IMG/VR virus record: IMGVR_UViG_3300032236_001613 | Location: 124,001-188,000 of that record | DNA length: 64,000 nt | Reading direction: 5' to 3' (one strand) | Shown: positions 1-64,000 of the stretch, in pieces | How positions within the stretch are numbered: position 1 is the stretch's first letter | Layout of the letters: each line of letters starts with the position of its first letter | Translations under genes and position numbers: made by a program | The notes under the pieces: model-generated | The model's database searches: none | Seen by the model: the letters and a program-made list of their open reading frames with translations, nothing else | Told to the model about the DNA's origin: nothing

Positions 1-12
1 TCATGCTGGAGT

Positions 13-1050
13 ATGGTTGATCAAATTCCATTAATCAGTCAGCCTTATCCTCCAGAAGTTATTGAATCTAGAGATTATAAAAACTATCATTTTAATTGGA
101 AGATTCCGTATACTCATTTGAGAACAATGAAAGCCAAACTATTGTTAGAAGTTCCTAACGAGGCTTTCCAAGATAATCAAGGCAATTGGTTTAAAGCCGG
201 CGGAGATAACTCTACGTTCTATAACGCATTGTATAATTGTGATCCTGATCGGATTTATGTGGTTCCTGATATTGTTTATAACTACAACGATGCAAGTCCT
301 ATTAACGATTATAAGGTTAATAGAGAAGAGCAAGATCGAGCTATTTCGGTTATTTTTGGAAATAATGATCCTATTGATCGTGCACCAAAAAAACCCGAAA
401 CAGTTAGCCAACCAATTGCATTATCAGCTCCTGCTGTAAATATCGGCCCGGCTAAACGTATTTTAATAGCTATTCCAACTAACAGAAATATTGAAGCTCA
501 GACTTTTAAAAGTATATACGATTTAATTATACCCGACGGATACGTTGCTGAGTTTCAGTATTTCTGGGGATATCAAGTAGATCAAGTACGTAATCTAATT
601 GCACACTGGACGATACACAATGGATACGATTACTTGTTTGCTGTTGATAGCGATATTTCGTTTGCACCAGACACATTAGTAAAACTATTATCGCATAATC
701 GAGATATTGTTTCAGGTATATATATTCAACGCATTCCAGGAACACATATTATTGAAATTATGCGTAAAAATCCGCATGGTGGTGTTAGCCATGTTGATTG
801 GAATACTATTAAAGGGCAAGGCTTAGTACCAATTGACGGATGTGGATTTGGTTGCGTACTAGTTAAATCTGAAGTGTTTAAAGCTATACCATATCCTCAC
901 TTCCTATATCATAGTGCAATTGATCATAAAAATACTTTAAGTGAAGATGTTCATTTCTGTAATCAAGCTAGAGATAGAGGATTTACACTTTGGGCAGATA
1001 CTAGTGTAATTTGCGATCACACTGGATCTTGGACATTTAAGGTAAACTAA
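13..1050 (+). CDS. Glycosyltransferase (GT-A/GT2-like C-terminal domain); may begin upstream of the window
   Basis: ILIAIPT start of a Rossmann-like domain, DSD motif (FAVDSDI), GCGFGCVLVK and SEDVHFC motifs typical of phage GT2-like proteins; the frame is open back to base 1. Confidence 0.75.
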   Translation: MVDQIPLISQPYPPEVIESRDYKNYHFNWKIPYTHLRTMKAKLLLEVPNEAFQDNQGNWFKAGGDNSTFYNALYNCDPDRIYVVPDIVYNYNDASPINDYKVNREEQDRAISVIFGNNDPIDRAPKKPETVSQPIALSAPAVNIGPAKRILIAIPTNRNIEAQTFKSIYDLIIPDGYVAEFQYFWGYQVDQVRNLIAHWTIHNGYDYLFAVDSDISFAPDTLVKLLSHNRDIVSGIYIQRIPGTHIIEIMRKNPHGGVSHVDWNTIKGQGLVPIDGCGFGCVLVKSEVFKAIPYPHFLYHSAIDHKNTLSEDVHFCNQARDRGFTLWADTSVICDHTGSWTFKVN

Positions 1051-1052
1051 TA

Positions 1053-1763
1053 ATGAAAATAGCTATTTTGGTTAGTGGTCAGCCAAGATTCCACAAAATG
1101 TCTTTCTACGATCACCTTACAAAGTTTAAAGGCTATAGTCAAGTTGATTGGTTTTTTTACATTTGGAAAAATAACGAAAACATCAAAAACATTCCGCCTG
1201 AATGGATCAATATTTCCGATGTTAATTGGGCTGTTGAAAAAATTAAAAAAAATCTACCTGTTAGCCATATACTTTCACGTTTTCATTTAGGAATGTATAA
1301 TATTCACGAATATCATACGTTGCCGTCAATTGGCTCAATAAATGCTATTAATTTACAATTTTATAGTTTAAAACAAGCCGATTTACTCCGTCAAGAAACA
1401 GAACAAACGTGGGGAAATTACGATTTAGTTGTTAGAACTAGGCTAGACAGAGAAATTACAAAAGAGATTAATCTAATAGAATTAAAAAACAAATTAGATT
1501 ATAACCCAAATCTCGTTTTCACACCAAATAATTACAAACATTATTATAATGAATATGGTATGTGTGACGCTTTTGCTATAACTTCTTCTAAAAATATGTC
1601 AATCTATAGTGATTTAATTAATTTTATTCCATCTTACTATCAGCAAGGGCTATATCCTCATCCTGAATCTTTGTTAAATTATCATTTAATAAAAAACTCT
1701 TTAGAATTAGACGAAACTTTGGAAATTAACCAATCATATAGCTACGAGTATGTAGACTGGTAA
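1053..1763 (+). CDS. Hypothetical glycosyltransferase-like protein
   Basis: MKIAILVSGQPRF N-terminus and YDLVVRTRLD motif, typical of phage glyco-island proteins. Confidence 0.5.
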   Translation: MKIAILVSGQPRFHKMSFYDHLTKFKGYSQVDWFFYIWKNNENIKNIPPEWINISDVNWAVEKIKKNLPVSHILSRFHLGMYNIHEYHTLPSIGSINAINLQFYSLKQADLLRQETEQTWGNYDLVVRTRLDREITKEINLIELKNKLDYNPNLVFTPNNYKHYYNEYGMCDAFAITSSKNMSIYSDLINFIPSYYQQGLYPHPESLLNYHLIKNSLELDETLEINQSYSYEYVDW

Positions 1764-1766
1764 TCA

Positions 1767-1774
1767 TATAAATA
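1767..1774 (+). promoter_or_regulatory. T4-like late promoter TATAAATA
   Basis: Exact TATAAATA 4 nt before the ATG at 1779. Confidence 0.55.
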
Positions 1775-1778
1775 CAGG

Positions 1779-3059
1779 ATGTTACTACGTGAATTATTTG
1801 AAGACTCAAAAAACCCCGATTTAATAGAAATTTTTCGAAAATTTTTTCCTTTAGCTATGAAAGAAATTGGGCTAAAGGATTTACCCAAAATTGAATTAGT
1901 TGACCGTGTTCAAGACAGAGTTCAACCAACGTTTGGTAAATTTGTTAATAATACCAATACAATATATTTAGGAATTCTAAATCGTCATCCTTTAGATATA
2001 TTACGTACACTAGCACACGAGCTAGTACATTATAAACAAAATACAGAACATCGATTAGATGCTACTAGCGGGCATACTGGAAGCCCTGCTGAGAACGAAG
2101 CACACGAAATTGCCGGCATTGTAATGCGTCATTTTAATAAAATGCATCCAGAATATTTTGATGATCTTCCGGTAATGACCGAAGGATGGCAAGACGATCT
2201 TAAGAAAAGATCGAGACAAGTAGGGTTAGGCTTAACTGCCGCTGCAGGATTCATAGGCGGATTGAAATCTCATGATTATTTCTATCCTCCTTATCAATAT
2301 ACACAGCAGCAAGCTCAAGACACACAGGACGAACCATTGATCCCTTCTGATGATAATGATGATTATTACCAAGGTCCGACTAGCGTTGATAAGAATCAAG
2401 GACCTGAACTCGAAATACCAAAATTATCAAACGCAGAAATTCCAGCAGTAAAAGAACCTGAAATACAAGCTCCATTAAATCAATCATACTTGAAGAAGTA
2501 TGTTCAAGCTCAAAAAATGGTAAAACTTCCTAACGCTTTAGAAAATGATCTTAAAAACGATGCTATGAAGCAAGGAATAGTAGGGTTAGAATTGGATCAA
2601 TTTTTAGGACAGTGGGCGCACGAAAGTGGTAACTTTACACAGTTTGACGAAATGTATAGAAATGGCGAAGCTTTTAAGAGTAAAAAATGGTTCATTGATC
2701 ATTACTGGAAAAACGACAGAATAAGACATGCATTAGGTAATAAACATCCTAATGATGCTTGGATGTATAGAGGAAGAGGCTTTTGCCAACTTACAGGAAG
2801 AGGCAACTACGAACAAGCCGGAAAAGCATTAGGTATTGACCTAACTAATAAACCTAATTTAGCAGCTAGTCCTAAGTATATGGGTGCTATTGCTATTTGG
2901 TATTGGAAAAATCGTGTAGCAACTAAAGTTGATGCAGAACATATGGGCGATACTACCGCAGTAACTAGAGCAATAAATCACGGCGAAAGTAAAGAAAATA
3001 TACAAAAAAGACATACCTGGGTACAATGGTTTAGAAAAATGTTTGGACGCGGTGCTTAA
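1779..3059 (+). CDS. Fusion of an HExxH metallopeptidase-like domain and a GH19 (chitinase/lysozyme-like) endolysin domain
   Basis: N-terminal LRTLAHELVH; C-terminal FLGQWAHESGNF, YRGRGFCQLTGRGNY and AIWYWK are GH19 hallmarks. Confidence 0.8.
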   Translation: MLLRELFEDSKNPDLIEIFRKFFPLAMKEIGLKDLPKIELVDRVQDRVQPTFGKFVNNTNTIYLGILNRHPLDILRTLAHELVHYKQNTEHRLDATSGHTGSPAENEAHEIAGIVMRHFNKMHPEYFDDLPVMTEGWQDDLKKRSRQVGLGLTAAAGFIGGLKSHDYFYPPYQYTQQQAQDTQDEPLIPSDDNDDYYQGPTSVDKNQGPELEIPKLSNAEIPAVKEPEIQAPLNQSYLKKYVQAQKMVKLPNALENDLKNDAMKQGIVGLELDQFLGQWAHESGNFTQFDEMYRNGEAFKSKKWFIDHYWKNDRIRHALGNKHPNDAWMYRGRGFCQLTGRGNYEQAGKALGIDLTNKPNLAASPKYMGAIAIWYWKNRVATKVDAEHMGDTTAVTRAINHGESKENIQKRHTWVQWFRKMFGRGA

Positions 3060-3078
3060 ACATATCGGAGGCTAACGT

Positions 3079-5268
3079 ATGAGCCACGATTCTGTTCTCA
3101 GCATTGACAATTTTGAACAGCTCTTAAACGAGGATAATTTCTCTAATCTATTATCATCTTTATCTGGAAAAGATAATTTAGAAGCTTCCTTACAAAAATT
3201 ATCCGAACAAAAAAGAAAAGTTGAAATAAAAAAAACAGTTACTATTTCGGTTCCTGTAACAAAAGTAGCTGTTGTTAAGAAAACTAAATCACGAGTATTA
3301 AGAAAAGAGATTACAATTCTTTTAGCAACTGCATTATATGCGACTAGTTGTGTTGATGTTAAAGAACCTAGATTAATTAATCAAATAGAATTTAAAAATA
3401 ATACTCAAGAAGTAACAAATAATGCTGTTTCAAAAGATCTGCCTATTATAACTACTACCATAAAAAAAGAAACAGTTAGCAATAAACTTGCTAGATTCTT
3501 TTTAACTGGAAATATTCAAGAACCTAATAAAGAAAAAGTTAATTTAGAAGCCGAAAGTCCTAGTGTTGATGATGATGACGATGATAGAATTAAACAACCT
3601 GTAGTTGTATTTGATACTAGACCTGCTAGTGAATTGTTAGCAGAAGCTAAAGCACTTTTATTAGAAAAATCAGGAAATTATGATCAAGCTATTGCTAATT
3701 TAAAATCTATCATTTCAACACAACCTGCAGAATCTGCAAAAGAATCTCACGAAATGTTAGGTTATGCTTATGAAAAATCAAAAAACTTTAACAAAGCTAT
3801 GAAAGAATATCAACGTTATCTAGCAATCTATACTGAAGATAACGAAGATAGAACTCGTGTAAGACAACGTTTAATGAGTTTAGAAATTTTGGAACCTGCA
3901 GGATTTTCAATAGGAAAAATCGATAAAACAAAAGCACCGCATCAGGGAGATAGTTTTGAACTTAACGGAAATACATCTGATTATCTATATGTAACAAAAA
4001 ATAATAATGTAGGTGTTGGCCAAAAATCACAACAGATCAATTTAATATCGGGTGTACAAGCTTCTTTAAAAGAAACACACAACGAATATGAGTTATCTGC
4101 CCGTGTACGTTTTTCTCAGGTGAAAGATTTTAGTGAGTCTGCTGGCAACAGAACTAATTTGTCAAATGCTTACGTAGATTTTGCTAATACATTTAAAGGT
4201 TATAACATAAGAGCAGGCAGACAAAACAGTGTAGCCGGGTCAGTAGGAAGATTTGACGGTGTTTCGGGAGGCCTCAAAGTTTCAGATGATTTAAAAATAT
4301 CAGTTGCAGTTGGTAATCCAGTATTAGGCTCTAATTCAAAATCAAAAAGAGTTTTTGAAGGAATGGAAGTTGATTGGAGAATTAATAATGATTGGGGTAC
4401 TGGACTATATGTTAATCGAGGAGTAGCAGATGGGTTACTAGAAAGAATGGCTATAGGCGGTAGTCTAGATTATAGAACAAACCAAACTAGTCTATTATTA
4501 AGATCTGAATATGACACTGTTTATCATAGCTTAAACTTGATTTCTTTTCAAAGCAATTACTATGCAAAAAACTTTGATGCTTTTGCTATTTTTGAAAGAC
4601 GACGTACTCCGATGCCATATGGAGACGTTGCACTTACTTTAGGCGAATACTCTTTAGATCGACAGTATTATAATTCTATCGGTGATCTATTATTAAAATC
4701 AGGGCTAACATCTAATGAAATTTACAATTATATTTCACAATCTACTCCTATTGCTACATCAGCAGTTGTTGGGGTAAGAAAAAAGATTTCTAAAAATTGG
4801 GAAGTAACTGCAGATGCACAGTCAACTAATTTATCTACAATACCAGGTTTTAATTTAAATCCTAATTTTGAACCTATTCCTATACAAGTAGGAGATAAAC
4901 AAAATTATTCATTAACTGCTCATTTAAAAGGAGAAAATATACTATTACCTAATAATAGTATAGAATTTGCTGCCAATGATTCTACCGGTGGTAGGAAATC
5001 TTCATATATTACTTTTGCAGATAATTTTAAATTTGGTGATAAAAATAGAAATAGTATTTCGACTGTATTAAGAATCGATACTGTCAACGAAGATTATGGA
5101 AAAATAGATACATTATCTGCTATTTTAAGAGGGTTTTATTCTATTACCGACCATACAGTTTTAGAAGGACAATATTCACAATCGTTGACAAAGACTAGAT
5201 CATCCTTATATAATAATCCTACTGATAAAAATCAAAATTTTTATATCGGTTTTAGACATGATTTTTAA
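3079..5268 (+). CDS. TPR-containing outer-membrane beta-barrel (porin-like) protein
   Basis: GGAGG SD before the ATG; TPR-like helices (GNYDQAIANLK, EMLGYAYEKSKNFNKAMKEYQRYL); C-terminal ~450 aa of amphipathic beta-strands ending FYIGFRHDF (BAM beta-signal with terminal Phe). Confidence 0.75.
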   Translation: MSHDSVLSIDNFEQLLNEDNFSNLLSSLSGKDNLEASLQKLSEQKRKVEIKKTVTISVPVTKVAVVKKTKSRVLRKEITILLATALYATSCVDVKEPRLINQIEFKNNTQEVTNNAVSKDLPIITTTIKKETVSNKLARFFLTGNIQEPNKEKVNLEAESPSVDDDDDDRIKQPVVVFDTRPASELLAEAKALLLEKSGNYDQAIANLKSIISTQPAESAKESHEMLGYAYEKSKNFNKAMKEYQRYLAIYTEDNEDRTRVRQRLMSLEILEPAGFSIGKIDKTKAPHQGDSFELNGNTSDYLYVTKNNNVGVGQKSQQINLISGVQASLKETHNEYELSARVRFSQVKDFSESAGNRTNLSNAYVDFANTFKGYNIRAGRQNSVAGSVGRFDGVSGGLKVSDDLKISVAVGNPVLGSNSKSKRVFEGMEVDWRINNDWGTGLYVNRGVADGLLERMAIGGSLDYRTNQTSLLLRSEYDTVYHSLNLISFQSNYYAKNFDAFAIFERRRTPMPYGDVALTLGEYSLDRQYYNSIGDLLLKSGLTSNEIYNYISQSTPIATSAVVGVRKKISKNWEVTADAQSTNLSTIPGFNLNPNFEPIPIQVGDKQNYSLTAHLKGENILLPNNSIEFAANDSTGGRKSSYITFADNFKFGDKNRNSISTVLRIDTVNEDYGKIDTLSAILRGFYSITDHTVLEGQYSQSLTKTRSSLYNNPTDKNQNFYIGFRHDF

Positions 5269-5788
5269 AACATTAGCAGTATTACTACTTTTATTAATTT
5301 TTCCAAAAGCATTAGGAGCCGAATGCACTGCCTATGAAAAATTGCATCCTCGTTGGCCGTTAACTGGTGCGCATTTAAGTACCGGTAAGTGTACTAGTTG
5401 TGGTATGTGTCATATACCCGAAGGTTCGGCAGTTTGGATAGGCACACCTAGAACATGTATTGCCTGTCATAATGGCGACCCTAGCCGTATGACAATAGGT
5501 CGTAGTGCTAGACATCTGCCTACATTATTATTAGATTGTGCAGGATGCCATAATACCATGGCATTTACAAATAAAACAGGTATAACACAGTTAATGATAC
5601 ACACTACAGGCTACCCTACTGTTATGTGTAAAGGGTGCCATAATGGCATGTATACCAGCTATGGCGCACAAGGAATGTCAAACGATCATCCTAAAACGGT
5701 GACTAGGAATGGTGTAAAAATAATAGTAGCTGCTGTTGACTGTAATTATAGTGGTTGCCATAATCCTAACAGTAACTCCTTCAATTAA
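5258..5788 (+). CDS. Secreted multiheme cytochrome c (4 CxxCH plus 1 CxxxxCH)
   Basis: Signal peptide MIFKTLAVLLLLLIFPKALGA; CGMCH, CIACH, CAGCH, CKGCH and CNYSGCH; overlaps the porin stop. Confidence 0.9.
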   Translation: MIFKTLAVLLLLLIFPKALGAECTAYEKLHPRWPLTGAHLSTGKCTSCGMCHIPEGSAVWIGTPRTCIACHNGDPSRMTIGRSARHLPTLLLDCAGCHNTMAFTNKTGITQLMIHTTGYPTVMCKGCHNGMYTSYGAQGMSNDHPKTVTRNGVKIIVAAVDCNYSGCHNPNSNSFN

Positions 5789-5802
5789 GAAAGCAGTTTT
5801 TT

Positions 5803-5810
5803 GCTAAATA
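5803..5810 (+). promoter_or_regulatory. Late-promoter-like GCTAAATA
   Basis: TAAATA core in the intergenic gap about 30 nt before GTG 5840. Confidence 0.35.
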
Positions 5811-5839
5811 GCAGTAGAAACCGCAAGGAGTTTTCTACC

Positions 5840-6649
5840 GTGCAAAAACTAAAAACACTTTTATCGTCTATGGCTATAACGATAGCATTAGCATTATCAT
5901 ATATTGCTGTTCCTGCTACAGTTGCAGCAGGTTCAATGATAATGTTTACTGATACCGCAGATGCTGCTGAATGTACGTTATATGAAACAATTCACCCAAA
6001 TTTTCCATTAACCGGTTCGCACTTGTCAACTGGTAAATGCAGCACTTGTGCTAGCTGTCACGCAGGTGGCATTTATTTAGGCACACCAAAAATCTGTGCT
6101 ACTTGCCATAACGGTAGCCCAACAGGACAAATTTCTGCACAAACTATCGGTCGTTCAGCAAAACATATTCCGATTAATACAACTAACTGCGATTCTTGCC
6201 ATAATACAACGTCATTTACTGCTTCATGGGCTATGAATCATGCTAGTGTAAGTGGGCAAAGATGCGATAGTTGCCATAATGGATCATTTACTGCATATGG
6301 TGCTATGGGTAAACCTAATGATCACATTCCAACGACAGCTGATTGCGGTACTTGCCATGTTACTAAAGATTCAAGCACACACAGTAACGATGCATGGAGT
6401 ATGTCACTTGCTGATATTCACAGAGGTATAACAACCGGTTGTGTTAGCTGTCATGATGGCGCTCACCACCCAGCTCTAGGTAAAATTGATTATGCTCCAG
6501 GGCATCCACAAACAAGCGATGCTTGCGAAACTTGCCACAGTATTAATAACACATTTAAGTGCGCATCATTAATTGAAGATAAAATGCTTCAACGAATGAT
6601 GAAGCAGAGTTTGGCATCTCTTATTGGAATACGTCTTAAATCAATCTAA
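5840..6649 (+). CDS. Secreted heptaheme cytochrome c (7 CxxCH)
   Basis: AAGGAG SD at 5825-5830 supports a GTG start at 5840; hydrophobic signal region; CASCH, CATCH, CDSCH, CDSCH, CGTCH, CVSCH, CETCH with intervening distal His residues (e.g. GKPNDHIPT). Confidence 0.92.
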   Translation: MQKLKTLLSSMAITIALALSYIAVPATVAAGSMIMFTDTADAAECTLYETIHPNFPLTGSHLSTGKCSTCASCHAGGIYLGTPKICATCHNGSPTGQISAQTIGRSAKHIPINTTNCDSCHNTTSFTASWAMNHASVSGQRCDSCHNGSFTAYGAMGKPNDHIPTTADCGTCHVTKDSSTHSNDAWSMSLADIHRGITTGCVSCHDGAHHPALGKIDYAPGHPQTSDACETCHSINNTFKCASLIEDKMLQRMMKQSLASLIGIRLKSI

Positions 6650-6665
6650 AGTTTAAGGACAAAAT

Positions 6666-6689
6666 AAAACGCCCCGAACGGGGCGTTTT
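6666..6689. terminator. Bidirectional intrinsic terminator
   Basis: AAAACGCCCC-GAAC-GGGGCGTTTT between convergent genes. Confidence 0.85.
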
Positions 6690-6732
6690 ACTATCACGAA
6701 GTAATTTATTTTTATTGTAGGCTATGCCACTT

Positions 6733-7008
6733 TTACTTCTTTGATACGCCAGCGTTAACAAACGCATACATCTTTTCAGCAGTGGCTAACACTTGATCTA
6801 AGCCAGGAAATTCCGGCATAGCAACAGTAGATACTAACTGGCCAGTTTTCTCATCGACGTGAGAACTCATTTCCCAACCAGCAAACTTAGCACTGTATTC
6901 GGCTTCGACTAAATCCTTGGCCATGCTAAGGATGTCTGTTCTAATCTCATATCCATTTTTGTTAAACTTAACTTCAGGGGCTTTCGGTGTGTAATCAGTT
7001 AATGACAT
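6733..7008 (-). CDS. Hypothetical phage protein
   Basis: 91-aa ORF with an AAGGAG SD, convergent on the terminator. Confidence 0.65.
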   Translation of the reverse strand: MSLTDYTPKAPEVKFNKNGYEIRTDILSMAKDLVEAEYSAKFAGWEMSSHVDEKTGQLVSTVAMPEFPGLDQVLATAEKMYAFVNAGVSKK

Positions 7009-7056
7009 AATGTTCTCCTTCTGTGTGTATGTTAACTATTATACATAATACTGTAA

Positions 7057-7248
7057 TTAATTACAAGATTTCTTGGCAGGCTGTGTAACCCATTCAACTT
7101 CATCTTCAGTTGCAGGTTGCCAACGATTTATAAAATACCAATTTGCAAAGGCATTAATAGTTGTGTAATACATTATATACTCTCCGTTGTGTGTGCCTAT
7201 ATTTATTATATGTTGCACTGCATTAATAATCAATTCAGATCTTATCAA
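7057..7248 (-). CDS. Possible small hypothetical protein
   Basis: 63-aa ORF; an internal ATG with a GGAG SD (MYYTTIN...) may be the real start. Confidence 0.3.
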   Translation of the reverse strand: MIRSELIINAVQHIINIGTHNGEYIMYYTTINAFANWYFINRWQPATEDEVEWVTQPAKKSCN

Positions 7249-7298
7249 AAGATACTTGCATCCAAAATGAATAAATATTCAAAAGAAAGGCTATTATC

Positions 7299-7595
7299 GT
7301 GCAAAGAAAAACAAAAAGCTTGCTAGAAGAACTTAACGATTTTGCTGTTAAAAAAGACCGAGAAGTTATTCTAGAATCAAGAGCTGTGCATATTATTGAT
7401 TCAGCTATTAACTTAATTAAACTTATAAGAGAAACTTTTGATCCTGACGTAGCCTACGAACTCGAAAGGCGTCTTATAAACAGTATTAAAGGTGCAGATT
7501 CTGCTAAATTTATACGTGGAATAAGAAAACTAAGAGACCATAAAGAAACAGCACGTAATCTAAAGATTATCGAAGGTGATTTAAAAGACGAATAA
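7299..7595 (+). CDS. Hypothetical phage protein
   Basis: 98-aa ORF, GTG start, AATAAATA motif upstream. Confidence 0.6.
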   Translation: MQRKTKSLLEELNDFAVKKDREVILESRAVHIIDSAINLIKLIRETFDPDVAYELERRLINSIKGADSAKFIRGIRKLRDHKETARNLKIIEGDLKDE

Positions 7596-7684
7596 TCTAG
7601 CCATATCAGTTATTTTTTCCATTTAATCATAAATATTTGCACGATAGCCCCAAACAGGGCTGACAGAACATAAGGAGAAATAAT

Positions 7685-8158
7685 ATGTCTGGAGGAATTT
7701 CAAGAGTACATGGTGGTATTAAACCAGGTTCGTTAGCTGGTGTAAGTTTAGCTGATTTCAATGTCACGTTCTGGCTCGGAGACGCTGCTAATCTTGCAAC
7801 AGATTACAACAGTGGTAACGGTAGCGTACCAGACGGTGCCTTAGATAAGGTTTTCCGTACAGCGATCGAAACTGTTGCTACAGTAAGTCGTGTTGGACAG
7901 TTAAAGACTAATGTCATGAACTTCACAATCGAAACATTGGGCACAGACGGTCTAGATGGTAATGGTTCGTTCTTAGGAACAGGACCAACTGATGCAAACT
8001 CTAGCACAACAGCATTAGCATTACAAGGTGCTATTCGTTCACTAGGAGTTTTAAATTACTGGGCTAACTCAGGAACAGCAAGTGCATCATACTTAAGAGT
8101 TGACTGCAGTACTGCTACTATTGCCTCAGGTGTTGCTGCTAACACAACTGGCTTCTAA
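7685..8158 (+). CDS. Putative virion structural protein
   Basis: Strong AAGGAG SD, upstream CATAAATA, Gly/Ala/Thr/Ser-rich, own terminator. Confidence 0.5.
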   Translation: MSGGISRVHGGIKPGSLAGVSLADFNVTFWLGDAANLATDYNSGNGSVPDGALDKVFRTAIETVATVSRVGQLKTNVMNFTIETLGTDGLDGNGSFLGTGPTDANSSTTALALQGAIRSLGVLNYWANSGTASASYLRVDCSTATIASGVAANTTGF

Positions 8159-8183
8159 TTTTTAATTAGAAATTAGATCAAAC

Positions 8184-8213
8184 AAAAAGGCAATCGCAAG
8201 GTTGCCTTTTTTT
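8184..8213 (+). terminator. Intrinsic terminator
   Basis: AAAAAGGCAATC-GCAA-GGTTGCCTTTTTTT. Confidence 0.85.
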
Positions 8214-8250
8214 ATGGCATAAATATCTACAACAGTTATGTAGGTATATA

Positions 8251-8682
8251 ATGGAAACGATACAAATTAAAACCTTAGTAGATATTACTAAACCACCAGT
8301 TAGCAGACCAGGTCAAGGCTCTTTCTTAGAACAAAATCAATATAAAAATTGGATTACGCTACAACAATGTATCGGGCTGCGTTCGATTATAGAGTTTGAC
8401 GAGCAGCCCAAATCTGAAATTGTCGATATCAAAGGATTAGGATTTGGAAATCGTTATAAGGGTCAACATAGAGTATGGACTTTTGAATTTAGACCCGATA
8501 GAACTATGTCTTATGATAATGAAAAAGGCAATCCTATTGGTTTACTTTTTGATGACGTAAACAATGTGCCGATTATTGAAAAATTAAACGAAACGATAAA
8601 TATTAAACAAGCAGTGTTCGACTTAGAATCACCGCAATATAAAAATACTATAATTACGGCATCTTTTGGGCAAACAACATAG
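8251..8682 (+). CDS. Hypothetical phage protein
   Basis: 143-aa ORF with CATAAATA upstream. Confidence 0.6.
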   Translation: METIQIKTLVDITKPPVSRPGQGSFLEQNQYKNWITLQQCIGLRSIIEFDEQPKSEIVDIKGLGFGNRYKGQHRVWTFEFRPDRTMSYDNEKGNPIGLLFDDVNNVPIIEKLNETINIKQAVFDLESPQYKNTIITASFGQTT

Positions 8683-8724
8683 GCAACTTGATTAAAATTT
8701 AATTACGTTTATGGAGACGAAAAA

Positions 8725-8964
8725 ATGCCCTTGGATTCCTCGGAAATCGAATCAGAAAGTTTAGAAACACATGTAGCATTGTGTGCGTTAAGATATAGTA
8801 ACTTAGAAACAAGATTAGGTAATATTGAAAAGAAAGTTGAAACACTACAAGCCATAATTGAAAAAAGTCATTTAAGCATGGTTCGTGTATTAATTGGAAC
8901 TGCAGGAACAGTCGTTGCTGGAGTATTATCAACATTGGTAGTAATACTTTCAAAATCTCATTGA
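8725..8964 (+). CDS. Small coiled-coil protein with a C-terminal transmembrane helix
   Basis: Heptad region followed by VLIGTAGTVVAGVLSTLVVIL; GGAG SD. Confidence 0.55.
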   Translation: MPLDSSEIESESLETHVALCALRYSNLETRLGNIEKKVETLQAIIEKSHLSMVRVLIGTAGTVVAGVLSTLVVILSKSH

Positions 8965-8965
8965 T

Positions 8966-9175
8966 ATGAAAATAAATCATCTAATAAAAGATATTACAAT
9001 TATTATAAACAATGAGGAAAGAGAATTTATAGAAAATCACAACTCAACGATATCTCTCTCCTCATTAAGTGAACACGATACTTGGACTGCTCAAAATTTA
9101 GTTAGGAAAGGAATGTATAGACTAACTAACGATAATAAGAACATTATTCTTACTGGTCGTTATGACAAAAAATGA
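8966..9175 (+). CDS. Hypothetical phage protein
   Basis: 69-aa ORF tightly packed in the operon. Confidence 0.5.
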   Translation: MKINHLIKDITIIINNEEREFIENHNSTISLSSLSEHDTWTAQNLVRKGMYRLTNDNKNIILTGRYDKK

Positions 9176-9629
9176 TCAATTATTTGAGCAAATAGCAACT
9201 CTTGCTGTTGAAATTAAAGAATCCTTCAGAGAGCAAGGAATAGTATTGCCTTCTATGACGAAAGAAGGCACTGTTAAAATTGGTAACTATTTTATATCTA
9301 AAACTATACTAGGATTTTATTCTGTTAAAAATCGTTATAAAGAAGTATTTTACGATAATATTAACTTACCTCATACAGCACTATTAATAGCTAATTCTTT
9401 AGCATCAGGCGTTACTATTGATAAAAAAATTATTAATTTTGATAAAGAATATGGGTATAGTGCTTTTGAAGATAGAAATTTTGCAAGGCTACTAGAACAT
9501 TACCAATTAAAAAAAGATTGGCCTAGATACAATGCTACAATAGTTAAACAAGAAATAGCACAAAATAGAGCTGCACAATCAAAAAACGAAATATTAAGAT
9601 ACTTCGAAAAGTTCCGCCGTCTTCGATAA
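9162..9629 (+). CDS. Hypothetical phage protein
   Basis: 155-aa ORF overlapping its upstream neighbour. Confidence 0.55.
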   Translation: MTKNDQLFEQIATLAVEIKESFREQGIVLPSMTKEGTVKIGNYFISKTILGFYSVKNRYKEVFYDNINLPHTALLIANSLASGVTIDKKIINFDKEYGYSAFEDRNFARLLEHYQLKKDWPRYNATIVKQEIAQNRAAQSKNEILRYFEKFRRLR

Positions 9630-9657
9630 ATACTTTATCGTTTTTTGGAAGTTTAAT

Positions 9658-10830
9658 ATGCAAACAAATGAATTCAATCAAGCAGTTTCCAGTTCAGTAT
9701 TGAACGAAAATATGTTTAAAAAGTTCGGAGTAAAGGTTAACTTTACCAAATATACTCGCGAACAACTAGAAGATGCACGTAATCACTTACGTACAAAATT
9801 AAGTCAGACCGAAAGCAGTGCCGGATTTAACGATCTTCTAGCTAACGAAGATTATCAACAAGACAAGTACATGTTAAACTTGTTAAACACAAAAATTAAA
9901 GAAATGCTAGGCGAACGCAAACTTACTAAAGCTGAAAAAGCTAAGAAAGAAAAGGTTGTTAAGAAAGATCTTAAACCTAAGAAAAAAGAGTTCGAAAAGC
10001 GTTATGGAAAAGATAAAGGCGAGCAGGTAATGTACGCTGTCGCTACTAACATTGCTAAGGGCAAAAAAATGAATAAAAAAACTAATGAAGCAAAAAAAGC
10101 TAAACCAGACTACTTAGACTTTGACGGTGACGGCGATAAGAAAGAGCCAATGAAGAAAGCTCTTAAGGATAAGAAAAAAGCACCCTTTAAAAAAATGTCA
10201 GAGGCTGCTAAACCAAAATGCTGCTGCAAGACTGAAAGCAAATCTAAGTGCCCAGTACATGGTAAAAAGAAAGTTAAAGAATCTCTAACACGTCAATACT
10301 ATTCAATGGTTATTGAAAGTATTAAACATCTTTTAACTGAAAACGAAGAAGCTAAAGCTAAAGATATTAGTTCGGCAGCAGATATGGTCAGCGACTTAAC
10401 ACGTCAAATGACACAGCTAGCAAAAATGCAGACTACTAATTTAATTTCATTACACGATAGTATTCGTCAAAATTTTGGTGAAGCAGAAGCTAATGCATTT
10501 AAAGAAGCAATTGAACCTGCACTCGAAGAATCACTCGAAGTAGTAACACGTAGCAGAGAAACTATTTCTCGTGCAGTACAGGCACTCGCTGGTGGAGAAA
10601 TCCCAACCCCAATGGGTGCTGATACTACTGGCATGGACGGTATGGATGATCTAGCAGCACTTCCTGGCGATACTATGAATGAACCTCCAGTAGATGATGA
10701 ATTTGCTGCTAGCGATGCTGCTGCAGGTGGAGCAGAAACTGCTGGTAGAGAAATGAGAGAATCAAAAGAAAGAGCTCGTGCTCGTAGATTATCTGAAGAA
10801 CATTCAATTATTTCAAGATTAGCAAAATAA
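9658..10830 (+). CDS. Putative prohead core/internal virion protein
   Basis: Lys/Glu-rich; DFDGDGD motif; CCC..CPVH motif; many short Glu-terminated segments; GATAAATA upstream. Confidence 0.45.
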   Translation: MQTNEFNQAVSSSVLNENMFKKFGVKVNFTKYTREQLEDARNHLRTKLSQTESSAGFNDLLANEDYQQDKYMLNLLNTKIKEMLGERKLTKAEKAKKEKVVKKDLKPKKKEFEKRYGKDKGEQVMYAVATNIAKGKKMNKKTNEAKKAKPDYLDFDGDGDKKEPMKKALKDKKKAPFKKMSEAAKPKCCCKTESKSKCPVHGKKKVKESLTRQYYSMVIESIKHLLTENEEAKAKDISSAADMVSDLTRQMTQLAKMQTTNLISLHDSIRQNFGEAEANAFKEAIEPALEESLEVVTRSRETISRAVQALAGGEIPTPMGADTTGMDGMDDLAALPGDTMNEPPVDDEFAASDAAAGGAETAGREMRESKERARARRLSEEHSIISRLAK

Positions 10831-11129
10831 TGAGATTATTCGAAGTAGAAAGTCGTTTTATCGATGATCTAGAAACACTACTAAGAAACTTAGTTGGAAG
10901 GGGAGATAGTAAAAAATCTCCCCGAGTGTTAACTTACCCTGCATTAAGTAATTTATTACGTAATTTAGGCTACGGAGACATAAATTACGACATTTTTTCT
11001 AAAATTTACGACGAAAATCCTGAAATTAAGCCTCTAATTAGAAATTTTAACGACCAACAAATTGTTTTAGGTACTAAAGAAGAACCACCTAAAACACCAC
11101 CATTTAAAGGCACGCCTCCTAAAGTCTAA
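10830..11129 (+). CDS. Hypothetical phage protein (MRLFE N-terminus)
   Basis: Translationally coupled (TAATG) to the previous gene. Confidence 0.55.
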   Translation: MRLFEVESRFIDDLETLLRNLVGRGDSKKSPRVLTYPALSNLLRNLGYGDINYDIFSKIYDENPEIKPLIRNFNDQQIVLGTKEEPPKTPPFKGTPPKV

Positions 11130-11167
11130 AAGCGTCGTAGATAAAATATACAACAATAAATATTTCC

Positions 11168-12058
11168 ATGAGAAATGCTTGTTTTGTAGTTCCAATTCAC
11201 TACCCTAAATTTAATTACGGTTTAGAATTAATTAGATCTTATAACAAATACTTCAACGACGACCATTTATATTTTGTTTTTAATTCCCAAGAAGATGCCG
11301 AATATTTTGCTAATTTAGATAAAGATATAAGGTTTAGATTTATTATTTGTTCAGATCTAAAAAGCAGATGCATGAGTAACGATAAACTCTTAAAAATGCA
11401 AAAGCTTTTCGAAAATTCACCGATGACAGTTAAAGAAGAAGATTCTTTTTTGTACGAATCAGCAGTAACTGAAAAAAAGTTTGTTGGTATGAAATGGATT
11501 TTTGAAAACACCGACTTTGAAAATGTTGCGGCTATAGATGCCGATTGTGCATTCACAAGACATCTCGATTATCCTTTACTATTTGAAGAAGCTATTAAAC
11601 AAGCAACATTATACGGAAACTTTTCTCCGCAATCATTTAACCCGATGATTATATCCCCTTTAAAATTTTTTAATGCACAAGATCGAATAAAACTGTATCT
11701 TAAAGTTCACCATTTCAAAACATATTTTTGGTTCAATGATTTACCAGTCTTTAATAAAAATTACTTTTTAAATTTTTTAAATTATATCGATTACGAAAAT
11801 ACTGCGAAAGATTTATGTATGTGCGATTTTGACTTTATTCTATATGCTTATTATCTTCTTATTAAAGACATATACAAATTAGAAATTATAGAAGTCGATA
11901 GTGCAAAAATACCGGAACCCTTAATCGAATTTCAGAGGTTGTTACCTGCTGATGTTTTTAAACAGGCATTTTTAAAATATAGTCCTATGTGGATTATGGA
12001 TGAAATAGAACCCGAATACATGAATAAATGTTTTATGCGGGTTCACGTAGACAGATAA
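11168..12058 (+). CDS. Hypothetical glycosyltransferase-like protein
   Basis: FVVPIH start and AIDAD (DxD) motif. Confidence 0.45.
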   Translation: MRNACFVVPIHYPKFNYGLELIRSYNKYFNDDHLYFVFNSQEDAEYFANLDKDIRFRFIICSDLKSRCMSNDKLLKMQKLFENSPMTVKEEDSFLYESAVTEKKFVGMKWIFENTDFENVAAIDADCAFTRHLDYPLLFEEAIKQATLYGNFSPQSFNPMIISPLKFFNAQDRIKLYLKVHHFKTYFWFNDLPVFNKNYFLNFLNYIDYENTAKDLCMCDFDFILYAYYLLIKDIYKLEIIEVDSAKIPEPLIEFQRLLPADVFKQAFLKYSPMWIMDEIEPEYMNKCFMRVHVDR

Positions 12059-12084
12059 AACCCTTTATTATATAATAAATTATT

Positions 12085-12774
12085 ATGACAAAAACACCAC
12101 CACCGTTCGTAGAAAAATTTCAGTACAAAGGTTGCCAGCAGATTAACGATCCGATAACACGTAAACGTGTTTACCTTACCCCCGACGGCGAAAAGCTGCC
12201 CAGTGTTACTACTATCTTAAGTGCAACTAAAGATATGACGCATTTAATTGAATGGAAAAAGCGTGTAGGCGAAGCTGAAGCACAAAGGATTACTACCGAA
12301 GCTGCCGGAGTAGGAACATCTATGCATAGTAATTTAGAAAGATTTTTAACCGGGTTACCTCGCATGCCCGGAAATAATCAAGTTCACGTAAAAGCTAATG
12401 CTATGGCTGATCGAATTATCGAAGAAGGCCTTAAAGATGTAAACGAGGTGTGGGCTATGGAGCAGAGTTTATATTACCCCGGTTTATATTCAGGAACTAC
12501 TGATTTAGTAGCTGTTTATAAAGGAAATCCCTCAATTTGTGACTATAAACAGACAAATAAACCTAAAAAAGAAGAGTGGGTGGAAGATTATAAAATACAG
12601 CTAATCGCATACATCTTAGCACATAATCAAGTATATGGAACAGACATTAAAGAAGGGCATGTATTCATGTGTTCTAGAGATTTAATATACCAACAGTTTG
12701 ATGTATGGCCCAATGATTTTGCCAAATACGAAGATCTGTGGTTAGGTAAAGTAGAAGAATACTACGCCAAATAA
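12085..12774 (+). CDS. PD-(D/E)xK (Cas4/MGME1-like) exonuclease
   Basis: LPSVTTIL, GTSMH, GTTDLV..ICDYKQ and QLIAY motifs. Confidence 0.8.
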   Translation: MTKTPPPFVEKFQYKGCQQINDPITRKRVYLTPDGEKLPSVTTILSATKDMTHLIEWKKRVGEAEAQRITTEAAGVGTSMHSNLERFLTGLPRMPGNNQVHVKANAMADRIIEEGLKDVNEVWAMEQSLYYPGLYSGTTDLVAVYKGNPSICDYKQTNKPKKEEWVEDYKIQLIAYILAHNQVYGTDIKEGHVFMCSRDLIYQQFDVWPNDFAKYEDLWLGKVEEYYAK

Positions 12775-12819
12775 ATTACCAGTATAACTCGATAAATATC
12801 TAATATTGGAGAATTAGAT

Positions 12820-14472
12820 ATGGCCGTAATCGAGATAGCCAAAATACAGATACGTCGTGGACAGGAAAATATCACCGGAATTCCTACGCTTTCTCCTGGT
12901 GAATTTGGGTGGGCAGAAGATACAGAGCACTTGTACATTGGTAAAAGTGTTGCTGGCGGTGCTGTTAACAACCATAACACTAGAATTTTAACCGAAAACG
13001 ATGTACAAGTATTCTATAATGGTGTTGTGTCCACTACTACAGCGTATTCTTTCCAAGGACACATTCCTGGATATCCTGCTCAAAATACTGTAACACGTTC
13101 TTTACAAGATAAGATCGATGATAACGTAAGTGTTTTAGATTTTGGTGCAGTCGGTGATGGAGTAACTCCAAATGCTATTCCGTTACAAGCAGCTATAGAT
13201 AACTTATATCTAACTAGCCTTGTTAAAAATAACGGCAGTAGACAAAGTAAGATGGTAGTAAAAATACCAGCTGGGGTTTATCAAGTAGAAAATACTATCT
13301 ATGTTCCACCGTATGTTACATTACAAGGCGAAGGAAAAGGAAATACGGTATTAAATTTAACAACAGGTAGTGCTTCCTTAATACAATTTGTTGACCAACA
13401 AAGCACTATCGGAAGTCCTTACGTAAAATTTGTCGACGGCCAAGTATATATAGGGCCTACACATCCTAGTAATATTACAATTAACGGAATGACTTTACAA
13501 TACGATACTAGTATATCAACCACAGGTACTCTTTCTTTAGTGAGAGCAGATTGTGCTACTGATTGCGTAATCTCAGATGTACAATTTTTAGGAACTTATA
13601 CCGTTGCAAATTCCCAAATTGGCAATAGCAATTACACCGGTATTGATATAAGAGGACAAGGCTTAATAACCACAAAAGATCTTATTATCGATAATTGTAA
13701 TTTTGATAATCTTTACTACGGTATAAAATCTAACTACGATATCGAAGATTGCATTATTACAAAATCAAGATTTAGAAATCTTAATAGAGCCATAACATTT
13801 GCAGAATCGATCGCTAGTATTAATGTTACTGGGCCATTGAGAACTCGCATTGAAAACAATAAATTCTATTACATTGAGAGAGAAGGAATTTTTGTAGGAA
13901 GTAATTCAAGTAATTATCCTACTCATCATGTTAGTGCATTTAATATTTTCCGTAACGTCGGTAATAATGCCGGTAGCGATGCTGTTCCTGTTACTCCTGT
14001 TATTAACTATCAACCGCCAGGTAATGTTTCGATAGGCGATTACACATCAAGATTTGATTATATTAATAATACTTCGACTGAAATTACTTCTTTAACTAGT
14101 TTATTTGTTAACGGAATATCATATGTTGAAAGTGCTGGTGTGTATACTGCTGCTATTTCAGCTACCCCTAATACAACACTTGTTAAATTTCCATTTAGTG
14201 GCACTGCTCAATCAACTCGAATACAGTACAATGTTACCAAAGCTGCATCAAATATTCTAAGAACTGGCGAATTGCTAATTAATGCTTCTTATAATGGGTC
14301 GACATCAACTGCATTAGTAACTGATCGGTATTCTTTTACTGGCGCCAATGATGGAAACATTACATTCTCAGCAAGTTTAAATACAACTACTAATCTAGTT
14401 AGTTTAAATTATACAAGTGCCGATGCTATTGGATCAATAACATACAAATACAGTCAACTAAGTAATGTTTAA
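12820..14472 (+). CDS. Virion/tail protein with a pectate-lyase-like beta-helix
   Basis: KIQIRRG N-terminus, VSVLDFGAVGDGVT, IPAGVY and parallel beta-helix repeats. Confidence 0.65.
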   Translation: MAVIEIAKIQIRRGQENITGIPTLSPGEFGWAEDTEHLYIGKSVAGGAVNNHNTRILTENDVQVFYNGVVSTTTAYSFQGHIPGYPAQNTVTRSLQDKIDDNVSVLDFGAVGDGVTPNAIPLQAAIDNLYLTSLVKNNGSRQSKMVVKIPAGVYQVENTIYVPPYVTLQGEGKGNTVLNLTTGSASLIQFVDQQSTIGSPYVKFVDGQVYIGPTHPSNITINGMTLQYDTSISTTGTLSLVRADCATDCVISDVQFLGTYTVANSQIGNSNYTGIDIRGQGLITTKDLIIDNCNFDNLYYGIKSNYDIEDCIITKSRFRNLNRAITFAESIASINVTGPLRTRIENNKFYYIEREGIFVGSNSSNYPTHHVSAFNIFRNVGNNAGSDAVPVTPVINYQPPGNVSIGDYTSRFDYINNTSTEITSLTSLFVNGISYVESAGVYTAAISATPNTTLVKFPFSGTAQSTRIQYNVTKAASNILRTGELLINASYNGSTSTALVTDRYSFTGANDGNITFSASLNTTTNLVSLNYTSADAIGSITYKYSQLSNV

Positions 14473-14899
14473 AAAACCTCTTGAGGAAAGATTGTCGGAC
14501 TGGTTTCAATTAAGATTAGAACTTGACCAAAACGACAATCCTTATATCAAAAATATAGAATTCTGGAATCAAGCACCAATGGTTCCATATAACCATAATG
14601 TTGACCAATATAATGTGAAAAGTTGGCCAACTCCGTGGGAAATTATCGCAAATAATCGTTATGATGACTTTACTTTAGCTTTAATGTTAGGATATAGTCT
14701 AAAATTAACAAATAAATTTTCCAATAGTTTAATTGAAGTACGAACTTTGGTTGATTATCCTAAGACTCGATTGTATAATTTAGTTTACATTAATGAGAAT
14801 GATGTTCTTAACTACGATAAAAATACTGTAGTTAAAGCCCAAGATATTGATCAGGAACTTTACTTAGAAAACAAAATAGAAGTAAGCTACCCTAGGTAA
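14465..14899 (+). CDS. Hypothetical phage protein
   Basis: 144-aa ORF overlapping the previous stop. Confidence 0.55.
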   Translation: MFKKPLEERLSDWFQLRLELDQNDNPYIKNIEFWNQAPMVPYNHNVDQYNVKSWPTPWEIIANNRYDDFTLALMLGYSLKLTNKFSNSLIEVRTLVDYPKTRLYNLVYINENDVLNYDKNTVVKAQDIDQELYLENKIEVSYPR

Positions 14900-14939
14900 A
14901 TATCTTTCTCATACATAAGAATTAAAAGGTCACACATAG

Positions 14940-17273
14940 ATGGTTACAGTCGTTAAAAGAGATGGGTCTCGAGTTCCCTTAGATATTTCCAAAATTCAAA
15001 GACAAGTAGCACACGGATGCCGTGGAATTGACGGGGTAAGCCCGTCAATGATTGAGATTAAAGCTCAATTAGAATTGCACGATGGCATGAGTACTCAAAC
15101 AATCGACGAACTACTATTAAAAGCTATGGTTAACCTCATTGACGAAAATGAGAACCCAGAAATTAATAATACTAACTATCAGTACGTAGCTGGTAGACAG
15201 CGTGTTAGCATGCTTCGTAAAGAAGTCTACGGCGAATATGAGCCGCCAAAGTTATATAGTATTGTTAAAACAAACGTCTCTGCCGGAATGTACACGTCTG
15301 ATTTATTATCTTGGTATACTGAAGACGAATGGAACATTATTGATCTTTTTATTGATCATTCCAAAGACGAAAATTATACATTTGCTGCGATTGAACAGCT
15401 AGCAGAAAAATATCTAGTTCAAAATAGAGCTACTGGTAAGATCTATGAAACTCCCCAAGTAAGATATGCAATTGCTGCTGCTACAGCATTTCATAACGAA
15501 GATAAAGAAATTAGACTAAAATTAGTAAAGGAATACTACGAATGTGCATCTGAAGGACATTTTACTCTTGCTACTCCTGTTCTTGCTGGTCTTGGTACTA
15601 CCACTAAACAGTTTTCTAGTTGTGTGCTTATTGCTAGCGATGATACTTTAGATAGCATCTTTGCTAGCGGCGAAATGATGGCCAAATATGCTAGTAAACG
15701 TGCCGGTATTGGTCTCGAACTTGGTCGTATTAGGCCTGTTGGCGCTCCTATACGCAATGGAGAAATTAAACATACTGGATTAGTTCCATTCTTAAAGAAA
15801 TGGTTTGCTGACTTACGTAGTTGCAGTCAAGGCGGAATTCGTAATGCGTCTTGTACAGTAACATTTCCTATTTGGCATGCACAATTTGAAGATCTAATTG
15901 TATTAAAGAACAATCAAGGCACAGAAGAAACTCGTGTACGTCAAATGGATTATTCTGTGGTTGTTTCTGCGCTCTTTTGGCGCCGCTATAAGAATGGTGA
16001 AAATATTACATTATTCGATCCTCACGAGGTTCCTGACTTATACGAAGCTTACTACCGAGATAGCAAAGAATTTGAAAAATTGTATCTTAAGTATGAACAA
16101 GATAAAAATAAGAAAAAGAAAGTATTATCTTCAGAAGAAGTTTTTAAAAACGGTATTCTTAAAGAACGTACTGATACTGGACGAATCTACCTTGTTAATA
16201 TTGATAACGTGATCAGTCAGGGTCCATTCAATTCTAAAACTGATCCTATCTATCAAAGTAATCTTTGTCAAGAAATTTTATTACCGACTCGCCCATTCCA
16301 ACGTATCAGCGACGAGAATGGTCGCATCGCTCTCTGCACATTGGGGTCCATTAATTGGGGTGCGTTCCGTAATCCCGCCGATATGCGCAAAGCTTGTCGT
16401 GTACTAGTACGCAGTCTAAGCAACTTACTTAACTATCAAGATTTTCTTAGTGTACAAAGCCGTTTAGCAAATAAAGAATTTGAACCTCTTGGTGTAGGAA
16501 TTACTAATTTGGCATTTTGGCATGCTAGAAAGAATCTAAAATACGGAGAAGCAGAAGCATTAGCAGAAGTTAAACGTTGGATGGAACATCAGGCATTTTA
16601 TCTCACAGAAATGAGTGTAGAACTTGCAAGAGATCGAGGCGCATGTGAGCGCAGTCAATATACCTATTACGGCCAAGGAATATTTCCATGGGAACGACGT
16701 AATACTAATGTCAACGAATTAACTAATTTTGATCCTAGTGCTAATCTTGACTGGGAAGGATTGCGAGAGAATCTAAAGAAGTACGGCATTCGTAATGCTA
16801 CACTTATGGCGATTGCACCAGTCGAATCTAGCAGCGTTGTACTTAACAGTACAAATGGTATTGAAATGCCTATGGAGCTAATTAGTGTTAAAGAAAGCAA
16901 AGCCGGATCATTTGTACAAGTTGTTCCTGAGTATAAACGTTATAAAAATCGTTATCAATTAATGTGGGATCAAAAAGATTGTGTAGAATACCTTAAAACC
17001 GCTGCTGTATTAGCTGTGTACATTGATCAAAGTATCAGCACAAATACTTTCTACAATCCTGCGTATTTTGCTGAAGGTAAAATTCCTGCTACACTAATTG
17101 CTAAAAATCTAATGTTAGCGTATCGATGGGGTTTGAAAACAATCTATTATAGTTTGATAAACAAGGTCGGCAGTAAAACTATGATTAATAGCCAAAGCGA
17201 TAGACTTTCAGTATCTGAACCTGTTACAATCTACGATGACTCAGAAGATGACTGCTTGGCCTGTAAACTTTAA
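14940..17273 (+). CDS. nrdA: Ribonucleotide reductase class Ia alpha subunit with ATP cone
   Basis: VVKRDG ATP cone; FSSC, SNLCQE and LCTL catalytic Cys residues; YY pair; C-terminal CLAC. Confidence 0.97.
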   Translation: MVTVVKRDGSRVPLDISKIQRQVAHGCRGIDGVSPSMIEIKAQLELHDGMSTQTIDELLLKAMVNLIDENENPEINNTNYQYVAGRQRVSMLRKEVYGEYEPPKLYSIVKTNVSAGMYTSDLLSWYTEDEWNIIDLFIDHSKDENYTFAAIEQLAEKYLVQNRATGKIYETPQVRYAIAAATAFHNEDKEIRLKLVKEYYECASEGHFTLATPVLAGLGTTTKQFSSCVLIASDDTLDSIFASGEMMAKYASKRAGIGLELGRIRPVGAPIRNGEIKHTGLVPFLKKWFADLRSCSQGGIRNASCTVTFPIWHAQFEDLIVLKNNQGTEETRVRQMDYSVVVSALFWRRYKNGENITLFDPHEVPDLYEAYYRDSKEFEKLYLKYEQDKNKKKKVLSSEEVFKNGILKERTDTGRIYLVNIDNVISQGPFNSKTDPIYQSNLCQEILLPTRPFQRISDENGRIALCTLGSINWGAFRNPADMRKACRVLVRSLSNLLNYQDFLSVQSRLANKEFEPLGVGITNLAFWHARKNLKYGEAEALAEVKRWMEHQAFYLTEMSVELARDRGACERSQYTYYGQGIFPWERRNTNVNELTNFDPSANLDWEGLRENLKKYGIRNATLMAIAPVESSSVVLNSTNGIEMPMELISVKESKAGSFVQVVPEYKRYKNRYQLMWDQKDCVEYLKTAAVLAVYIDQSISTNTFYNPAYFAEGKIPATLIAKNLMLAYRWGLKTIYYSLINKVGSKTMINSQSDRLSVSEPVTIYDDSEDDCLACKL

Positions 17274-17283
17274 GGTGTGAACT

Positions 17284-18384
17284 ATGAGTAAATTGCAATA
17301 TGATTTCTCCAATCCTACTAACTATCTAAAACGTACAATGTTTTTAGATCCTGCAGGCCCGGTTACTGTACAAAGGTTTGAGGAAGTAAAATATCCTAAG
17401 CTACAAAAGTACGAAGAGTTAGCCCGCGGATTCTTTTGGGTTCCTGAGGAGATTAGCCTCACCAAAGATAAAATGGATCACAAGGAGGCCAGTGATGCAG
17501 TTAAACATATTTTCACAAGTAATCTACTTCGTCAAACAGCTCTCGACAGTATTCAAGGGCGTGCCCCTTTCCAGGTATTTGGACCAGTCACGTCTATACC
17601 GGAATTAGAAGCACTAACACTTACATGGAGCTTTTTCGAAACATCTATCCATAGTAAGAGCTATAGTCATATTATCCGTAATATCTACGGAGTTCCTAAA
17701 GAAGAATTTAATAAGATTCACGATACTAAAGAAATCGCCGGCATGGCTGCTGGTATTGGAAGATATTATGAAGAGCTGCATGTACTTAACATGCGCCGAG
17801 AACTAGGAGAAGACATTCCAGTTTACGATCATAAGAAGTCTATTTGGCTTGCACTACATGCAAGTTATGCTCTAGAAGCCCTACGCTTTATGGTCAGTTT
17901 TGCTACTAGCCTTGCTATGGTTGAAAATAAAATCTTTATTGGCAACGGCAATATTATTAGTCTTATTTTGCAGGATGAAATTTTACACAGCGAATGGACT
18001 GCATGGTTAATTAATAACGTCACTAAAGATGATCCTGACTTTGTTCAAATCGAGCAAGATTGCCGCGAAGAAGTATATGCATTGTATATGGAAGTTATAC
18101 AAGAAGAAAAATCTTGGGCAGACTATCTGTTCCGTAAAGGAGTAGTAATCGGGCTTAATGCTAATATTCTCAAAGACTTTGTAGATTATACAGCATATAC
18201 TAAACTAAAGGATATCGGAATTAAGTATTTGGAAGACCATCCTAAGTCTACGCCGATTCCATGGTTTAATAAACATGTAAATATTAATAAGAAACAGTCA
18301 GCGTTACAAGAAACCGAGTCGACAAATTATGTTATCGGTGTAATGAGTGACGCTGTTACACATGATGAATTACCAGACCTATAA
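17284..18384 (+). CDS. nrdB: Ribonucleotide reductase class Ia beta subunit
   Basis: FFWVPEEI, LDSIQGR, IHSKSY (radical Tyr), LEALRF, DEILH, QETE..NY. Confidence 0.96.
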   Translation: MSKLQYDFSNPTNYLKRTMFLDPAGPVTVQRFEEVKYPKLQKYEELARGFFWVPEEISLTKDKMDHKEASDAVKHIFTSNLLRQTALDSIQGRAPFQVFGPVTSIPELEALTLTWSFFETSIHSKSYSHIIRNIYGVPKEEFNKIHDTKEIAGMAAGIGRYYEELHVLNMRRELGEDIPVYDHKKSIWLALHASYALEALRFMVSFATSLAMVENKIFIGNGNIISLILQDEILHSEWTAWLINNVTKDDPDFVQIEQDCREEVYALYMEVIQEEKSWADYLFRKGVVIGLNANILKDFVDYTAYTKLKDIGIKYLEDHPKSTPIPWFNKHVNINKKQSALQETESTNYVIGVMSDAVTHDELPDL

Positions 18385-18394
18385 GGAGAATACA

Positions 18395-18619
18395 GTGAAG
18401 GTAGTAATTTGGAGTAAGAACGGTTGCACATACTGTGAAAAAGCCAAAGCCTTGCTTAAGGCAAAAGAAATTGCTTATGAAGAACGTAACATCAATACTA
18501 GTTGGACTAGGGAACAACTCTTAGAAGCGGTTCCTAACGCACGTACAGTTCCTCAAATTTTTATCAATAACGAATTAATCGGCGGGTTTGACGATCTTGT
18601 TAAAAAATTAGCGGCATAA
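18395..18619 (+). CDS. Glutaredoxin
   Basis: AAGGAG SD then GTG 18395; CTYC active site; TVPQIF and IGGFDD. Confidence 0.92.
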   Translation: MKVVIWSKNGCTYCEKAKALLKAKEIAYEERNINTSWTREQLLEAVPNARTVPQIFINNELIGGFDDLVKKLAA

Positions 18620-18620
18620 T

Positions 18621-19067
18621 ATGGACCAAGAAACAAAAAAGAAAATCGATGATATAATTAATGGACAACCATATTTTACTAATATGGCTGTCTATGACCC
18701 GTTACAGTATCAATTTAATTATGGCACTTCTTTACCGATTACAAACGCTGGACCTGTAGGAGCGGCACCTAATGTAACAATTGCCAGCGGAGGAACAGCG
18801 TCGGCATGGTCATCTTCTATGTCAAGTTATACTAGCAGTAGTAGTGGAAATCTTCAGGTGAGAGGTGATGCCGAAATCGAAGGCGATATCAAATGGCAAG
18901 GACGTAGTCTTACAGAAATGTTTAATAACATTGAACGGCGTTTAGCTATCTTAGTTCCTGATCCTAACAAGCTAGAACAGTTTGAAGCACTAAAAAAAGC
19001 TTACAATCATTATAAAGTTTTGGAAGCATTATGCGAACTTCCAAAAAACAACAATGAAGACAAATGA
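18621..19067 (+). CDS. Hypothetical phage protein
   Basis: 148-aa ORF in the operon. Confidence 0.55.
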   Translation: MDQETKKKIDDIINGQPYFTNMAVYDPLQYQFNYGTSLPITNAGPVGAAPNVTIASGGTASAWSSSMSSYTSSSSGNLQVRGDAEIEGDIKWQGRSLTEMFNNIERRLAILVPDPNKLEQFEALKKAYNHYKVLEALCELPKNNNEDK

Positions 19068-19215
19068 AGCAAAAATTGCAGAATTAGAAGATCTATTAAA
19101 ACGACAAAGTCGTGTAATAGAAACCTTGTTTAAAAGAATTAAATACCTCGAAAGAGAAAATTCTCGTAGACGCACAGATGTAGAGAAATTAGGAAATGAA
19201 ATTAGAAGAATTTAA
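19054..19215 (+). CDS. Small coiled-coil hypothetical protein (53 aa, absent from the ORF track)
   Basis: MKTNEAKIAELEDLLKRQSRVIETLFKRIKYLERENSRRRTDVEKLGNEIRRI fills the gap and overlaps both neighbours. Confidence 0.5.
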   Translation: MKTNEAKIAELEDLLKRQSRVIETLFKRIKYLERENSRRRTDVEKLGNEIRRI

Positions 19216-19588
19216 CGAGTGGTGTAGTCGACACGGTATACAAATTATCAATACAGATAAGAGAGCTCACCGTTGGACTAAACAAAATGTAAAATATTTT
19301 CAAAATCCTGCCGACTATAACATAATGTATGAAGATATAACTTTAGAGACAGAACCTCTATATACTTTAGAAATTAGTCTTAGCGAGCTAGAACGTCTGG
19401 CAGAATTCGAACTACAGGTTTTTAATAATTTAAAAGAAACTGGTCATTATAATATGTTTGAAAAAATAATGAAACAGAAGCATCAAGAAAAGCATTTGAG
19501 AACAAAATATGCCGCAGTACAAAAAGCATACGAACATTATAGTTTATTGCTTAAATTGGCAGAAAGCGGCGAACTAAAAGGATCATAA
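19196..19588 (+). CDS. Hypothetical phage protein
   Basis: 130-aa ORF in the operon. Confidence 0.55.
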   Translation: MKLEEFNEWCSRHGIQIINTDKRAHRWTKQNVKYFQNPADYNIMYEDITLETEPLYTLEISLSELERLAEFELQVFNNLKETGHYNMFEKIMKQKHQEKHLRTKYAAVQKAYEHYSLLLKLAESGELKGS

Positions 19589-19589
19589 T

Positions 19590-19880
19590 ATGTTAGTTAA
19601 TAGAGGACTTGCTATTGGAGAGATTGTAACAATACGTACAACAGCAGGCGAAGAAATTATAGGTAGACTTGAAGTAGAAGATGAAAAGTTTATTACACTT
19701 GGAAAACCGCATGCATTAGTTGCTACACAAAAAGGTGCGACTCTTGCTCCGGTTATATTTACAGTAGATGTTGAAACAATACCTTTTGCTAAACATTCTG
19801 TAATGATCGGCCCATTACCATCTGGTAAAGATGCTTCAGATCTTTACATACAAAAATCAACAGGTATCGCTTTAGGATAA
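19590..19880 (+). CDS. Hypothetical small beta-rich phage protein
   Basis: 96-aa ORF, GEIVTIRTTAGEEIIGRL. Confidence 0.55.
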   Translation: MLVNRGLAIGEIVTIRTTAGEEIIGRLEVEDEKFITLGKPHALVATQKGATLAPVIFTVDVETIPFAKHSVMIGPLPSGKDASDLYIQKSTGIALG

Positions 19881-21076
19881 TGCCTTTAGTTTTAGCATCA
19901 ACTACTGCTACGACATCTACAGTAAAGCTAATACACGGTAGCATTACTGTAGATTTGTTGCAAGCTCTTAATATGCAGCATCTGTATGATAGCATTATAA
20001 CTGCCAATCCTCCTGATCCCGGATGTACAGTTGCCCAGATGCAAATTCCTTTTATTGGATTAAATTTTAAAGATATAGGAATCATTAATCCCATTAGCGA
20101 TATTAAGCAGGCAATATCACGATTGTATGCTGCATTGCTAAGAGAAGTTATGAAACCTATTTGGGATATATTAAGAGCTATTCTTAAAGTACTAGAGAAA
20201 TTTATTAGTTTTGTAATAGATTTAAAGTTGCCTGTTTTAGATTTACATATTGATGATTTATTTGCACATGATCTCTATGATAAAATTAAAGCTGCCATTA
20301 CAAAACTTTATTATAAAGAAAAACAAAAAGTAATTGATATTTTAAATAAACTTAAAATTCCCTATCCATTTTTTATCGACTTTACTAGTATTGAAAAAGA
20401 AATTGAACACATTGTTGAAAAAATAATGCATAGTCTTTGGGATTCGTTATTCAAACTCATCTTTAAAATTATCGATATAATCGGAGTAGCATTAGAAGCA
20501 TTTGATATAGCTACGCATGGTGTACCAACTTTATCGGTAATTTGGAAAAAAATTGTCGAGGCAGTTTTATTAAAAGTATTAGAATTTTTTGCTGCCCCGT
20601 TTAGTATAGAAGATATCGAAAAAGCTATTAAAAAATTTGTTAAGGCTGAACTTAAAAAAGCAGTTGATGCTGCAAAGGCTGCAGTCGAAAAAGCAGTAGG
20701 GGCTGCATTAGCAGAAGCTCAAAAAGTTCTTGATGAAGCCGAAGCATTATATGAAAGAGCTGAACATGCTTATTATGAAATTATGCAAATGATTCATAAG
20801 TTCAAGTTACCAGTGTTTGGTTCACCATTTGATTGGCATCTTCCTTTAAACATCAAAGTTAATATTCCAAATTTAGATTTTAGCAAACTTGTTAATGATA
20901 TTAAAATCTGGATAAATCACTTTCTTGCTAATTTACTATTAAAATTTATGCAACTAATTGACGAAATTTTAAAAGCATTAGGACTTAATTTTATTATACC
21001 TAAAATTACTATTCCATTTATTCTAATGGAAGTTTGCGAAGAACCAATTAATATAAAACAGTTGCAATTTGCTTAA
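19880..21076 (+). CDS. Hypothetical amphipathic-helical protein
   Basis: 398-aa ORF coupled by TAATG; Ile/Leu/Lys-rich. Confidence 0.55.
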   Translation: MPLVLASTTATTSTVKLIHGSITVDLLQALNMQHLYDSIITANPPDPGCTVAQMQIPFIGLNFKDIGIINPISDIKQAISRLYAALLREVMKPIWDILRAILKVLEKFISFVIDLKLPVLDLHIDDLFAHDLYDKIKAAITKLYYKEKQKVIDILNKLKIPYPFFIDFTSIEKEIEHIVEKIMHSLWDSLFKLIFKIIDIIGVALEAFDIATHGVPTLSVIWKKIVEAVLLKVLEFFAAPFSIEDIEKAIKKFVKAELKKAVDAAKAAVEKAVGAALAEAQKVLDEAEALYERAEHAYYEIMQMIHKFKLPVFGSPFDWHLPLNIKVNIPNLDFSKLVNDIKIWINHFLANLLLKFMQLIDEILKALGLNFIIPKITIPFILMEVCEEPINIKQLQFA

Positions 21077-21109
21077 ATACTGTTATAATATTCTATAAAG
21101 GAGAATAAA

Positions 21110-21253
21110 ATGTTTACAGTTATTGTACTTTTAGTTATTGCTGGAGTATTAGTATACGTTGGAACACGTAATAAGGGATCTTCTTCGTCAGGTTCATCAT
21201 CAGGCGGTGCTAGTATGCCTGGTGTTGATAATACTAAAGAAAATAAGAATTAA
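21110..21253 (+). CDS. Small membrane protein (47 aa, absent from the ORF track)
   Basis: AAGGAG SD; extended -10 TGTTATAAT at 21081-21089; MFTVIVLLVIAGVLVYVG followed by a Ser/Gly-rich tail. Confidence 0.65.
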   Translation: MFTVIVLLVIAGVLVYVGTRNKGSSSSGSSSGGASMPGVDNTKENKN

Positions 21254-21632
21254 TGGTAGTAAACTCTTAAGTAAAGACGGTCTGGACGGGGAGTGCGACC
21301 CTCCCCCACCTCCACCATAGGTACATTTGATGCGAAAAATATTTGTAGTTGGGTTTTTAATGTTGTTGGCGGTCTTTGGTATATATAAGATTTTAAAATA
21401 TTCAGCTGACCATCCAACACAATGTAATATGTGGCACAGATGTTAAGTGTATCTATGTCGGGGGTGCGTAGTTTCGACAGAGTGTGTAATAGTCAAAGGG
21501 CTACTGGTGAGATGACTGACCTAATCAGCATAAACAAAAATAAATGCTAATGACAGTGTTTATGATGTTGCTATCGCTGCTTAATTGCAGTCTAGTAAAC
21601 AGAGTTTGATCACTCGGTAACAGAACGGTCAG
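21254..21632 (+). ncRNA. ssrA: Circularly permuted (two-piece) tmRNA: acceptor piece ending CCA at 21317, coding piece starting at 21460
   Basis: GGGGGTG (21460-21466) pairs with CACCTCC before ACCA (ends 21317), with the G3:U alanine determinant; T-arm GGGGAG-TGCGACC-CTCCCC; tag frame 21546-21584 reads ANDSVYDVAIAA-stop; the outer ends of both pieces are approximate. Confidence 0.93.
21330..21446 (+). CDS. 38-aa putative membrane peptide inside the tmRNA intervening segment
   Basis: MRKIFVVGFLMLLAVFGIYKILKYSADHPTQCNMWHRC; AGGT upstream; one transmembrane helix. Confidence 0.55.
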   Translation: MRKIFVVGFLMLLAVFGIYKILKYSADHPTQCNMWHRC

Positions 21633-21661
21633 ATAAAGGAGCTTCGGCTCCTTTATTTTTT
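21633..21661 (+). terminator. Intrinsic terminator after the tmRNA coding piece
   Basis: ATAAAGGAGC-TTCG-GCTCCTTTAT followed by a T run. Confidence 0.88.
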
Positions 21662-21699
21662 GTAATACAAATGTAATGTTTTTATAGTTAAATATTACT

Positions 21700-22449
21700 A
21701 TGAAAAAAACATACCGAACAATATGTATTAGTGATGTGCATTTAGGCACTAAAGACTGCAAAGCTGAACAGCTTAATAATTTCCTTAAAAATAACAGTTG
21801 CGAAACACTGTATCTAATAGGTGATATTATTGACGCATGGAAAATTCAACAGAATCGTTGGAAATGGAAACAAAGCCATACTAACGTAATTCGTAGAATT
21901 TTAGGACATGCTAAACGCGATACCAGAGTAGTTTACATAGCCGGTAATCATGACGAATTCTTAAGACCATTATTGCAATATAATATTGCGTTTGGACATG
22001 TAGAAATCGTTAACCAAACAGAGCATCACGGTATTGATGGAAAACGTTACTTATTAACACATGGTGATTTGTTTGATGGTATTACAAGACTAGCACCATG
22101 GATTAGTTTCTTAGGCGATCGTGCGTATGACGTTGTATTGTCTTTAAACACCCGATTTAATTGGTTACGGCATCGTATGGGATTTGGTTACTGGAGCCTA
22201 AGCAAATATCTAAAACAACGTGTTAAAAAGGCTGTCGACTTTATGTTTCAATTTGAACATAATCTTGCTGCCTACTGCAAAAAACGTGGGTTCGATGGTG
22301 TAATCTGCGGTCATATACATCATGCAGAAATTAAAGAAATCGACGGTGTTGTATATATGAACGACGGCGACTGGGTGGAGTCTATGACTGCCTTGGTCGA
22401 GCATCATGACGGTCGTTGGGAAATCGTTACCTGGACTAAAGAAAAATAA
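21700..22449 (+). CDS. Calcineurin-like metallophosphoesterase, LpxH/UDP-2,3-diacylglucosamine hydrolase-like
   Basis: ISDVHLG, LIGDIID, AGNHDE, THGDLFD and ICGHIH motifs. Confidence 0.85.
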   Translation: MKKTYRTICISDVHLGTKDCKAEQLNNFLKNNSCETLYLIGDIIDAWKIQQNRWKWKQSHTNVIRRILGHAKRDTRVVYIAGNHDEFLRPLLQYNIAFGHVEIVNQTEHHGIDGKRYLLTHGDLFDGITRLAPWISFLGDRAYDVVLSLNTRFNWLRHRMGFGYWSLSKYLKQRVKKAVDFMFQFEHNLAAYCKKRGFDGVICGHIHHAEIKEIDGVVYMNDGDWVESMTALVEHHDGRWEIVTWTKEK

Positions 22450-22525
22450 TCGGACACAAATATTGGGTGTCACTGGAACCGTAACCAGTATCTCTCTTAT
22501 AAATATCTTTATAGGGAGTACTAAA

Positions 22526-22681
22526 ATGAAACAGTCTAAACTAGTAAAGAAAATGTATCGTGCTTGTTTAGAGCATGATGTAGAACGTCAGCGCGAGTTA
22601 ACCCTAATCGAATATAGTAAAATTTTCAAACGTAAACAAGCAGGAAAATATTTTACTACTAAGTGGACTATAATTCGGTAA
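22526..22681 (+). CDS. Small basic hypothetical protein
   Basis: GGGAG SD and TATAAATA (22498-22505) support the ATG at 22526. Confidence 0.5.
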   Translation: MKQSKLVKKMYRACLEHDVERQRELTLIEYSKIFKRKQAGKYFTTKWTIIR

Positions 22682-22689
22682 AAGCTTAG

Positions 22690-22718
22690 TTGACGATAAA
22701 ACCTTTTAAAACTATAAT
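22690..22718 (+). promoter_or_regulatory. Sigma70-type promoter
   Basis: TTGACG-17 nt-TATAAT. Confidence 0.75.
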
Positions 22719-22740
22719 AGTGTTTTAACAGGAGAATAAT

Positions 22741-23046
22741 ATGTCAGCAATTAACACGTTGTATTCTTTGGAACAGTTTTGCCTAGATTCTAGCAGCCTT
22801 GCAGAACGGTGGCAGGGTAATAGTGCGTTCTATCAGTGGAGTAAGGGCAAAACTACCGACGAAGGTATTATTAACGGTGTAGTACGCAAGCTAGCCGGAA
22901 CAGACACGGCAGGTAATGAAATTTGGGTAGTTGCTGGTTCTTTTAAGATTGCTGCTAACGGAGAAATTCTACGCTTTACCGGTATTAGTAAAAAGCAATG
23001 GGGTATTATTCAAGTACTTCCTGCTAAGGATCCAATTGCTGCATAA
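22741..23046 (+). CDS. Hypothetical phage protein
   Basis: AGGAG SD; 101 aa. Confidence 0.6.
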   Translation: MSAINTLYSLEQFCLDSSSLAERWQGNSAFYQWSKGKTTDEGIINGVVRKLAGTDTAGNEIWVVAGSFKIAANGEILRFTGISKKQWGIIQVLPAKDPIAA

Positions 23047-24347
23047 TGTTTGCTTTAGTATATCTAGCATTTATTGCAGCCGTAATTATTTTCTATCTTA
23101 AAAAGAAAAGAAAAACTCACAACAAATCGGTAGCAGTATTAGAAGAAGCAGTTGAATCAGGCTTAACAGAGCCTGTTTCAATGCATCCGGTAATTGATAC
23201 CGATCAGTGTATTGGCTGTGGTAGTTGCGTTAAAGCTTGTCCAGAAAGCCACCACCATGTTTTAGGGTTAATTAACGGAAAAGCAGCTCTTACTAGTCCT
23301 ACCGAATGTATCGGGCATGGTGCTTGTAAATTAGCTTGCCCGGTTGATGCAATTACTCTAGTATTTGGTACTGCACGACGTGGCGTGGATTTACCAGTAG
23401 TTAAGCCCACGTTTGAAACTAATGTTAATGGACTCTATGTTGCTGGTGAACTAGGCGGAATGGGACTAATTAAGAATGCACTAACACAAGGGAGGGAAGC
23501 TGTTGAAAATATTAGTAAGAATTGTATTCGTGGTCAAAGTCAGTATGATCTTATTATCGTTGGCGGCGGCCCTTCTGGTCTCGGCGCAGCTTTTACTGCA
23601 CTTAGCGAAAAACTTAATTATGTAGTGATTGAGCAAGATTCGTTAGGAGGTACTGTTTTTAAATATCCTCGTAGAAAATTGGTTATGACCCAACCAGTTA
23701 CTATGCCCGTACTAGGTAAGATACACTTTAGAAATACTACTAAAGAAGAACTATTAGGCTACTGGAGCGAAAAAAGCCAAGAGCACAATTTAAATCTTAG
23801 ATTTAATGAACGTGTTGAAAGTGTTGTTAAAGACGGCACAGGGTTTGTTGTTACTACTACATTAGGCATTTACCATGCTACTAATGTATTGTTATCCATC
23901 GGCAGGCGTGGTAGCCCGAGAACACTAGGAGTGCCTGGCGAGGAATTGTCAAAAGTAGTTTACAGGCTTATCGACCCTGAACAATATAAGGGCGCACATG
24001 TATTAGTAGTCGGCGGCGGCGATAGCGCACTAGAAGCTGCTGCTAGCGTTGCTGAAGCCGATCCTACTAATCGCGTTACACTGTCTTATCGTAGTGCAGT
24101 TTTTCAAAGAGCTAAACCTGCTAATAGACAGCGTGTAGATGCTGCTGTTAAAAAGGGCAACTTAGAAGTAATACTAAATTCTAACGTATACCAAATTGGT
24201 GAGGATTATGTTATTCTCCAAATTGGTAAAGAAGATTTGCGTATTTTAGAGAATAATGCTATTATTGTTAATGCAGGTGGTATCTTACCAGATGCATTTT
24301 TGAAAAAATGTGGTATTAAAGTTGTAACTAAGTGGGGTACAGAATGA
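23046..24347 (+). CDS. Membrane-anchored 2x[4Fe-4S] ferredoxin / FAD-NAD(P) thioredoxin-reductase-like oxidoreductase
   Basis: N-terminal transmembrane helix; CIGCGSCVKACP and CIGHGACKLACP; GGGPSG and GGGDSA dinucleotide-binding motifs. Confidence 0.85.
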   Translation: MFALVYLAFIAAVIIFYLKKKRKTHNKSVAVLEEAVESGLTEPVSMHPVIDTDQCIGCGSCVKACPESHHHVLGLINGKAALTSPTECIGHGACKLACPVDAITLVFGTARRGVDLPVVKPTFETNVNGLYVAGELGGMGLIKNALTQGREAVENISKNCIRGQSQYDLIIVGGGPSGLGAAFTALSEKLNYVVIEQDSLGGTVFKYPRRKLVMTQPVTMPVLGKIHFRNTTKEELLGYWSEKSQEHNLNLRFNERVESVVKDGTGFVVTTTLGIYHATNVLLSIGRRGSPRTLGVPGEELSKVVYRLIDPEQYKGAHVLVVGGGDSALEAAASVAEADPTNRVTLSYRSAVFQRAKPANRQRVDAAVKKGNLEVILNSNVYQIGEDYVILQIGKEDLRILENNAIIVNAGGILPDAFLKKCGIKVVTKWGTE

Positions 24348-24670
24348 TTGATATTGGATTTGGACTTGAATTACCGATCACACATGAAATTAAAAATCTC
24401 TATACTAAGGATTTTCCGTTAACCAAAAACAAGATCTTTGAGTTGAACCTATATAAAGACGTGGTATTGATAAAGGCTAATTTTGATTATTTTCATGCCG
24501 ATGACCACGCGGGTGCTACGCTTTGGTTAGGATTACTAGGCTATAATCTAGAGATAAAGATTTTTGATAAACGTCATTGGAATTATGATGCTAACCGTTG
24601 GTATCTACCTGGCGAGGAAGATATGGAATTTATTGAAAGCATTTCAGAATTTGATAACGAGTCAAAGTAA
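24344..24670 (+). CDS. Hypothetical phage protein
   Basis: ATGA overlap with the previous stop (ORF track starts it at 24332). Confidence 0.5.
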   Translation: MIDIGFGLELPITHEIKNLYTKDFPLTKNKIFELNLYKDVVLIKANFDYFHADDHAGATLWLGLLGYNLEIKIFDKRHWNYDANRWYLPGEEDMEFIESISEFDNESK

Positions 24671-25068
24671 TGTCAATGCATTTAGCACATCCTGCTCTTA
24701 CTACCACTGGTAAGAAGAAAGGCAAGAAAAAGTGGGCAAGTGCCGAGCATAAACGTCGTAGTGAACTAGCTCGCGAACAACAAGAAGCCTTGTATCGCGA
24801 ATATAATGTAAAGACAACTAAGACTAACAAGAAAGGCTTTATGACTTCTAGTTATAAACCTTCTTATACTGCGCCTCGGCAAGATGCTACCCGAGCAATT
24901 AAGAGCGTAGAACCTACGTGGGCAGCATGTGTCAAGCCGCAGATTCATCAATATTCCGGTGAGCGACAACTTCTTGGTATTGCTACTATGCACAAAAGCA
25001 ACATGGTTCCTATCTTTGCTGATAATAAAGAAGTAGCAGTCGACATTGCTAAGATGAGACGAGGATAG
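24670..25068 (+). CDS. Hypothetical basic phage protein
   Basis: 132 aa; GIATMHKSNMVPIF C-terminus is typical of large-phage hypotheticals. Confidence 0.6.
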   Translation: MSMHLAHPALTTTGKKKGKKKWASAEHKRRSELAREQQEALYREYNVKTTKTNKKGFMTSSYKPSYTAPRQDATRAIKSVEPTWAACVKPQIHQYSGERQLLGIATMHKSNMVPIFADNKEVAVDIAKMRRG

Positions 25069-25147
25069 TGTGATTTCTATATCTTTTGGGCGCAAGCGCA
25101 GGAGAAAGAAAAAGGATAAGGTCACAATTCAGGAAATAAATATTTCC

Positions 25148-26212
25148 ATGAATACCTTATCCAATAAGATTGTAGCCTATTTAACTTTACTCTCAGGACT
25201 AGCAATTTCCGCAGTTGCAGTTTATTATTCCGTTTCAGGACTAACTGCAATATTCTCGGCGGCTGTAATTCCTATTATCGTAATGGGTGTTACATTAGAA
25301 ATTAGCAAACTAGTTGCTACAGTGTGGCTTAAACAAAATTGGAATATTGCACCTGCTGCTGTTAAGGGTTACTTAATAGCAGCAATTGTTGTGCTTATGC
25401 TAATCACTAGCATGGGTATCTTTGGCTTCCTTAGTAAAGCACACAGCGATCAGAGTTTAGTCAGCGGGGACGTAGCTGCACGTATTGCAGTCTACGACGA
25501 AAAGATTAAAACCGAAAAAGAAAATATTGAAACAGATCGTAAAGCATTAAAACAAATGGACAATGCTGTTGATCAATTAATGGATCGGTCTACAGACGAG
25601 CAAGGCGCAGGGCGTGCAGTAAGGTTACGTCATACACAGACTGAGGAAAGAACAAGACTATTAACAGAGATTGCCGAATCACAAAAACGTATAGCTGCAC
25701 TTAACGATGAACGTGCACCTATTGCTGCAGAATCTCGTAAAGTTGAAGCTGAAGTGGGTCCTATTAGATACATTGCTGCATTTGTTTATGGTAACACAGA
25801 TCCTAGTATATTAGAAAGGGCAGTAACATGGGTCATCTTAATTCTTATTCTAGTGTTTGACCCGCTAGCCGTTATTCTATTATTAGCTAGCCAATACAGT
25901 TTTCAACAATTTAGTAAACAAGATAAAAACAAAACAGATAATCATGATCCAACCGAACTCTGGAATTCTATGATTAAAGCTGCAGAAGAAAAAAGCGACG
26001 ATGCTGAAGGGTACGTTCAAAATGAAGAACAAAACACTAGTAGTCGTTGGAAAAATGTTAGTAGTCAAATTAGTCAAAAAGACTATTTAGAAGCGTCAGA
26101 AAAAAATATAAAAGAGATGATTAAAAGAGTTAAAGATGGTGTTTTACCTTTTTACCAAGTTCCTGAGGAAATGAAGGACGAAGTAAAGAAGGGATTAAAG
26201 AATGCCCGCTAA
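25148..26212 (+). CDS. Membrane protein with a central coiled coil
   Basis: AATAAATA late-like motif supports ATG 25148; several transmembrane helices flank a long coiled coil. Confidence 0.65.
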   Translation: MNTLSNKIVAYLTLLSGLAISAVAVYYSVSGLTAIFSAAVIPIIVMGVTLEISKLVATVWLKQNWNIAPAAVKGYLIAAIVVLMLITSMGIFGFLSKAHSDQSLVSGDVAARIAVYDEKIKTEKENIETDRKALKQMDNAVDQLMDRSTDEQGAGRAVRLRHTQTEERTRLLTEIAESQKRIAALNDERAPIAAESRKVEAEVGPIRYIAAFVYGNTDPSILERAVTWVILILILVFDPLAVILLLASQYSFQQFSKQDKNKTDNHDPTELWNSMIKAAEEKSDDAEGYVQNEEQNTSSRWKNVSSQISQKDYLEASEKNIKEMIKRVKDGVLPFYQVPEEMKDEVKKGLKNAR

Positions 26213-26591
26213 AATTACTTTAATCACACCACCTGACATTTTTCAAAACGATCAAGAAAGTATACTATTTGTTGATCTAACCACCGAAGATCAAGATGCT
26301 GTAATTAAATATTTTACTAACGTTGATTATAGTATTAATATCTATTTTTATAGTGGTGAAGCAAACGTACCTTGGTTAATGCATGCCCTTTCTTGTAGCA
26401 ATTATCGTTATATTAACTTAAATAACATGTCGGCTATAACAAGCTATTTGATAGCTTATATACTGTCAAAACAAGATGTATTTTACTCGATTGAGGATAA
26501 CAGTGTGGCTGAGATTTATAGTCACATTAATTTAAATCGTGTTAATAATGCTATTGAATTTTTAAAGAAGGTTTACAGTGACAACAAATAA
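26202..26591 (+). CDS. Hypothetical phage protein
   Basis: 129-aa ORF overlapping its neighbours. Confidence 0.55.
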   Translation: MPAKITLITPPDIFQNDQESILFVDLTTEDQDAVIKYFTNVDYSINIYFYSGEANVPWLMHALSCSNYRYINLNNMSAITSYLIAYILSKQDVFYSIEDNSVAEIYSHINLNRVNNAIEFLKKVYSDNK

Positions 26592-27822
26592 AAATCATGT
26601 TTGCGACTTTTGTCAAAAGGCAAAAGAAGATGTCGAAAAACTTATTGTCGGCGATAATGCTGCTATTTGTAACGACTGTGTAGAACTATGCATTAGTATC
26701 TTAGATGAAGATAAAGTAAAGAAATTCCCGTTAGGTGATAATAAAAATTTACTAAATCCTGTGCATATTAAAGAATATTTAGATCAGTATGTTATTGGTC
26801 AAGAAAATGCAAAAATTGCTCTTAGTGTAGCAGTATGCCAACATTTTAAAAGAGTGTTCACTGATGTTAAAGACATTGAAATTGAAAAAACTAATGTATT
26901 AATTTTAGGACCTACTGGGTGTGGTAAAACTATGCTAGCTAAAAAGCTAGCAGAATACCTTAACGTACCTTTTGCTATTTGTGATGCAACTGGCTTAACA
27001 GAAGCTGGATACGTGGGCGACGATGTTGAGAGCGTATTAAATCGTTTAATTTCAGCAGCCGACGGCGATATTGATAAAGCTAAACAAGGTATTGTTTATA
27101 TTGACGAAATTGATAAACTAAGTCGTAAAGGTGAAAACACTAGTCTTACACGAGATGTTGGTGGAGAAGGTGTTCAACAAGGTCTACTAAAAATGATCGA
27201 AGGATCAGTAATACGAGTACCTGCTGCAGATAAGCGTAAGCATCCTAGAGGCGACATGATTGAAGTTGATACAAAAAACATATTGTTTATATGTGGCGGT
27301 GCATTTGTTGGGTTAGATAAGATTATTAACCGTAGAAATAAATCAGGTGCAGTTGGATTCGGAGCATCAGTAACGTCAAATAAAGATACATTAGGTTATA
27401 GCGATGTAATTACTAAAGATTTAATTACTTTCGGACTGATACCTGAATTTATCGGACGTTTCGGATTAATTACACATGTTGACGAATTAAGTGTAGACGA
27501 TTTGGTAAAAATACTTAAAGAACCAAAAAACAGTTTAATCAGTCAATATAAACATTTATTTGCTATCGACGGCATTGAATTAGAATTTAAAGACGAAGCA
27601 CTAAAGGAGGTTGCAGAAAAAAGTAAACAACTTCAAACAAATGCTAGAGGCTTAAAAAACATTTTAGAAAAAATCTTATTAAATTATCAATTCGAAGCAA
27701 TGGATCTTGTTCAGCGAGGCCTCAGTAAAATTGTGATAAGTAAAGAAGCAGTTCATGGTAAATCTGCTGAATTAATTTTTAATAAAACAAAGAAGAAGTT
27801 AAATTATGAAAGTAATAGTTAA
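26578..27822 (+). CDS. clpX: ATP-dependent Clp protease ATP-binding subunit ClpX
   Basis: Zn finger CDFC..CNDC; GPTGCGKT; GYVG pore loop; IDEIDK; RKH loop; VGF ClpP-docking loop. Confidence 0.96.
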   Translation: MTTNKNHVCDFCQKAKEDVEKLIVGDNAAICNDCVELCISILDEDKVKKFPLGDNKNLLNPVHIKEYLDQYVIGQENAKIALSVAVCQHFKRVFTDVKDIEIEKTNVLILGPTGCGKTMLAKKLAEYLNVPFAICDATGLTEAGYVGDDVESVLNRLISAADGDIDKAKQGIVYIDEIDKLSRKGENTSLTRDVGGEGVQQGLLKMIEGSVIRVPAADKRKHPRGDMIEVDTKNILFICGGAFVGLDKIINRRNKSGAVGFGASVTSNKDTLGYSDVITKDLITFGLIPEFIGRFGLITHVDELSVDDLVKILKEPKNSLISQYKHLFAIDGIELEFKDEALKEVAEKSKQLQTNARGLKNILEKILLNYQFEAMDLVQRGLSKIVISKEAVHGKSAELIFNKTKKKLNYESNS

Positions 27823-28012
27823 GGATGGTAATATTAACGCTGCTCTAAGAAAGTTCAAAAAGAAAGTTGAAGACAGTGGTATATTGATTGAAGTTTTAGA
27901 AAGACAATACTACGAAAAGCCCACAATTGCAAGACGTCGAGCTAAGGCTGCTGCAAAAGCTCGTTGGCGTAAAAAGCAAAGAGAATTGACAACGCAGGCT
28001 AGATACGATTGA
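27806..28012 (+). CDS. rpsU: 30S ribosomal protein bS21
   Basis: NINAALRKFKKKVEDSGIL..RQYYEKPT signature. Confidence 0.9.
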   Translation: MKVIVKDGNINAALRKFKKKVEDSGILIEVLERQYYEKPTIARRRAKAAAKARWRKKQRELTTQARYD

Positions 28013-28037
28013 CATTTTGCTGTAGTTTTGCTATAGT
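28009..28037 (+). promoter_or_regulatory. Sigma70-type promoter
   Basis: TTGACA-17 nt-TATAGT, with the ATG only 8 nt downstream. Confidence 0.7.
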
Positions 28038-28045
28038 AATTGTCT

Positions 28046-28570
28046 ATGCCAAAACACTTAATGGTCGATTTAGAAACACTATCGGTTGCTCCTGATGCAG
28101 TTATATTGACATTAGGAGCTGTTCATTTTGATCCTTTTGATAAAGGAATTATTAATGAACTTTATATTAAATTTGATCTCGACGATCAGGATCTTTTAAA
28201 AAGATCCATTGATCCACTAACATTAGATTGGTGGGCAAAGCAAGATTCTAAAATAATGGAAGAAGCATTTTCTCCAGATGGAAGAACCAAAGTATCTGAT
28301 GCTATCGATCAGTTCCACAAGTTTGCATGGGGGTGCGATAAATTTTGGAGTCACGGCGCAGTATTTGATCTTATGATCATAGAAAATTTATACCGTCAAC
28401 TAAAAAAATCATTTCCTTGGAACTTTTGGGATTTGAGAGACACAAGAACATTATTTGATCTAGGATTTAAGTCTAACATGACAAAAGACTCTATGCATAA
28501 TGCTCTTGAAGATGCTAAACGGCAGGCTATTGGTGTACAAAACGTTTATGCTCAAATAAAGAGAACATGA
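28046..28570 (+). CDS. DEDD-family 3'-5' exo(ribo)nuclease
   Basis: MVDLETL, SHGAVFD, RDTRT and HNALEDA motifs. Confidence 0.85.
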   Translation: MPKHLMVDLETLSVAPDAVILTLGAVHFDPFDKGIINELYIKFDLDDQDLLKRSIDPLTLDWWAKQDSKIMEEAFSPDGRTKVSDAIDQFHKFAWGCDKFWSHGAVFDLMIIENLYRQLKKSFPWNFWDLRDTRTLFDLGFKSNMTKDSMHNALEDAKRQAIGVQNVYAQIKRT

Positions 28571-29313
28571 AAAAACTGTTTGATCGATTATATTTTCAAA
28601 GCGGCGGAAGTTTAGGTGATTGTTTTGTATTATCAGGTATAATACATTATTATGCAGAAAAAACTAAAGAGCTGCACGTTCCGGCTTATCCTGTTTACTA
28701 TAAAACAATTCAAACTCTTTATCAAGACTACAAAAACATCATTGTGGTTTCAATTTCAAATGCAGAAGAAGAGGAAGAATATGTTAATTCTAAAAAATTA
28801 TCAAAAATTTTAGGTGGTCGTGTATACGGTGAATTAATAAGAGGACTGTATATTCACACTCTATGGGATCAGCAATTATATGCTAACCACGAATTACCGT
28901 TTAGTTTAAGATACAAAAACTTCAAACTCCCGAAATATATTAACGGCGAAGAAGAACTTTATCAGAAACTTAGCAATAATGAACCTTACGTGTTAGTACA
29001 TAGATATACTGGCGATCATCCTCAAGGAATCCCTATTAGTATAGAAAATTTTAGATCAGCTAATGGAATGACTCCTATAAAAATCATAGATATTGATCAT
29101 ACTATTACAGACAATATGATGCAATACGTAAAACTAATTAAAAATGCAGAAGAAATACACTGTGTTGCTAGCAGTTTCCATTGTTTAGTTGATAGTATCG
29201 ATACTCCTGCTCGGTTATTTTTTCACGACGTGAGAGAAAAAACTTCAATGCTAGTAAATTCGGAATGGAATAATAATAAATGGATAATAATAAATTACAG
29301 TCAAAAGTTTTAA
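28567..29313 (+). CDS. Hypothetical glycosyltransferase-like protein
   Basis: GSLGDCF start; AEEIHCVASSFHCL C-terminal motif of phage GT-B-like proteins. Confidence 0.5.
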   Translation: MKKLFDRLYFQSGGSLGDCFVLSGIIHYYAEKTKELHVPAYPVYYKTIQTLYQDYKNIIVVSISNAEEEEEYVNSKKLSKILGGRVYGELIRGLYIHTLWDQQLYANHELPFSLRYKNFKLPKYINGEEELYQKLSNNEPYVLVHRYTGDHPQGIPISIENFRSANGMTPIKIIDIDHTITDNMMQYVKLIKNAEEIHCVASSFHCLVDSIDTPARLFFHDVREKTSMLVNSEWNNNKWIIINYSQKF

Positions 29314-29331
29314 TAACTATAAAGGAAAATA

Positions 29332-29904
29332 ATGGAAGATAATCCATCTCACGACGATATTAATCATGCTATTCTTTCAAGAACATTGCATTTAGAATAC
29401 GACGAAAATACATATTTTAGTAAAGGCATATTTAAATATGTTCTAGAACATTTAGATGATCCGCATATATTGTTTAGAGTAGCACTTTATGGCTATTATA
29501 GAAAAGAATATAAATGGTCTAACGAACAAACAGAAGAATTTTTTCAATTACATAAACATAATTCGGTTAAATGGGATGACGGATTTCATGTTTACTACTA
29601 CGATTGGGGAAAAGGTAAAAACAGAATTACTAGAAATCCTATGCATTTTCCTAATTTAGATCACGTACAGCCTAAGAGTATAGATGTTAATAAAAACGGA
29701 CCTGAAAACTTTCGTATACGTTGCAAACGCTTAAATGAGAGCAAAAGCGATGCTAACAGTGATAACGAACGTAGAGCTAGTATTGTCGATCTTTTCAAAG
29801 ACATGAATGCCGAAGGACAACAAGTAATTTTATCTTATCTAAATACTATTAAAAAAGAAATTGATAAAACTTTCAATTGCTCTACATCAAATAAAATCAT
29901 ATAA
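29332..29904 (+). CDS. HNH-like nuclease domain protein
   Basis: LDHVQPKS...NFRIRCKRLNESK. Confidence 0.55.
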   Translation: MEDNPSHDDINHAILSRTLHLEYDENTYFSKGIFKYVLEHLDDPHILFRVALYGYYRKEYKWSNEQTEEFFQLHKHNSVKWDDGFHVYYYDWGKGKNRITRNPMHFPNLDHVQPKSIDVNKNGPENFRIRCKRLNESKSDANSDNERRASIVDLFKDMNAEGQQVILSYLNTIKKEIDKTFNCSTSNKII

Positions 29905-29905
29905 T
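29877..29905 (+). promoter_or_regulatory. Sigma70-type promoter
   Basis: TTGCTC-17 nt-TATAAT before the peroxiredoxin gene. Confidence 0.6.
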
Positions 29906-29929
29906 ACTCTAAATTAAAAGGAGAATAAT

Positions 29930-30460
29930 ATGAATTGGACAGTTCCAAATGTTACGTTTATGTTCCGCGAAGGCGACGAGCCTACTGAAGATGGAGGATG
30001 CCCGATTGGTGGTGAGTTTGTTGCTAAGAATACACAAGACTTGTTTTCCAACAAGCGAGTAGTATTGTTTAGCCTTCCAGGTGCGTTCACTCCCACTTGC
30101 TCTTCAAAACAGCTCCCCGGGTTTGAGGAAGGATATAACGAGTTTAAGAATTTGGGTGTAGATGAAATCTATTGCATTAGTGTTAACGATGCCTTTGTTA
30201 TGAACGAATGGGCGCGACACCTTGGTATTAAGAACGTTAAGGTTATTCCAGATGGTACCGGACAGTTTACTCGTTTAATGGGTCGACTTGTTGATAAGAG
30301 TGCAATTGGGTTTGGTTATCGCAGTCATCGCTATGCTGCTATTGTTAACAATGGTGTAATCGAAAAGATTTTTGATGAACCCGGACGTGAGGACAATTTT
30401 GGCAGCGATCCGTACGGCGAAACTAGCCCAGAAAATGTTCTTGCTTATCTTAAGGGCTAA
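29930..30460 (+). CDS. Peroxiredoxin (Prx5/redoxin type)
   Basis: PGAFTPTCS, SVNDAFVM, RSHRYA. Confidence 0.93.
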   Translation: MNWTVPNVTFMFREGDEPTEDGGCPIGGEFVAKNTQDLFSNKRVVLFSLPGAFTPTCSSKQLPGFEEGYNEFKNLGVDEIYCISVNDAFVMNEWARHLGIKNVKVIPDGTGQFTRLMGRLVDKSAIGFGYRSHRYAAIVNNGVIEKIFDEPGREDNFGSDPYGETSPENVLAYLKG

Positions 30461-30463
30461 GTA

Positions 30464-30667
30464 ATGCGCGATCCGAAACTAGGGTATCATTGGCTTTGGC
30501 TCTATCCATTAGCTGTTTTGTTACTTATAGTTTCGGTATTAGCATTTCCCTTCATTAAATTTATTGACGCTTATCAAAAGTATCAGCATAATAAGCATAT
30601 GCAACGGATTTATAAAAAGAATCCAGATATTAAAGATTTATCTATTTTGGCAGGTACAAAGAAGTAG
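30464..30667 (+). CDS. Small membrane protein
   Basis: Single hydrophobic helix, 67 aa. Confidence 0.5.
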   Translation: MRDPKLGYHWLWLYPLAVLLLIVSVLAFPFIKFIDAYQKYQHNKHMQRIYKKNPDIKDLSILAGTKK

Positions 30668-30696
30668 TTGACAATTAGGTAAAAGTTAATTATAAT
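30668..30696 (+). promoter_or_regulatory. Perfect sigma70 consensus promoter
   Basis: TTGACA-17 nt-TATAAT. Confidence 0.88.
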
Positions 30697-30710
30697 ATCT
30701 GCATAGTTTG

Positions 30711-30826
30711 AAATTAAGGATAGGTACAGCAATTCATAATCAATATGGAACGCTAATACATTGTATTAGATAGAGTGGTTTCGACAGTTCCGCTCGATAA
30801 ACATAAAAAGTAGATAACTATCCTGT
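30711..30826 (+). ncRNA. Candidate Y-like/TROVE-associated structured RNA, copy 1
   Basis: AGGATAG (30717-23) pairs with CTATCCT (30818-24); GTACAGCAA follows the 5' arm; internal hairpins include a TTCGAC-containing loop. Confidence 0.5.
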
Positions 30827-30830
30827 TTTT

Positions 30831-30904
30831 AAATTAGGTTAAGTTCCGCAACTAAAAATCGCTCAATGGCTGTCTACTAGGACGTTAAACTAGTTTTAAC
30901 CTGT
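30831..30904 (+). ncRNA. Candidate Y-like/TROVE-associated structured RNA, copy 2
   Basis: AGGTTAA (30836-42) pairs with TTAACCT (30896-902); GTTCCGCAA follows the 5' arm; same flanks as copy 1. Confidence 0.5.
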
Positions 30905-30914
30905 AAGGAGAATA

Positions 30915-32318
30915 ATGATGAATATGTTTGCAGAAGCAGTTAAAGAAGTACAAATCGAAACTCGTACCATTAACGGTATGAAAACTTTCGATTCCAGCAA
31001 GAGTCGTCTCGTTGACTTGTTCTTTGCAATCGGTGCAAGCCGTGGAAAAGACTTAAGCGCCGAATTCCACCGTGCTCTTGCTGAAGATAAAACGCTAGCA
31101 CTTCGCTTGCTCATGTGGGCTCGCGATGTTCGCGGTGGGGCAGGCGAGCGAGATGTTGTTCGCACTATCTTGCTTAGTCTGGAAAAGAAAGATCCAGATG
31201 TGTTGAAGCGTGTGCTTCCGCACCTAGCTGAGTTCGGCCGCTGGGATGACTTGTTGATTTTCGAGCATGATCCGGAAATCAAGAGCATGGCGTTTGATCT
31301 CATCCACGCAGCTCTTAAGGCCGGCAACGGTCTTTGTGCTAAGTGGATGCCTCGTAAGGGCGAGAAGGCGGCAGAGTTGCGTAATGCACTTGGTATGAGT
31401 CCTAAGACTTATCGCAAAACTCTAGTCAATTTGACTAAGGTTGTTGAGCAGAATATGTGTGCTAACGACTGGACTAACATTAACTACAACCACGTTCCTA
31501 GCGTGGCTGCTAGTCGTTACCAGAAAGCGTTTAAGAAGCACGACCCAGAGGGTTATGAAGCGTATGCTTCTAAACTCGAAAAGGGTGAAGCTAAGATTAA
31601 TGCTGGTGCGGTTTATCCGTATGACATTATCAAGGCACACAATGCAGGCGGTAATGTAAAGGTTGTTACTGCGCAATGGGAAGCATTGCCTAACTACATC
31701 GGTGATGAGTTAATCCTTCCGATGGTGGACGTTTCAGGCTCTATGTCTGTGCCAATTGGTAGCAACAAGAACCTGCAATGTATCGACGTTGCAGTTAGCT
31801 TAGGTTTATATCTTGCTGATAAGAATACCGGTCCGTTTAAGGATATGTTCTTAACTTTCTCGAGTGATCCGGAGCTACAAATTCTTAAGGGCGACCTCAT
31901 TAAGAAAATTGCACAGCTACAAAAAGCTGATTGGGCTATGAGCACCGATCTTAATAAAGCATTTGAGTTAATTCTCAATTACGCTGTTAAGGGCAAAGTT
32001 GCAACTAAGGACATGCCTCAGTATGTGCTCATCTTGTCAGATATGGAGTTTAATCAGTGCACACGACACAATGACAGTGCTATGCAAATGATCGTACGTA
32101 AGTACGAAGCTGCCGGCTACGAGGTTCCGAATATTATTTTCTGGAATCTAGCAGCACGTAGCGGAAACGTTCCAGTTAAGTATGACAAGAAAGGTACTGC
32201 ATTAATTTCCGGATTCAGCCCGGCAATCATGACTTCGGTTCTAGCAGCTAAGAGTATTACTCCGATAGATGTGATGCTTGAGACTCTAAACAAGCCACGT
32301 TACGCTGTTATCAGCTAA
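30915..32318 (+). CDS. TROVE-like/vWA domain protein (DUF2828 / Ro60-like)
   Basis: WARDVRGGAGER, GRWDDLL, AKWMPR, VPSVA; C-terminal vWA with the MIDAS motif DVSGSM and SDMEF. Confidence 0.85.
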   Translation: MMNMFAEAVKEVQIETRTINGMKTFDSSKSRLVDLFFAIGASRGKDLSAEFHRALAEDKTLALRLLMWARDVRGGAGERDVVRTILLSLEKKDPDVLKRVLPHLAEFGRWDDLLIFEHDPEIKSMAFDLIHAALKAGNGLCAKWMPRKGEKAAELRNALGMSPKTYRKTLVNLTKVVEQNMCANDWTNINYNHVPSVAASRYQKAFKKHDPEGYEAYASKLEKGEAKINAGAVYPYDIIKAHNAGGNVKVVTAQWEALPNYIGDELILPMVDVSGSMSVPIGSNKNLQCIDVAVSLGLYLADKNTGPFKDMFLTFSSDPELQILKGDLIKKIAQLQKADWAMSTDLNKAFELILNYAVKGKVATKDMPQYVLILSDMEFNQCTRHNDSAMQMIVRKYEAAGYEVPNIIFWNLAARSGNVPVKYDKKGTALISGFSPAIMTSVLAAKSITPIDVMLETLNKPRYAVIS

Positions 32319-32323
32319 CATAG

Positions 32324-32347
32324 AAAAGGCCCGTAAGGGCCTTTTTT
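32324..32347. terminator. Bidirectional intrinsic terminator
   Basis: AAAAGGCCC-GTAA-GGGCCTTTTTT between convergent genes. Confidence 0.88.
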
Positions 32348-32353
32348 ATTGTA

Positions 32354-33238
32354 TTAAAATCCTTTTGTATACCAATCTTCAGTTGTTTTATAGATAGTTT
32401 GAAAATGTTGTGCGCTTTCAAACTCTTCTTGACTTCTTACATAAAATCCAAGATCTTCTCGAAAGGGAGTTCCGGCAAAATCAGGCCAACTAGGTTCTCT
32501 AACTAAATGCATGATATACGGAAATCCTCTGACTGAGTCCTCTCCTAATTCATAATCTATAACAGTTTTGTATAATTTTTCAATATGAGGTCCATCTGAA
32601 TGCCTCCATAGATGCGGCGGAACATACAATCTATTAAAAAGTTCGTCAGTATTAACTAACATATTTTTCAGAATAGAGAAAAAGGATTCTGCATTTTGCT
32701 CTGATAAAACTGCATGCCTATCACAATATCCCGTATGATGTTGCCCGTCTGGAAGCCAAATATATTCCGGTTCCAATATATCCATAGGAGGATGAGGAGA
32801 TAAGAAATTAAAATCAGTGCGTGTTAAAACTATTCTGTCATATTGACTAAAAATATTTTCCTTCCTAATATTGTACCATAGATACCATTTAAGAAATGTT
32901 TGTATTGCTCCAAATCCTCCATCCCAATTATTTAAAGGATGAAATGCATTTCCTGGCAACATCGCAAATTTTTTCCAGTAATTTGGGTCAGCATCTGGAA
33001 AATCCTTTTGCCGAGCATACTCTATAGCATCAAACCAATTCTGAAACTTAGGAGAAAACCAAATATACTTTGAATTTTTCCAAAATGGATCTGTAAAATC
33101 CAAGTTGGATCGAGGTTCCATACATATTGCTAAATCAGCATTTAAACTATCTAATACATTCTTTTTAAAATTATTCCATGTTACTTCGTGCTCGCGTCCT
33201 CTTACATTCACTACACATACTAATGTTTTTCTATTCAT
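32354..33238 (-). CDS. Hypothetical glycosyltransferase-like protein
   Basis: YDRIVLTRTDF and GYCDRHAV motifs resemble those of ORF 1053. Confidence 0.5.
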   Translation of the reverse strand: MNRKTLVCVVNVRGREHEVTWNNFKKNVLDSLNADLAICMEPRSNLDFTDPFWKNSKYIWFSPKFQNWFDAIEYARQKDFPDADPNYWKKFAMLPGNAFHPLNNWDGGFGAIQTFLKWYLWYNIRKENIFSQYDRIVLTRTDFNFLSPHPPMDILEPEYIWLPDGQHHTGYCDRHAVLSEQNAESFFSILKNMLVNTDELFNRLYVPPHLWRHSDGPHIEKLYKTVIDYELGEDSVRGFPYIMHLVREPSWPDFAGTPFREDLGFYVRSQEEFESAQHFQTIYKTTEDWYTKGF

Positions 33239-33344
33239 AAAGATACCTTTAAAAAAATTATTTATCGTTCAAACAATATCAAAATTATTAAATTGGTATA
33301 TAATAAAAAATAAATAATTTTCTAGTATAAGGAAAAAAATTTTT

Positions 33345-33929
33345 ATGACCAAATATAACATTGACGATGTTATTGATAACGCACTTTTAGGATGGGGTGA
33401 TACTGCACAACACGGTATAACATTATTAGCATTAGTATGCTCAGTTAATGCTAAAAAAATTTTAGAGCTCGGAGTCCGAGGCGGAGGAACAACATATCCG
33501 TTGTTAAAAGCTGCTAGCATTACTAATTCTGTACTAACGTCAGTAGATATCGCCGATGCTGGATACCGTCCTCCGTCGGATCTTTTTCCTTATTGGAATT
33601 TTGTTGTACAAGATGCAATAGAATTTTTAACAAATACAACCGAATCATATGATATTATTTTCGTTGATGATCTACACACAACAGATCACTTATATAATGA
33701 ATTGAAACTTATAGATAAAATTTCTACAAAAAAAACATTAATCTTATTACATGATTTAATGTGGGGGGGTTCACACCCTGAATATAATACTGCAGTCATG
33801 ACTCATGGTGAGTTTGAAGGTACCGGTCCTCACGGAGGATTAATGAAATTTTTATCAGAATATCCAGACTACGAATATGCAACAATCCCTATCAATCACG
33901 GACTAACTTTATTAAGGAAAACTAAATGA
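33345..33929 (+). CDS. Class I SAM-dependent methyltransferase
   Basis: ILELGVRGG, YDIIFVDDLH, LILLHD. Confidence 0.85.
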   Translation: MTKYNIDDVIDNALLGWGDTAQHGITLLALVCSVNAKKILELGVRGGGTTYPLLKAASITNSVLTSVDIADAGYRPPSDLFPYWNFVVQDAIEFLTNTTESYDIIFVDDLHTTDHLYNELKLIDKISTKKTLILLHDLMWGGSHPEYNTAVMTHGEFEGTGPHGGLMKFLSEYPDYEYATIPINHGLTLLRKTK

Positions 33930-34744
33930 AATATTTAATTTTAGGTTCTGCTGGGCAAGTTGGAGCAGAATTAACAAAATTTTTAAAAAATAAAGGTCAT
34001 GAAGTAACTACTTTTGATATTGTAGATTCCAGTCATGAAGATTTAAGAATACCCGGTTCCGTAGATGATTATATAAAAAAATCAGATTTTGTTTATTTTT
34101 TAGCATTTGATGTAGGTGGTTCTAGATATCTACAAAAATATCAAAATACATACGAGTTTGTTGATAATAATATGAGAATATTAACTAATACGTTTGAATG
34201 CCTACAAAAATATAAAACTCCTTTTATATTTGCATCCAGTCAGATGTCTAATATGAACTATTCATCATATGGGGTTTTAAAATCGATAGGCGAAAAATAT
34301 ACTAAAATTTTAAACGGAATAGTTGTTAAATTCTGGAACGTCTATGGCGTTGAGCATGATTTAAATAAATCACACGTTATTACCGATTTCATCCTTTCTG
34401 CAAAAGATAAAAATTGCATTAATATGTTAACCGATGGTCAAGAAGAAAGACAAATGCTACATGCCGAAGATTGTTCAGAATGTTTAGAAATTTTATCTCA
34501 AAATTATAATACTATTTCAAGAGATAAAGAGTTACACATTACTTCATTTGAATGGTCTAAAATTATCGATATTGCAAATATTGTTGCTGAGATCTTTCCA
34601 GGAACTAAAGTTAATCCGGCTAACACTCAAGATAACGTTCAACTGAATAAAAAGAACGAACCAGATACTTATATATTAAATTACTGGCAACCTAAAATTA
34701 AAATCAAAGATGGTATTAAAAAAATTACAGAGGTATATAATTAA
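33926..34744 (+). CDS. NAD-dependent epimerase/dehydratase
   Basis: GSAGQVG, YGVLK (YxxxK), WNVYG. Confidence 0.85.
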   Translation: MKYLILGSAGQVGAELTKFLKNKGHEVTTFDIVDSSHEDLRIPGSVDDYIKKSDFVYFLAFDVGGSRYLQKYQNTYEFVDNNMRILTNTFECLQKYKTPFIFASSQMSNMNYSSYGVLKSIGEKYTKILNGIVVKFWNVYGVEHDLNKSHVITDFILSAKDKNCINMLTDGQEERQMLHAEDCSECLEILSQNYNTISRDKELHITSFEWSKIIDIANIVAEIFPGTKVNPANTQDNVQLNKKNEPDTYILNYWQPKIKIKDGIKKITEVYN

Positions 34745-35712
34745 TGAATAAGTCAGCAGTAGTGCTAGGGGCAGGTGGATTTATTGGAAACCATTTAGTT
34801 AATAGATTAAAAAAAGAAGGATACTGGGTTAGAGGAGTAGACTTAAAATATAACGAATACCAACAAACCTCTGCTGATGAATTTATAATTGGCGATCTTA
34901 AAGATAACTCTATTGTTGAAAAGGTTATGTATAAGGAAACTCCATTTGATGAAGTATATCAACTAGCTGCAGATATGGGCGGTGCTGGCTATATTTTTAG
35001 TGGCGATAATGACGCTAATGTTATGTATAACTCAGCTCTTATAAATTTAAATGTAGTACATCATTCAACAAGATACAATGTAGGCAAAGTTTTTTATAGC
35101 AGCAGTGCATGTATGTACCCTGAACATAATCAGATCGATCCAAACAATCCAAATTGCGAGGAAAGTAGTGCTTACCCAGCAAACCCAGACAGCGAATACG
35201 GATGGGAAAAACTTTTTAGTGAGAGATTATACTTAGCATATCATAGAAACTATAAACTAAATGTAAGAATAGCAAGATTTCATAACATTTTTGGACCATA
35301 CGGTGCTTGGAATAATGGAAAAGAAAAATCGCCAGCAGCAATTTGCCGAAAGATATCTGAGGCAAAAGACGGCGGTGAAATTGAAGTATGGGGCGACGGC
35401 GAACAAACAAGAAGCTTCCTCTATATCGACGAATGCTTAGACGGTGTTCGTAAATTAATGGATAATGATTTTCTCGGTCCAGTTAACATTGGATCAGACG
35501 AAATGGTAACTATTAACAAATTAGTTAGTATTGTGTCCAACATTGCAAATAAAGAAGTAAAAATAAAACATGTGCCGGGTCCGTTAGGCGTTCGCGGAAG
35601 AAATTCCGATAATAAACTAATTAAGGAAAAATTAGGCTGGGCGCCAACACGCCCTCTAAAGGAAGGTCTTATCGAAACTTATAACTGGATCAATCAGCAA
35701 GTTAACACATAG
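34744..35712 (+). CDS. NAD-dependent epimerase, GDP-mannose 3,5-epimerase-like
   Basis: GAGGFIG, LAADMGGAGYI, SSSACMYP, YGWEK, GVRGRNSDN. Confidence 0.88.
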   Translation: MNKSAVVLGAGGFIGNHLVNRLKKEGYWVRGVDLKYNEYQQTSADEFIIGDLKDNSIVEKVMYKETPFDEVYQLAADMGGAGYIFSGDNDANVMYNSALINLNVVHHSTRYNVGKVFYSSSACMYPEHNQIDPNNPNCEESSAYPANPDSEYGWEKLFSERLYLAYHRNYKLNVRIARFHNIFGPYGAWNNGKEKSPAAICRKISEAKDGGEIEVWGDGEQTRSFLYIDECLDGVRKLMDNDFLGPVNIGSDEMVTINKLVSIVSNIANKEVKIKHVPGPLGVRGRNSDNKLIKEKLGWAPTRPLKEGLIETYNWINQQVNT

Positions 35713-35717
35713 ATAAT

Positions 35718-36137
35718 TTACTTAAACCATCCTATCTTTTCGCCAGCGGCTTTACGTCGCTGGTATTCTTCTAAGCTTCCGGGATAACGTGTAGCCCAAA
35801 TCATCCAAAAGGCCATAAATGCACTTACACCTAGTGTTAATTTCCAATTATGAGTAGTTAACCAAATAGTTACAACACTAGCATCCATGCATAAGAACAT
35901 AACCCATTTAATCTTAGTGGGGTAAACTCTGTTATTACTCCAATTTTTAATAAAAGGTCCAAATAACCTATGGTTAAGCATATAGTTATGGAACTTTTCC
36001 GAACTCTTACTAAAGCACCATGCTGCTAAAATACTAGGAGTGCTCCATGGCAATCCAGGAACAAATGTTCCTAAGTAAGCAACACCTAAAAATAGTATAC
36101 CTAAGGTAAACCAAAGAGCTTTTTTAATTTTATTCAT
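35718..36137 (-). CDS. YbaN/DUF454-family inner-membrane protein
   Basis: GVAYLGTFVPGLPWSTPSILAAWCFSKSS..FHNYMLNHRLFGPFIKNW. Confidence 0.8.
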   Translation of the reverse strand: MNKIKKALWFTLGILFLGVAYLGTFVPGLPWSTPSILAAWCFSKSSEKFHNYMLNHRLFGPFIKNWSNNRVYPTKIKWVMFLCMDASVVTIWLTTHNWKLTLGVSAFMAFWMIWATRYPGSLEEYQRRKAAGEKIGWFK

Positions 36138-36165
36138 TTTTTTTCTCGTTTGAAATATTTATTTG

Positions 36166-36195
36166 TTGACTTTACCCCACGTTATATTTTATAGT
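36166..36195 (+). promoter_or_regulatory. Sigma70-type promoter facing the ORF-free structured region
   Basis: TTGACT-18 nt-TATAGT. Confidence 0.6.
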
Positions 36196-36199
36196 ATAT

Positions 36200-36720
36200 C
36201 AACTAAGGCACACTCACTGGCATAAACATAGGCACATCAATCAACGCTTAAGCTCGCACCGGCTAATTTCGGGTGCCTATGATAACCGGACAACAAAGTC
36301 GCGGGGACAGAAATCCTGTGTGTTGACAGGAACTCAGCCACTACCCCTTCAGGGATGATGATGGAATATGCCTATATAATCCGTTTGGCTAAGATAAAAA
36401 TACTAAGGCTCTTTTGATCGCGGCTCTGTGAAAAAGATACAACCGCAAATACTACATATCTGCTAACATCGGTGTGTAGCGTTCCCGTTAGATTGAAGTT
36501 AGGAATAAGAAGTACAGGCTAACCGCTTCTGCGCAGCAATGCAATTTCCGAATGTTAGTGACCAACGAACTCAGGTAATAATCGTTAGAAAATCTTCGCC
36601 CTGTTTTGGGCGAAGTATGACATTAAAATCTAGGTAATCAATTCACTCTTAATAATTTTTCTCTTTCTTATAAAAGGTGATGAGCGCGAGCGAAATCACG
36701 GGCGAATCCTTTCGCCCCTT
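36200..36720 (+). ncRNA. Candidate large structured ncRNA (family unassigned)
   Basis: About 520 nt with no ORF, more GC-rich than its flanks, many hairpins (e.g. CATAGGCAC/GTGCCTATG, TCCTGT/ACAGGA, CTTCGCCC/GGGCGAAG). Confidence 0.5.
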
Positions 36721-36726
36721 AAATAA

Positions 36727-36755
36727 TTGACACTAATGGTAATTCCAATTATAAT
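36727..36755 (+). promoter_or_regulatory. Perfect sigma70 consensus promoter, likely leaderless transcript
   Basis: TTGACA-17 nt-TATAAT; ATG 6 nt downstream, no SD. Confidence 0.85.
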
Positions 36756-36761
36756 TACGTT

Positions 36762-37580
36762 ATGAAAATCAACATTGTCAGCGATCTACATTTAGATGTT
36801 AGCGGGTATCAAGAATTACCTGGCGGAGAAGTATTAATACTCAGCGGAGATATCGCCGAAGTACGTAATATTCACAAACACTTTCACAGCACTAAGCTTT
36901 TATCTGATGTACCTAATCATACATACGCATGTTCGGAATTCTTCCATTACGAATGTGCTAAGTACGATCGTGTGTTCTATGTAATGGGCAATCATGAGCA
37001 CTACAGAAGTACCTATCAGAATACTCGTAGAGATCTTGAGTATATGATGCCTAAAAATCTAACCATTTTAGAAAATGATGTAGTAGATTATAATGGCGTT
37101 ATGTTTATGGGTGCTACGTTATGGACTGATTTAAATCGTGGAGATCCGTTAACAGAATATCATGTTAAACAATGTATGAACGATTATCATAAGATTACTC
37201 AAAAAGGTGATGTGTACGATATGTATCATAAACTTAAACCTTCTTTTACTATGTCAGAGCATAGGCGTAGTTTAGAGTATTTTAAGATTGTGCTCGAACA
37301 GAACAAGGATCGTAAGTTTGTTATTGTAACGCATCATGCACCTAGCTTTGAAAGTGTTGACGATTATTACAAAAATGATACTCTAATGAATGGCGGATAT
37401 ATGAGTCGTTTAGAAGAGTTTATCTTAGATCGCCCTAACATCTCTATGTGGGTGCACGGGCATATGCATAACAAATCCGATTATCTAATTGGGGATACTC
37501 GTGTAGTATGCAATCCTAGAGGCTATTTGCCATACGAAAACGAAAATGGATTCGATCCAGGATTTACGGTAGAGTTATAA
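36762..37580 (+). CDS. Metallophosphoesterase
   Basis: VSDLHLD, LSGDI, MGNHEHY, VTHHAP, WVHGHMH. Confidence 0.88.
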   Translation: MKINIVSDLHLDVSGYQELPGGEVLILSGDIAEVRNIHKHFHSTKLLSDVPNHTYACSEFFHYECAKYDRVFYVMGNHEHYRSTYQNTRRDLEYMMPKNLTILENDVVDYNGVMFMGATLWTDLNRGDPLTEYHVKQCMNDYHKITQKGDVYDMYHKLKPSFTMSEHRRSLEYFKIVLEQNKDRKFVIVTHHAPSFESVDDYYKNDTLMNGGYMSRLEEFILDRPNISMWVHGHMHNKSDYLIGDTRVVCNPRGYLPYENENGFDPGFTVEL

Positions 37581-37894
37581 TGTTTAAGTTTCCGTGGCTT
37601 TGGAAAAAGCACAGCAAGAAAAAGAAACTTTATATTCCTATCCATCAACATTATGATATCTACCACAGAATTAGGGTAAGGGCTTCTGATGAATGGTGTA
37701 AAAATAATCCAGGAAAAAGTGTTGCGGATATGTACATTGACTATACATATCCACAGTCTCTATCTAAAATTTTTCTCCAATATACAGGAGTTAACATTAA
37801 ATTTAGTAGCGGGTTGCATAATGATGGAGAATCTTTCTTCGTATTCGACAATGAAGCAGCATACACTATGTTTTTATTAAAATGGTCATCATAA
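37580..37894 (+). CDS. Hypothetical phage protein
   Basis: 104 aa ending FLLKWS. Confidence 0.5.
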   Translation: MFKFPWLWKKHSKKKKLYIPIHQHYDIYHRIRVRASDEWCKNNPGKSVADMYIDYTYPQSLSKIFLQYTGVNIKFSSGLHNDGESFFVFDNEAAYTMFLLKWSS

Positions 37895-37903
37895 GGATAT
37901 TAT

Positions 37904-38287
37904 ATGTTTTACAATAACGACACCCATTATCATTTCTATTTAGGCACAGATCGTCGTCCGTTTTTTATTAAAAAATTATGGTGGAAATACATGACCGGAG
38001 TACGTGTTGCAGTTGCATGGCCAAAAACTCTTAATGACGATAAAAAACAGCCTGAATATAAAAAACTTAAAGACGATAATACAATACATGCTATTGTACC
38101 CACAGACGAATTAGACAAAGCTTATCGCCCGTGGCTAGAAAAACAAGCAGGCTATAAAGGCATAGATTGGGATTGGGAGATAGTTACAGAAAAAGACAGT
38201 GGCGATCAATTGTTAGGTAGACTTTATTTGAGATTTCGCAAAGGTAAAGAAAAATTAGCTACTATGGCGGTGTTAAAATGGAGTTAA
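37904..38287 (+). CDS. Hypothetical phage protein
   Basis: 127 aa ending AVLKWS. Confidence 0.5.
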   Translation: MFYNNDTHYHFYLGTDRRPFFIKKLWWKYMTGVRVAVAWPKTLNDDKKQPEYKKLKDDNTIHAIVPTDELDKAYRPWLEKQAGYKGIDWDWEIVTEKDSGDQLLGRLYLRFRKGKEKLATMAVLKWS

Positions 38288-38574
38288 TAGCAGATACTAT
38301 CGAGGAGCTCGAGTGGGTTATTTTACGTTGTAGCTCTGCAAAATATATTAAGTATATTACAAAAAATCATCGACTAGATCCTAACACTTTTCAAATAATG
38401 GTAGCATTTGGTTATGTACTTGAAATAAGTCCGCAGGATTATACAATGTGGGCATTGCGGTATTCTAACAAAGAAGAAAAACTTGAATATTTTTATGAAG
38501 ATGAAATGGCTGGTATTCAAGAAACAGTCGATAAAATAAAAAAATCATTTGACGAAAAAAATTATATTAAGTAA
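38278..38574 (+). CDS. Hypothetical phage protein
   Basis: 98-aa ORF overlapping the previous gene. Confidence 0.45.
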   Translation: MELIADTIEELEWVILRCSSAKYIKYITKNHRLDPNTFQIMVAFGYVLEISPQDYTMWALRYSNKEEKLEYFYEDEMAGIQETVDKIKKSFDEKNYIK

Positions 38575-38582
38575 TATAAATA
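38575..38582 (+). promoter_or_regulatory. T4-like late promoter TATAAATA
   Basis: Exact motif upstream of the Hsp20 gene. Confidence 0.55.
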
Positions 38583-38639
38583 TCGTTGTAGATGACCTAA
38601 AAGGCTCTACAATACATCTTACTTTATAAGGAGAAAAAA

Positions 38640-39083
38640 ATGAATAGCTTAGTAAGACAAGCACGTTTTGATACAAATACACTAAACGCTCTAAACAGAG
38701 CACTCGTAGGGTTTGATAATTTGTTTTCGCAGCATTTTGTTAATTCTGTAGAATCGAGTTATCCACCTTATAATATTTTAAAACGCGACAAGGATACTTA
38801 CGAGGTTCAGGTTGCTGTAACTGGTTTCGATTCAAAAGAGATCTCCGTTGAACTCGATCAGAATCAGTTAATTATTCGTGGAGAGGTTGAGGAAAAAGAT
38901 GACGAAAATGTACAGTACATTCATCGTGGTCTTGCTGGACGCAACTTTACCCGTGTACTGCAATTAGCAGAACATATCGAAGTTGGCGAGGTTAAGATTA
39001 AAAATGGTGTATTGCACATTGAACTTAATCACGTGATTCCCGAAGCGTTAAAGCCTCGGCTATTAAAGATTAAGTCGGAGTAA
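38640..39083 (+). CDS. Small heat-shock protein (Hsp20/IbpA family)
   Basis: SYPPYNI, YIHRGLAGRNFTR, NGVLHIEL. Confidence 0.95.
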   Translation: MNSLVRQARFDTNTLNALNRALVGFDNLFSQHFVNSVESSYPPYNILKRDKDTYEVQVAVTGFDSKEISVELDQNQLIIRGEVEEKDDENVQYIHRGLAGRNFTRVLQLAEHIEVGEVKIKNGVLHIELNHVIPEALKPRLLKIKSE

Positions 39084-39092
39084 TTTAAAACG

Positions 39093-39120
39093 GGGTAGGG
39101 AGTAATCCCTACCCTTTATT
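39093..39120 (+). terminator. Intrinsic terminator-like hairpin
   Basis: GGGTAGGGA-GTAA-TCCCTACCC followed by TTTATT. Confidence 0.75.
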
Positions 39121-39223
39121 ATGAAAATATTTCTCTCGATTTTACTTACATTAACTAGTATAATACCTGTACTAGTTTGTTACATATTAATAATTTTAGA
39201 AAACAAAAAAAACGGAGTTAATA

Positions 39224-39526
39224 ATGGGCGATACAGCCGTAGTAAGCAAAGAGACAGTTAAGAGTCGTATTAAAGAACCTAAGAAGTTTAAAGTTCTAAT
39301 ACTTAATGACGATTATACTCCTATGGATTTTGTTATTGCTATTCTTGTTACTGTTTTTAAACACCCAGAACCATCTGCTGTAAAAATTATGTTGCAAGTT
39401 CATAACGAAGGCAGTGGAGTAGCAGGTGTATATAACTACGAAATCGCAGAACAGAAAGGGATTGAAACTACCAATCTTGCCAAAGAAAACGGTTATCCAT
39501 TACAAATCAAGGTTGAACCTGTATGA
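39224..39526 (+). CDS. clpS: ATP-dependent Clp protease adaptor ClpS
   Basis: FKVLILNDDYTPMDFVI, MLQVHNEGSGVAG, YPLQ. Confidence 0.95.
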   Translation: MGDTAVVSKETVKSRIKEPKKFKVLILNDDYTPMDFVIAILVTVFKHPEPSAVKIMLQVHNEGSGVAGVYNYEIAEQKGIETTNLAKENGYPLQIKVEPV

Positions 39527-40065
39527 GTTTAAAAGATTTAACTAAAGATAGCCATACTGCTGCTGAAAAAACAAAATTCATGAAGGCAGTATTTAAAGGT
39601 ACTATGCCTTTGAATGTATGGGCAGATTGGACATATCAAAAGAGTTTATTTTATAATGCTATTGAAAGCTGCGCCGACGAATTAGATATTTTAAAAGATA
39701 TTCCAAATATTAAAAGAACTTTTTTGTTGCTTAAAGATTATAAAGAAATGGTAGCTGAGCACGTAACTCCCGCATATCGAAAAGTTACTTTAGATTATTA
39801 TCAATATATTATGAGTCTTTATCCTGATCGCGATCGTGTAATTGCACATCTTTATACATGGCATATGGGAGATTTGCACGGCGGACAAATGATTAAAAAG
39901 ATTTTGCCAGGTAGTCATAGTAATTTAGAATTTGTAGACTCTGCAACAACAATCTCTAATGTTAGAATGCTCTTAGACGACCGGCTAGCTAAAGAAGCTA
40001 ATATGGCATTTCATTGGGCAATTAGATTAATGGAAGACTATGAACCCTGGCTTGCCGGCGAATAA
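39523..40065 (+). CDS. Heme oxygenase
   Basis: LKDLTKDSHTAAE (proximal His) and HLYTWHMGDLHGGQMI distal helix. Confidence 0.9.
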   Translation: MSLKDLTKDSHTAAEKTKFMKAVFKGTMPLNVWADWTYQKSLFYNAIESCADELDILKDIPNIKRTFLLLKDYKEMVAEHVTPAYRKVTLDYYQYIMSLYPDRDRVIAHLYTWHMGDLHGGQMIKKILPGSHSNLEFVDSATTISNVRMLLDDRLAKEANMAFHWAIRLMEDYEPWLAGE

Positions 40066-40714
40066 AGTTATCGACTTTGCCGAAAAGTTTATTAGACGTC
40101 TAGAACAAAATTCTGACTGTATTAAAGAAGAACATCCGACATTAATTTGGCGTGATTACGTTTTTCATAGCGATACTTTTAGACGTGCTCACGTTAATAT
40201 AGTTGATGCCAGAGATACTAGAGGATTGTATCTTTTTCATTGTTGTATTTTTCCAAAGTTAAATGATACTAGTCCTATATTCGGGTTGGATATTATTGCC
40301 GGGGAAACTAAAATTAGCGGAGCCTTTCACGATTTTTCAAAAACAGTAGATCCTAATCATCCTATGATGTCATGGTTTGAAAATATTGTTAAAACATTAA
40401 GTTGGCGAAGGCCAAGAGAACTTCCAGAGTGGGCACAATCAATTTTTAGTCCTGCAATAATTGCTGCCGGTGCAATAAACACTGAAGAAGAAATTGATCA
40501 ATTAATTACATTCTCTCTAAATAGTTTAGATTATTATCTCGATAATGTTGGATTAACTACATTTCCAACCGGCAACTTTTCAAAAGAGCAAAATTTCTAC
40601 TGTCAGCAGCAAAAATTAAATCCTCATAATGCTCGTACTATGCAACATCTTGGACTCACTGCAGAAGAAGCAAACTATTTTGTCCAAAATGTCATGTTTC
40701 CCGAAGTTAAGTAA
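40040..40714 (+). CDS. Ferredoxin-dependent bilin reductase (PcyA/PcyX-like)
   Basis: FRRAH, FHCCIFP, PIFGLDII, RELPEWAQSIFSP, QNFYCQQQKLNPH; adjacent to the heme oxygenase. Confidence 0.88.
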   Translation: MNPGLPANKVIDFAEKFIRRLEQNSDCIKEEHPTLIWRDYVFHSDTFRRAHVNIVDARDTRGLYLFHCCIFPKLNDTSPIFGLDIIAGETKISGAFHDFSKTVDPNHPMMSWFENIVKTLSWRRPRELPEWAQSIFSPAIIAAGAINTEEEIDQLITFSLNSLDYYLDNVGLTTFPTGNFSKEQNFYCQQQKLNPHNARTMQHLGLTAEEANYFVQNVMFPEVK

Positions 40715-40786
40715 GTATTTAACGCAATATCTGCTAAGTTAAGTTTTATCAATGCTCCTGTAAATATTTACGTACAGGAGTAACCG

Positions 40787-41242
40787 ATGAAACATAAATT
40801 ACTTATTTTGTTAGCATTTTATGCTACTACATCATCGGCAGCTCTACCTGACTTTTCTTTTAAAAGCCCTTCGTTTAACGGGCAAGGTTATGGATCATAC
40901 CAAGTAACCTTAGAGAACGAAGCTTACACTCGTTCACAACAGATACAGCAAGCATTAGAAGCAGCAGCACAAGCTGCTAAAAATGCTGCTGCTAATACCC
41001 CGATTAATCAATTCCTTACAAATCTTGAATCAAGAATTTACGCACAGATAGGTCAAAATCTTGCTACAGCAATGTTTGCCGGCGGGGATAAGACTAGCGG
41101 TAGTATCGATTTTCAAGGTAACACAATCTTTTGGCAGCATAATGCTACCGATATTACACTACAAGTAACAGATAGCTTGGGTAATGTAACCACAATCACT
41201 GTGCCGTTAGGTTCATTTAACATAACAGGATCGGGGGTCTGA
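40787..41242 (+). CDS. csgF: Curli assembly CsgF-like protein
   Basis: Signal peptide then FSFKSPSFNGQG..LENEA..FLTNLESRIYAQI. Confidence 0.75.
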   Translation: MKHKLLILLAFYATTSSAALPDFSFKSPSFNGQGYGSYQVTLENEAYTRSQQIQQALEAAAQAAKNAAANTPINQFLTNLESRIYAQIGQNLATAMFAGGDKTSGSIDFQGNTIFWQHNATDITLQVTDSLGNVTTITVPLGSFNITGSGV

Positions 41243-41244
41243 TA

Positions 41245-42165
41245 ATGCGATTACTGACTTTACTTGCTAGCACATTAGTGCTAACAGGCTGCGCAACCAT
41301 GCAGAGATTTGATCAACTATCGAAAATAAAATACGATCCTACTCCAATGGCAGATACTATGCAAAGAGAGTTTGACCGCATGCCTGCACCTAAGAACGGA
41401 AAAATTACTGTAGCCATTTACAATTTCCAAGATAAAACTGGACAACGTAAAACAGTACCAGGCGTAGCTAGTTTCTCTACAGCAGTAACGCAAGGTGCTG
41501 ATGCATTTTTAATACGTGCACTTCAAGAAGTAGGACACGGAGAATGGTTTGATGTTGTTGAAAGAAGTAATATTGACGACTTAACTAAAGAAAGATTAAT
41601 TATTAAACAGATGCGAGATGCATACGAAGGTAAAGATGCAGAAAAACTTATGCCATTAACCTTTGCGGGAATCATATTAGAAGGCGGTATTGTAGGATAC
41701 GATAGTAGTTTAGAATCCGGCGGTTATGCTAACAATTGGTTAGGTACTGGTAAACAAACACAATACAGTAAAGATATTGTAACTATAAGCTTACGAGCAG
41801 TATCGGTAAACACTGGCAAAGTATTAGCATCTGTTAATGTAACTAAGATAGTATTAAGTACTGCTGATAGCTTCGCAGTATTAAAGATGAAGCATGATGG
41901 AACAGCACCTTTTGAATTAGAAGGTGGAATAACAATGAACGAAGCGCCTACTATTGCTGTAAAGACTACAATAGAAGCAGCAGTAATAGAATTAATCAAA
42001 GAAGGCGAGCGTAAATCTATTTGGGATTATAAAACGACTGCACAATCTCAAATACCACAATCTGCACCGTTGGAAGGAACACCAACGATACCTGTAGGAA
42101 TGAATAAAACACCTAAGGTACCTGCGGATGTTGCAGTCAAAACTGGCGACATAAAAAACTTTTAA
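41245..42165 (+). CDS. csgG: Curli secretion channel CsgG-like lipoprotein
   Basis: Lipobox LTGC; VAIYNFQDKTGQRK, FSTAVTQG, WFDVVER, EGGIVGYD. Confidence 0.9.
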   Translation: MRLLTLLASTLVLTGCATMQRFDQLSKIKYDPTPMADTMQREFDRMPAPKNGKITVAIYNFQDKTGQRKTVPGVASFSTAVTQGADAFLIRALQEVGHGEWFDVVERSNIDDLTKERLIIKQMRDAYEGKDAEKLMPLTFAGIILEGGIVGYDSSLESGGYANNWLGTGKQTQYSKDIVTISLRAVSVNTGKVLASVNVTKIVLSTADSFAVLKMKHDGTAPFELEGGITMNEAPTIAVKTTIEAAVIELIKEGERKSIWDYKTTAQSQIPQSAPLEGTPTIPVGMNKTPKVPADVAVKTGDIKNF

Positions 42166-42174
42166 GGAGCAGAA

Positions 42175-43089
42175 ATGAAAAAGTTAAACACAATTCTTGC
42201 AAGCTTTGTGGCCGCAACGTTATTCGGTGCAGCAGCATATGCAGGAGACAACACAATTTATATTAACCAATCTGGTAATAATACTAATGTAAACATTACA
42301 CAAGATGGTGCTAGCAACGTTGTACAAGGCATTTCGAATTCAAATCCGGATGCTTTACAAAACGCAGCAATCGTTAAAGGTAATAATAACATTGTTAATA
42401 TTAGCCAAATTGGCACAGGCGATACATTAAACTTTGGTGTGCAAACTAGCACTGGAACAAAATTAATCGGGAATAGCTTTAGTTACAGCGTGACCGGCAA
42501 TAATGCTAACGCTATTATCAATAGCAACAACGACGGGTTAGGCATTAGTGCTAACAACACTATTTCTGTTAATCAAACAGGCGATTCAGCATACACCAAT
42601 ATCAACATGCTAGGCGGAGGTAACTCGTTTACTGCTGTAACTGCAGGCGGCAATGGAAATATGATTTCTGCTGTTATTAACGGTACAAATAATGTTGACA
42701 CAGTTAGCATGGTCGGTGGTGCAAGCAATAGCTTTAGCTTAGGTCAAGGTAACGCAACATCTCAAACTATGAACGGTACAGTTAATGTATCAACTAATGG
42801 TGCAACCGATAACGTTACTATTAGCCAATTTGGCGGAGCAGTAGGTGACAGTGTTACAGTCGGCGGCTACAACTCAGTAGGACTTACTACAGTTGGAGCA
42901 TTCAACGGATCTGGTAACACAATGGTTATTGCTCAAAGCGGTGTTTATGACAACGCATTGACACTTGGCGGTAACGGTAGTAGTAATGTTTTCAATGTAA
43001 CTCAATCAGCTTTGGGAGGCAACAACCTTGCTAATATCCAAAGCAATGGAAGTAGCAATACATTTAACATAACACAAACACACCGTTGA
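42175..43089 (+). CDS. Curlin-repeat (CsgA/CsgB-like) secreted protein
   Basis: Signal peptide; repeated N-x-x-x-I/V-x-Q-x-G units; Asn/Gly/Gln/Ser-rich. Confidence 0.75.
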   Translation: MKKLNTILASFVAATLFGAAAYAGDNTIYINQSGNNTNVNITQDGASNVVQGISNSNPDALQNAAIVKGNNNIVNISQIGTGDTLNFGVQTSTGTKLIGNSFSYSVTGNNANAIINSNNDGLGISANNTISVNQTGDSAYTNINMLGGGNSFTAVTAGGNGNMISAVINGTNNVDTVSMVGGASNSFSLGQGNATSQTMNGTVNVSTNGATDNVTISQFGGAVGDSVTVGGYNSVGLTTVGAFNGSGNTMVIAQSGVYDNALTLGGNGSSNVFNVTQSALGGNNLANIQSNGSSNTFNITQTHR

Positions 43090-43090
43090 T

Positions 43091-44293
43091 ATGAAAAAGA
43101 TCCTACTGACGGCTATATTAGTTTCAATATCTTTGAACTGTATAGCCTCAGTAGGTCAAATTACTGAGATGTCACAAACACCTGCAGTAATACAAAGAAA
43201 TAAATCAACACTAACAGGTATAACTGGCACTGGCGTTGAAATGGCCGACGTAGTTAATACTAAGCATGGCAAAGTTGGCATTGTATTTGAAGACGATACT
43301 AAAGTACAAGTAAGCGAAGATTCAAAACTAGTAATCGACGATTTTGTTTATGACCCCAAAGGTAAAAAACCTAACCGCCTGGCCCTTAACATGGCATCGG
43401 GTACTGTTAGGTATGCATCAGGCGTTATTGCACATAGTAATCCTAACGCTGTAAATCTACGCACTCCTACTGCAACTATTGCAGTGCGTGGAACTGATTT
43501 CACTACTACAGTAGCCGAGCTAGGCGAAAGTACAATTATATTGTTACCCAGCTGCCCTAATGCTAATCCAATAGATTACGAAGTAGAGTGCAAGACAGGT
43601 AAAATCGAAGTAATAACAGATGCAGGATCAGTTACATTAGATAAACCATTCCAAGCAACAAAAGTTTTATCTGCAAATACGTTTCCTTTAAAACCTGTTA
43701 TTCTAAAATTAAATGAAAACGCTATTAGTAACATGTTAATACTTAGTCCTCCGCCGCAGATAAAAATGGCGCAAGAGCGTGCAGAAAGAGAAACAAAAGC
43801 AGGTGCTGCAACTTCTTTAATAACAACTACTACAAAAATTGACGCAGAAAAACCCACAGTTGAAACAGCTAATGTTGTAGCAGATTGGTCAGTTGATATC
43901 GAACATCCTGTTATAGCAACAGTGTCAGTAAAATCTACAGTAATTAAAGTAGAACCTGTTACACCTAGTGCATTTTTAGATAATGAAACTTTAAATATTG
44001 TATTAGACATGGTTAGTGTACAGATTAATGCAACTCCTACTAACAATAATTCTCTAACAACTACTCCTATTAAAAATACTATTATTCCTGATTACACACC
44101 TACAAGCGGAACAGTTGCTACTATCGATACTCAACAGGTAGAAATATGCCGTACAGACTTTAGTAATAACACAGTATGCGCAATTACTCCACGAGATCAA
44201 AGCAGCATAATTACGCAAACACAAGGTACAGTTACAGTCGTAAATAGAATTAATCAAGGTGGTAATACTGTTATAACCACAAGGCAAAACTAA
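43091..44293 (+). CDS. FecR-domain periplasmic protein
   Basis: Signal peptide; IVFEDDTKVQV, LNMASGTVR, TPTATIAVRGTDF. Confidence 0.85.
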   Translation: MKKILLTAILVSISLNCIASVGQITEMSQTPAVIQRNKSTLTGITGTGVEMADVVNTKHGKVGIVFEDDTKVQVSEDSKLVIDDFVYDPKGKKPNRLALNMASGTVRYASGVIAHSNPNAVNLRTPTATIAVRGTDFTTTVAELGESTIILLPSCPNANPIDYEVECKTGKIEVITDAGSVTLDKPFQATKVLSANTFPLKPVILKLNENAISNMLILSPPPQIKMAQERAERETKAGAATSLITTTTKIDAEKPTVETANVVADWSVDIEHPVIATVSVKSTVIKVEPVTPSAFLDNETLNIVLDMVSVQINATPTNNNSLTTTPIKNTIIPDYTPTSGTVATIDTQQVEICRTDFSNNTVCAITPRDQSSIITQTQGTVTVVNRINQGGNTVITTRQN

Positions 44294-45600
44294 TGAAACA
44301 GTTTTTCTTAACTTTATTATTGTTTCTATCTAGTACAGCACTAGCTGATGTTGGAGATTTACCTGGATTAACTTATACTAGCTATTACGAAACTGCCGGA
44401 GCCACACCCACACGCTCGACTACAGCGTATCCGGTAGCTACTACAGGAGTATTAAACACTTTCTATATTCCTAGTAGTGGAAGCATGTTAGGAGCTAGTA
44501 GAACTAATATGATTATGGTGCATATTACAGGCTATATGGAAATTATGCCTACTGCTAACCTAGCTGCAGGAACTAGTGTTAATGTAACCTTTTACGATCA
44601 AAGTGACGACGGGTTCAGTTTAGCTTTAAATGGAACATATGTAATTAACAATTGGAAAGAACAAGGGTGTAGTTGTTCGGTTAACTGGAACGGAGCATCT
44701 AACTCTAATGGGTCGACTACTATGGTGGTAGGGCAATTATACGCCGTTGATGCTTGGTATTATAATAATGGTGGCGGTTACGGTATGCAGTTGTATTGGA
44801 ACGTTGGAGGTTCTATTACTAATATTCCTGCCGGTGATTTATATAGAACTATTGTAACTTACTCTAGTAGTATAACTGCAGCACAACAAACTGACGTTAC
44901 TAGATTTAATAATACATCTATTTCAGGCAATGCTATCTACATAAGACAAAGCGGTAATAATGATAAAATTACTGTGCAGCAAATCGGGTCGAATAATTTA
45001 ATTACCGGAGTTGGGCAACAATTTGCTATTGTTCAAAACGGCAATAATACTATTAATATTAAACAAGGTAATCTTAATAATTTAGGAAAAAATGAAATAG
45101 ACCTTAGTGTAGTAGGCGGAAGCAATAGTGTTGCTATAACAGAAGGATATGATACTAATGGTACTAGTGCTGGTAATAACTATCAGCTAGTAGGTATTAA
45201 CGGAATAGGAAATACTGTTACAACTAGCCAAACTAACGACGGTGGTAGTGTAGGACATTTTTTAGAGGCTGTTGTTAATGGTAATTACAATACTGTAGGA
45301 ATTATTCAAAGTAATAACACACAAAAGCAGATATTTGCCAGCATCACAGGAAATAATAATACTATTACTACTAGCCAAACAGGTACAGGACAACATTATC
45401 TTAATATAACAGAAACCGGAAACGGCAATAGTGCTGTAGTTAATCAAAGCGGTAATACTAATAATGCTGCTACCATAGTACTAAATAATCAAGGAGCACC
45501 TGCGAGTGTTAATCTAACCCAAACAGGAGGTCAGGTTTACAGTATAACGCAAACATGCGTAACCACTTGCGGCACTGTTACTGTTAAGCAAGGACCTTAA
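44293..45600 (+). CDS. PA14-like domain plus curlin-repeat secreted protein
   Basis: Signal peptide; HITGYM..SDDGFSLALNGTYVINNW..WYYNNGGG (PA14-like); C-terminal curlin repeats. Confidence 0.7.
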   Translation: MKQFFLTLLLFLSSTALADVGDLPGLTYTSYYETAGATPTRSTTAYPVATTGVLNTFYIPSSGSMLGASRTNMIMVHITGYMEIMPTANLAAGTSVNVTFYDQSDDGFSLALNGTYVINNWKEQGCSCSVNWNGASNSNGSTTMVVGQLYAVDAWYYNNGGGYGMQLYWNVGGSITNIPAGDLYRTIVTYSSSITAAQQTDVTRFNNTSISGNAIYIRQSGNNDKITVQQIGSNNLITGVGQQFAIVQNGNNTINIKQGNLNNLGKNEIDLSVVGGSNSVAITEGYDTNGTSAGNNYQLVGINGIGNTVTTSQTNDGGSVGHFLEAVVNGNYNTVGIIQSNNTQKQIFASITGNNNTITTSQTGTGQHYLNITETGNGNSAVVNQSGNTNNAATIVLNNQGAPASVNLTQTGGQVYSITQTCVTTCGTVTVKQGP

Positions 45601-47628
45601 ATGTTTAAAAAAATTCTGTTGAGTCCGTGGACTGCACTACTTACACTTTTTTTAGTAGTTGCTGTTAGAGTGGTCGATCCTAGCTTTGTTGAAAGTGTGC
45701 GCCTTAGATATTTTGATACTTTAATTACAAATAAAGCATCTACGGCTAATAATATTTTTACTGTTAATATTGACGAAGCTGCATTAGATCGTTACGGTCA
45801 ATGGCCATTACCTCGCAACGTATATGCTGACATTATACAAGATTTGTATAATCGTCATGCAGGATTAGTTGTATTAGATGTTGTAATGTCTGAAAAAGAT
45901 CGTATGGGCGGCGATTCTGCATTAGCTGATATGATGAAACAGTATCCAGTAGTATTAGCTAACATTCCAGCAGAAAAAACTAAAAACGATCCGCGTGCAC
46001 CCGGAAGTGCAGTAATGGGTGCAGATCATTTAGATCGTATTGTACAATATCCGGGACTAATTGCTAATATTCCTGCATTAGAAGAAAATGCTGTAGGTAT
46101 AGGCAGTGTAAACACTATGCCAGAAATTGATGGAGTTAATCGTCGTGTACCTTTAATTGCTGCAATTAACGGAAAACTATACCCGTCATTAGCCATGGAA
46201 GCACTACGTGTTGCAGGTAATGATACTACATTTCAAGTTAAGCTTAACGAAAATGGTGTAGAGAAAATGCGTATACCTGCATTCGGACCTATCGCAACAG
46301 ATAGCCTAGGACGCATTTGGGTTGACTGGAGTCAACAAAATCGACAGATTTCTATAACAGATTTACCTAAAGACTTTAATGGTGCTGTAGTTATAGTAGG
46401 CCCTACTGCTGCAGGTATTGCTAATCCTGTTCCGACTTCTCGAGGCGCGGTTTATCCTCAAGATATGCAAGCTGCAGTATTAGGTACAATGATAAATGGC
46501 GTAACAATACAAAGACCCGATTATGCAGACGGACTAGAAATCGTTGCTATTTTATTAGCAAGTGTTATACTGTTAATTCTAACAAGGTGGGTTTATGCAG
46601 GATTGGCGGCAGTCGTTATTTTACTGGGTTCAGGAGCTTTTGGCAGTTATTATCTTTTTAGCCATTACCTTTGGCTTTTTGATGCTAGTGCTTTTGTTGC
46701 TGCGATCGTCCTTGTGTCACTCCATGCCTATGGAGTTAAATTCGTTAGTGAATATTTGCAGAAGCAACAAATAAAGAAACAGTTTGGCACATACTTGAGT
46801 CCGGCAATGGTTGAAAAATTACAAAAAAATCCCGAACTATTAAAGTTGGGCGGTGAATCACGCGAACTTAGTATTATGTTTACGGACGTTCGAGGATTTA
46901 CAGGAATTAGCGAACACTATGGCAAGGATGTACAGGGACTTACTAAGATTATGAATCGCTATATGACTGCCATGACTGCAAAAATCATAGAGAATGAAGG
47001 TACACTAGATAAGTACATTGGTGATGCACAAATGGCATTCTGGAACGCACCGTTAGACGATGCTGCCCACGCTAAACATGCTGTAAAAACTGCATTAGCT
47101 ATGTTAAAAGATTTGGAGAATTTTAATGCAGAAATCGCTAAAGAAGGTGTTCCAGAGTTTGGAATGGGGCTTGGCATTAACACTGATACTGTCGTGGTTG
47201 GCAATATGGGGAGTAGTCAGCGTTTTGATTATACTTGTCTTGGGGACGGCGTTAATCTTGCGAGTCGTTTGGAAGGACAAAGTAAGCCCTATGGTGTCAA
47301 GATTATTCTCGGGCCGAAAACAGCAGAATATGTAATGGACGAATATCCTTTAATCGAATTAGATTTAATTGCTGTTAAAGGTAAAAAAGAACCTGTTAAG
47401 ATCTATACTGTAGCACCGATTGACGATGCTATGGCTTGGCTATTACACGAAAAGTTCTTAGATGCCTACAGAGACGGTATGTGGGTAGGTGCACGTTTCT
47501 ATGCTGAAGAATTGCGTGACAAAGGATGGAATGGCGAGATGTACAAGTATTACGAAATGATGCTAGAGCGTATGCAAGGAGAAGTTCCGTTAGATTGGGA
47601 CGGTGTATTTAGAGCCACTAGCAAATAA
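45601..47628 (+). CDS. CHASE2-domain class III adenylate/guanylate cyclase
   Basis: YGQWPLPR, DGVNRR (CHASE2); transmembrane helices; MFTDVRGFT, DKYIGDAQMAFW, GDGVNLASRLE. Confidence 0.93.
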   Translation: MFKKILLSPWTALLTLFLVVAVRVVDPSFVESVRLRYFDTLITNKASTANNIFTVNIDEAALDRYGQWPLPRNVYADIIQDLYNRHAGLVVLDVVMSEKDRMGGDSALADMMKQYPVVLANIPAEKTKNDPRAPGSAVMGADHLDRIVQYPGLIANIPALEENAVGIGSVNTMPEIDGVNRRVPLIAAINGKLYPSLAMEALRVAGNDTTFQVKLNENGVEKMRIPAFGPIATDSLGRIWVDWSQQNRQISITDLPKDFNGAVVIVGPTAAGIANPVPTSRGAVYPQDMQAAVLGTMINGVTIQRPDYADGLEIVAILLASVILLILTRWVYAGLAAVVILLGSGAFGSYYLFSHYLWLFDASAFVAAIVLVSLHAYGVKFVSEYLQKQQIKKQFGTYLSPAMVEKLQKNPELLKLGGESRELSIMFTDVRGFTGISEHYGKDVQGLTKIMNRYMTAMTAKIIENEGTLDKYIGDAQMAFWNAPLDDAAHAKHAVKTALAMLKDLENFNAEIAKEGVPEFGMGLGINTDTVVVGNMGSSQRFDYTCLGDGVNLASRLEGQSKPYGVKIILGPKTAEYVMDEYPLIELDLIAVKGKKEPVKIYTVAPIDDAMAWLLHEKFLDAYRDGMWVGARFYAEELRDKGWNGEMYKYYEMMLERMQGEVPLDWDGVFRATSK

Positions 47629-47630
47629 TA

Positions 47631-47954
47631 TTACCAAGGCAATGGAGTTGTTATCACCGGATTTATTAATGAAGATATCTTACTTTGCACTGTAGATTCT
47701 GTAGATACTTTGTCGATATTATTCCACACCCATCCTAAAACAATATCCGGAGTCAATAAATCGTATGGTATATAAGTATCAGGTTGGTAAGCAATATTAC
47801 ACGATCCTTCATGATCGGCACTAACTGTGTTACCATTGTTATCTGTATCAATACCGTAGCAATTCCAGTAAACAGTATAAACAATATTTGGACGATCGCC
47901 TATTAAAGGAAAAGATTCCATACTTCTAATAATCCAATTAAATGTCGCAGCCAT
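47631..47954 (-). CDS. Hypothetical phage protein
   Basis: 107 aa with YIPYDLLT..VLGWV and TTPLPW, common near tail-fibre genes. Confidence 0.5.
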   Translation of the reverse strand: MAATFNWIIRSMESFPLIGDRPNIVYTVYWNCYGIDTDNNGNTVSADHEGSCNIAYQPDTYIPYDLLTPDIVLGWVWNNIDKVSTESTVQSKISSLINPVITTPLPW

Positions 47955-47965
47955 AATTAACTACC

Positions 47966-48289
47966 TTATGATTCACCAGCCGATGCTGTATTGTCGTCTT
48001 CCGACTTCTTAATTTTATTTATTGTCTGCTCAGCTTCAACTCGTTCTCTCTCAATGGTTTTTCCACGTAAATGTAGAACAGTAGTTACTTTTTGATTTAA
48101 TCTAATTAAATCGTTATCGAGCATACGTATACGATCTATTAATGCAATAAGAACAGTATTTGATTCGCTTAATACTGGCTTAATTTCTTTGGTAGCCCAC
48201 TCCCATACATAATAGATTAAATATCCCATACCTCCTGCAGCTACAACAGGAAACCCATACTTATTAATTAAATCAACAACGTCAGACAT
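47966..48289 (-). CDS. Small membrane protein (paralog of 49609-49890)
   Basis: LINKYGFPVVAAGGMGY...DRIRMLDNDLIRL. Confidence 0.6.
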   Translation of the reverse strand: MSDVVDLINKYGFPVVAAGGMGYLIYYVWEWATKEIKPVLSESNTVLIALIDRIRMLDNDLIRLNQKVTTVLHLRGKTIERERVEAEQTINKIKKSEDDNTASAGES

Positions 48290-48291
48290 GC

Positions 48292-48483
48292 TTAAGCATA
48301 CATATCATCTGAATCGCTGCTCGATTGATGATGTACTAATTCTCCCATTTCGTTAAACACTTTAGCAGAATGATGTTTTCTACCGTTTAAAAAACCTAAA
48401 GCTTCTTCTAAAGTATTAAAAATATACTCTCTGGCTCTTAAGGTTCCAGAAAACCAATTGTGTGTTTTAACTTTGTGTTTCAT
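48292..48483 (-). CDS. Small hypothetical protein
   Basis: 63-aa ORF packed in the operon with a GGAG SD. Confidence 0.5.
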   Translation of the reverse strand: MKHKVKTHNWFSGTLRAREYIFNTLEEALGFLNGRKHHSAKVFNEMGELVHHQSSSDSDDMYA

Positions 48484-48484
48484 T

Positions 48485-49543
48485 CTACTCTCCGGAAAAG
48501 ATAGAAACCCATAGTTTTTGGGTTTCTTTGGTATATTTAGTTAAATTTCGCTGATTTAACATAACGTTAACACTGGGATTTAGATAAGTACGGTGTATGA
48601 TATCAGCTATCTGATCGCTATCTGTAGGATCGCAGTTAAAAAATCTAGTTGACCAAGGTATTTCTTTAGATCCAACAATAGGTACACCTTGACTAATTAA
48701 ATCGGCACTTACAATATTAAATGTTTCGCTAAAATTACATTGTAAACCAATATCCATATCAGCACAAATTTTGAGAAACTCTTCTCTAGGAGTCCATTCG
48801 TGTATTATTAATTGGTGTCCTTGATCGTTAAGATGTTGAAATAATGCTTTTAGATTATTCATTACAGGATCGCCCTTCATTTCGATGCGCCCGCCATTGA
48901 TATGAAATCTTAATTGTTTACCAATTTGATTAGCAAATTTTAAAGCAGCGAACGCTTGTAATAAATGATTTTTTAACGGACGAACTGCTCCAAAGCACGC
49001 AATGTCTACCCAATATTTGTTATTATTATATTTTTTAATTTTATAATCTGATGGGTAATAATTTGGCATATAAAAAACTCTTTGTTTAGTTTCTTCGTCG
49101 GACCACTGTTGTGTTGTTTTTAAGTATTCTCTAATTTCTCCTAACATCCTCGGAGCATTAATTCCTATATCGATGTTATTATATGTTACATAATCACCAA
49201 TCCAGTTCATAGCCATACCTTCGCCGGCCATAAAAGGCATTTCGCTATGTAATCTAATAATCCATCTCACCTTAGGGTGTAATTTATTAAGAACTGCAAA
49301 TTTTGTAGGTACTACCCAAAGTGCTTCGATAATAACATGAGTAGGACGGTGTTTTGTTACTAAACGATCAATGCAATTATTATCTATCGCTACTTCTAAC
49401 GCAGATTCAATTCCTGCATTTAGTAACATCTCGTGCATAAAATTAGCCGAATTATACAATCCTGTACTAAGGCCTATAGGACTATGGGCAATAGGATTAT
49501 AGTCCTCTCGTCTTTTGAGAATGAATAATACTTTTTTTGACAT
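48485..49543 (-). CDS. Glycosyltransferase (GT-B/GT4-like)
   Basis: RPLKNH, SETFNIVSADLISQGVPIVGS. Confidence 0.75.
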   Translation of the reverse strand: MSKKVLFILKRREDYNPIAHSPIGLSTGLYNSANFMHEMLLNAGIESALEVAIDNNCIDRLVTKHRPTHVIIEALWVVPTKFAVLNKLHPKVRWIIRLHSEMPFMAGEGMAMNWIGDYVTYNNIDIGINAPRMLGEIREYLKTTQQWSDEETKQRVFYMPNYYPSDYKIKKYNNNKYWVDIACFGAVRPLKNHLLQAFAALKFANQIGKQLRFHINGGRIEMKGDPVMNNLKALFQHLNDQGHQLIIHEWTPREEFLKICADMDIGLQCNFSETFNIVSADLISQGVPIVGSKEIPWSTRFFNCDPTDSDQIADIIHRTYLNPSVNVMLNQRNLTKYTKETQKLWVSIFSGE

Positions 49544-49568
49544 TGGAAATCTCTCGTTTATGTACCGA

Positions 49569-49576
49569 TATTTATA
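49569..49576 (-). promoter_or_regulatory. T4-like late promoter TATAAATA (minus strand)
   Basis: TATTTATA on the plus strand, upstream of the 49543 start. Confidence 0.5.
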
Positions 49577-49608
49577 TACGTATATATTAAATATTTGTTA
49601 CTTTGGAA

Positions 49609-49890
49609 TCAATCTCTTCTAGCATCATTTTTGCCATCGGCTCTAGCAATACGGTCAACATCGGGTCTTAAGCCAAGAGCATTTGAAACAATTGTGTCTA
49701 TTCTAATAACATCATGATTCATAGTTTTAACACGATTATCGAGAGCAGTAATTATACCTTTCATACCATTAACGCTACTAGTAACTCCAGCTAAGATAAA
49801 TTTTAATGTTAGAAATACAAAATAACCACCGGCACACGCTGCTGCTATCGGAAAACCTAACTGTGCTACTAAATTAAAAAATTGATCCAT
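49609..49890 (-). CDS. Small membrane protein (paralog of 47966-48289)
   Basis: LVAQLGFPIAAACAGGY...DNRVKTMNHDVIRI; AGGAG SD. Confidence 0.6.
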   Translation of the reverse strand: MDQFFNLVAQLGFPIAAACAGGYFVFLTLKFILAGVTSSVNGMKGIITALDNRVKTMNHDVIRIDTIVSNALGLRPDVDRIARADGKNDARRD

Positions 49891-49936
49891 AACTGCTCCT
49901 TATAATATATTTAAAAAGAAGCAGTTATAGGTAATA

Positions 49937-50398
49937 CTAGCCGTTAACTATTTTTTTAATTTTTTCTACATAATCACTGCATATTCCGTAACAATTTGTA
50001 TTGAGATCTTTAAACTCCAAATCATGCCATTCGGGCAACACACTAATACTTATACTAGTTAATTCTTTACCAGGAAAAGTCCATATAAAATTATTACTTG
50101 TAAGAACAAAGTCATCATTTTGATGCCAAAAGTATTTGTAAATTGTAGTAGAAGTTAGCCAACGTAATGCTGCTAAATTTTTAGCATGTATCCAAAGACT
50201 TAAGTTATTATTTTTTAAAAAGTCTTCTTTAATTAAGTACTGGGGGTTGTCGTGCCCTAACCACAATTCTGAATTAACAATCCATAAATCAATTTCGCAA
50301 TCGTAACCTTGATTAATTGCATCGAGTATTTGTTTAGGATCATTTTCTATTTGTTTATTAGGACCTTGAGTAAGTCCTCTATGTGCTATTAATTTCAT
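49937..50398 (-). CDS. Glycerophosphodiester phosphodiesterase-like protein
   Basis: LIAHRG, EN, CEIDLW, LGHD, GICSDY. Confidence 0.75.
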   Translation of the reverse strand: MKLIAHRGLTQGPNKQIENDPKQILDAINQGYDCEIDLWIVNSELWLGHDNPQYLIKEDFLKNNNLSLWIHAKNLAALRWLTSTTIYKYFWHQNDDFVLTSNNFIWTFPGKELTSISISVLPEWHDLEFKDLNTNCYGICSDYVEKIKKIVNG

Positions 50399-50400
50399 TT

Positions 50401-51021
50401 TTATCTCTTTTTAAAATAAACGTTTACTTCGTTTGCCCACATATCGTTGCTTAGAATTCCTGTAATTTCGAATCCTTTGCTAATTAAAAAATCTACCATT
50501 TCTTGTATGGTATGATTTTCTTTATATAATTTTACATCATTGTCACGAGCACATTCGACTACGCCCTCTTTTATTAGATGTACTAAATCACCCATGCCTT
50601 GTAGAACTTTTAGATCAGTACCTTGAGTATCACAATGAAAATAATCTATTTTATCGATATTAATTTTATTAAGTTGATACCATGTATCAAATCTTAAAAC
50701 TTGAACTTGAATTTTATGAGTTACTTTAAAATCTTCTCTACCCGGCCATGTTTGATTTAAATTATCAGAAAATGTATTAAGAGAGCTACACCCCCAATTT
50801 TCTTGCCCTGCAACATTAAATTGAGCTATACCATTAAAGTCGCTTAATGCAACAGGTATTACATGATATCGATCTGAATAAGTTTTACTTTTTTCATTTA
50901 AATGAACAACCATTTCTGGCGTTGGTTCAAATGCCCATGTTATTATATTTTGATCACTCTGTGTTCTACTTAAACTATCATCTCCCCAATTCGCACCAAT
51001 GTCAAATAAAATGTATGTCAT
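50401..51021 (-). CDS. FkbM-family methyltransferase
   Basis: FDIGANWG, AFEP, VALSD, HCDTQGTD. Confidence 0.85.
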   Translation of the reverse strand: MTYILFDIGANWGDDSLSRTQSDQNIITWAFEPTPEMVVHLNEKSKTYSDRYHVIPVALSDFNGIAQFNVAGQENWGCSSLNTFSDNLNQTWPGREDFKVTHKIQVQVLRFDTWYQLNKINIDKIDYFHCDTQGTDLKVLQGMGDLVHLIKEGVVECARDNDVKLYKENHTIQEMVDFLISKGFEITGILSNDMWANEVNVYFKKR

Positions 51022-52394
51022 ATATTTTTTCTTTTATTAGTTAAAAAATGATTCAAATCTTCCGGAGTTCCTATTCCCCACATATTTTCTACCTGCTTAA
51101 TTCTTATTTTTTTACCATCTGCAATAGCTTCGTTATATACCGGACATACATAAAATTCGTTATTAACTCTAATATTTTTGTTAATCATCGATTCTGCATA
51201 TCTAACATAATCAGACCCTTTACTCCAATAGTAAATTCCTACAGTAGCATTATTACTAATAACCTTTTTCTCTGCAACTTCTGCAACAAACCCATCGTCG
51301 CCTATACGTGCATAACTCCATTTAGGATGATGTGCATTAAATGTTAATATACCTCCGTCAATATTTTCTGCTGAAAATGCATAAACGCATTCATTGCTAT
51401 TCCACTCAATATATTGATCGCTATTAGCAATTATTAGTGGTTCGTTATTGTTTATAAATTCTTTAGCAAGTAAAGTAGTACAAGCTGCTCCTTCGGTAAT
51501 TCCGTCTATTTGTACAATGTCACAATTAGGAGCAATTAGATTTAATAGATATTTAAGATTATATTTCTCATAATGATCTTTTTGTACTATAAAAATGTAA
51601 TGTGCTTCTATGTTTAAATTATCTACTACTACTTCGATCATAGGTTTTCCTTCGACTTCGATCAAAGGTTTAGGAAATGTATATCCTGCTTGAGCAAATC
51701 GACTACCAGCTCCGGCCATAGGAATTAACACATTCATTTTTTTATTTCTCCAAGGAATTTTTTTATGTGCGACTCCATTTAAAATATCAACAGCCTCGTT
51801 AATTTTATCTTCCGTTAAATCAAAACTATCTTTTACAGGTAAAAGATGAGCTCCGCTATCTATAGCACCTTGTCGACCTATATGACTGTCTTCAATAATT
51901 ACAGTATTTTTGGGTAAACAATTCATTGCAGTCATACATTTCCAATACATTTCAGGAAATGGTTTAGTTCTTTTTACATCTTCGTTACTTACAAAATAGT
52001 CTACATAAGGTAAAACGCCAATACTAATTAATGATAGCTTAACTGTTTCTCTAATGCTATTACTAGCAACTGCAATTTTAATTCCTTGAGAAGATAGATT
52101 AGAAAAGATTTTAATTAATTTCTCGTCTTTAGGAAAGTTACGTATAAGATCAAGAGTAGCAAGTTGCTTATCTTGCCAAACTTGATTAAATAGATTTCTA
52201 TTTAATCCTTTCTTCTCGGAAAGCAATTCTAATTTACGTGTAGTATTAAGTCCATCGTATATGCTTAAATGCTCTTCTCTCGAAATTACATATTCTGTGC
52301 CGACTTTTTCTAATGCAGTATTAAGTGCATTGTAATGTAGTTCTCTACTTTCAATTAATACTCCGTCGAGGTCAAATATGATCAGTTTATTCAT
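51018..52394 (-). CDS. HAD phosphatase fused to a sugar nucleotidyltransferase-like domain
   Basis: IFDLDGVL, KPFPEMY, IEDS; then LIPMAGAGSRF..PKPLI, EKKVIS, GIGTPEDL. Confidence 0.88.
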   Translation of the reverse strand: MNKLIIFDLDGVLIESRELHYNALNTALEKVGTEYVISREEHLSIYDGLNTTRKLELLSEKKGLNRNLFNQVWQDKQLATLDLIRNFPKDEKLIKIFSNLSSQGIKIAVASNSIRETVKLSLISIGVLPYVDYFVSNEDVKRTKPFPEMYWKCMTAMNCLPKNTVIIEDSHIGRQGAIDSGAHLLPVKDSFDLTEDKINEAVDILNGVAHKKIPWRNKKMNVLIPMAGAGSRFAQAGYTFPKPLIEVEGKPMIEVVVDNLNIEAHYIFIVQKDHYEKYNLKYLLNLIAPNCDIVQIDGITEGAACTTLLAKEFINNNEPLIIANSDQYIEWNSNECVYAFSAENIDGGILTFNAHHPKWSYARIGDDGFVAEVAEKKVISNNATVGIYYWSKGSDYVRYAESMINKNIRVNNEFYVCPVYNEAIADGKKIRIKQVENMWGIGTPEDLNHFLTNKRKNI

Positions 52395-52483
52395 ATAGGA
52401 ATTATTTATAAATCTAATTTTTTATTCTAAAAAATATGAGTGGAACTCTTAGTTGAGTAAATAGTACTATTAAAGGAAAATAT

Positions 52484-53200
52484 ATGAATTTTGTTGTTGT
52501 TAGTATTAACGATGATGGGTATAGTTCTCTAGCTGATATTACATGGGAACAAAATAAAATAATTTATGCTAATTTACACAACTATAGTTATATATCTAAA
52601 AATGATGGGTTCTATGGAGTTCATATGGGTTTTGAAAAGTTTCTTTTTATTAGAGATATTTTTAATCATTATCCAGAGATAGATTGGGCATGGTTTAGTG
52701 ATACAGATGCAATGATAACTAATATGTCTTGCAAACTTGAAAACAAGATCGATACCGATTATCATTTTATAATTTCTACTGATTGTCACGGTATAAACAC
52801 AGGTAGTTTTTTGATACGCAACAGTAAAGAAGGAAATGATTTTTTAAATACAATTATAGAATTAAATCCTGATTATAATGAATTTTGGGATGCAGAACAA
52901 CGAGTAATTGCAAATATGTTAGGGTTTCCTGGTACTAACGACACTTCATGGAAAGAAATTTATTCTATGGAGATAAAAACAAAATGGAAATCATTAGTTA
53001 AGATTGTTCCTCAAAAAGAATTAAATTCTTATAATACTGAGATCTATCCTCATCAATCGAATTTAGACAAACTTGGCACTAGTGCAAACTGGTCACCAGA
53101 GGATTTATTAATACACTGGCCCGGTCTTTCTTTACCACAAAGAATGGATTTAGCTAAATATTACATGCAGTTTGCAAACAACAGTATACCTACCAAATAA
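52484..53200 (+). CDS. Glycosyltransferase, GT34/MNN10-like
   Basis: WFSDTDAMITN, INTGSFLIRN, DAEQ, IHWPG. Confidence 0.75.
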   Translation: MNFVVVSINDDGYSSLADITWEQNKIIYANLHNYSYISKNDGFYGVHMGFEKFLFIRDIFNHYPEIDWAWFSDTDAMITNMSCKLENKIDTDYHFIISTDCHGINTGSFLIRNSKEGNDFLNTIIELNPDYNEFWDAEQRVIANMLGFPGTNDTSWKEIYSMEIKTKWKSLVKIVPQKELNSYNTEIYPHQSNLDKLGTSANWSPEDLLIHWPGLSLPQRMDLAKYYMQFANNSIPTK

Positions 53201-54131
53201 AATTATTTTTGTAGTATTCAACAATTTTATCTAATTCCTGGTTAAAGTTTGCTTTCGGAATCCATCCTAATTTTCTTAGTTTGCTATCGTCAATCGCATA
53301 TCTAACATCTTGACCAGGTCGATTAAGTTCTTCGATATAATTTTCGTAATCCTCGATATTATCGTACTTCTTAAGTATACTTTTTACTACAGTTAAATTA
53401 TCTATTTCGTAATTTCCTGATATGTTATAAATTTCATTAATTACTCTGCTGTTAATAATTGTTAAAATAGCGTTCGCTGTATCACTTACATGTAACCATG
53501 TTCTACGAGGTGTTCCTTTATTGTGCAAATCAACTTTACGATTAATAGACATATACTTAACTGTTTTAGGAATAAGTTTTTCTACATATTGACCAATACC
53601 ATAATTGTTAGTAGGTCTTACAATAATATAAGGAACTCGATAAGTTCGAGCCCACGCTAAAATCAACATATCTGCTGCAGCCTTAGTAGCAGAATAAGGA
53701 TTGCTTGGTTTAAGTAAATCTGATTCAGAGTGAAATCCTTCAACTATATCGCCATATACTTCGTCAGTTGAAAAATGAAGTAAGATGGGAGTCTTATATA
53801 GTCCTTTAGATCTAATTAATTTTAATAGATGATGCACACCATTTACGTTACTTTTCAAGAAAACATCACTGTCAACAATACTGTTGTCAACATGTGTTTC
53901 AGCTGCAGTATTAATAATATAGTCACAATCGTAAAGACGATCTAGATCATTTATATCAGATTGGATAAATTTAAAATTACTATTTGAATTAAACTCATCG
54001 AGAAATTTTATATTACTAGCATAGGTAAGTTTGTCTACACCAATAACGTACCAACCTGCAGCTAAACATGCTCGGGTAACATGCAACCCAATGAGTCCTA
54101 AACATCCAGTTACATAAACTATTTTTTTCAT
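53190..54131 (-). CDS. dTDP-glucose 4,6-dehydratase-like NAD-dependent enzyme
   Basis: DKLTYAS, AAETHVDNS, STDEVYG, YSATK, RPTNNYG, RPGQDVRY. Confidence 0.9.
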   Translation of the reverse strand: MKKIVYVTGCLGLIGLHVTRACLAAGWYVIGVDKLTYASNIKFLDEFNSNSNFKFIQSDINDLDRLYDCDYIINTAAETHVDNSIVDSDVFLKSNVNGVHHLLKLIRSKGLYKTPILLHFSTDEVYGDIVEGFHSESDLLKPSNPYSATKAAADMLILAWARTYRVPYIIVRPTNNYGIGQYVEKLIPKTVKYMSINRKVDLHNKGTPRRTWLHVSDTANAILTIINSRVINEIYNISGNYEIDNLTVVKSILKKYDNIEDYENYIEELNRPGQDVRYAIDDSKLRKLGWIPKANFNQELDKIVEYYKNNFIW

Positions 54132-54135
54132 ATTA

Positions 54136-55059
54136 TTAATTGCTCTTAAAAATGTATTTTTGGAAACGATCTAAATTATCTACTAGATATTTAGGATGGT
54201 TTGGTTGAGTAACAGAAACAAGAGATTTAGGTATTGAAATATCAAAAACTCTAAATAACCATTCCATTGCTTCTTCTTTTGAAAATTCGGATATCTTTTT
54301 TCCTGTATCTGTTAGATCATTAGAATGACCCCAACTTTGACATTTTCTAAGAACAAGATCTCCGTCGGTATCATCCATATAAGTATAATGCCATCCGCCG
54401 TCTCTTACATCTTCGTGTGTACTAACATTCGATTGTCTAAGCGTAGTAGGAAATATTTTTTTTAAAAGTCCTAATTCTGTTAAAGCCGCTCCACATCTAG
54501 CCTTATTTTTTAAAATATTTATTTTATAAAAATACGAATACATCTCAAAAAACACATAAGGACGAATATTATTATATACTACTCGATTATCCCATCCGCA
54601 TACTGCATCAAATAAAGAATTTTTATCATTAAATATTTCTTTTGCAGTATAAAAAGCACTTTCGCTAACAATTTCGTCAAGGCAGGTAATTAAAATAAGA
54701 TCGTCGTCTTTAGCCCCTAAATCCATTAATACTTTAATTATATAATTAGCTTGAAAATGATCTCTTTGCCAATCTTGAGGTGTTTGATTTGGACGGTTAT
54801 AATGAACTCTTGCAAACTCATCTAGTAACCACGGATATTTCGGCATTTCTTCGGTAAAAGAGTCAAAATTTACATAAACAATTTTTTCTTTATAAGGTTC
54901 AAATCTTTTATGATCAAAATTAAAAGATTTTTTGTTTCCTGTATGCGTTTCACCTGCTTCTACAAGAATAAATTTATCAACAAAATTCCATTGTTCATTT
55001 AATTTTATTTCAAAAATATCGTTTTCATTAAAGAACATAGAACACGAATAAACAGACAT
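54136..55059 (-). CDS. GT17 (MGAT3-like) glycosyltransferase
   Basis: FFNENDI..VDKFILVEA..THTG, DLILITCLDEI, GGWHYTY. Confidence 0.75.
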   Translation of the reverse strand: MSVYSCSMFFNENDIFEIKLNEQWNFVDKFILVEAGETHTGNKKSFNFDHKRFEPYKEKIVYVNFDSFTEEMPKYPWLLDEFARVHYNRPNQTPQDWQRDHFQANYIIKVLMDLGAKDDDLILITCLDEIVSESAFYTAKEIFNDKNSLFDAVCGWDNRVVYNNIRPYVFFEMYSYFYKINILKNKARCGAALTELGLLKKIFPTTLRQSNVSTHEDVRDGGWHYTYMDDTDGDLVLRKCQSWGHSNDLTDTGKKISEFSKEEAMEWLFRVFDISIPKSLVSVTQPNHPKYLVDNLDRFQKYIFKSN

Positions 55060-55073
55060 TTATAATTTCCTTT

Positions 55074-55964
55074 TTAATTTTTATAAACAAATTTTTGTAA
55101 TTTATCTAAGTTATCTATAATATATTGCGGATGTGTATCAGCACTGATATCAACTATTGTATGAGGATAATGTTCAAGTAATTGTTGCACTGCAATTTCT
55201 TTAGTTTTATTTTCAAAATATACATTAGATCGCCCTGAAAATTTATCTCTTGAATGAGCCCAACTACGCTGTTTTTCTAAAACTAATTCACCACTAGTAC
55301 CATCTAAAAATGTAAAATGCCATCCACCGTTAGTAATGTGTGGATGCGTCGACAAAGATAAATCTCTTATAGTAGTAGGAAGTAGTTTTTTAAAGTTTCC
55401 AAATTCTGTAATTAATCCTGCAACATGCTCTGTCCAATGTTTATGCAACAAATTAAATTTATAAACATAAAGATAATAGTGAAATCCAAATATTGGTCTA
55501 AATCCTCTATAATCAACACCGGGTTGTTGAAATCTAATTAAACTCTCATCAAAGGCCGATTTTTTAATAATTTCATCTAAACATGAAATATAAACAATAT
55601 CGTTATCGTTAGCTTCTAAATCCCTCATAACTTTAAAAAGATAATTGGCTTGAAAATGGTCTCTTATCCAATCATCATTCTCGACATGAGGACCACGATC
55701 TCTAACACAATATTCATCGAGCAACTCTGGATATTTGTTTATTTCATCTTGAAAATTTTCAAAAGTTACATAAATTAATTTTTCAGAATATTTCTCAAAT
55801 CTTTTTTGATCAAAATTAAACTTATCTTTTTTTCTTCCTGTATGTGTTTCGCCCGCCTCGACTACAATAAATCGGTCAACAAACTCCCAATGAGAATTAA
55901 TTCTTATTTCATATAAATCGTTTTCGTTATGAAACATGCAACAATCAAATACAGTCATTTGCAT
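55074..55964 (-). CDS. GT17 (MGAT3-like) glycosyltransferase, tandem paralog
   Basis: MFHNEND..VDRFIVVEA..THTG, ISCLDEI, GGWHFTF. Confidence 0.75.
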   Translation of the reverse strand: MQMTVFDCCMFHNENDLYEIRINSHWEFVDRFIVVEAGETHTGRKKDKFNFDQKRFEKYSEKLIYVTFENFQDEINKYPELLDEYCVRDRGPHVENDDWIRDHFQANYLFKVMRDLEANDNDIVYISCLDEIIKKSAFDESLIRFQQPGVDYRGFRPIFGFHYYLYVYKFNLLHKHWTEHVAGLITEFGNFKKLLPTTIRDLSLSTHPHITNGGWHFTFLDGTSGELVLEKQRSWAHSRDKFSGRSNVYFENKTKEIAVQQLLEHYPHTIVDISADTHPQYIIDNLDKLQKFVYKN

Positions 55965-56763
55965 TTTCCTTTAAATAATTATCCAATCCGTCATCTATAC
56001 CGTTCAATAAAATTGGTAATGATTCTAACAAAGTTCCATCACCTGTGTAGTTATTCTCATATACTGATTTAATAACAAAATTAGGTTCTATGTTGTTTAT
56101 GTAACAAAACTTAGATAAAACTTCACTAATTTTAAATTTGTTTTTATAAACTGCATTGATATCTTTTAAATTACAGTCTATTTCAGTAACATAATTAACA
56201 ACAGTGCAAAGATCTTGTATACTAAAATAATCAAAATATCTATCGTTAATAACTTCAAATATTTTTTCACTGTTGTTTAAAAATCTAGGAATCAATCTTG
56301 TACTTAATTCGCCTGGCCCAAAACAGTTAAAAATTCTAATATTATAAAAATTTTTTTTATCGTAACATAATCTGCTTTTAATATTTTGACCCCACCCATA
56401 ACTATCAGTGGGCATCCTTTCAAATATCAGTTTTTCTTTTGCATAGTTAATGTCTTGATTTCTGTCAAATTCTGCTCCTGATGCAGTGTTTATAAATTTT
56501 CCAAATAAATTGGAATTATTATAAAAATTCATAAACATTCCAAGATTATTTCTAGCGTCATTTAACATTGATGAATCTGTCATAATAGCTGCACAATTTA
56601 CAATTACATCAAATCTATTATTTTTTAAAAATTCTTTAACAGACAACGGGTTTAATAAATCTAAGGTATTTCTAGTAACTGGAGTTACCTGATGTATTAA
56701 ACTTAAAGATTTAGTTAAATTTGAACCAACAAACCCTTTTGCTCCGATAACAGCTATTTTCAT
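55945..56763 (-). CDS. NAD-dependent epimerase/dehydratase
   Basis: GAKGFVG, SGAEF, YGWGQNIK, RIFNCFG. Confidence 0.8.
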   Translation of the reverse strand: MKIAVIGAKGFVGSNLTKSLSLIHQVTPVTRNTLDLLNPLSVKEFLKNNRFDVIVNCAAIMTDSSMLNDARNNLGMFMNFYNNSNLFGKFINTASGAEFDRNQDINYAKEKLIFERMPTDSYGWGQNIKSRLCYDKKNFYNIRIFNCFGPGELSTRLIPRFLNNSEKIFEVINDRYFDYFSIQDLCTVVNYVTEIDCNLKDINAVYKNKFKISEVLSKFCYINNIEPNFVIKSVYENNYTGDGTLLESLPILLNGIDDGLDNYLKENANDCI

Positions 56764-58538
56764 ATTTTAACTACCATTTCTTTTTCTAATTCTTCTTGTG
56801 TAAGGAACGGTGACATGTCATGTAACCCTCCTTGAACTCCATTAAGCTTCATTGCTTGAGCTGGCTGTACATCTAGAACATTTTGACTTACAATCTCAAT
56901 AATAACAGGTTCATTTTTTCGCATTAAATCAGGTATATAACGATCGAGAGACTCGTTGTTTTCGATCTTAACATAAGATATTTCAAATGCTTCTGATACT
57001 TTTCCGATATCAGCAAAATATACTCCTGTTGACTGGCTAACCCCCCATTGACGTCCATTGAACATTTTATTCTGCGTTTGTTTAATGCTCATATATCCAT
57101 CATTATTAATGACAAATATTTTTACAGGAATATTATGTTTACGAATTACCGCAAGTTCTTGTACATTGGTATAAAAACTTCCTTCTCCAATAATAAGCAT
57201 AATGTTTAAACTTGTATCAGCGTAATGTATCCCTACACTTGCTGGAATAGCATATCCCATATCGCCTTGCGCAGCTTGCGCCATATAACGTGTATTTTTC
57301 TTAAATTTACCGTTTGTTGAAAGAATATAACAAGGTTGCCCTGCATCGACAATAAAAGCATCTTTTTCCTGCATATTACGGTTTAAACTTTCAACAATCT
57401 CGTATAAATTAACGCCGCCGATGTCGCTACGGTGTATTGAGGCATTATATATTGGCCATTTTTCTTTCCAATGCAATGCTTTTTTAGCCCACGTACTTGC
57501 ACTATAATCGTATGAATTTAATTGTGCTACCTTCAAAAAATCTTTTACATTACAATTAATTTTTTGATCTACTTTAAAAATATCTTTCTGTAATTCACTT
57601 GAATCAATATCAACCATAATTTTTACACTATAAGGACTAAAACTTTTTGTATCATATCCGATATGTGTAACATTCATCGAACAGCCCAATATTAATAAAC
57701 AATCCGCATTTTGTATAGCAAAGTTAGCGGCTCGATTTCCCTTAATACCCATCATTCCAATATTTTGCGGATGCTCATACTCGATTAGATCTCTCGTTAA
57801 AAAATTAGTAACAAATGGTATCTGATATTGATCAATAAATTTTCTGAATTCATCTCGACAATTAGCAATTGTAATTCCGTTACCAGCAACAATAACCGGT
57901 CTTTCGGATTTAAAAAGAATGTTTAAAGATTTTAAAATTTCTTCTTTACAATTAGTTGTATTATTGTCTTGATCCACTATAAATTCTTTATAAGTATCTG
58001 GAATGATTGCTGATTGTAAATTCCCCGGAACATCAATCCAAACAGGCCCAGGACGCCCGTTAGTGGCAATCCAAATTGCTTTTTCAAGCTCGTATGGAAC
58101 ATCTTCAGCACTTTCGATCATTACAGCATATTTTGTCATTCCAGATACCGCGCCAACAGTATCGAAATCTTGAATTCCGTATTTTCTTAAATTAAGCCCT
58201 CGTTCGGCATTAATTCGTTTGGCCATATTGAATGTTTGAGTATTACCGCTAAGAAATAATACTGGTACACTTTCTTGATAAGCGTTTAGACAACTAGTCA
58301 TTACGTTTGTAACCCCGCAACCTGCGGTAACATTACATACGCCTAATTTTCTATCTGTACGAGCTGATCCCGTTGCAGCATGTCCTGCACCTTGTTCGTG
58401 ATGAAACGCTACGAATTCGATATCCGGATGGCTAATAAATCCGTCATTAAGCCCAGCAGTACTTCCACCGACTAGCCCATATACTTTAGTAACACCAAGT
58501 TTATTTAACTTAGTAGCAATGTAATCACATACTCTCAT
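56760..58538 (-). CDS. Thiamine-diphosphate-dependent enzyme (acetolactate synthase/YerE-like)
   Basis: HHEQGAGHAA, GRPGPVWIDVP, GDMGYAIP, GEGSF..NNDGY. Confidence 0.9.
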   Translation of the reverse strand: MRVCDYIATKLNKLGVTKVYGLVGGSTAGLNDGFISHPDIEFVAFHHEQGAGHAATGSARTDRKLGVCNVTAGCGVTNVMTSCLNAYQESVPVLFLSGNTQTFNMAKRINAERGLNLRKYGIQDFDTVGAVSGMTKYAVMIESAEDVPYELEKAIWIATNGRPGPVWIDVPGNLQSAIIPDTYKEFIVDQDNNTTNCKEEILKSLNILFKSERPVIVAGNGITIANCRDEFRKFIDQYQIPFVTNFLTRDLIEYEHPQNIGMMGIKGNRAANFAIQNADCLLILGCSMNVTHIGYDTKSFSPYSVKIMVDIDSSELQKDIFKVDQKINCNVKDFLKVAQLNSYDYSASTWAKKALHWKEKWPIYNASIHRSDIGGVNLYEIVESLNRNMQEKDAFIVDAGQPCYILSTNGKFKKNTRYMAQAAQGDMGYAIPASVGIHYADTSLNIMLIIGEGSFYTNVQELAVIRKHNIPVKIFVINNDGYMSIKQTQNKMFNGRQWGVSQSTGVYFADIGKVSEAFEISYVKIENNESLDRYIPDLMRKNEPVIIEIVSQNVLDVQPAQAMKLNGVQGGLHDMSPFLTQEELEKEMVVKI

Positions 58539-58624
58539 ATTTACACCTTTTGATTAATTATACAACATATACTTGAAATCTCAAATATTTATATGCTAAC
58601 ATAATTCAATTAAATAATTTATAT

Positions 58625-59326
58625 ATGAACAAATTAGTTTTAATTACTGGTGCTACAAGAGGGATTGGACTTGCTGCAACCAAAATATACAAAAGCAACG
58701 GATATACAGTTATTGGTACAGGTACTACAAGTTACACAAGTAATTTATGCGATAGTTATTACCAATGCGACTTTTCTTCTCTAGAAGAAATCGAAGATTT
58801 TTGCCAAAAAATAATAAATTTACCGATCAGCATATTAGTTAATAATGCAGGTATAAACATTATTAATAGCTTTTGCGAGATAAATCCGAAAGATTTTCTC
58901 AAATTACAACAGATTAACTTATACGCCCCATTTAGAATTGCTCAAACGGTAATTCCTAATATGTTAAAAAATAATTGGGGTCGCATAGTTAACCTTAGCT
59001 CTGTCTGGGGAAAACTTAGTAAACCTGGTGCAGCTAATTATTCAGCAAGTAAGTTTGGAATTGACGGGTTAACAGTATCTATTGCAAATGAATTTTCGAA
59101 AAATGGAATTTTAGTAAATTGTGTATCTCCGGGATTTATTGATACTGATATGACTTGGAAAAATCTTGGTAAAGCTGGTATAGATAAAATCCTTGAAAGA
59201 GTTCCTGCTGGTCGTTTAGCTAAAACCGACGAAGTAGCTAAATTAATCTACATGTTAGGTAGCGAGGAAAATACTTTTATTACTGGGCAAAATGTAAGTA
59301 TTGACGGAGGGTTTACTCGTGCATAA
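58625..59326 (+). CDS. Short-chain dehydrogenase/reductase
   Basis: TGATRGIG, VNNAG, YSASK, PGFIDT, IDGG. Confidence 0.92.
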   Translation: MNKLVLITGATRGIGLAATKIYKSNGYTVIGTGTTSYTSNLCDSYYQCDFSSLEEIEDFCQKIINLPISILVNNAGINIINSFCEINPKDFLKLQQINLYAPFRIAQTVIPNMLKNNWGRIVNLSSVWGKLSKPGAANYSASKFGIDGLTVSIANEFSKNGILVNCVSPGFIDTDMTWKNLGKAGIDKILERVPAGRLAKTDEVAKLIYMLGSEENTFITGQNVSIDGGFTRA

Positions 59327-60347
59327 ATTAGATATCAAGAGTCATTCTGGAATTTATTCTGTACATTTTGATAATGATTTGTTATCAGGAGATAAAATCT
59401 CTCAATTAGGAACACATTTTATAATAGACAAAAATGTATTATCTTTACTTAATATAAAAGATAAAAATATAATTGTAGTTGATGCAACCGAAGAAACAAA
59501 AAGTTATCAAGGAATCGAACCCATTATTAATAGTTTAATATCACAAAAACTTAAGAGAGATAGCATTTTAGTAGCTATCGGAGGGGGTATTATTCAAGAT
59601 ATTGTTTGTTTTATTGCTACAACATTTATGAGGGGCATACCATGGATTCTGATACCTACAACTGTGCTTGCACAAGCAGATAGCTGTATTGGATCTAAGA
59701 GTAGTATAAACTTCGGTGGTTATAAAAATTTATTAGGATCGTTTACACCCCCTAATCAAATTTTTATCAGTAATCAATTCCTTAATACACTAGAAGATAA
59801 GGATATTAAATCCGGAATCGGAGAAATTATAAAACTATGTTTAATTGACGCACAAGTTGTTTCCGCAGAAAGCATTAATCGCAGTAACATCGATGCTTAT
59901 ATTCAAAAAGCACTATTAATTAAAAAGAAATATATAGAAGAAGATGAATTTGATAAAGGAATTAGAAATATATTAAATTACGGGCATTGTATCGGGCATG
60001 GTATTGAATCAGCTACTAATTTTGCTATTCCACACGGTATTGCAATTACTATAGGAATGGATGCTGCAAATAAGTTTGCTATGCTCGAAGGGCTCATTAC
60101 AGAAGATTTATATAAATCAATGCACAATACTTTATATGAAAATTATAAAGAATTTTCTAAAATTCCTATAGATATTGATTTAGTATGCAATGCATTAACT
60201 AAGGATAAAAAGAATACAGGCAGTAAAATTAATATTGTACTGCCTGTAGATCACTCTATTGAAAAATACGGATTTGAAAGTAATAATAAATTCTGGGATC
60301 AAATTAAAAATTCAATCACCAGCCTTCCTATTACAGTCCGATCATAG
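59319..60347 (+). CDS. 3-dehydroquinate synthase-like sugar-phosphate cyclase
   Basis: GGAGG SD then GTG 59319; GGGIIQD, PTTVLAQADSCIGSK, LNYGHCIGH, HGIAI, DKK. Confidence 0.88.
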   Translation: MHKLDIKSHSGIYSVHFDNDLLSGDKISQLGTHFIIDKNVLSLLNIKDKNIIVVDATEETKSYQGIEPIINSLISQKLKRDSILVAIGGGIIQDIVCFIATTFMRGIPWILIPTTVLAQADSCIGSKSSINFGGYKNLLGSFTPPNQIFISNQFLNTLEDKDIKSGIGEIIKLCLIDAQVVSAESINRSNIDAYIQKALLIKKKYIEEDEFDKGIRNILNYGHCIGHGIESATNFAIPHGIAITIGMDAANKFAMLEGLITEDLYKSMHNTLYENYKEFSKIPIDIDLVCNALTKDKKNTGSKINIVLPVDHSIEKYGFESNNKFWDQIKNSITSLPITVRS

Positions 60348-61134
60348 CTTTCCAACGGGTTTCGAGCATATTAATACGTTTATCATCTTCGGTAAAGATA
60401 CTACCGTAATAATCTCTCTTATTTTTAAGCCATAGTAGTTCAAACTCTACAGCATCAACTAACGCTTGATCTGCAACCGGCAATTGAATAGCATCTCCCG
60501 AGAAAATTATCTTACGTGTTTCGTAACGACTTAAATGTACTGATTGTACGGACCTAATAGCAGAAATAGCATCTCGAGAAACTCCGCCTCCCATTACCAA
60601 TTCAAGATTAGACTCTTTACATAGTTCGGCAGTTTTAACAATCTTTTCGGTAACAAAATCTTTGTTGATATCTTCTCTACCGTTACCGCCCATACTCATA
60701 ACAAAATCAACACGTCCGAACACTAATCCATCTAATCCGTCATCTGTTGTTGCTTTAGAAATCATGTCTGTTATGTTATTAAATCCAGTAATAGTTTCTA
60801 GATTAGTTAAAAACTTTACAGATTTTCTATCTTCTTTGTCGAAAATCTTGTTTTTAGCATCAATAAATTTCCATAAAGCATACGGTGTTTCAACCATGGG
60901 TGCAATAATATAGTCAACACCGATTTGTTTAGCTTCCATAAGATCTTTCATGGCTTCGCAACCACCAATTTTTAATCCTACTCCGACATTGGCTTTTCTT
61001 GCAATCTCAATAAGTCTTAATAGTTCGTCAGTTCGAGTGCCTTCGGCTTCGAACTCGGCCTTAACTGCAACGTAGCCATATTCTTCTTTACCTTTTTTAA
61101 GAATATCTAGCATTTGTTTTTCTTTTAAATTCAT
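60331..61134 (-). CDS. HpcH/HpaI aldolase / citrate lyase-like protein
   Basis: KAEFEAEG, KIGGCEA, APMVET, NLET, VFGRVD, MGGG. Confidence 0.75.
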   Translation of the reverse strand: MNLKEKQMLDILKKGKEEYGYVAVKAEFEAEGTRTDELLRLIEIARKANVGVGLKIGGCEAMKDLMEAKQIGVDYIIAPMVETPYALWKFIDAKNKIFDKEDRKSVKFLTNLETITGFNNITDMISKATTDDGLDGLVFGRVDFVMSMGGNGREDINKDFVTEKIVKTAELCKESNLELVMGGGVSRDAISAIRSVQSVHLSRYETRKIIFSGDAIQLPVADQALVDAVEFELLWLKNKRDYYGSIFTEDDKRINMLETRWKAMIGL

Positions 61135-61144
61135 ATAATTTCCT

Positions 61145-62461
61145 TTATTTGTAATTAATCATAAATTTATCAACAATTTGACCAATATAAGAAATTTGTT
61201 CTGGAGTTATAACAGGGCTAGTACCATGAAAAAACGTATTAGTCATAACCATTGTAGCTACTGGATAATTATCTTTCGCTAATTGAGGATCCATAATATG
61301 TGAATAAGCCGGTTGCAACATAATGTTACCAGCAAAATATGGTCGAGTTTGAATCAAATTTTCTTCTAGATAATCTACAATCTGTGATCTTTTAAACGGT
61401 GCATTTTTACGTATTGTTAATGGAAATGCAAACCAACTAGGGTCGCTCTTTTCTCTAGCTCTAGGAAGATGAAAAAATTCTTCATACTTTTCATAAATTT
61501 TAAACATTAGATTGTAATTACGGCGTCGAAGAGCGTGTATGTCATCTAATTTTTCTAATTGTTTTAATCCAATAGCTGATTGAACTTCAATAGGTTTTAA
61601 ATTATAACCAATCTCGTCATACACATACTTGTGATCAAAGATCTCCCCAGGCATAGTAGGAATCCATTCTTTAAATCTTTCCTTGCATGTTCCGCATTTT
61701 AATTTATTAGCTTTCGGACCTACACAGTAACACCCTCTTCCCCATTCTCTAAAACTACGTAAAATTACTTCTTGATCATCGGTATTACACGCAACAAACC
61801 CGCCTTCGCCTAATGTCATATGATGTGCAGGATAAAAAGAACAACTAGACATTTCACCAAAACTACCTAAAGGCTTCCCATCATAATTAGTTCCTAATGC
61901 ATCGCAGCAGTCTTCTAGTAGAATCAAATTATATTTCTTTACAAGATCCATTACTTGATCCATATTTGGTGGATTACCGAGTACATGAGCAAACGTAATT
62001 ATTTTAATGTTATGTTCTTTAATTAAATCTTCGGCCTTGGTTAAATCTAGATTAAGCGTTTCCAACTCAATATCAAGAAATACTGGCTCGAATCCTAACT
62101 GTAGAGTAGGATTTAATGTAGTAGGAAATCCTGCAATAGGCATTAACACCTTTGTTCCTTTAGGTAAATGATGCCCGCGCTTACTAGTAAGGCTCGCCAT
62201 CATAAGTAAATTCGAGCTCGATCCACTATTAGTAAGTATTCCGTGTTTCTTTCCAAAAAGACGAGGAAAGTGCCTTTCAAATTTTGTACTTTGATCCCCC
62301 ATCACTAGCCATCCGCTTAATAGAGTTTCAACTGCCGCTACATATTCATCAGTTGAAAAATACGGTCCAGCATAGTTAACAAAATCTTTACCGGCTTCCC
62401 AAGATTTTTGTTGTTGTTTTTCTTCAATATAGATTTTAATGTCTTCGAGTATCTTTTTCAT
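61145..62461 (-). CDS. rfbH: RfbH/DdhC-like PLP-dependent CDP-4-keto-6-deoxyglucose 3-dehydrase
   Basis: NSGSSSNLL, EDCCDALG, SFYPAHHMTLGEGG (His in place of the Lys), GRGCYC, HKY, WFAFP. Confidence 0.85.
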   Translation of the reverse strand: MKKILEDIKIYIEEKQQQKSWEAGKDFVNYAGPYFSTDEYVAAVETLLSGWLVMGDQSTKFERHFPRLFGKKHGILTNSGSSSNLLMMASLTSKRGHHLPKGTKVLMPIAGFPTTLNPTLQLGFEPVFLDIELETLNLDLTKAEDLIKEHNIKIITFAHVLGNPPNMDQVMDLVKKYNLILLEDCCDALGTNYDGKPLGSFGEMSSCSFYPAHHMTLGEGGFVACNTDDQEVILRSFREWGRGCYCVGPKANKLKCGTCKERFKEWIPTMPGEIFDHKYVYDEIGYNLKPIEVQSAIGLKQLEKLDDIHALRRRNYNLMFKIYEKYEEFFHLPRAREKSDPSWFAFPLTIRKNAPFKRSQIVDYLEENLIQTRPYFAGNIMLQPAYSHIMDPQLAKDNYPVATMVMTNTFFHGTSPVITPEQISYIGQIVDKFMINYK

Positions 62462-63213
62462 ATTATAATATAATTCTTGTAATGATTTACTAATTCAATT
62501 CTTGTTTTTAAATCAGTTGAAGGCCAATGTATTAACCAATCTCCAAATTGCCAATTTCCGTCAAATCCTAAGCGATCCCTTTGATCAGTATAATGATATA
62601 ATTGATAATTAAATGAATTCATGTATCTTTGGGGAACTATTTTAACGATATTTTTATACTCCTCATTAATTTTAAGATCTGTATTTTTTTCAATAAATTG
62701 CCATGCAGGATCCGTAGTTCCAGGAATTCCTAACATAGTAGCAATGCATTTTTGCTCTGTATCCCAAAATTTTAAAAAAGCTGGCTCTAGATGAATAATT
62801 GTATCTAAAAAATTTAAACTTTCTGGGGAATTTTTAATTAATAAACTATCGGCGTTAACTCCATTAACATCGACTGCTATAATAAAATGGTGATCTTTTG
62901 AAATTCTATCTTCAATTTTAATTGAAAAATTAGTGATCATCGAATCTGTCCCTGACCACCAAATCCACTCATACTCAGGATGTTCTCTCAAAATGTCTCT
63001 AGCAAAATGTATCTTTTCGAATCCGGTCATTAAAGAGCCGTTTCTAGATGTGGCAAAATTTGAATCTCTTGCATGTACTGCATATCCATGATATTTTGCA
63101 TACTCTACTTTATTCTGTTCCCACGTCAAATCAGCTAAAGGTTTATATCCAATATCGTGATGAGTAATTAATGCATACATTAGAAATAAAACCCGTTTAT
63201 TCTTGGAAACCAA
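62458..63213 (-). CDS. Glycosyltransferase, GT34/MNN10-like (paralog of 52484-53200)
   Basis: LADLTWEQNK, WWSGTDSMITN, DTEQ, IHWPS. Confidence 0.72.
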   Translation of the reverse strand: MVSKNKRVLFLMYALITHHDIGYKPLADLTWEQNKVEYAKYHGYAVHARDSNFATSRNGSLMTGFEKIHFARDILREHPEYEWIWWSGTDSMITNFSIKIEDRISKDHHFIIAVDVNGVNADSLLIKNSPESLNFLDTIIHLEPAFLKFWDTEQKCIATMLGIPGTTDPAWQFIEKNTDLKINEEYKNIVKIVPQRYMNSFNYQLYHYTDQRDRLGFDGNWQFGDWLIHWPSTDLKTRIELVNHYKNYIII

Positions 63214-63983
63214 GTATCTCCGTATCCACCGTGTGGAGTTTTAGTTTGTTCGTAGTTTGAAATAATTTCACACCAATATGTTTTACCTAACCCTATAGCT
63301 ACGCTTAATGCAACACTTTGATTTCCGATAAATTGTTCGCATCCTTGTACATATCGAGCCATTTCTAATAAATCGTTAGTTTTCTGATATTGTATTTTAA
63401 TCTTAAAAAAATCTTCAAACTTAGAATGTTCTTCTTCCGTTCCTAAGAAAACTGCATAATCACCTAGCCCGTTATTAATCCATTCCTCCCATCCAGTTAC
63501 TTGTTGATCTCTTCCGTAAAGATATCTTTCCGTCCTGTTAACCACAATAGGCTTTCCAGATACACGTAATGGAGAAACTGGAGTCAACCAAGGTTCGTAT
63601 AACAATTTCCTTTTGATATCAATATTATGAATGTTTAATCCTTGTGTTAATGCGTAACATTCTGTCTGATTACCTTGCCAGCCTTTAATCAAATGGTATT
63701 TCCAATGGTCGCTAAAATCGTAATCAAACGTTTCACCGTTCCATACAGCGACTTTTTCTATATAATCTTGTGCTTCTAATAAAGGAGCTAATATATTATA
63801 ATCGTGTTGTGTTAATCTTCCAGATGCAGGACCGGCGTTTGGCCAACCTAACACGTTTTTTGCGTAATCGTCAAGAGCGTCAAGTTTCACATACATATTA
63901 CCGCCGCCTAACAGTTTTACTAAACATAAGCTGTAGATAGTATCACCAAAAGTGCCTAACGTATAAAAATTATTTACTTTCAT
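63180..63983 (-). CDS. GT9-like glycosyltransferase-related protein
   Basis: GTFGDTI start; DLLEMARYVQGCEQFIGNQSVALSVAIGLG; ATG at 63983 is the likely start. Confidence 0.6.
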   Translation of the reverse strand: MKVNNFYTLGTFGDTIYSLCLVKLLGGGNMYVKLDALDDYAKNVLGWPNAGPASGRLTQHDYNILAPLLEAQDYIEKVAVWNGETFDYDFSDHWKYHLIKGWQGNQTECYALTQGLNIHNIDIKRKLLYEPWLTPVSPLRVSGKPIVVNRTERYLYGRDQQVTGWEEWINNGLGDYAVFLGTEEEHSKFEDFFKIKIQYQKTNDLLEMARYVQGCEQFIGNQSVALSVAIGLGKTYWCEIISNYEQTKTPHGGYGDTWFPRINGFYF

Positions 63984-64000
63984 TATTATTCCCAATTGAG

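Follow-up and report, generated by a model that had tools for sequence, protein, structure and literature searches.

[quoted passage not shown] The MtrCAB, MtoAB and PioAB complexes, in which a barrel is encoded next to multi-heme cytochromes with about 30 residues per heme, are the only class where electron transfer through a barrel has been shown experimentally (PMC9900912). The PCC3 gene clusters of Proteobacteria (He et al. 2017, PMC5566968), surveyed in Gallionellaceae as well (PMC9900912), are proposed trans-outer-membrane electron conduits, although their function remains unverified (PMC8788666; 10.1101/2025.02.27.639646), and in Sideroxydans ES-1 the PCC3 genes were not induced by Fe(II) (PMC8788666). 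Among viruses, large freshwater amoC-phages (155-338 kb) carry host-derived respiratory or redox genes, including a NapC/NirT multi-heme cytochrome (bioRxiv 10.64898/2026.06.18.733297). In turn, Borgs and jumbo extrachromosomal elements of Methanoperedens carry multi-heme cytochromes thought to boost the extracellular electron transfer of the host (PMC9605863, PMC11208441, PMC13444090).

The locus described here lies about 127 kb inside IMGVR_UViG_3300032236_001613, a 328-kb IMG/VR genome of a freshwater phage, of which a stretch of 64,000 nucleotides (the window) was analyzed. Three abutting, co-oriented genes encode a TPR and predicted beta-barrel protein, a pentaheme cytochrome and a heptaheme cytochrome, and end at a strong hairpin terminator that looks bidirectional (Table 1). 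All three open reading frames (ORFs) exist as described in the original prediction, with one correction, since the heptaheme gene starts at GTG 5840 and not at TTG 5801; a Shine-Dalgarno sequence precedes the revised start, homologs begin there too, and the protein is therefore 269 aa long and not 282. No other ORF segment of at least 150 aa in the window has any CxxCH motif. No ccm-type WWD motif was found in the window either, in agreement with the original prediction that maturation genes are absent from it.

Table 1. Features of the module and its surroundings, in window coordinates
Feature	Coordinates	Strand	Details
Upstream neighbor (context, not part of the module)	1779..3059	+	426 aa, C-terminal GH19 lysin domain; 19 nt from the barrel gene
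Shine-Dalgarno sequence of the barrel gene	3065..3069	+	GGAGG, 9 nt upstream of the ATG
Predicted outer-membrane barrel protein	3079..5268	+	729 aa; N-terminal extension, one hydrophobic segment, disordered linker, TPR domain, predicted barrel
Hydrophobic segment	3310..3360	+	Residues 78-94, ending ...ATSC; follows a 77-residue extension
TPR domain	3625..3891	+	Residues 183-271, five helices
Predicted beta-barrel	3949..5262	+	Residues 291-728, 22 strands
Helical insert	4621..4743	+	Residues 515-555, between strands 13 and 14; model helices 515-520, 534-540 and 545-555
C-terminal beta-signal	5239..5265	+	FYIGFRHDF, terminal Phe; BAM recognition motif
Pentaheme c-type cytochrome	5258..5788	+	176 aa; signal peptide of about 21 residues; 4 CxxCH and 1 Cx4CH; 5 conserved distal His; start overlaps the barrel stop by 11 nt
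Shine-Dalgarno sequence of the heptaheme gene	5825..5830	+	AAGGAG
Heptaheme c-type cytochrome	5840..6649	+	269 aa from GTG; long signal peptide; 7 CxxCH; 7 conserved distal His; C-terminal amphipathic helix (model helix 261-281)
Hairpin terminator	6665..6690		GC-rich, flanked by A and T runs, between convergent genes; dG -17.9 kcal/mol, z -3.35
Class I ribonucleotide reductase genes	14940..18384		

The module is viral and not chimeric. Both of its junctions recur, with 60-98% protein identity, in four independent, diverged assemblies from different metagenomes, and the GC3 of the cassette genes (0.14-0.27) matches that of the flanking phage genes (0.21-0.27). The barrel-then-cytochrome order holds in 22 IMG/VR contigs representing several unrelated large-phage types (GC 34-56%), and the module is also carried by one assembly whose flanks look like a large phage (GCA_902730605.1), although some phage lineages carry only one cytochrome. 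The core phage clade has no member among 185,579 GTDB species genomes at the sensitivity of the scan. Only two cell-like copies were seen, one in a Methylophilaceae genome and the other in a short contig flanked by ccmH- and ccmF-like genes. Despite these copies, and the absence of a capsid or terminase gene within the window, mis-assembly of host DNA or a mislabelled cellular contig appears a remote possibility.

The gene upstream of the module matches Pfam Glyco_hydro_19 (41 bits) and the endolysin family phrog_181 (E 4.9e-32), and its adjacency is conserved in the loci L001-L004 and L077-L080 of our set. The short spacing suggests that it is probably co-transcribed with the barrel gene, so expression of the cassette may be late. 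The placement of the module among virion genes, as in the original prediction, is only partly true, since the nearby structural hints are limited to one weak virion-protein match and a tail-fibre-like ORF, and the rest of the region is accessory, comprising RNR, glycosyltransferases and an exonuclease.

The barrel protein has 47 homologs, and phmmer links it (E 1e-32 to 4e-9) to proteins whose relatives sit, in 31 of 49 proteobacterial loci, next to multi-heme cytochromes. Those loci carry the hallmarks of PCC3, namely an inner-membrane protein of about 300 aa with two Wx3Hx13H motifs, an 18-24-heme MHC (mostly 21), a 13-58-heme MHC, and a TPR-barrel ending in GYR(L/F)DF, in agreement with PMC5566968. 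The PCC3-type relationship suggested by the original prediction is thus right. However, the phage and "mini" barrels form a separate clade, with 100% SH-aLRT support on both sides, and share only about 20-29% identity with PCC3 barrels. The phage module is also reduced, with cytochromes of 5 and 7 hemes against about 21 and 10-85, with the barrel gene first, and without the 21-heme periplasmic MHC and the inner-membrane Wx3Hx13H protein. No MtrB/PioB or decaheme DmsE/MtrA family hit appeared in Pfam or NCBIfam, and the MtrCAB-type barrels have no TPR domain and probably more strands (26 in MtrB) than the 22 predicted here.

In the AlphaFold2 model of the barrel protein (pLDDT 75), the strands of the barrel have pLDDT mostly above 90 and the TPR helices 79-93. 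The TPR region was also detected by Pfam (TPR_2, TPR_14 and TPR_16, residues 185-268) and by a BamD-like NCBIfam profile (31 bits), and it is expected to be periplasmic; the same TPR and barrel layout occurs in cellular PCC3 barrels. Residues Y722, G724, R726 and D728 of the beta-signal are invariant in 16 homologs. The hydrophobic segment near the N terminus, which corresponds to helix 73-87 in the model and is conserved in the proteins P0003 and P0006-P0008 of our set, may be an internal signal or signal-anchor, although the N-terminal extension that precedes it is unexplained; other lineages have a classical N-terminal signal peptide or a Zn-ribbon plus a transmembrane segment.

Foldseek matched the model only to outer-membrane beta-barrels, including porins, ushers and AlgE, with E down to 7e-11, but the TM-scores, up to about 0.5, are low and generic. 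Since the FimD and PapC ushers rank among the top matches, TPR plus barrel is also the layout of Slam translocons, the helical insert could gate a channel, and the number of cytochromes varies from one to two between lineages, the barrel could instead be mainly an export channel or assembly platform, moving the cytochromes to the cell surface or into the medium to act as surface-bound or diffusible electron shuttles. We consider this unlikely. The TPR_Slam hit (19.6 bits) is far below its cut-off of 35.2 bits, and Slam barrels appear to have only about 14 strands. Translational coupling of the barrel and pentaheme genes, suggested by their overlap, and the strict one-barrel-per-module order fit a stoichiometric complex better.

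Both cytochromes belong to the c7 type, scoring on Pfam Cytochrome_C7 25.5 bits (pentaheme, cut-off 24.8) and 40.2 bits (heptaheme, which also matches Paired_CXXCH_1). In an alignment of 28 pentaheme sequences all five heme motifs and H30, H39, H86, H115 and H144 are invariant, whereas 14 His are invariant in 56 heptaheme sequences. There are about 31-32 residues per heme, the range cited for wire-like MHCs in PMC5566968. The best hit of the heptaheme protein is usually the N terminus of the large PCC3 MHC. The closest solved sequence for both phage cytochrome profiles is the multi-domain c7-type cytochrome 3ov0 (E 7.5e-5 and 5.7e-6), but the match is weak and partial; 3ov0 is a soluble periplasmic protein with no partner barrel, whereas the phage proteins have a distinctive conserved N-terminal ECxxYExxHP...HLSTGKCxxCxxCH module. 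The cytochrome model was poor (pLDDT 66) and found no structural match.

All three genes are under purifying selection, with dN/dS of 0.13-0.16 for the barrel, 0.04-0.12 for the pentaheme and 0.07-0.08 for the heptaheme cytochrome. A role other than redox, in which the barrel would remodel the host surface to block superinfection or mask receptors while the cytochromes are accessory or vestigial, is therefore very unlikely, since the cytochromes are under stronger selection than the barrel, and the barrel is never found without an adjacent cytochrome except where a contig ends. Nevertheless, phages do seem often to encode outer-membrane proteins for exclusion, and the same phage also carries a CsgG-type channel gene, which shows investment in envelope remodelling.

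Taken together, the three genes are best read, with a probability of roughly 55%, as a miniature trans-outer-membrane electron conduit used as a viral metabolic gene, although electron transfer is inferred and has been measured neither for this module nor for any PCC3. In the proposed mechanism, the host Sec system would export all three proteins during infection, the host cytochrome-c maturation system would attach 5 and 7 hemes to the two cytochromes, and the host BAM machinery would insert the barrel into the outer membrane, with the TPR domain remaining in the periplasm. One of the slim, bis-His-ligated heme chains, most likely the universally present heptaheme, would sit inside the barrel, an arrangement that rests only on geometric reasoning, while the pentaheme would dock on the periplasmic side, possibly at the TPR domain. 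The resulting wire of up to 12 hemes would link the periplasmic cytochrome pool of the host to electron acceptors or donors outside the cell, such as Fe(III), Mn(IV), humic substances or Fe(II). As no inner-membrane component is carried, the module would plug into periplasmic redox carriers that the host already has, for example the cytochromes that accept electrons from methanol dehydrogenase in a methylotroph. We can speculate that the benefit to the phage would be sustained respiration and energy supply in oxygen-poor water while a very large genome is replicated.

The lack of an inner-membrane link to the quinone pool also means that energy conservation is not obviously built in, and the same sequence evidence for a redox-active outer-membrane module would apply to iron or redox housekeeping. 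The module could reduce extracellular Fe(III) to supply iron to the infected cell, as the phage encodes an iron-dependent class I ribonucleotide reductase, or it could detoxify Fe(II) or reactive oxygen at the envelope. This alternative is improbable, since no iron-transport, siderophore or peroxidase genes adjoin the cassette in any of the contexts read, and twelve bis-His hemes in wire-like proteins exceed what an assimilatory reductase needs.

We found no paper describing a phage-borne porin-cytochrome module, which would be a new kind of metabolic gene for a virus. The cytochrome of the amoC-phages is an inner-membrane quinol dehydrogenase nearly identical to the gene of the host, and not an outer-membrane barrel plus a c7-type pair forming its own phage-specific clade. 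The Borgs and related elements are not established as viruses, their hosts are archaea with no outer membrane or porin, and the proteins are unrelated.

As for the host, Methylophilaceae is only a lead, supported by the closest named cellular copy of the module. Methylotenera and Methylobacter of an anoxic humic-lake hypolimnion carry putative PCCs, and EET to Fe(III) or humics was proposed for them (PMC6344600). Interestingly, three proteins encoded in the window have their only cultured-phage relatives in Methylophilales phage Melnitz and Pelagibacter phage HTVC008M.

The three co-oriented genes of the module occupy positions 3079-6649, and their features, together with those of other regions of the window mentioned below, are listed in the following table. 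The first gene encodes a protein of 729 residues and starts at an ATG preceded by GGAGG. Pfam and NCBIfam identify only TPR repeats in this protein, around residues 185-268. An AlphaFold2 model built on 47 homologs (mean pLDDT 75) consists of a disordered N-terminal region of 176 residues containing one hydrophobic helix, five TPR helices at residues 183-271, and 22 β-strands between residues 291 and 728, mostly with pLDDT above 90, with a helical insert at residues 515-555. A Foldseek comparison of the barrel model with the PDB returned only outer-membrane barrels (porins, ushers, AlgE, and OprD-type) with TM-scores reaching about 0.5, so the fold class is clear, although no specific family could be assigned. 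The last residues, FYIGFRHDF, form a conserved β-signal.

Positions of the module features and of other regions of the window and of related contigs
Feature	Position	Strand
First ORF of the window, the C-terminal quarter of a 1,361-aa protein with glycosyltransferase domains, preceded by a 1,278-aa ORF with no family match	13-1050, continuing upstream (L005:3887-7972 and L005:3-3839; L005 is the upstream locus)	
GH19 lysin gene upstream of the module	1779-3059	
Barrel protein gene	3079-5268	
N-terminal region of the barrel protein (residues 1-176)	3079-3606	
Sigma-70 consensus within the barrel gene	5185-5214	+
Pentaheme cytochrome gene	5258-5788	
AAGGAG box of the heptaheme gene	5825-5830	
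Heptaheme cytochrome gene (GTG start)	5840-6649	
Hairpin between convergent genes	6665-6690	
Class I RNR	14940-18384	
RtcB-like protein	30915-32318	
Sugar-nucleotide and glycan genes	33345-35712 and 48485-63995	
Ferredoxin-oxidoreductase-like gene	40040-40714	
Five-gene block with CsgG	41245-47628	+
GH19 lysin gene downstream of the module in a 49-kb contig	L066:12609-13298	
Short or split release factor in large-phage contigs carrying the module	L061:12575-13255, L062:8746-9297, L070:12886-13599	

The N-terminal part of the barrel protein varies between lineages and can be a plain signal peptide, an AMIN domain, or an extension of 75-100 residues (with or without a Zn-ribbon) followed by one hydrophobic segment, whereas cellular PCC3 barrels often have a SPOR domain. 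In the lineage described here, an extension of 77 residues precedes the only hydrophobic segment (...LLATALYATSC), which is followed by a linker of about 90 disordered residues. This arrangement might represent a cleaved long signal, a lipoprotein-like site, or an inner-membrane tether joined to an outer-membrane barrel; the lipoprotein interpretation was left open, since the Cys lies at about residue 91 and the motif is only near-canonical. Interestingly, a perfect sigma-70 consensus (TTGACA, 18 nt spacer, TATAAT) is found inside the 3' end of the barrel gene, 44 nt before the pentaheme start. Its -35 box is kept in the loci L001 and L002, whereas the -10 box is kept in L002 and is one base off in L001, and both are lost in the locus L077. 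This element might give extra cytochrome transcription, but coding constraint confounds the conservation.

The second gene, encoding a protein of 176 residues, overlaps the barrel stop and carries a short signal peptide, four CxxCH motifs, and one Cx4CH motif. The third gene, which follows 52 nt later, carries seven CxxCH motifs. Its listed TTG start at 5801 is mechanical, and both the AAGGAG box and the alignment of homologs place the start at the GTG, giving 269 residues. Both cytochromes pass the curated cut-off of 24.8 bits for Pfam Cytochrome_C7 (PF14522), with scores of 25.5 and 40.2 bits, and can be classified among the c7-type/class III multi-heme cytochromes (PF14522, PF02085). In 56 heptaheme homologs, 14 His residues are invariant, seven of them in CxxCH motifs and seven others, which is the number needed for bis-His ligation. 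In 28 pentaheme homologs, all five motifs and five further His residues are invariant, although the spacing of the fifth motif varies from CxxCH to Cx5CH. The pentaheme protein is a paralog of the first four heme units of the heptaheme protein, with 42% identity. The mature proteins have about 31-32 residues per heme, a range cited for wire-like cytochromes such as MtrA (PMC5566968), and the best solved-structure sequence match for both profiles is 3ov0, a multi-domain c7-type cytochrome. The AlphaFold2 model of the heptaheme protein was poor (pLDDT 66, with residues 49-116 below 50), and no match to it was found with Foldseek, so it adds nothing on the shape of the wire. A non-redox role of the module at the cell surface is considered very unlikely. 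The hairpin (dG -17.9 kcal/mol, z -3.35) closes the unit. No other ORF segment of at least 150 residues in the window contains a CxxCH motif, and no ccm-type WWD motif is present.

The window lies inside IMGVR_UViG_3300032236_001613, a 328-kb contig, and carries phage-type families that include a GH19 endolysin-like protein, a tail-fibre-like protein, class I RNR, an exonuclease, and several phage-only PHROGs. Four PHROG scans of 39 ORFs revealed no capsid, portal, or terminase gene within the window or 7 kb upstream; the viral status rests on IMG/VR membership, phage-type families, and synteny. Four other IMG/VR contigs from different metagenomes keep the same gene order on both sides of the cassette, with 37-98% protein identity gene by gene, which rules out a chimeric join. 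The third-position GC of the three genes (0.14-0.27) matches that of other genes of the phage (0.21-0.27). An artefactual origin is considered highly improbable. Against two of these relatives, dN/dS is 0.13-0.16 for the barrel, 0.04-0.12 for the pentaheme, and 0.07-0.08 for the heptaheme gene; the phage lineage therefore maintains all three as working genes. Being encoded in IMG/VR viral contigs with phage-type flanks, having cellular relatives, and being under purifying selection, the module fits the description of a phage auxiliary metabolic gene. The 19-nt gap to the upstream lysin-like gene suggests co-transcription, possibly late in infection. A GH19 lysin gene adjoins the cassette in two unrelated phage lineages, upstream here and downstream in the 49-kb contig L066, although this may be a coincidence. 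The lysin-like protein of the window also has an N-terminal region containing HExxH, with a weak metalloprotease PHROG hit.

The same module is found on clearly different large-phage backbones. These include contigs of about 200 kb, among them GCA_902730605.1, in which the module is flanked by DNA ligase, a T7-kinase-like gene, and dCMP deaminase, as well as a 369-kb contig, a 273-kb contig, and further contigs of 32-72 kb. A scan of IMG/VR with the cytochrome alignment found 22 viral contigs, in each of which, unless cut by a contig end, a barrel gene lies directly upstream of the cytochrome gene(s). The heptaheme gene is present in 21 of the 22 contigs, and the remaining one is cut at its end, whereas the smaller cytochrome has 4-6 CxxCH motifs or is absent. 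The locus GC ranges from 34% to 56%. A full-library profile search identified 1,244 clusters at 50% identity related to the barrel, about a dozen of which belong to the core phage group. In contrast, a megablast search with 25 kb of the window and tblastn searches with the barrel and the heptaheme protein found nothing in 50,697 deposited phage genomes, and no PHROG family matches any of the three proteins. The module is so far known only from metagenomes. A GTDB scan with an alignment of barrel proteins found no relative, although its two peptide patterns would also miss the Methylophilaceae copy described below, so this result excludes only close relatives.

The barrel has distant but significant relatives at about 20-28% identity (phmmer E 1e-32 to 4e-9 to P0029-P0047 among its homologs). 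A GTDB scan with the cytochrome alignment returned 49 loci, nearly all labelled Proteobacteria, and 31 of them have such a barrel within a few kb. Those loci carry an inner-membrane protein of about 300 residues with two Wx3Hx13H motifs (the motif is present in 16 of the cellular loci), an MHC of 18-24 hemes, most often 21, a second MHC of 13-58 hemes, and a TPR-barrel ending GYR(L/F)DF, sometimes with a SPOR domain. This is the PCC3 cluster as defined by He et al. 2017 (PMC5566968), comprising a porin, a periplasmic MHC with a median of 21 hemes, an extracellular MHC with a median of 34, and a five-helix inner-membrane protein with WX3HX13H motifs; Methylotenera and Bradyrhizobium are among the carriers. 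Nearly identical PCC3 clusters (L045, L046, and L053) appear in metagenome bins labelled Janthinobacterium lividum, Candidatus Planktophila lacus (an actinobacterium without an outer membrane), and an uncultured proteobacterium, which points to mis-binned contigs.

The phage module shares with PCC3 a homologous barrel with the same TPR + barrel layout, encoded directly next to multi-heme cytochrome genes. However, it has no counterpart of the periplasmic MHC with about 21 (18-27) hemes, since only proteins with 5 and 7 hemes are present, and it lacks the large extracellular MHC (10-85 hemes), with the heptaheme protein corresponding only to the N-terminal module of that cytochrome, with which it aligns best in most loci. 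No Wx3Hx13H inner-membrane protein was found in a motif scan of all six frames of the window, and none is annotated next to the cassette in the phage loci examined. In a barrel tree, the phage proteins and the PCC3 barrels form two clades, each with 100% SH-aLRT support, and the phage copy belongs to a sister clade rather than to the PCC3 clade itself. Two cell-like copies join the phage side. A Methylophilaceae genome (2.0-Mb contig) has the order heptaheme-barrel-pentaheme, with identities of 49%, 29%, and 48%, and the module lies there next to an IS200-type transposase. In the other copy, a 7-kb contig of 57% GC (L068), the 'mini' barrel, pentaheme, and heptaheme genes are flanked by ccmH- and ccmF-like genes and a fragment of a PCC3-type repeat cytochrome; it looks like an intermediate between PCC3 and the phage module. 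Cellular PCC3 clusters often have their own ccmF- and/or ccmH-like genes within a few kb (loci L017, L023, L026, L030, L031, L033, L041, L044, L050, L052, and L068). The phage module is therefore a reduced sister subfamily of PCC3 that keeps the barrel and the barrel-proximal cytochrome module, and that has lost, or never had, the long periplasmic wire and the inner-membrane protein.

No hit to an MtrB/PioB-family barrel or to a decaheme MtrA/DmsE-family cytochrome, as found in MtrAB, MtoAB, and PioAB, appeared in Pfam or NCBIfam at E up to 0.1, and the only related signal was a sub-threshold match to an MtrC/MtrF domain. The TPR_Slam profile of the surface lipoprotein assembly modulators scored 19.6 bits against a cut-off of 35.2, there was no DUF560 hit, and the predicted barrel has 22 strands. 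That the barrel might act instead as a cytochrome-export channel is considered unlikely. There was also no family hit to the TPR-barrel exopolysaccharide exporters (PgaA, BcsC, AlgK/AlgE, and PelB), with AlgE appearing only among generic barrel matches with TM-scores up to about 0.4, and the neighbouring genes encode cytochromes in every context.

By analogy with porin-cytochrome complexes, we infer that the host Sec, Ccm, and BAM systems would export, mature, and insert the three proteins, and that a slim heme chain would occupy the barrel, for which we calculate, using the standard barrel-radius formula, a Cα diameter of roughly 40 Å for 22 strands. The second cytochrome or the TPR domain would connect the chain to periplasmic carriers and, because no inner-membrane part is carried, the module would tap electrons already present in the periplasm. 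We assign this reading, a miniature trans-outer-membrane electron conduit, a probability of about 0.55. PCC3 itself has no demonstrated function: its genes were not induced by Fe(II) in Sideroxydans ES-1 (PMC8788666, where the mentions of phage concern unrelated prophages), and a 2025 preprint still calls it functionally unverified (10.1101/2025.02.27.639646). A role in iron supply or redox protection is considered unlikely. The proposed mechanism fits a suggestion made for methylotrophs of anoxic humic lakes, in which Methylotenera and Methylobacter carry putative PCC genes and might pass methanol-derived electrons to Fe(III) or humic substances (PMC6344600), although Methylophilaceae are only a lead as to the host of the phage. 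We can speculate, tentatively, that large freshwater phages carry a self-contained, minimal trans-outer-membrane heme wire that needs no inner-membrane partner and that would turn an infected cell, possibly a methylotroph not otherwise capable of it, into one exchanging electrons with iron, manganese, or humic substances outside the cell. Viral infection would then directly control extracellular redox cycling in oxygen-poor lakes and groundwater, and the phage version, a 22-strand barrel with 7 to 12 hemes, would be the smallest porin-cytochrome conduit known.

While known viral metabolic genes cover photosynthesis, carbon, sulfur, nitrogen, and ammonia oxidation, a trans-outer-membrane electron conduit would be a new class, linking phage infection to iron, manganese, and humic redox chemistry in lakes and groundwater. 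No description of a phage-borne porin-cytochrome module was found in full-text literature searches, the nearest items being a NapC/NirT-family cytochrome on amoC-phages, which is not this module, multi-heme cytochromes on archaeal Borgs and related elements, and heme-biosynthesis genes on aquatic phages. The module belongs to the PCC3 lineage by homology, but is distinct in composition, size, and carrier. With one barrel of about 440 barrel residues and cytochromes of about 155 and 226 mature residues, it is a naturally minimised form that is far easier to express, purify, and solve than cellular PCC3, whose cytochromes hold 21 to 85 hemes. It could make the question of what PCC3, widespread in Proteobacteria, does directly testable, and could also serve as a compact part for engineering electroactive strains.

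A second envelope-channel gene set is present in the same phage. The five-gene block includes a CsgG curli-type outer-membrane channel (Pfam CsgG, 139 bits), a FecR-domain protein, a PA14-domain protein, and a protein annotated in relatives as an adenylate/guanylate cyclase. Three of these proteins were searched against cultured phages and match only Methylophilales phage Melnitz and Pelagibacter phage HTVC008M, at 39-46% identity and in the same order. The large sets of sugar-nucleotide and glycan genes comprise three epimerase/dehydratase genes of phrog_540, an aminotransferase, a thiamine-diphosphate enzyme resembling acetolactate synthase, and a HAD hydrolase. Finally, the release factors encoded by the large-phage contigs L061, L062, and L070 contain PCRF/RF-1 domains, and one of these contigs (L061) also encodes SmpB.

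What the first reader, a model, noticed from the sequence alone, without database searches (positions are those of the whole stretch)
21546..39526. A distributed phage translation-rescue and proteolysis kit: tmRNA tag + ClpX + ClpS + bS21 + Hsp20
Seen: the tag ends in IAA-COOH. ClpX (26578-27822) keeps its GYVG, RKH and pore-2 loops and a VGF docking loop. bS21 overlaps the clpX stop. Hsp20 and ClpS lie at 38640-39526. No clpP, clpA or smpB is in the window. Established: ClpX recognises the C-terminal Ala-Ala of ssrA tags through these loops, and ClpS is the N-degron adaptor of ClpA/ClpC. Inference: the phage supplies both the tagger and the tag reader while borrowing host ClpP and SmpB, which could redirect host proteolysis.
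Basis: partly seen in the sequence, partly recalled or inferred. Interest (0 to 1): 0.6.

Follow-up and report, generated by a model that had tools for sequence, protein, structure and literature searches.

The report
Huge phage with own Clp proteases and tmRNA
A 328-kb freshwater phage carries a two-piece ribosome-rescue RNA, the protease parts ClpX, ClpP, ClpA and ClpS, a ribosomal protein and two chaperones; this set recurs across a large group of related uncultured phages but is built from parts already reported in other huge phages.

Summary
Every sequence observation holds. There is a genuine tmRNA whose tag is ANDSVYDVAIAA, plus ClpX with all its functional loops, bS21 overlapping the clpX stop, Hsp20 and ClpS.

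Two corrections change the picture:
- **The tmRNA is the circularly permuted, two-piece form.** ARAGORN misses it. Rfam RF04321 scores it at 120 bits.
- **The phage does not borrow host ClpP.** The window is part of a 328,068-bp phage record that also encodes a canonical ClpP, a full-length ClpA and a DnaJ-type co-chaperone outside the window. SmpB, SspB and ArfB-type factors are absent.

The set is inherited within a large clade of uncultured phages:
- 251 viral contigs carry this ClpX.
- bS21 abuts clpX in 75 of 80 loci.
- The permuted tmRNA is in 36 of 47 related records, with compensatory base-pair changes and an invariant G3:U70.
- ClpP and ClpA are in both complete relatives; SmpB is in none.
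- Hsp20-ClpS is an optional block.

Only clpX-bS21 and Hsp20-ClpS-heme oxygenase are tight units. The rest is scattered among unrelated genes, and the clustering is not significant (p about 0.08).

My best reading is a self-contained Clp proteolysis and proteostasis set, plus a trans-translation RNA that depends on host SmpB. Each component is already known from huge phages, so this is a new member of a known kind.

The parts
21255..21317 (+). tmRNA acceptor piece. It holds the 3' half of the tRNA-like domain: a P2 strand, the T-arm, the acceptor 3' strand CACCTCC, the discriminator A, and an encoded CCA at 21315-21317.
   Evidence: Rfam RF04321 alignment, the sequence itself, and covariation in 28 sequences.
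21318..21459 (+). Intervening segment of the permuted tmRNA gene, about 142 nt and presumably excised during processing. Its two ends pair as an extension of the acceptor stem.
   Evidence: It appears as an insertion in the Rfam alignments. Alignment columns 66-76 pair with columns 323-333 and show compensatory changes. Its length varies widely among relatives: whole-gene matches span 207-458 nt.
21460..21658 (+). tmRNA coding piece. It starts with the acceptor 5' strand GGGGGTG, which gives G3:U70, followed by the D-loop analogue, the tag frame and 3' hairpins. It ends in a terminator-like hairpin at 21631-21658.
   Evidence: The G:U pair is invariant in 28 of 28 sequences.
21546..21584 (+). 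Tag reading frame ANDSVYDVAIAA plus the TAA stop.
   Evidence: Relatives' tags all start with AND and end in [LMVI]AA or MVA.
26202..26591 (+). Conserved 129-aa ORF that overlaps the clpX start by 14 nt. It has a flavodoxin-like fold resembling nucleoside 2-deoxyribosyltransferase; its function is unknown.
   Evidence: It is present upstream of clpX in 79 of 80 loci. The AF2 model has pLDDT 88.9. The best PDB match is 4mcj, TM 0.71, E 4e-4. There is no Pfam, PHROG or NCBIfam hit.
26578..27822 (+). ClpX, the AAA+ unfoldase (414 aa), with zinc finger, GYVG, pore-2, RKH and VGF loops.
27806..28012 (+). Ribosomal protein bS21 (68 aa). Its start lies 17 nt inside clpX.
   Evidence: It abuts clpX (about -20 to +22 nt) in 75 of the 76 loci that have it.
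28040..28570 (+). Rv2179c-like 3'-5' exonuclease, a conserved downstream neighbour of clpX-bS21.
   Evidence: Pfam PF16473 at 117 bits, phrog_255 exonuclease, present in 71 of 80 loci.
38640..39083 (+). Small heat-shock protein of the Hsp20/IbpA type (147 aa), followed by a hairpin and T-run at about 39090-39120.
39224..39526 (+). ClpS N-degron adaptor (100 aa). It keeps the NDDYTPM motif and the His of the binding pocket, and it overlaps the start of heme oxygenase.
   Evidence: The predicted complex with the phage ClpA N-domain scores 0.90 against a best control of 0.00.

Best explanation
The window lies in a roughly 328-kb tailed phage, distantly Rak2-like by its terminase. The phage carries its own complete Clp proteolysis machinery: ClpP, the unfoldases ClpX and ClpA, and the ClpA adaptor ClpS. 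It also carries holdase and co-chaperone genes (Hsp20, a DnaJ-type protein), a ribosomal protein bS21, and a two-piece tmRNA.

**Shown here:**
- All of these genes are intact, with catalytic and docking motifs in place.
- tmRNA, ClpX-bS21, ClpP and ClpA are conserved across a large clade of uncultured relatives.
- The tmRNA is under structural selection, and selection also acts on both ends of its tag.
- SmpB, SspB and RF-1-domain rescue factors are missing.

**Inferred from established knowledge of the bacterial pathways:**
- The tmRNA precursor is cut into two pieces by host tRNA-processing enzymes.
- It is charged with alanine by host AlaRS through G3:U70 and delivered by host SmpB and EF-Tu to stalled ribosomes.
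- The added tag, ANDSVYDVAIAA, is read by ClpX. This can be the phage ClpX and probably the host one as well.
- The tagged protein is degraded in phage ClpP, which both phage unfoldases dock through identical VGF loops.
- ClpS steers ClpAP to N-degron substrates.

The likely benefit is to keep ribosomes free and clear truncated or misfolded proteins during a long, translation-heavy infection in which host mRNAs are being destroyed, and to recycle amino acids. The parts behave as separately inherited modules of one pathway rather than as one operon.
For: - **Family assignments and motifs:**
- **Own ClpP, ClpA and DnaJ outside the window:**
- **Absences:** no SmpB, SspB or RF-1 domain.
- **Clade conservation:**
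  - 251 viral contigs carry this ClpX at 61-70% identity.
  - bS21 is present in 76 of 80 loci and abuts clpX in 75 of them.
  - The permuted tmRNA is above cut-off in 36 of 47 records, including both complete genomes.
  - ClpP and ClpA are in both complete relatives.
  - SmpB is in 0 of 25 records.
- **tmRNA selection:** 33 of 40 predicted pairs show compensatory changes and the G:U pair is invariant. Tags keep AND...[LMVI]AA while the middle varies.
- **ClpS-ClpA docking:** the predicted ClpS-ClpA N-domain complex scores 0.90 against a best control of 0.00. That mark was reached by 51 of 78 solved complexes and 2 of 108 mismatched pairs. The runs agree in at least 95% of contacts, and the partner's pLDDT is 87. 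Because a like complex is already solved, this shows likeness only.
- **Age of the gene:** the clade's ClpX forms one group (SH-aLRT 100), separated by long branches from 39 bacterial ClpX at 53% identity or less. It is an old viral gene, not a fresh host capture.
Against: - There is no expression or biochemical evidence. Only DNA runs hold the sequence.
- Whether the phage ClpX prefers the phage tag, or the phage ClpP over the host ClpP, is unknown.
- Hsp20-ClpS is missing from one complete relative, so it is not essential to the set.
- The parts are not clustered beyond chance: three units within 18.3 kb of a 328-kb genome gives p about 0.08.
- Conservation within one clade is shared ancestry and does not prove functional coupling.
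- The record is 92% complete by CheckV, so absences in it alone are weak. The two complete relatives agree with it.
Confidence: 0.6

Rival explanations
1. One reading: the phage supplies only the tagger and the tag reader, plugs them into host ClpP and host SmpB, and so redirects host proteolysis.
For: SmpB is indeed absent. ClpX keeps its ClpP-docking loop and tag-reading loops. Mixed assemblies with host ClpP cannot be excluded.
Against: The phage encodes its own canonical ClpP with an intact triad, and that gene is conserved in both complete relatives. It also encodes its own ClpA for ClpS.
Confidence: 0.1
2. The modules are unrelated. tmRNA, ClpXP, ClpAPS, bS21 and Hsp20 are separate auxiliary genes that each act with host partners on different targets, for example regulated turnover of phage or defence proteins, or virion assembly. 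In this reading the phage tag is not a preferred substrate of the phage protease, and the apparent kit is a by-product of a gene-rich accessory region.
For: - The parts are scattered among phosphoesterases, redox enzymes, sugar epimerases and a methyltransferase.
- The clustering is not significant.
- Hsp20-ClpS is optional.
- In Bacillus phage G, ClpX and ClpP were detected in virions, which hints at roles other than ssrA clearance (PMC12484599).
Against: In bacteria, ssrA-tagged proteins are the archetypal ClpXP substrates. The phage tags keep exactly the C-terminal residues that ClpX reads. tmRNA, ClpX and ClpP co-occur in all three near-complete genomes.
Confidence: 0.2
3. clpX-bS21 is a ribosome-takeover unit. 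ClpX unfolds or removes host translation-initiation components so that phage bS21 can take their place, and tmRNA and the other Clp parts are secondary.
For: The start of bS21 overlaps or abuts the clpX stop in 75 of the 76 loci that have bS21, across ClpX divergence down to 61% identity. In the rhizobiophages Atu_ph07 and Phosso, clpX is followed directly by IF-3. Their ClpX falls on the phage side of a branch with 99% support.
Against: Adjacency is the only evidence. No known ClpX function of this kind exists. Both cases could reflect one ancestral arrangement or simple co-expression timing.
Confidence: 0.07
4. The tmRNA is a decoy that soaks up host SmpB and shuts down host trans-translation, as proposed for the TLD-only RNA of mycobacteriophage DS6A (PMC4131195). 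Alternatively, it is a leftover of integration at a host ssrA gene.
For: No phage SmpB is present. tmRNA genes are common integration sites.
Against: The gene is complete: both pieces, the tag frame and a terminator are present. It shows covariation, and its tag ends are conserved in 28 or more relatives. A decoy or an att fragment would not need a conserved degron.
Confidence: 0.03

Closest known systems
Two-piece (permuted) tmRNAs of aquatic phages, e.g. the OM43 phage Melnitz and pelagimyophages (Buchholz et al. 2022, PMC9004378)
   Same: A circularly permuted ssrA gene in a lytic aquatic myovirus-type phage that has no phage SmpB. The tag is of the proteobacterial AND...AA type.
   Different: Here the gene sits in a 328-kb genome together with a full Clp system. 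The Rfam scans of the window and of the tmRNA stretch matched no riboswitch family next to it. The intervening segment is long, about 142 nt, and ARAGORN misses the gene. The best subtype model is beta_tmRNA, and only just above its cut-off.
Bacterial trans-translation plus ClpXP/ClpAPS degradation (E. coli ssrA-SmpB, ClpXP, SspB, ClpAPS)
   Same: The same RNA architecture, apart from the permutation; the same tag logic (AND...xAA); and the same protease parts, with conserved loops and catalytic residues.
   Different: No SmpB and no SspB are present. The genes are dispersed rather than arranged as tig-clpP-clpX-lon. Both unfoldases carry VGF docking loops, where E. coli has IGF in ClpX and IGL in ClpA.
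Clp, chaperone, tmRNA and bS21 genes of other huge phages: Bacillus phage G, Agrobacterium phage Atu_ph07, Sinorhizobium phages AP-J-162 and Phosso, and Lak phages (Al-Shayeb 2020 PMC7162821; Iyer 2021 PMC7824862; PMC11242549; PMC12484599; Chen 2022 PMC9723584)
   Same: Huge phages sporadically carry ClpP, ClpX, ClpA, ClpS, Hsp20, DnaJ, tmRNA and bS21. Hsp20 and Clp proteases are often found within ten genes of phage bS21. Phage G has a tmRNA plus an adjacent clpP-clpX pair.
   Different: ClpX here is at most 51% identical to any ClpX in the GenBank phage collection. The whole set, ClpXP plus ClpAPS plus a two-piece tmRNA plus bS21, is combined in one lineage and is conserved across hundreds of contigs. 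clpX is fused in an operon with bS21, rather than with clpP as in phage G or with IF-3 as in Atu_ph07.

Membership tests
tmRNA, permuted/two-piece form (Rfam RF04321 / RF01850) | Covariance-model score above the curated gathering score | tested here: met
   120.2 bits against 47 for RF04321, and 89 bits against 84 for RF01850.
tmRNA, permuted/two-piece form (Rfam RF04321 / RF01850) | tRNA-like domain with a 7-bp acceptor stem, a G3:U70 alanine identity pair, a T-arm and a CCA end | tested here: met
   GGGGGTG pairs with CACCTCC, followed by A and CCA. The G:U pair is invariant in 28 of 28 sequences, and both the T-arm and the acceptor stem covary.
tmRNA, permuted/two-piece form (Rfam RF04321 / RF01850) | Permuted gene order: the 3' acceptor half with CCA lies upstream of the 5' acceptor strand and the tag frame | tested here: met
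   CCA is at 21315-21317, the 5' strand begins at 21460 and the tag is at 21546-21584.
tmRNA, permuted/two-piece form (Rfam RF04321 / RF01850) | Tag reading frame that starts at a GCN resume codon and ends in a hydrophobic residue, Ala-Ala and a stop | tested here: met
   The tag is ANDSVYDVAIAA followed by a stop. Relatives' tags follow AND...[LMVI]AA or end in MVA.
tmRNA, permuted/two-piece form (Rfam RF04321 / RF01850) | Maturation into two base-paired RNAs, alanylation, and SmpB-dependent tagging | not testable with these tools
   No RNA runs hold the locus. SmpB is absent from the phage, so a host protein would be needed.
ClpX | N-terminal C4 zinc finger plus a single AAA+ module that scores above the equivalog cut-off | tested here: met
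   PF06689 at 46.7 bits. NF003745 at 530 bits against 359, and TIGR00382 at 491 bits against 371.
ClpX | Pore-1 GYVG, pore-2 loop, RKH loop, IGF-type ClpP-docking loop, Walker A and B | tested here: met
   Alignment to E. coli ClpX (8e91) shows all of them present, with IGF replaced by VGF.
ClpP | Ser-His-Asp triad and a family score above cut-off | tested here: met
   NF001368 at 302 bits against 249 and PF00574 at 261 bits against 20. The triad residues sit in SMGS, IHQP and ERD, judged by reading them against the shown alignments to two other ClpP structures, 5g1q and 8r04. The strict equivalog TIGR00493 reaches only 283 bits against 308.6. The score is far above that of the prohead-protease model (103 bits).
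ClpA | N-domain plus two AAA+ modules, no ClpB-type middle domain, and a ClpP-docking loop | tested here: met
   End-to-end alignment to E. coli ClpA (1ksf), residues 7-731 against 5-737. Both Walker A motifs are present, and VGF sits at the IGL position. ClpB models match only in two split stretches.
ClpA | Score above the NCBIfam equivalog cut-off | tested here: not met
   TIGR02639 scores 850 bits against a cut-off of 993, and relatives score 869-882. This is a divergent ClpA; by architecture it is ClpA-like.
ClpS | ClpS fold with the N-degron pocket residues and a ClpA N-domain interface | tested here: met
   PF02617 at 101.8 bits against 23. NDDYTPM and the pocket His are conserved, judged by reading them against the shown alignments to Agrobacterium and Caulobacter ClpS structures (4yjm, 3dnj). 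The predicted complex with the phage ClpA N-domain scores 0.90 against a control of 0.00 (likeness only). NCBIfam equivalog cut-offs are not reached (105 bits against 149).
Ribosomal protein bS21 | Full-length match above the equivalog cut-off | tested here: met
   TIGR00030 at 60.2 bits against 28.95, PF01165 at 58.6 bits, and phrog_21469.
Single co-regulated 'kit' (operon or gene island) | Parts contiguous or clustered beyond chance and co-inherited | tested here: not met
   Only clpX-bS21 and Hsp20-ClpS are contiguous. More than 20 unrelated genes lie between the parts. The simulation gives p about 0.08. ClpP, ClpA and DnaJ lie 60-90 kb away. Hsp20-ClpS is absent from one complete relative.

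The most novel reading that the evidence does not exclude
The tight and long-conserved clpX-bS21 coupling in this clade, together with the parallel clpX-IF-3 adjacency in Atu_ph07-type rhizobiophages, reflects a direct functional link between a viral ClpX lineage and takeover of translation initiation. For example, ClpX might extract or degrade host bS21 or other initiation components so that the phage versions can replace them. The phage tmRNA and the phage's own ClpP would then form a partly orthogonal degradation route.
Probability: 0.1. Interest if true: 0.75.

Novelty: new member of a known kind. Interest (0 to 1): 0.4.

Why it matters
If this reading is right, a widespread group of freshwater huge phages brings nearly the whole bacterial pathway for rescuing stalled ribosomes and destroying the failed products. 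Only SmpB is left to the host.

That gives a clean natural system for three questions: how much of cellular protein quality control a virus needs to own, whether viral ClpXP and tags are tuned to each other, and why phage clpX genes sit next to translation-initiation genes.

It also shows that standard tmRNA annotation with ARAGORN misses these permuted phage genes, so counts of phage tmRNAs are likely too low. The individual parts have all been seen in huge phages before, so this extends a known pattern rather than breaking it.

Tried and rejected
- **ARAGORN** on the window and on the whole genome found 27 tRNAs but no tmRNA. The gene was found only with Rfam models.
- **nhmmer** with the window's tmRNA found only 6 of the relatives that Infernal later found. 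Sequence-only search is too weak here.
- **Megablast** of the 19-kb region against GenBank phages gave no match. There is no close cultured relative. ClpX is at most 51% identical to any ClpX in that collection, and the terminase is 42-43% identical over its full length to those of Rak2-like phages.
- **The 129-aa ORF coupled to clpX as a possible SspB-like adaptor** is rejected. It has no SspB hit, and its confident model has a flavodoxin/nucleoside-deoxyribosyltransferase-like fold. The ESM Atlas search gave no usable lead.
- **Other rescue and chaperone factors in the genome.** The RF-1 domain (ArfB/PrfA/B) and Cpn10 are absent.
- **Expression evidence.** Only DNA runs hold the locus, and no RNA run does. 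Read laying was therefore not used, because contigs cannot show RNA ends.
- **Host assignment from ClpX** failed. The best bacterial ClpX are 47-53% identical and spread over many phyla.
- **Physical clustering of the parts** was tested by simulation and is not significant once adjacent pairs are counted as units.
- **Promoter-like sites** are no more frequent than in shuffled sequence (45 against 37 +/- 7), so I treat them only as hints.

Full report
**1. What the window is**

The window is bases 124,001-188,000 of a 328,068-bp IMG/VR virus record, 37% G+C, which CheckV rates 92% complete.
- The record has an 858-aa large terminase that is 42-43% identical over its full length to those of Rak2-like jumbo phages.
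- It has 27 tRNA genes, 25 of them within about 10 kb.
- It has no near relative in the GenBank phage collection.
- The only sequencing runs that hold it are DNA runs. Four are labelled only 'metagenome' and one, with a small share of the words, 'freshwater metagenome'.

**2. Check of the observation**

- **tmRNA.** Rfam finds it at 21255-21584 (RF04321, 120 bits against a gathering score of 47) and at 21211-21658 (RF01850, 89 against 84). The tag frame at 21546-21584 reads ANDSVYDVAIAA followed by a stop.
- **ClpX (26578-27822).** It passes the NCBIfam equivalog cut-off (530 against 359). Aligned to E. coli ClpX, it keeps the C4 zinc finger, Walker A and B, GYVG, the pore-2 loop, RKH, and a VGF loop at the IGF position.
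- **bS21 (27806-28012).** It starts 17 nt before the clpX stop.
- **Hsp20 (38640-39083) and ClpS (39224-39526).** Both are clear family members. ClpS keeps the NDDYTPM...H residues of the N-degron pocket.

**3.

*The tmRNA gene is circularly permuted.* The 3' half of the tRNA-like domain, ending in an encoded CCA at 21315-21317, comes first. An intervening segment of about 142 nt follows. Then comes the 5' acceptor strand GGGGGTG (from 21460), the tag frame, and a terminator-like hairpin at 21631-21658. ARAGORN misses the gene entirely.

*The rest of the genome changes the interpretation.* It encodes:
- A canonical ClpP at C1:211446-212045, scoring 302 bits on NF001368 against 249, with the Ser-His-Asp triad intact and Francisella and E. 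coli ClpP as the best PDB matches.
- A 757-aa ClpA at C1:240171-242444, which aligns end to end with E. coli ClpA, has an N-domain and two AAA+ modules but no ClpB middle domain, and carries VGF at the IGL docking position.
- A 282-aa DnaJ-type protein immediately upstream of clpA.

SmpB, SspB, RF-1-domain proteins (ArfB, release factors) and Cpn10 are not found. So the phage owns ClpXP and ClpAPS outright, and the one obligatory trans-translation protein it lacks is SmpB.

**4. Relatives**

- 251 viral contigs encode this ClpX at 61-70% identity.
- In 80 fetched loci, bS21 is present in 76 and abuts clpX (about -20 to +22 nt) in 75. The 129-aa ORF upstream is present in 79, and the Rv2179c-like exonuclease downstream in 71.
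- RF04321 finds a permuted tmRNA above cut-off in 36 of 47 related records, including both 100%-complete genomes (354,680 bp, and 322,512 bp with terminal repeats). In most records whose positions can be compared it lies a few to about 18 kb upstream of clpX on the same strand.
- ClpP and ClpA are in both complete relatives. SmpB is in none of 25 records.
- Hsp20-ClpS is always a contiguous pair, followed by heme oxygenase, but it occurs in only about a third of the loci with enough downstream sequence. It is absent from one complete relative.

**5. Is the tmRNA functional?**

An alignment of 28 clade tmRNAs gives a consensus structure in which 33 of 40 pairs show compensatory double changes.
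- The G:U pair at the third acceptor position, the alanine identity element, is invariant in 28 of 28 sequences.
- The sequences flanking the intervening segment pair as a covarying extension of the acceptor stem, as expected for a processing precursor.
- The encoded tags differ in their middle but always begin with AND and end in LAA, MAA, VAA, IAA or MVA. These are the parts that matter for recognition in the bacterial system (established knowledge from E. coli).

This rules out an integration remnant or a tag-less decoy.

**6. Origin of ClpX**

The best bacterial ClpX are only 47-53% identical and come from many phyla. In a quick maximum-likelihood tree the clade is monophyletic (SH-aLRT 100). 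It is separated from 39 bacterial sequences by long branches and lies with the ClpX of the rhizobiophages Atu_ph07 and Phosso on one side of a branch with 99% support.

Caveats apply: the tree is quick and unrooted, the bacterial sample consists of best hits only, and long-branch attraction is possible. The simplest reading is an old viral ClpX lineage, not a recent host capture.

**7. Organisation**

- Between the tmRNA and clpX lie a metallophosphoesterase, an Fe-S flavoprotein and several unknown ORFs.
- Between bS21 and Hsp20 lie an exonuclease, a redoxin, a DUF7788/DUF2828 protein, a methyltransferase, two sugar epimerases, a DUF454 protein, a structured RNA and another phosphoesterase.
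- Counting adjacent pairs as single units, three of five units falling within 18.3 kb of a 328-kb genome happens by chance about 8% of the time.

So 'distributed' is accurate, and 'kit' is a functional guess rather than a genomic unit.

**8. Mechanism**

*Shown:* intact genes with their motifs, conservation across the clade, RNA covariation, and the specific absence of SmpB.

*Supported by prediction only:* phage ClpS docks on the phage ClpA N-domain with an ipSAE of 0.90, against a best control of 0.00. That mark was reached by 51 of 78 solved complexes and by 2 of 108 mismatched pairs. The runs agree in at least 95% of contacts, and the partner's pLDDT is 87. Because the E. coli complex is solved, this shows likeness, not binding.

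*Inferred from the bacterial pathway:*
- Host RNase P and 3' trimming release the two tmRNA pieces.
- Host AlaRS, SmpB and EF-Tu deliver the tmRNA to stalled ribosomes.
- The tag targets the product to ClpXP.
- ClpS switches ClpAP from ssrA-type to N-degron substrates.
- Hsp20 and DnaJ hold misfolded proteins.
- bS21 enters host 30S subunits.

Both phage unfoldases carry VGF docking loops. This is consistent with, but does not prove, tuning to the phage ClpP.

**9. Comparison with what is known**

- Two-piece tmRNAs are already documented in aquatic phages: 53 of 133 distinct phage tmRNAs in one survey, as well as phage Melnitz (PMC9004378).
- Huge phages are known to carry tmRNA and bS21 (PMC7162821).
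- Jumbo phages sporadically carry ClpP, ClpS, ClpA, ClpX, Hsp20 and DnaJ (PMC7824862).
- Hsp20 and Clp protease genes are frequent within ten genes of phage bS21 (PMC9723584).
- Bacillus phage G has a tmRNA plus an adjacent clpP-clpX pair (PMC12484599).
- Sinorhizobium phage AP-J-162 has a tmRNA, clpX, other Clp ORFs, Hsp20 and DnaJ (PMC11242549).

What this locus adds is the completeness of the set in one widespread uncultured clade, the fixed clpX-bS21 fusion of reading frames, and the fact that standard tmRNA annotation misses the gene.

**10. Verdict**

This is a new member of a known kind and of moderate interest.

Noticed in passing
window 36251-36391 (+); also G000:C1:299833-299969, G001:C1:133225-133358 and G020:C1:211303-211440: A Polynucleobacter-1 RNA (Rfam RF01718, 87-112 bits against a cut-off of 37) sits in a 620-nt gap upstream of a metallophosphoesterase gene. 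A second copy lies elsewhere in the genome, and each of the two complete relatives has one copy. This orphan RNA motif is therefore carried by this huge-phage clade.
   Followed up: partly
window 39224-40714 (+): ClpS overlaps the start of a heme oxygenase gene (39523-40065), which in turn overlaps a ferredoxin-dependent bilin reductase of the PcyA type (40040-40714). The Hsp20-ClpS-HO order recurs in 15 related loci. Why an N-degron adaptor is co-transcribed with bilin synthesis genes is unexplained.
   Followed up: partly
L209:5974-7820 (Sinorhizobium phage Phosso) and L210:5974-7796 (Agrobacterium phage Atu_ph07): In these cultured huge phages, clpX is followed directly by translation initiation factor IF-3. 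In the present clade it is followed by bS21, which also acts in initiation. This is a recurring pairing of clpX with an initiation-factor gene.
   Followed up: partly
window 26202-26591 (+): A conserved 129-aa ORF, translationally coupled to clpX and present in 79 of 80 loci, has no family hit. Its model is confident (pLDDT 89) and shows a flavodoxin-like fold closest to a putative nucleoside 2-deoxyribosyltransferase (4mcj, TM 0.71).
   Followed up: yes
G000:C1:239294-242444 (outside the window): A 282-aa DnaJ-type co-chaperone gene lies directly upstream of clpA. Together they form a second proteostasis pair about 90 kb from clpX.
   Followed up: partly
window 21062-21254 (+): A promoter-like site (TTGCAA-16-TATAAT with a TG) and a 47-aa ORF, which has a hydrophobic N-terminus and a Ser/Gly-rich tail, end exactly where the tmRNA match begins. 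The tmRNA precursor may be transcribed together with this small ORF.
   Followed up: no
window 30915-32318 (+): A 467-aa protein carries DUF2828 and DUF7788 domains (173 and 115 bits). Its function is unknown, and it lies between the clpX block and the Hsp20-ClpS block.
   Followed up: no
G000:C1:194408-203999 (outside the window): An array of 25 tRNA genes lies within about 10 kb. It includes three tRNA-Met(CAT)-type genes and a tRNA-Ile(TAT).
   Followed up: no

What the first reader, a model, noticed from the sequence alone, without database searches (positions are those of the whole stretch)
21318..21459. A protein-coding gene nested in the tmRNA intervening segment, with its start and stop locked in one stem
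Seen: the segment that must be excised is 142 nt long. It holds an intact ORF (21330-21446), MRKIFVVGFLMLLAVFGIYKILKYSADHPTQCNMWHRC, which has one transmembrane helix and a C-terminal H..C...H.C cluster. Its ends pair as a 15-bp stem with wobbles (21318-21332 with 21441-21455) that stacks on the CCA end and covers the AGGT SD-like site, the ATG and the TAA. Established: the intervening segments I know in permuted tmRNAs are short non-coding spacers removed by RNase P and 3' processing. Inference: this is a dual-function transcript in which tmRNA maturation releases or gates a mini-mRNA for a membrane, possibly metal- or heme-binding, peptide. It could also be a cassette inserted in a way that leaves tRNA-like folding intact. 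I know of no description of this arrangement.
Basis: partly seen in the sequence, partly recalled or inferred. Interest (0 to 1): 0.85.

Follow-up and report, generated by a model that had tools for sequence, protein, structure and literature searches.

The report
Small protein gene inside phage tmRNA spacer
A jumbo phage's two-piece tmRNA gene carries a probably genuine 38-codon membrane-peptide gene in the spacer that is cut out during tmRNA maturation, and other uncultured phages hold different small genes at the same spot, an arrangement I could not find described.

Summary
Window 21255-21584 is a permuted (two-piece) tmRNA (Rfam RF04321, 120 bits). Its 142-nt intervening segment (21318-21459) holds an intact 38-codon ORF (21330-21446), and the segment's ends pair in a 13-14 bp stem.

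New findings:
1. An independent metagenome contig (L336) has the same 142-nt segment, 87% identical. Its ORF is intact and the same length, the stop changes TAA to TGA, there are 6 synonymous and 7 non-synonymous changes, and one stem pair is compensated.
2. A free-standing 64-aa gene (P0002) shares the C-terminal DHPxxCNMWxRC motif.
3. Syntenic close relatives (L002, L004) have a 5-nt spacer, so the ORF segment is an insertion/deletion cassette.
4. The closing stem is generic to these spacers, coding or not.
5. About ten unrelated ORF families occupy this spacer in other phage tmRNAs. All segments of 137 nt or more are coding, and two families have dN/dS of 0.09 and 0.23.

The metal/heme-cluster idea is not supported, because His36 varies. 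Translation, release and gating are untested. I rate this a new variant of a known kind, of moderate-to-high interest.

The parts
21062..21089 (+). Sigma-70-type promoter (TTGCAA, 16 nt, TG-TATAAT) that likely drives the whole unit
   Evidence: 10 of 12 matches with an extended -10 TG. It is the best site in the region. Consensus match only, not shown to function.
21110..21253 (+). Upstream 47-aa ORF (TM helix plus Ser/Gly-rich tail) with a strong AAAGGAG SD. Its stop lies 1 nt before the tmRNA acceptor piece, so it is co-transcribed.
   Evidence: Conserved in L002 and L004, mostly through third-position changes. Codon-usage log-odds +25 against -28 and -58 in the other frames.
21255..21317 (+). 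tmRNA acceptor piece: P2 strand, an unusual 19-nt T-arm, the 3' acceptor strand CACCTCC, and ACCA
   Evidence: Rfam RF04321 alignment. The acceptor stem GGGGGUG/CACCUCC includes G3-U70, read directly from the sequence.
21318..21459 (+). Intervening segment (142 nt), absent from mature two-piece tmRNA by analogy with characterised permuted tmRNAs
   Evidence: It is 87.3% identical to L336:1087-1228. L002 and L004 have 5 nt (ACTAT) here instead. No second copy exists in the window.
21318..21331 (+). 5' strand of the closing stem. It contains the SD-like AGGT (21319-21322) and the first two bases of the ATG.
   Evidence: 13-14 bp. C21324 to T in L336 is compensated by G to A on the other strand.
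21330..21446 (+). 38-codon ORF for a small single-pass membrane peptide with a conserved C-terminal ...DHPxxCNMWxRC motif
   Evidence: intact in L336 (6 synonymous, 7 non-synonymous, stop TAA to TGA). Probable homologue P0002 (HMMER E 6.5e-4 library-wide; BLASTP 16/30 identities, ungapped to both C-termini).
21442..21455 (+). 3' strand of the closing stem. It contains the last codon and the TAA stop.
   Evidence: The middle base of the stop changes A to G in L336, which keeps both a stop codon and the pair (U-A to U-G).
21460..21630 (+). tmRNA coding piece: the 5' acceptor strand GGGGGTG, the D-like TTTCGAC, P2/pseudoknot region, and the tag reading frame 21546-21584 (ANDSVYDVAIAA, stop)
   Evidence: ARAGORN reports the same tag on the syntenic L002.
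21631..21665 (+). Intrinsic terminator: a 12-bp hairpin plus a T-run
   Evidence: the only terminator-like site in 20800-21800 (0.3 expected from shuffles).

Best explanation
The window is part of a 328-kb jumbo phage contig. One transcription unit (promoter 21062, terminator 21631) carries a 47-aa ORF and then a permuted tmRNA gene.

The 142-nt spacer between the CCA end of the acceptor piece and the 5' end of the coding piece has been colonised by a small gene. That gene encodes a 38-aa membrane peptide: a short basic N-terminus, one TM helix, and a short C-terminal tail with two conserved Cys and a Trp.

The spacer's ends pair in a stem, as in almost all spacers of this tmRNA class. I infer that this stem helps the precursor fold so that the two acceptor strands meet for RNase P and 3'-end processing. 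Because the ORF fills the spacer, its weak SD (AGGU), its AUG and its stop necessarily lie in that stem.

The peptide would be made either from the unprocessed precursor or from the excised 142-nt fragment. Translation and tmRNA maturation are then likely to compete, because a ribosome must open the stem that extends the acceptor helix.

Shown: the tmRNA, the spacer boundaries, the ORF and its conservation in one homologous tmRNA, the insertion/deletion relative to close kin, the generic stem, and the recurrence of other conserved ORFs at this site. Inferred: excision (by analogy with Caulobacter-type two-piece tmRNA), translation, membrane topology, and any gating.
For: - tmRNA identity and boundaries: (120 bits); tag and acceptor stem.
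- Single transcription unit.
- ORF present, with shuffle P = 0.029.
- Homologous segment in L336: permuted tmRNA at 99.5 bits. The spacer is 87.3% identical while the rest of the tmRNA is 40-75% identical. The ORF is intact with 6 synonymous and 7 non-synonymous changes. Simulation gives P = 0.024 for keeping the ORF intact with at least 6 synonymous changes.
- Closing stem conserved, with one compensatory pair and a stop-codon change that keeps pairing.
- Protein-level homologue in unrelated, GC-richer DNA and not in a tmRNA.
- Cassette nature: L002 and L004 have 5-nt spacers in the same locus with near-identical flanks. The nearest T-arm relatives have 10-37 nt spacers.
- Class-level evidence: every distinct spacer of 137 nt or more has a sense ORF covering at least 75% of it.
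- Codon tests on other families: L181/L183 dN/dS 0.09; L210/L258 0.23; L310/L320 differences by codon position 4/1/8.
- SD motif enriched in coding spacers: Fisher P = 0.003.
- Generic closing stem: -10.6 kcal/mol for a spacer's own ends against -4.2 for mismatched ends.
Against: - Only one other copy of this particular spacer exists, so dN/dS (about 0.3) is not significant on its own (P about 0.05 for the synonymous excess).
- Codon usage of the ORF is atypical for this phage's genes: log-odds 0.3 against 14.6 +/- 4.7 for real 38-codon windows.
- The SD is weak (AGGU) and is sequestered in a stem of about -15 kcal/mol.
- The P0002 match is borderline when BLAST statistics are extrapolated to the whole library (my estimate).
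- No homologue was found by word-indexed protein search, in viral contigs, or in 241 million metagenome records.
- There are no expression data of any kind.
Confidence: 0.62

Rival explanations
1. The spacer is a non-coding structured RNA, a long processing hairpin, and the ORF is fortuitous. Its conservation in L336 would reflect recent shared ancestry or selection on RNA structure, not on a protein.
For: - The closing stem is generic and the spacer folds better than shuffles.
- The T-arm block next to the spacer is equally conserved (88%), which fits a recently exchanged block rather than selection on the ORF.
- Codon usage is atypical and the SD is weak.
- A 39-codon ORF arises in about 3% of shuffles, which is not vanishingly rare.
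Against: - 14 substitutions left the start, frame and stop intact. The stop changed to another stop and 6 of 13 codon changes are synonymous (joint P = 0.024).
- Apart from the closing stem, the predicted interior structure is not shared between the single-sequence fold and the consensus fold.
- P0002 conserves the peptide's C-terminal motif through synonymous differences in DNA of different composition, with no tmRNA nearby.
- Non-coding spacers of this class are shorter and more GC-rich, and all long AT-rich ones are coding.
Confidence: 0.22
2. The ORF is a type I toxin-like (Hok-like) or holin-like membrane peptide. Its mRNA is kept silent by 5'-3' fold-back pairing and is activated by processing of the excised spacer, giving the phage a timed membrane-active product.
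For: - The peptide is 38 aa with one TM helix, a basic N-terminus and a Cys-containing tail.
- SD and AUG are occluded by pairing with the 3' end, which resembles hok-mRNA fold-back inhibition (resemblance recalled from established knowledge, not tested here).
- Six of about ten spacer ORF families are hydrophobic TM peptides.
Against: - The fold-back stem is also present in non-coding spacers, so it did not evolve to gate the ORF.
- No antisense promoter or antitoxin RNA is evident on the minus strand within the spacer.
- There are no Pfam or PHROG hits for any spacer peptide; PADLOC was not searched.
- Other spacer ORFs are soluble, charged proteins.
Confidence: 0.12
3. The 142-nt segment is a mobile element (a MITE or IS remnant) or a self-splicing intron that landed in the tmRNA gene.
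For: It is an insertion/deletion relative to close relatives, and its ends are imperfectly inverted.
Against: - No other copy exists in the 64-kb window or in more than 400 fetched loci apart from the homologous L336 tmRNA.
- The terminal pairing depends on G-U wobbles, so it works in RNA and not in DNA.
- No Rfam intron family matches.
- At 142 nt it is too small for a group I or II intron, and it lies between the CCA and the 5' end rather than in the T-loop where tmRNA introns sit (PMC11915505).
Confidence: 0.03

Closest known systems
Permuted (two-piece) tmRNA genes of Alpha-/Betaproteobacteria, cyanobacteria and aquatic phages (Rfam RF04321, RF01850; Keiler 2000 and Sharkady & Williams 2004 as cited in PMC9004378; PMC11915505)
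   Same: The gene order is the same: acceptor piece with T-arm and CCA, then an intervening sequence, then the coding piece with the tag frame. It has G3-U70 and an AND...AA tag. Two-piece tmRNAs were already known to be frequent in aquatic phages (53 reported in PMC9004378).
   Different: The intervening sequence here is 142 nt and carries a conserved ORF. The 2025 tmRNA database paper reports only a tRNA-Ala gene and a repetitive element as unusual contents of the intervening sequence, and mentions no ORFs.
Group I introns in the tmRNA T-loop that carry LAGLIDADG homing-endonuclease genes (PMC11915505: 36 of 883 intron-form genes)
   Same: Both place a protein-coding gene inside a tmRNA gene, in a segment that is removed from the mature RNA.
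   Different: Here there is no intron and no self-splicing. The segment is removed by ordinary tRNA-type end processing. The ORFs are tiny (22-69 aa), diverse, and not endonucleases. The location is between the CCA and the 5' end, not in the T-loop.
mRNA-tRNA co-transcripts and phage 'moron' genes (for example small ORFs within phage T4 tRNA clusters; the E. coli tufB operon led by tRNAs). Recalled from general knowledge.
   Same: Small protein genes ride on a strongly transcribed stable-RNA unit and are separated from it by RNase P or other processing. The window's upstream 47-aa ORF is exactly this arrangement.
   Different: Here the gene lies inside the permuted RNA gene. Its two ends must pair for the RNA to mature, so coding sequence and processing helix overlap.
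hok/sok-type type I toxin mRNAs with 5'-3' fold-back inhibition. Recalled from general knowledge.
   Same: Both involve a short single-TM peptide whose SD and start are occluded by pairing with the 3' end of the same RNA.
   Different: No antisense RNA was found, no toxicity is known, and the pairing is a generic property of the spacer rather than of the ORF.

Membership tests
Permuted (two-piece) tmRNA gene | Covariance-model match with the acceptor piece (T-arm, CCA) upstream of the coding piece | tested here: met
   RF04321 at 120.2 bits (gathering 47) and RF01850 at 89 bits (gathering 84).
Permuted (two-piece) tmRNA gene | Acceptor stem with G3-U70 (alanine identity) formed between the two pieces | tested here: met
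   GGGGGUG (21460-21466) pairs with CACCUCC (21307-21313), with G3-U. L336 keeps it, with a compensated fifth pair (GGGGAUG/CAUCUCC).
Permuted (two-piece) tmRNA gene | Tag reading frame ending in hydrophobic residues plus a stop | tested here: met
   21546-21584 encodes ANDSVYDVAIAA then a stop. ARAGORN reports the identical tag in the syntenic L002.
Permuted (two-piece) tmRNA gene | Precursor cleaved into two pieces with loss of the intervening sequence | not testable with these tools
   Inferred from characterised two-piece tmRNAs. It needs northern blots or end-mapping.
Genuine protein-coding small gene | Intact ORF retained in homologous loci | tested here: met
   L336:1099-1215 has the same 38 codons with the stop kept as TGA. 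There is only one comparator.
Genuine protein-coding small gene | Purifying selection at codon level | tested here: inconclusive
   6 synonymous against 7 non-synonymous changes. P = 0.05 for the synonymous excess and 0.024 jointly with ORF integrity.
Genuine protein-coding small gene | Protein homologue in an independent genomic context | tested here: met
   P0002 (L337:3001-3195, no tmRNA in the locus): HMMER E 6.5e-4 over 1.84 billion proteins; BLASTP 16/30 identities running to both C-termini. By BLAST statistics the library-wide significance is borderline.
Genuine protein-coding small gene | Ribosome-binding site and host-like codon usage | tested here: inconclusive
   AGGU lies 7 nt before the AUG but is buried in the stem. 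Codon log-odds is 0.3 against 14.6 +/- 4.7 for real genes, although frame 0 is by far the best frame.
Genuine protein-coding small gene | Evidence of translation | not testable with these tools
   No expression data are available.
Type I toxin (Hok-like) | Small hydrophobic single-TM peptide | tested here: met
   38 aa with hydropathy maximum 2.36 over residues 4-22.
Type I toxin (Hok-like) | Cognate antisense RNA antitoxin | tested here: not met
   No minus-strand promoter-like site lies in or next to the spacer, and no Rfam antitoxin family matches.
Group I intron with nested gene in tmRNA | Intron in the T-loop with a group I core | tested here: not met
   The segment lies between the CCA and the 5' end. 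No intron family is found in the window.
   His36 is Arg in L336 and Asn in P0002. His28, Cys32 and Cys38 are conserved.

The most novel reading that the evidence does not exclude
The spacer of phage two-piece tmRNA genes is a dedicated expression slot whose small ORFs are mechanistically coupled to tmRNA maturation and trans-translation. In half of the coding spacers the stop codon is the TGA that ends 1 nt before the RNase P cut. In two families (L310 type, L033/L271) there is no in-frame stop before the cut, so the excised fragment would be a stop-proximal or non-stop mRNA. Its peptide would then be a built-in substrate, sensor or regulator of the tmRNA released from the same precursor. The 52-aa L181 family, always found in or directly upstream of permuted tmRNA genes, would be a tmRNA-associated factor. 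The window's peptide would be one member of this system.
Probability: 0.12. Interest if true: 0.85.

Novelty: new variant of a known kind. Interest (0 to 1): 0.64.

Why it matters
Permuted tmRNA genes are treated as purely RNA genes whose intervening sequence is discarded. These data show that in uncultured aquatic phages the discarded segment repeatedly encodes small proteins, at least two families of which are under clear purifying selection. The coding sequence overlaps the helix needed to mature the RNA.

This matters in three ways:
- It exposes a class of small phage genes that annotators mislabel or miscall. One homologue here had been called with TGA read as Trp, and another call started inside the tmRNA acceptor piece.
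- It gives a natural system for studying competition between translation and RNase P or 3'-end processing on one transcript.
- It raises a testable link between phage small proteins and ribosome rescue.

For this window specifically, it identifies a rare three-member family of small membrane peptides with a conserved Cys/Trp tail.

Tried and rejected
- ARAGORN on the window finds no tmRNA. It also misses L336 and L193 but finds most other long-spacer tmRNAs, so spacer length is not the cause. The window and L336 share the unusual 19-nt T-arm.
- blastn of the locus against INPHARED phages gives no relative; only a chance terminator match appears.
- The peptide could not be sent to the search for related loci or the search for homologous proteins at 38 aa. 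A 41-aa in-frame stretch found nothing. The alignment route in metagenome contigs found nothing. A 3-sequence profile found only known members.
- My junction pattern was mistyped by one base and could not match even the window, so one viral scan was wasted.
- The T-arm pattern in metagenomes recovered T-arm relatives, but with 10-37 nt non-coding spacers, so no donor of the ORF was found that way. L336 escaped that pattern because its T-stem and acceptor differ by a few bases.
- The genome-contig scan for CCA followed by AAGGA gave 64 hits, none a permuted tmRNA.
- Pfam and PHROGs on all spacer peptides, and the ESM Atlas search on P0002, gave nothing informative.
- MITE/repeat idea: no second copy.
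- Internal duplication of P0002: none.
- The codon-usage test is equivocal.
- Keiler 2000 and Sharkady & Williams 2004 are not in the held library. Statements about processing of two-piece tmRNA therefore rest on general knowledge and on citations in PMC9004378 and PMC11915505.
- The AcrIIIA1-tmRNA paper and the huge-phage paper were read and are not relevant to spacer ORFs.

Full report
**1. What is at the coordinates**

The window is part of IMG/VR contig IMGVR_UViG_3300032236_001613 (328 kb); L001 and L082 are the window's own locus. Its genes are phage-like: a virion protein, a tail fibre or spike, RNR subunits and many auxiliary genes, almost all on one strand.

Rfam places a permuted tmRNA at 21255-21584 (RF04321, 120 bits; also RF01850, 89 bits). 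The acceptor piece ends in CACCTCCACCA at 21317 and the coding piece begins with GGGGGTG at 21460. The acceptor stem has G3-U70, and the tag frame 21546-21584 reads ANDSVYDVAIAA.

The segment's ends pair, 21318-21331 with 21442-21455, covering AGGT, the AUG and the UAA.

A near-consensus promoter (21062-21089) and a terminator (21631-21658) bracket a single unit. That unit also contains an upstream 47-aa ORF ending 1 nt before the tmRNA.

**2. Is the ORF more than chance?**

Taken alone, the evidence is only modest. An ORF this long occurs in 2.9% of dinucleotide shuffles. Codon usage is atypical for the phage, although frame 0 is clearly the best frame.

The decisive material came from an exhaustive HMMER search of 1.84 billion representative proteins, which gave two hits.

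P0001 maps to a 1.4-kb lake-metagenome contig, L336, which carries a permuted tmRNA (99.5 bits) with a 142-nt spacer. Read with code 11, the ORF there is intact and has the same 38 codons; the database protein had been called with TGA read as Trp.

Against the window there are 14 substitutions in the ORF, counting the stop codon. Six are synonymous, seven are non-synonymous, and the stop changes TAA to TGA. There are no indels. Random placement of the same substitutions keeps the ORF intact with at least six synonymous changes in 2.4% of trials.

The spacer is 87% identical between the two tmRNAs. The P2, pseudoknot, tag and tail regions are only 40-75% identical.

P0002 is a free-standing 64-aa, two-TM gene in an unrelated and more GC-rich contig with no tmRNA nearby. 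It aligns without gaps to residues 9-38 of the window's peptide, up to both C-termini, and shares S-x-D-H-P-x-x-C-N-M-W-x-R-C. The conserved residues are encoded with synonymous differences (one search compared). The library-wide significance is good by HMMER (6.5e-4) and borderline by BLAST statistics, so I treat P0002 as a probable homologue.

No other members were found.

His36 of the proposed H..C...H.C cluster is not conserved.

**3. The segment is a cassette**

Two close relatives of this phage are L002 and L004; their downstream phosphoesterase is 99% and 96% identical to the window's. L002 carries the upstream 47-aa ORF and the tmRNA at the syntenic position, and in L004 both lie about 0.9 kb further upstream of the phosphoesterase; in both the spacer is just ACTAT. 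L002 has the identical tag.

Between the window and L002 the flanks are nearly identical. The block from the T-arm to P2 is diverged with compensatory changes, which suggests recombination with another tmRNA.

Metagenomic tmRNAs with the most similar T-arm have 10-37 nt non-coding spacers. The segment has no second copy in the window.

**4. The closing stem is generic**

I collected 82 distinct spacers from permuted tmRNAs on viral contigs. Lengths run from 4 to 235 nt, with a median of 63.5 nt in the unbiased scan.

Almost all begin (A/T)AAG... and end ...CTT(T/C/A)TGAT, with covarying bases in between. A spacer's own 5' and 3' ends pair at -10.6 kcal/mol on average, against -4.2 for ends taken from different spacers.

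The stem that 'locks' start and stop is therefore a property of the spacer class. I presume it serves precursor folding. It is not an adaptation of this ORF.

**5. The arrangement recurs**

Every distinct spacer of 137 nt or more, and a few of 82-98 nt, carries a sense-strand ORF covering at least 75% of it. Shorter, more GC-rich spacers do not. About ten unrelated ORF families are seen. Six of them are hydrophobic TM peptides and the others are charged, soluble-looking proteins.

Codon-level tests support coding:
- L181/L183: dN/dS 0.09, differences by codon position 16/3/23, and indels only in multiples of three.
- L210/L258: dN/dS 0.23.
- L310/L320: the acceptor piece is identical, with 13 differences in the spacer distributed 4/1/8 by codon position.

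In the unbiased scan, an SD-like motif directly after the CCA is found in 3 of 4 coding spacers and 2 of 39 non-coding ones (P = 0.003). Six of twelve ORFs stop in the TGA that ends 1 nt before the RNase P site. Two families have no stop before it.

Coding spacers are also strongly structured, with interior z-scores down to -5.

The L181 family has at least 123 clusters at 90% identity. It lies either inside the spacer (L405, L406) or immediately upstream of a permuted tmRNA (L403, L407, L408).

No such spacer was found in representative cellular genomes with the pattern I used. None of the peptides matches a Pfam or PHROG family.

**6. Mechanism**

The best-supported reading is that a small membrane-peptide gene has lodged in the tmRNA spacer and is expressed from the tmRNA transcription unit. 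Its SD, start and stop lie in the helix that the precursor needs for maturation, so translation and processing probably compete.

Three things remain inferred: excision (by analogy with characterised two-piece tmRNAs), translation, and function.

The rivals are a fortuitous ORF in a structural spacer, a Hok-like gated toxin, and a mobile element. They are weighed in the Rival explanations section.

**7. Novelty**

The searchable literature does not describe ORFs in the intervening sequence. That literature includes the 2025 tmRNA database paper, which lists a tRNA gene and a repeat in intervening sequences and homing-endonuclease genes in tmRNA introns. It also includes the phage Melnitz paper on phage two-piece tmRNAs.

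I rate this a new variant of a known kind. The window's instance rests on one homologous copy plus one probable protein homologue. The class-level phenomenon is well supported.

Noticed in passing
window 21110-21253: A 47-aa ORF (TM helix plus Ser/Gly-rich tail, strong SD) sits between the promoter and the tmRNA, and its stop is 1 nt before the acceptor piece. It is conserved in L002 and L004 and has strongly gene-like codon usage. The tmRNA precursor is therefore also an mRNA at its 5' end.
   Followed up: partly
L181:6822-6977, L183:4640-4795, L405:701-856, L403:701-865, L407:461-625: A 50-54 aa acidic helical protein family (at least 123 clusters at 90% identity) was found in every sampled case either inside the spacer of a permuted tmRNA or immediately upstream of one. 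This suggests a functional link to the phage tmRNA.
   Followed up: partly
L310:2433-2569; L033 and L271 spacers: These spacer ORFs have no in-frame stop before the predicted RNase P cut and read on into the tmRNA coding piece. Once excised they would be non-stop mRNAs, the natural substrates of tmRNA.
   Followed up: no
window 36251-36391: A full-length Polynucleobacter-1 RNA motif (RF01718, 91 bits against a gathering score of 37) lies on this phage contig. It hints at a freshwater betaproteobacterial host and at a phage-borne copy of this orphan RNA.
   Followed up: no
window 21275-21520 compared with L002:3715-3830: Mosaicism: the flanks are nearly identical between the window and L002, but the T-arm-to-P2 block of the tmRNA is strongly diverged with compensatory changes. 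L003, L005 and L006 (93-95% identical neighbouring gene) have no tmRNA within 4 kb. The tmRNA locus appears to be a recombination hot spot.
   Followed up: partly
L081:7403-7492 (minus strand): A 90-nt mini tmRNA-like tRNA-like domain (GGGGGTG ... 19-nt T-arm ... CCACCA; RF00023, 48 bits) has no tag region and is embedded between or inside ORFs of a 72-kb viral contig.
   Followed up: no
L336:1129-1354 (P0001); L406:701-853 (P0117): Public gene calls at these loci are artefacts. P0001 reads TGA as Trp and runs into the tmRNA coding piece. P0117 starts inside the tmRNA acceptor piece. Small genes in tmRNA spacers are being miscalled.
   Followed up: yes
window 45601-47628; 56760-58538; 23046-24347: The contig carries unusual auxiliary genes for a phage: a CHASE2-sensor adenylate/guanylate cyclase, a TPP-dependent enzyme, and a ferredoxin-fused pyridine-nucleotide disulphide oxidoreductase.
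   Followed up: no
window 21255-21584; L336:1024-1354: ARAGORN fails on the two tmRNAs that share a 19-nt T-arm (6-bp stem). It detects most other long-spacer permuted tmRNAs, so surveys that rely on ARAGORN alone will miss this subtype.
   Followed up: partly
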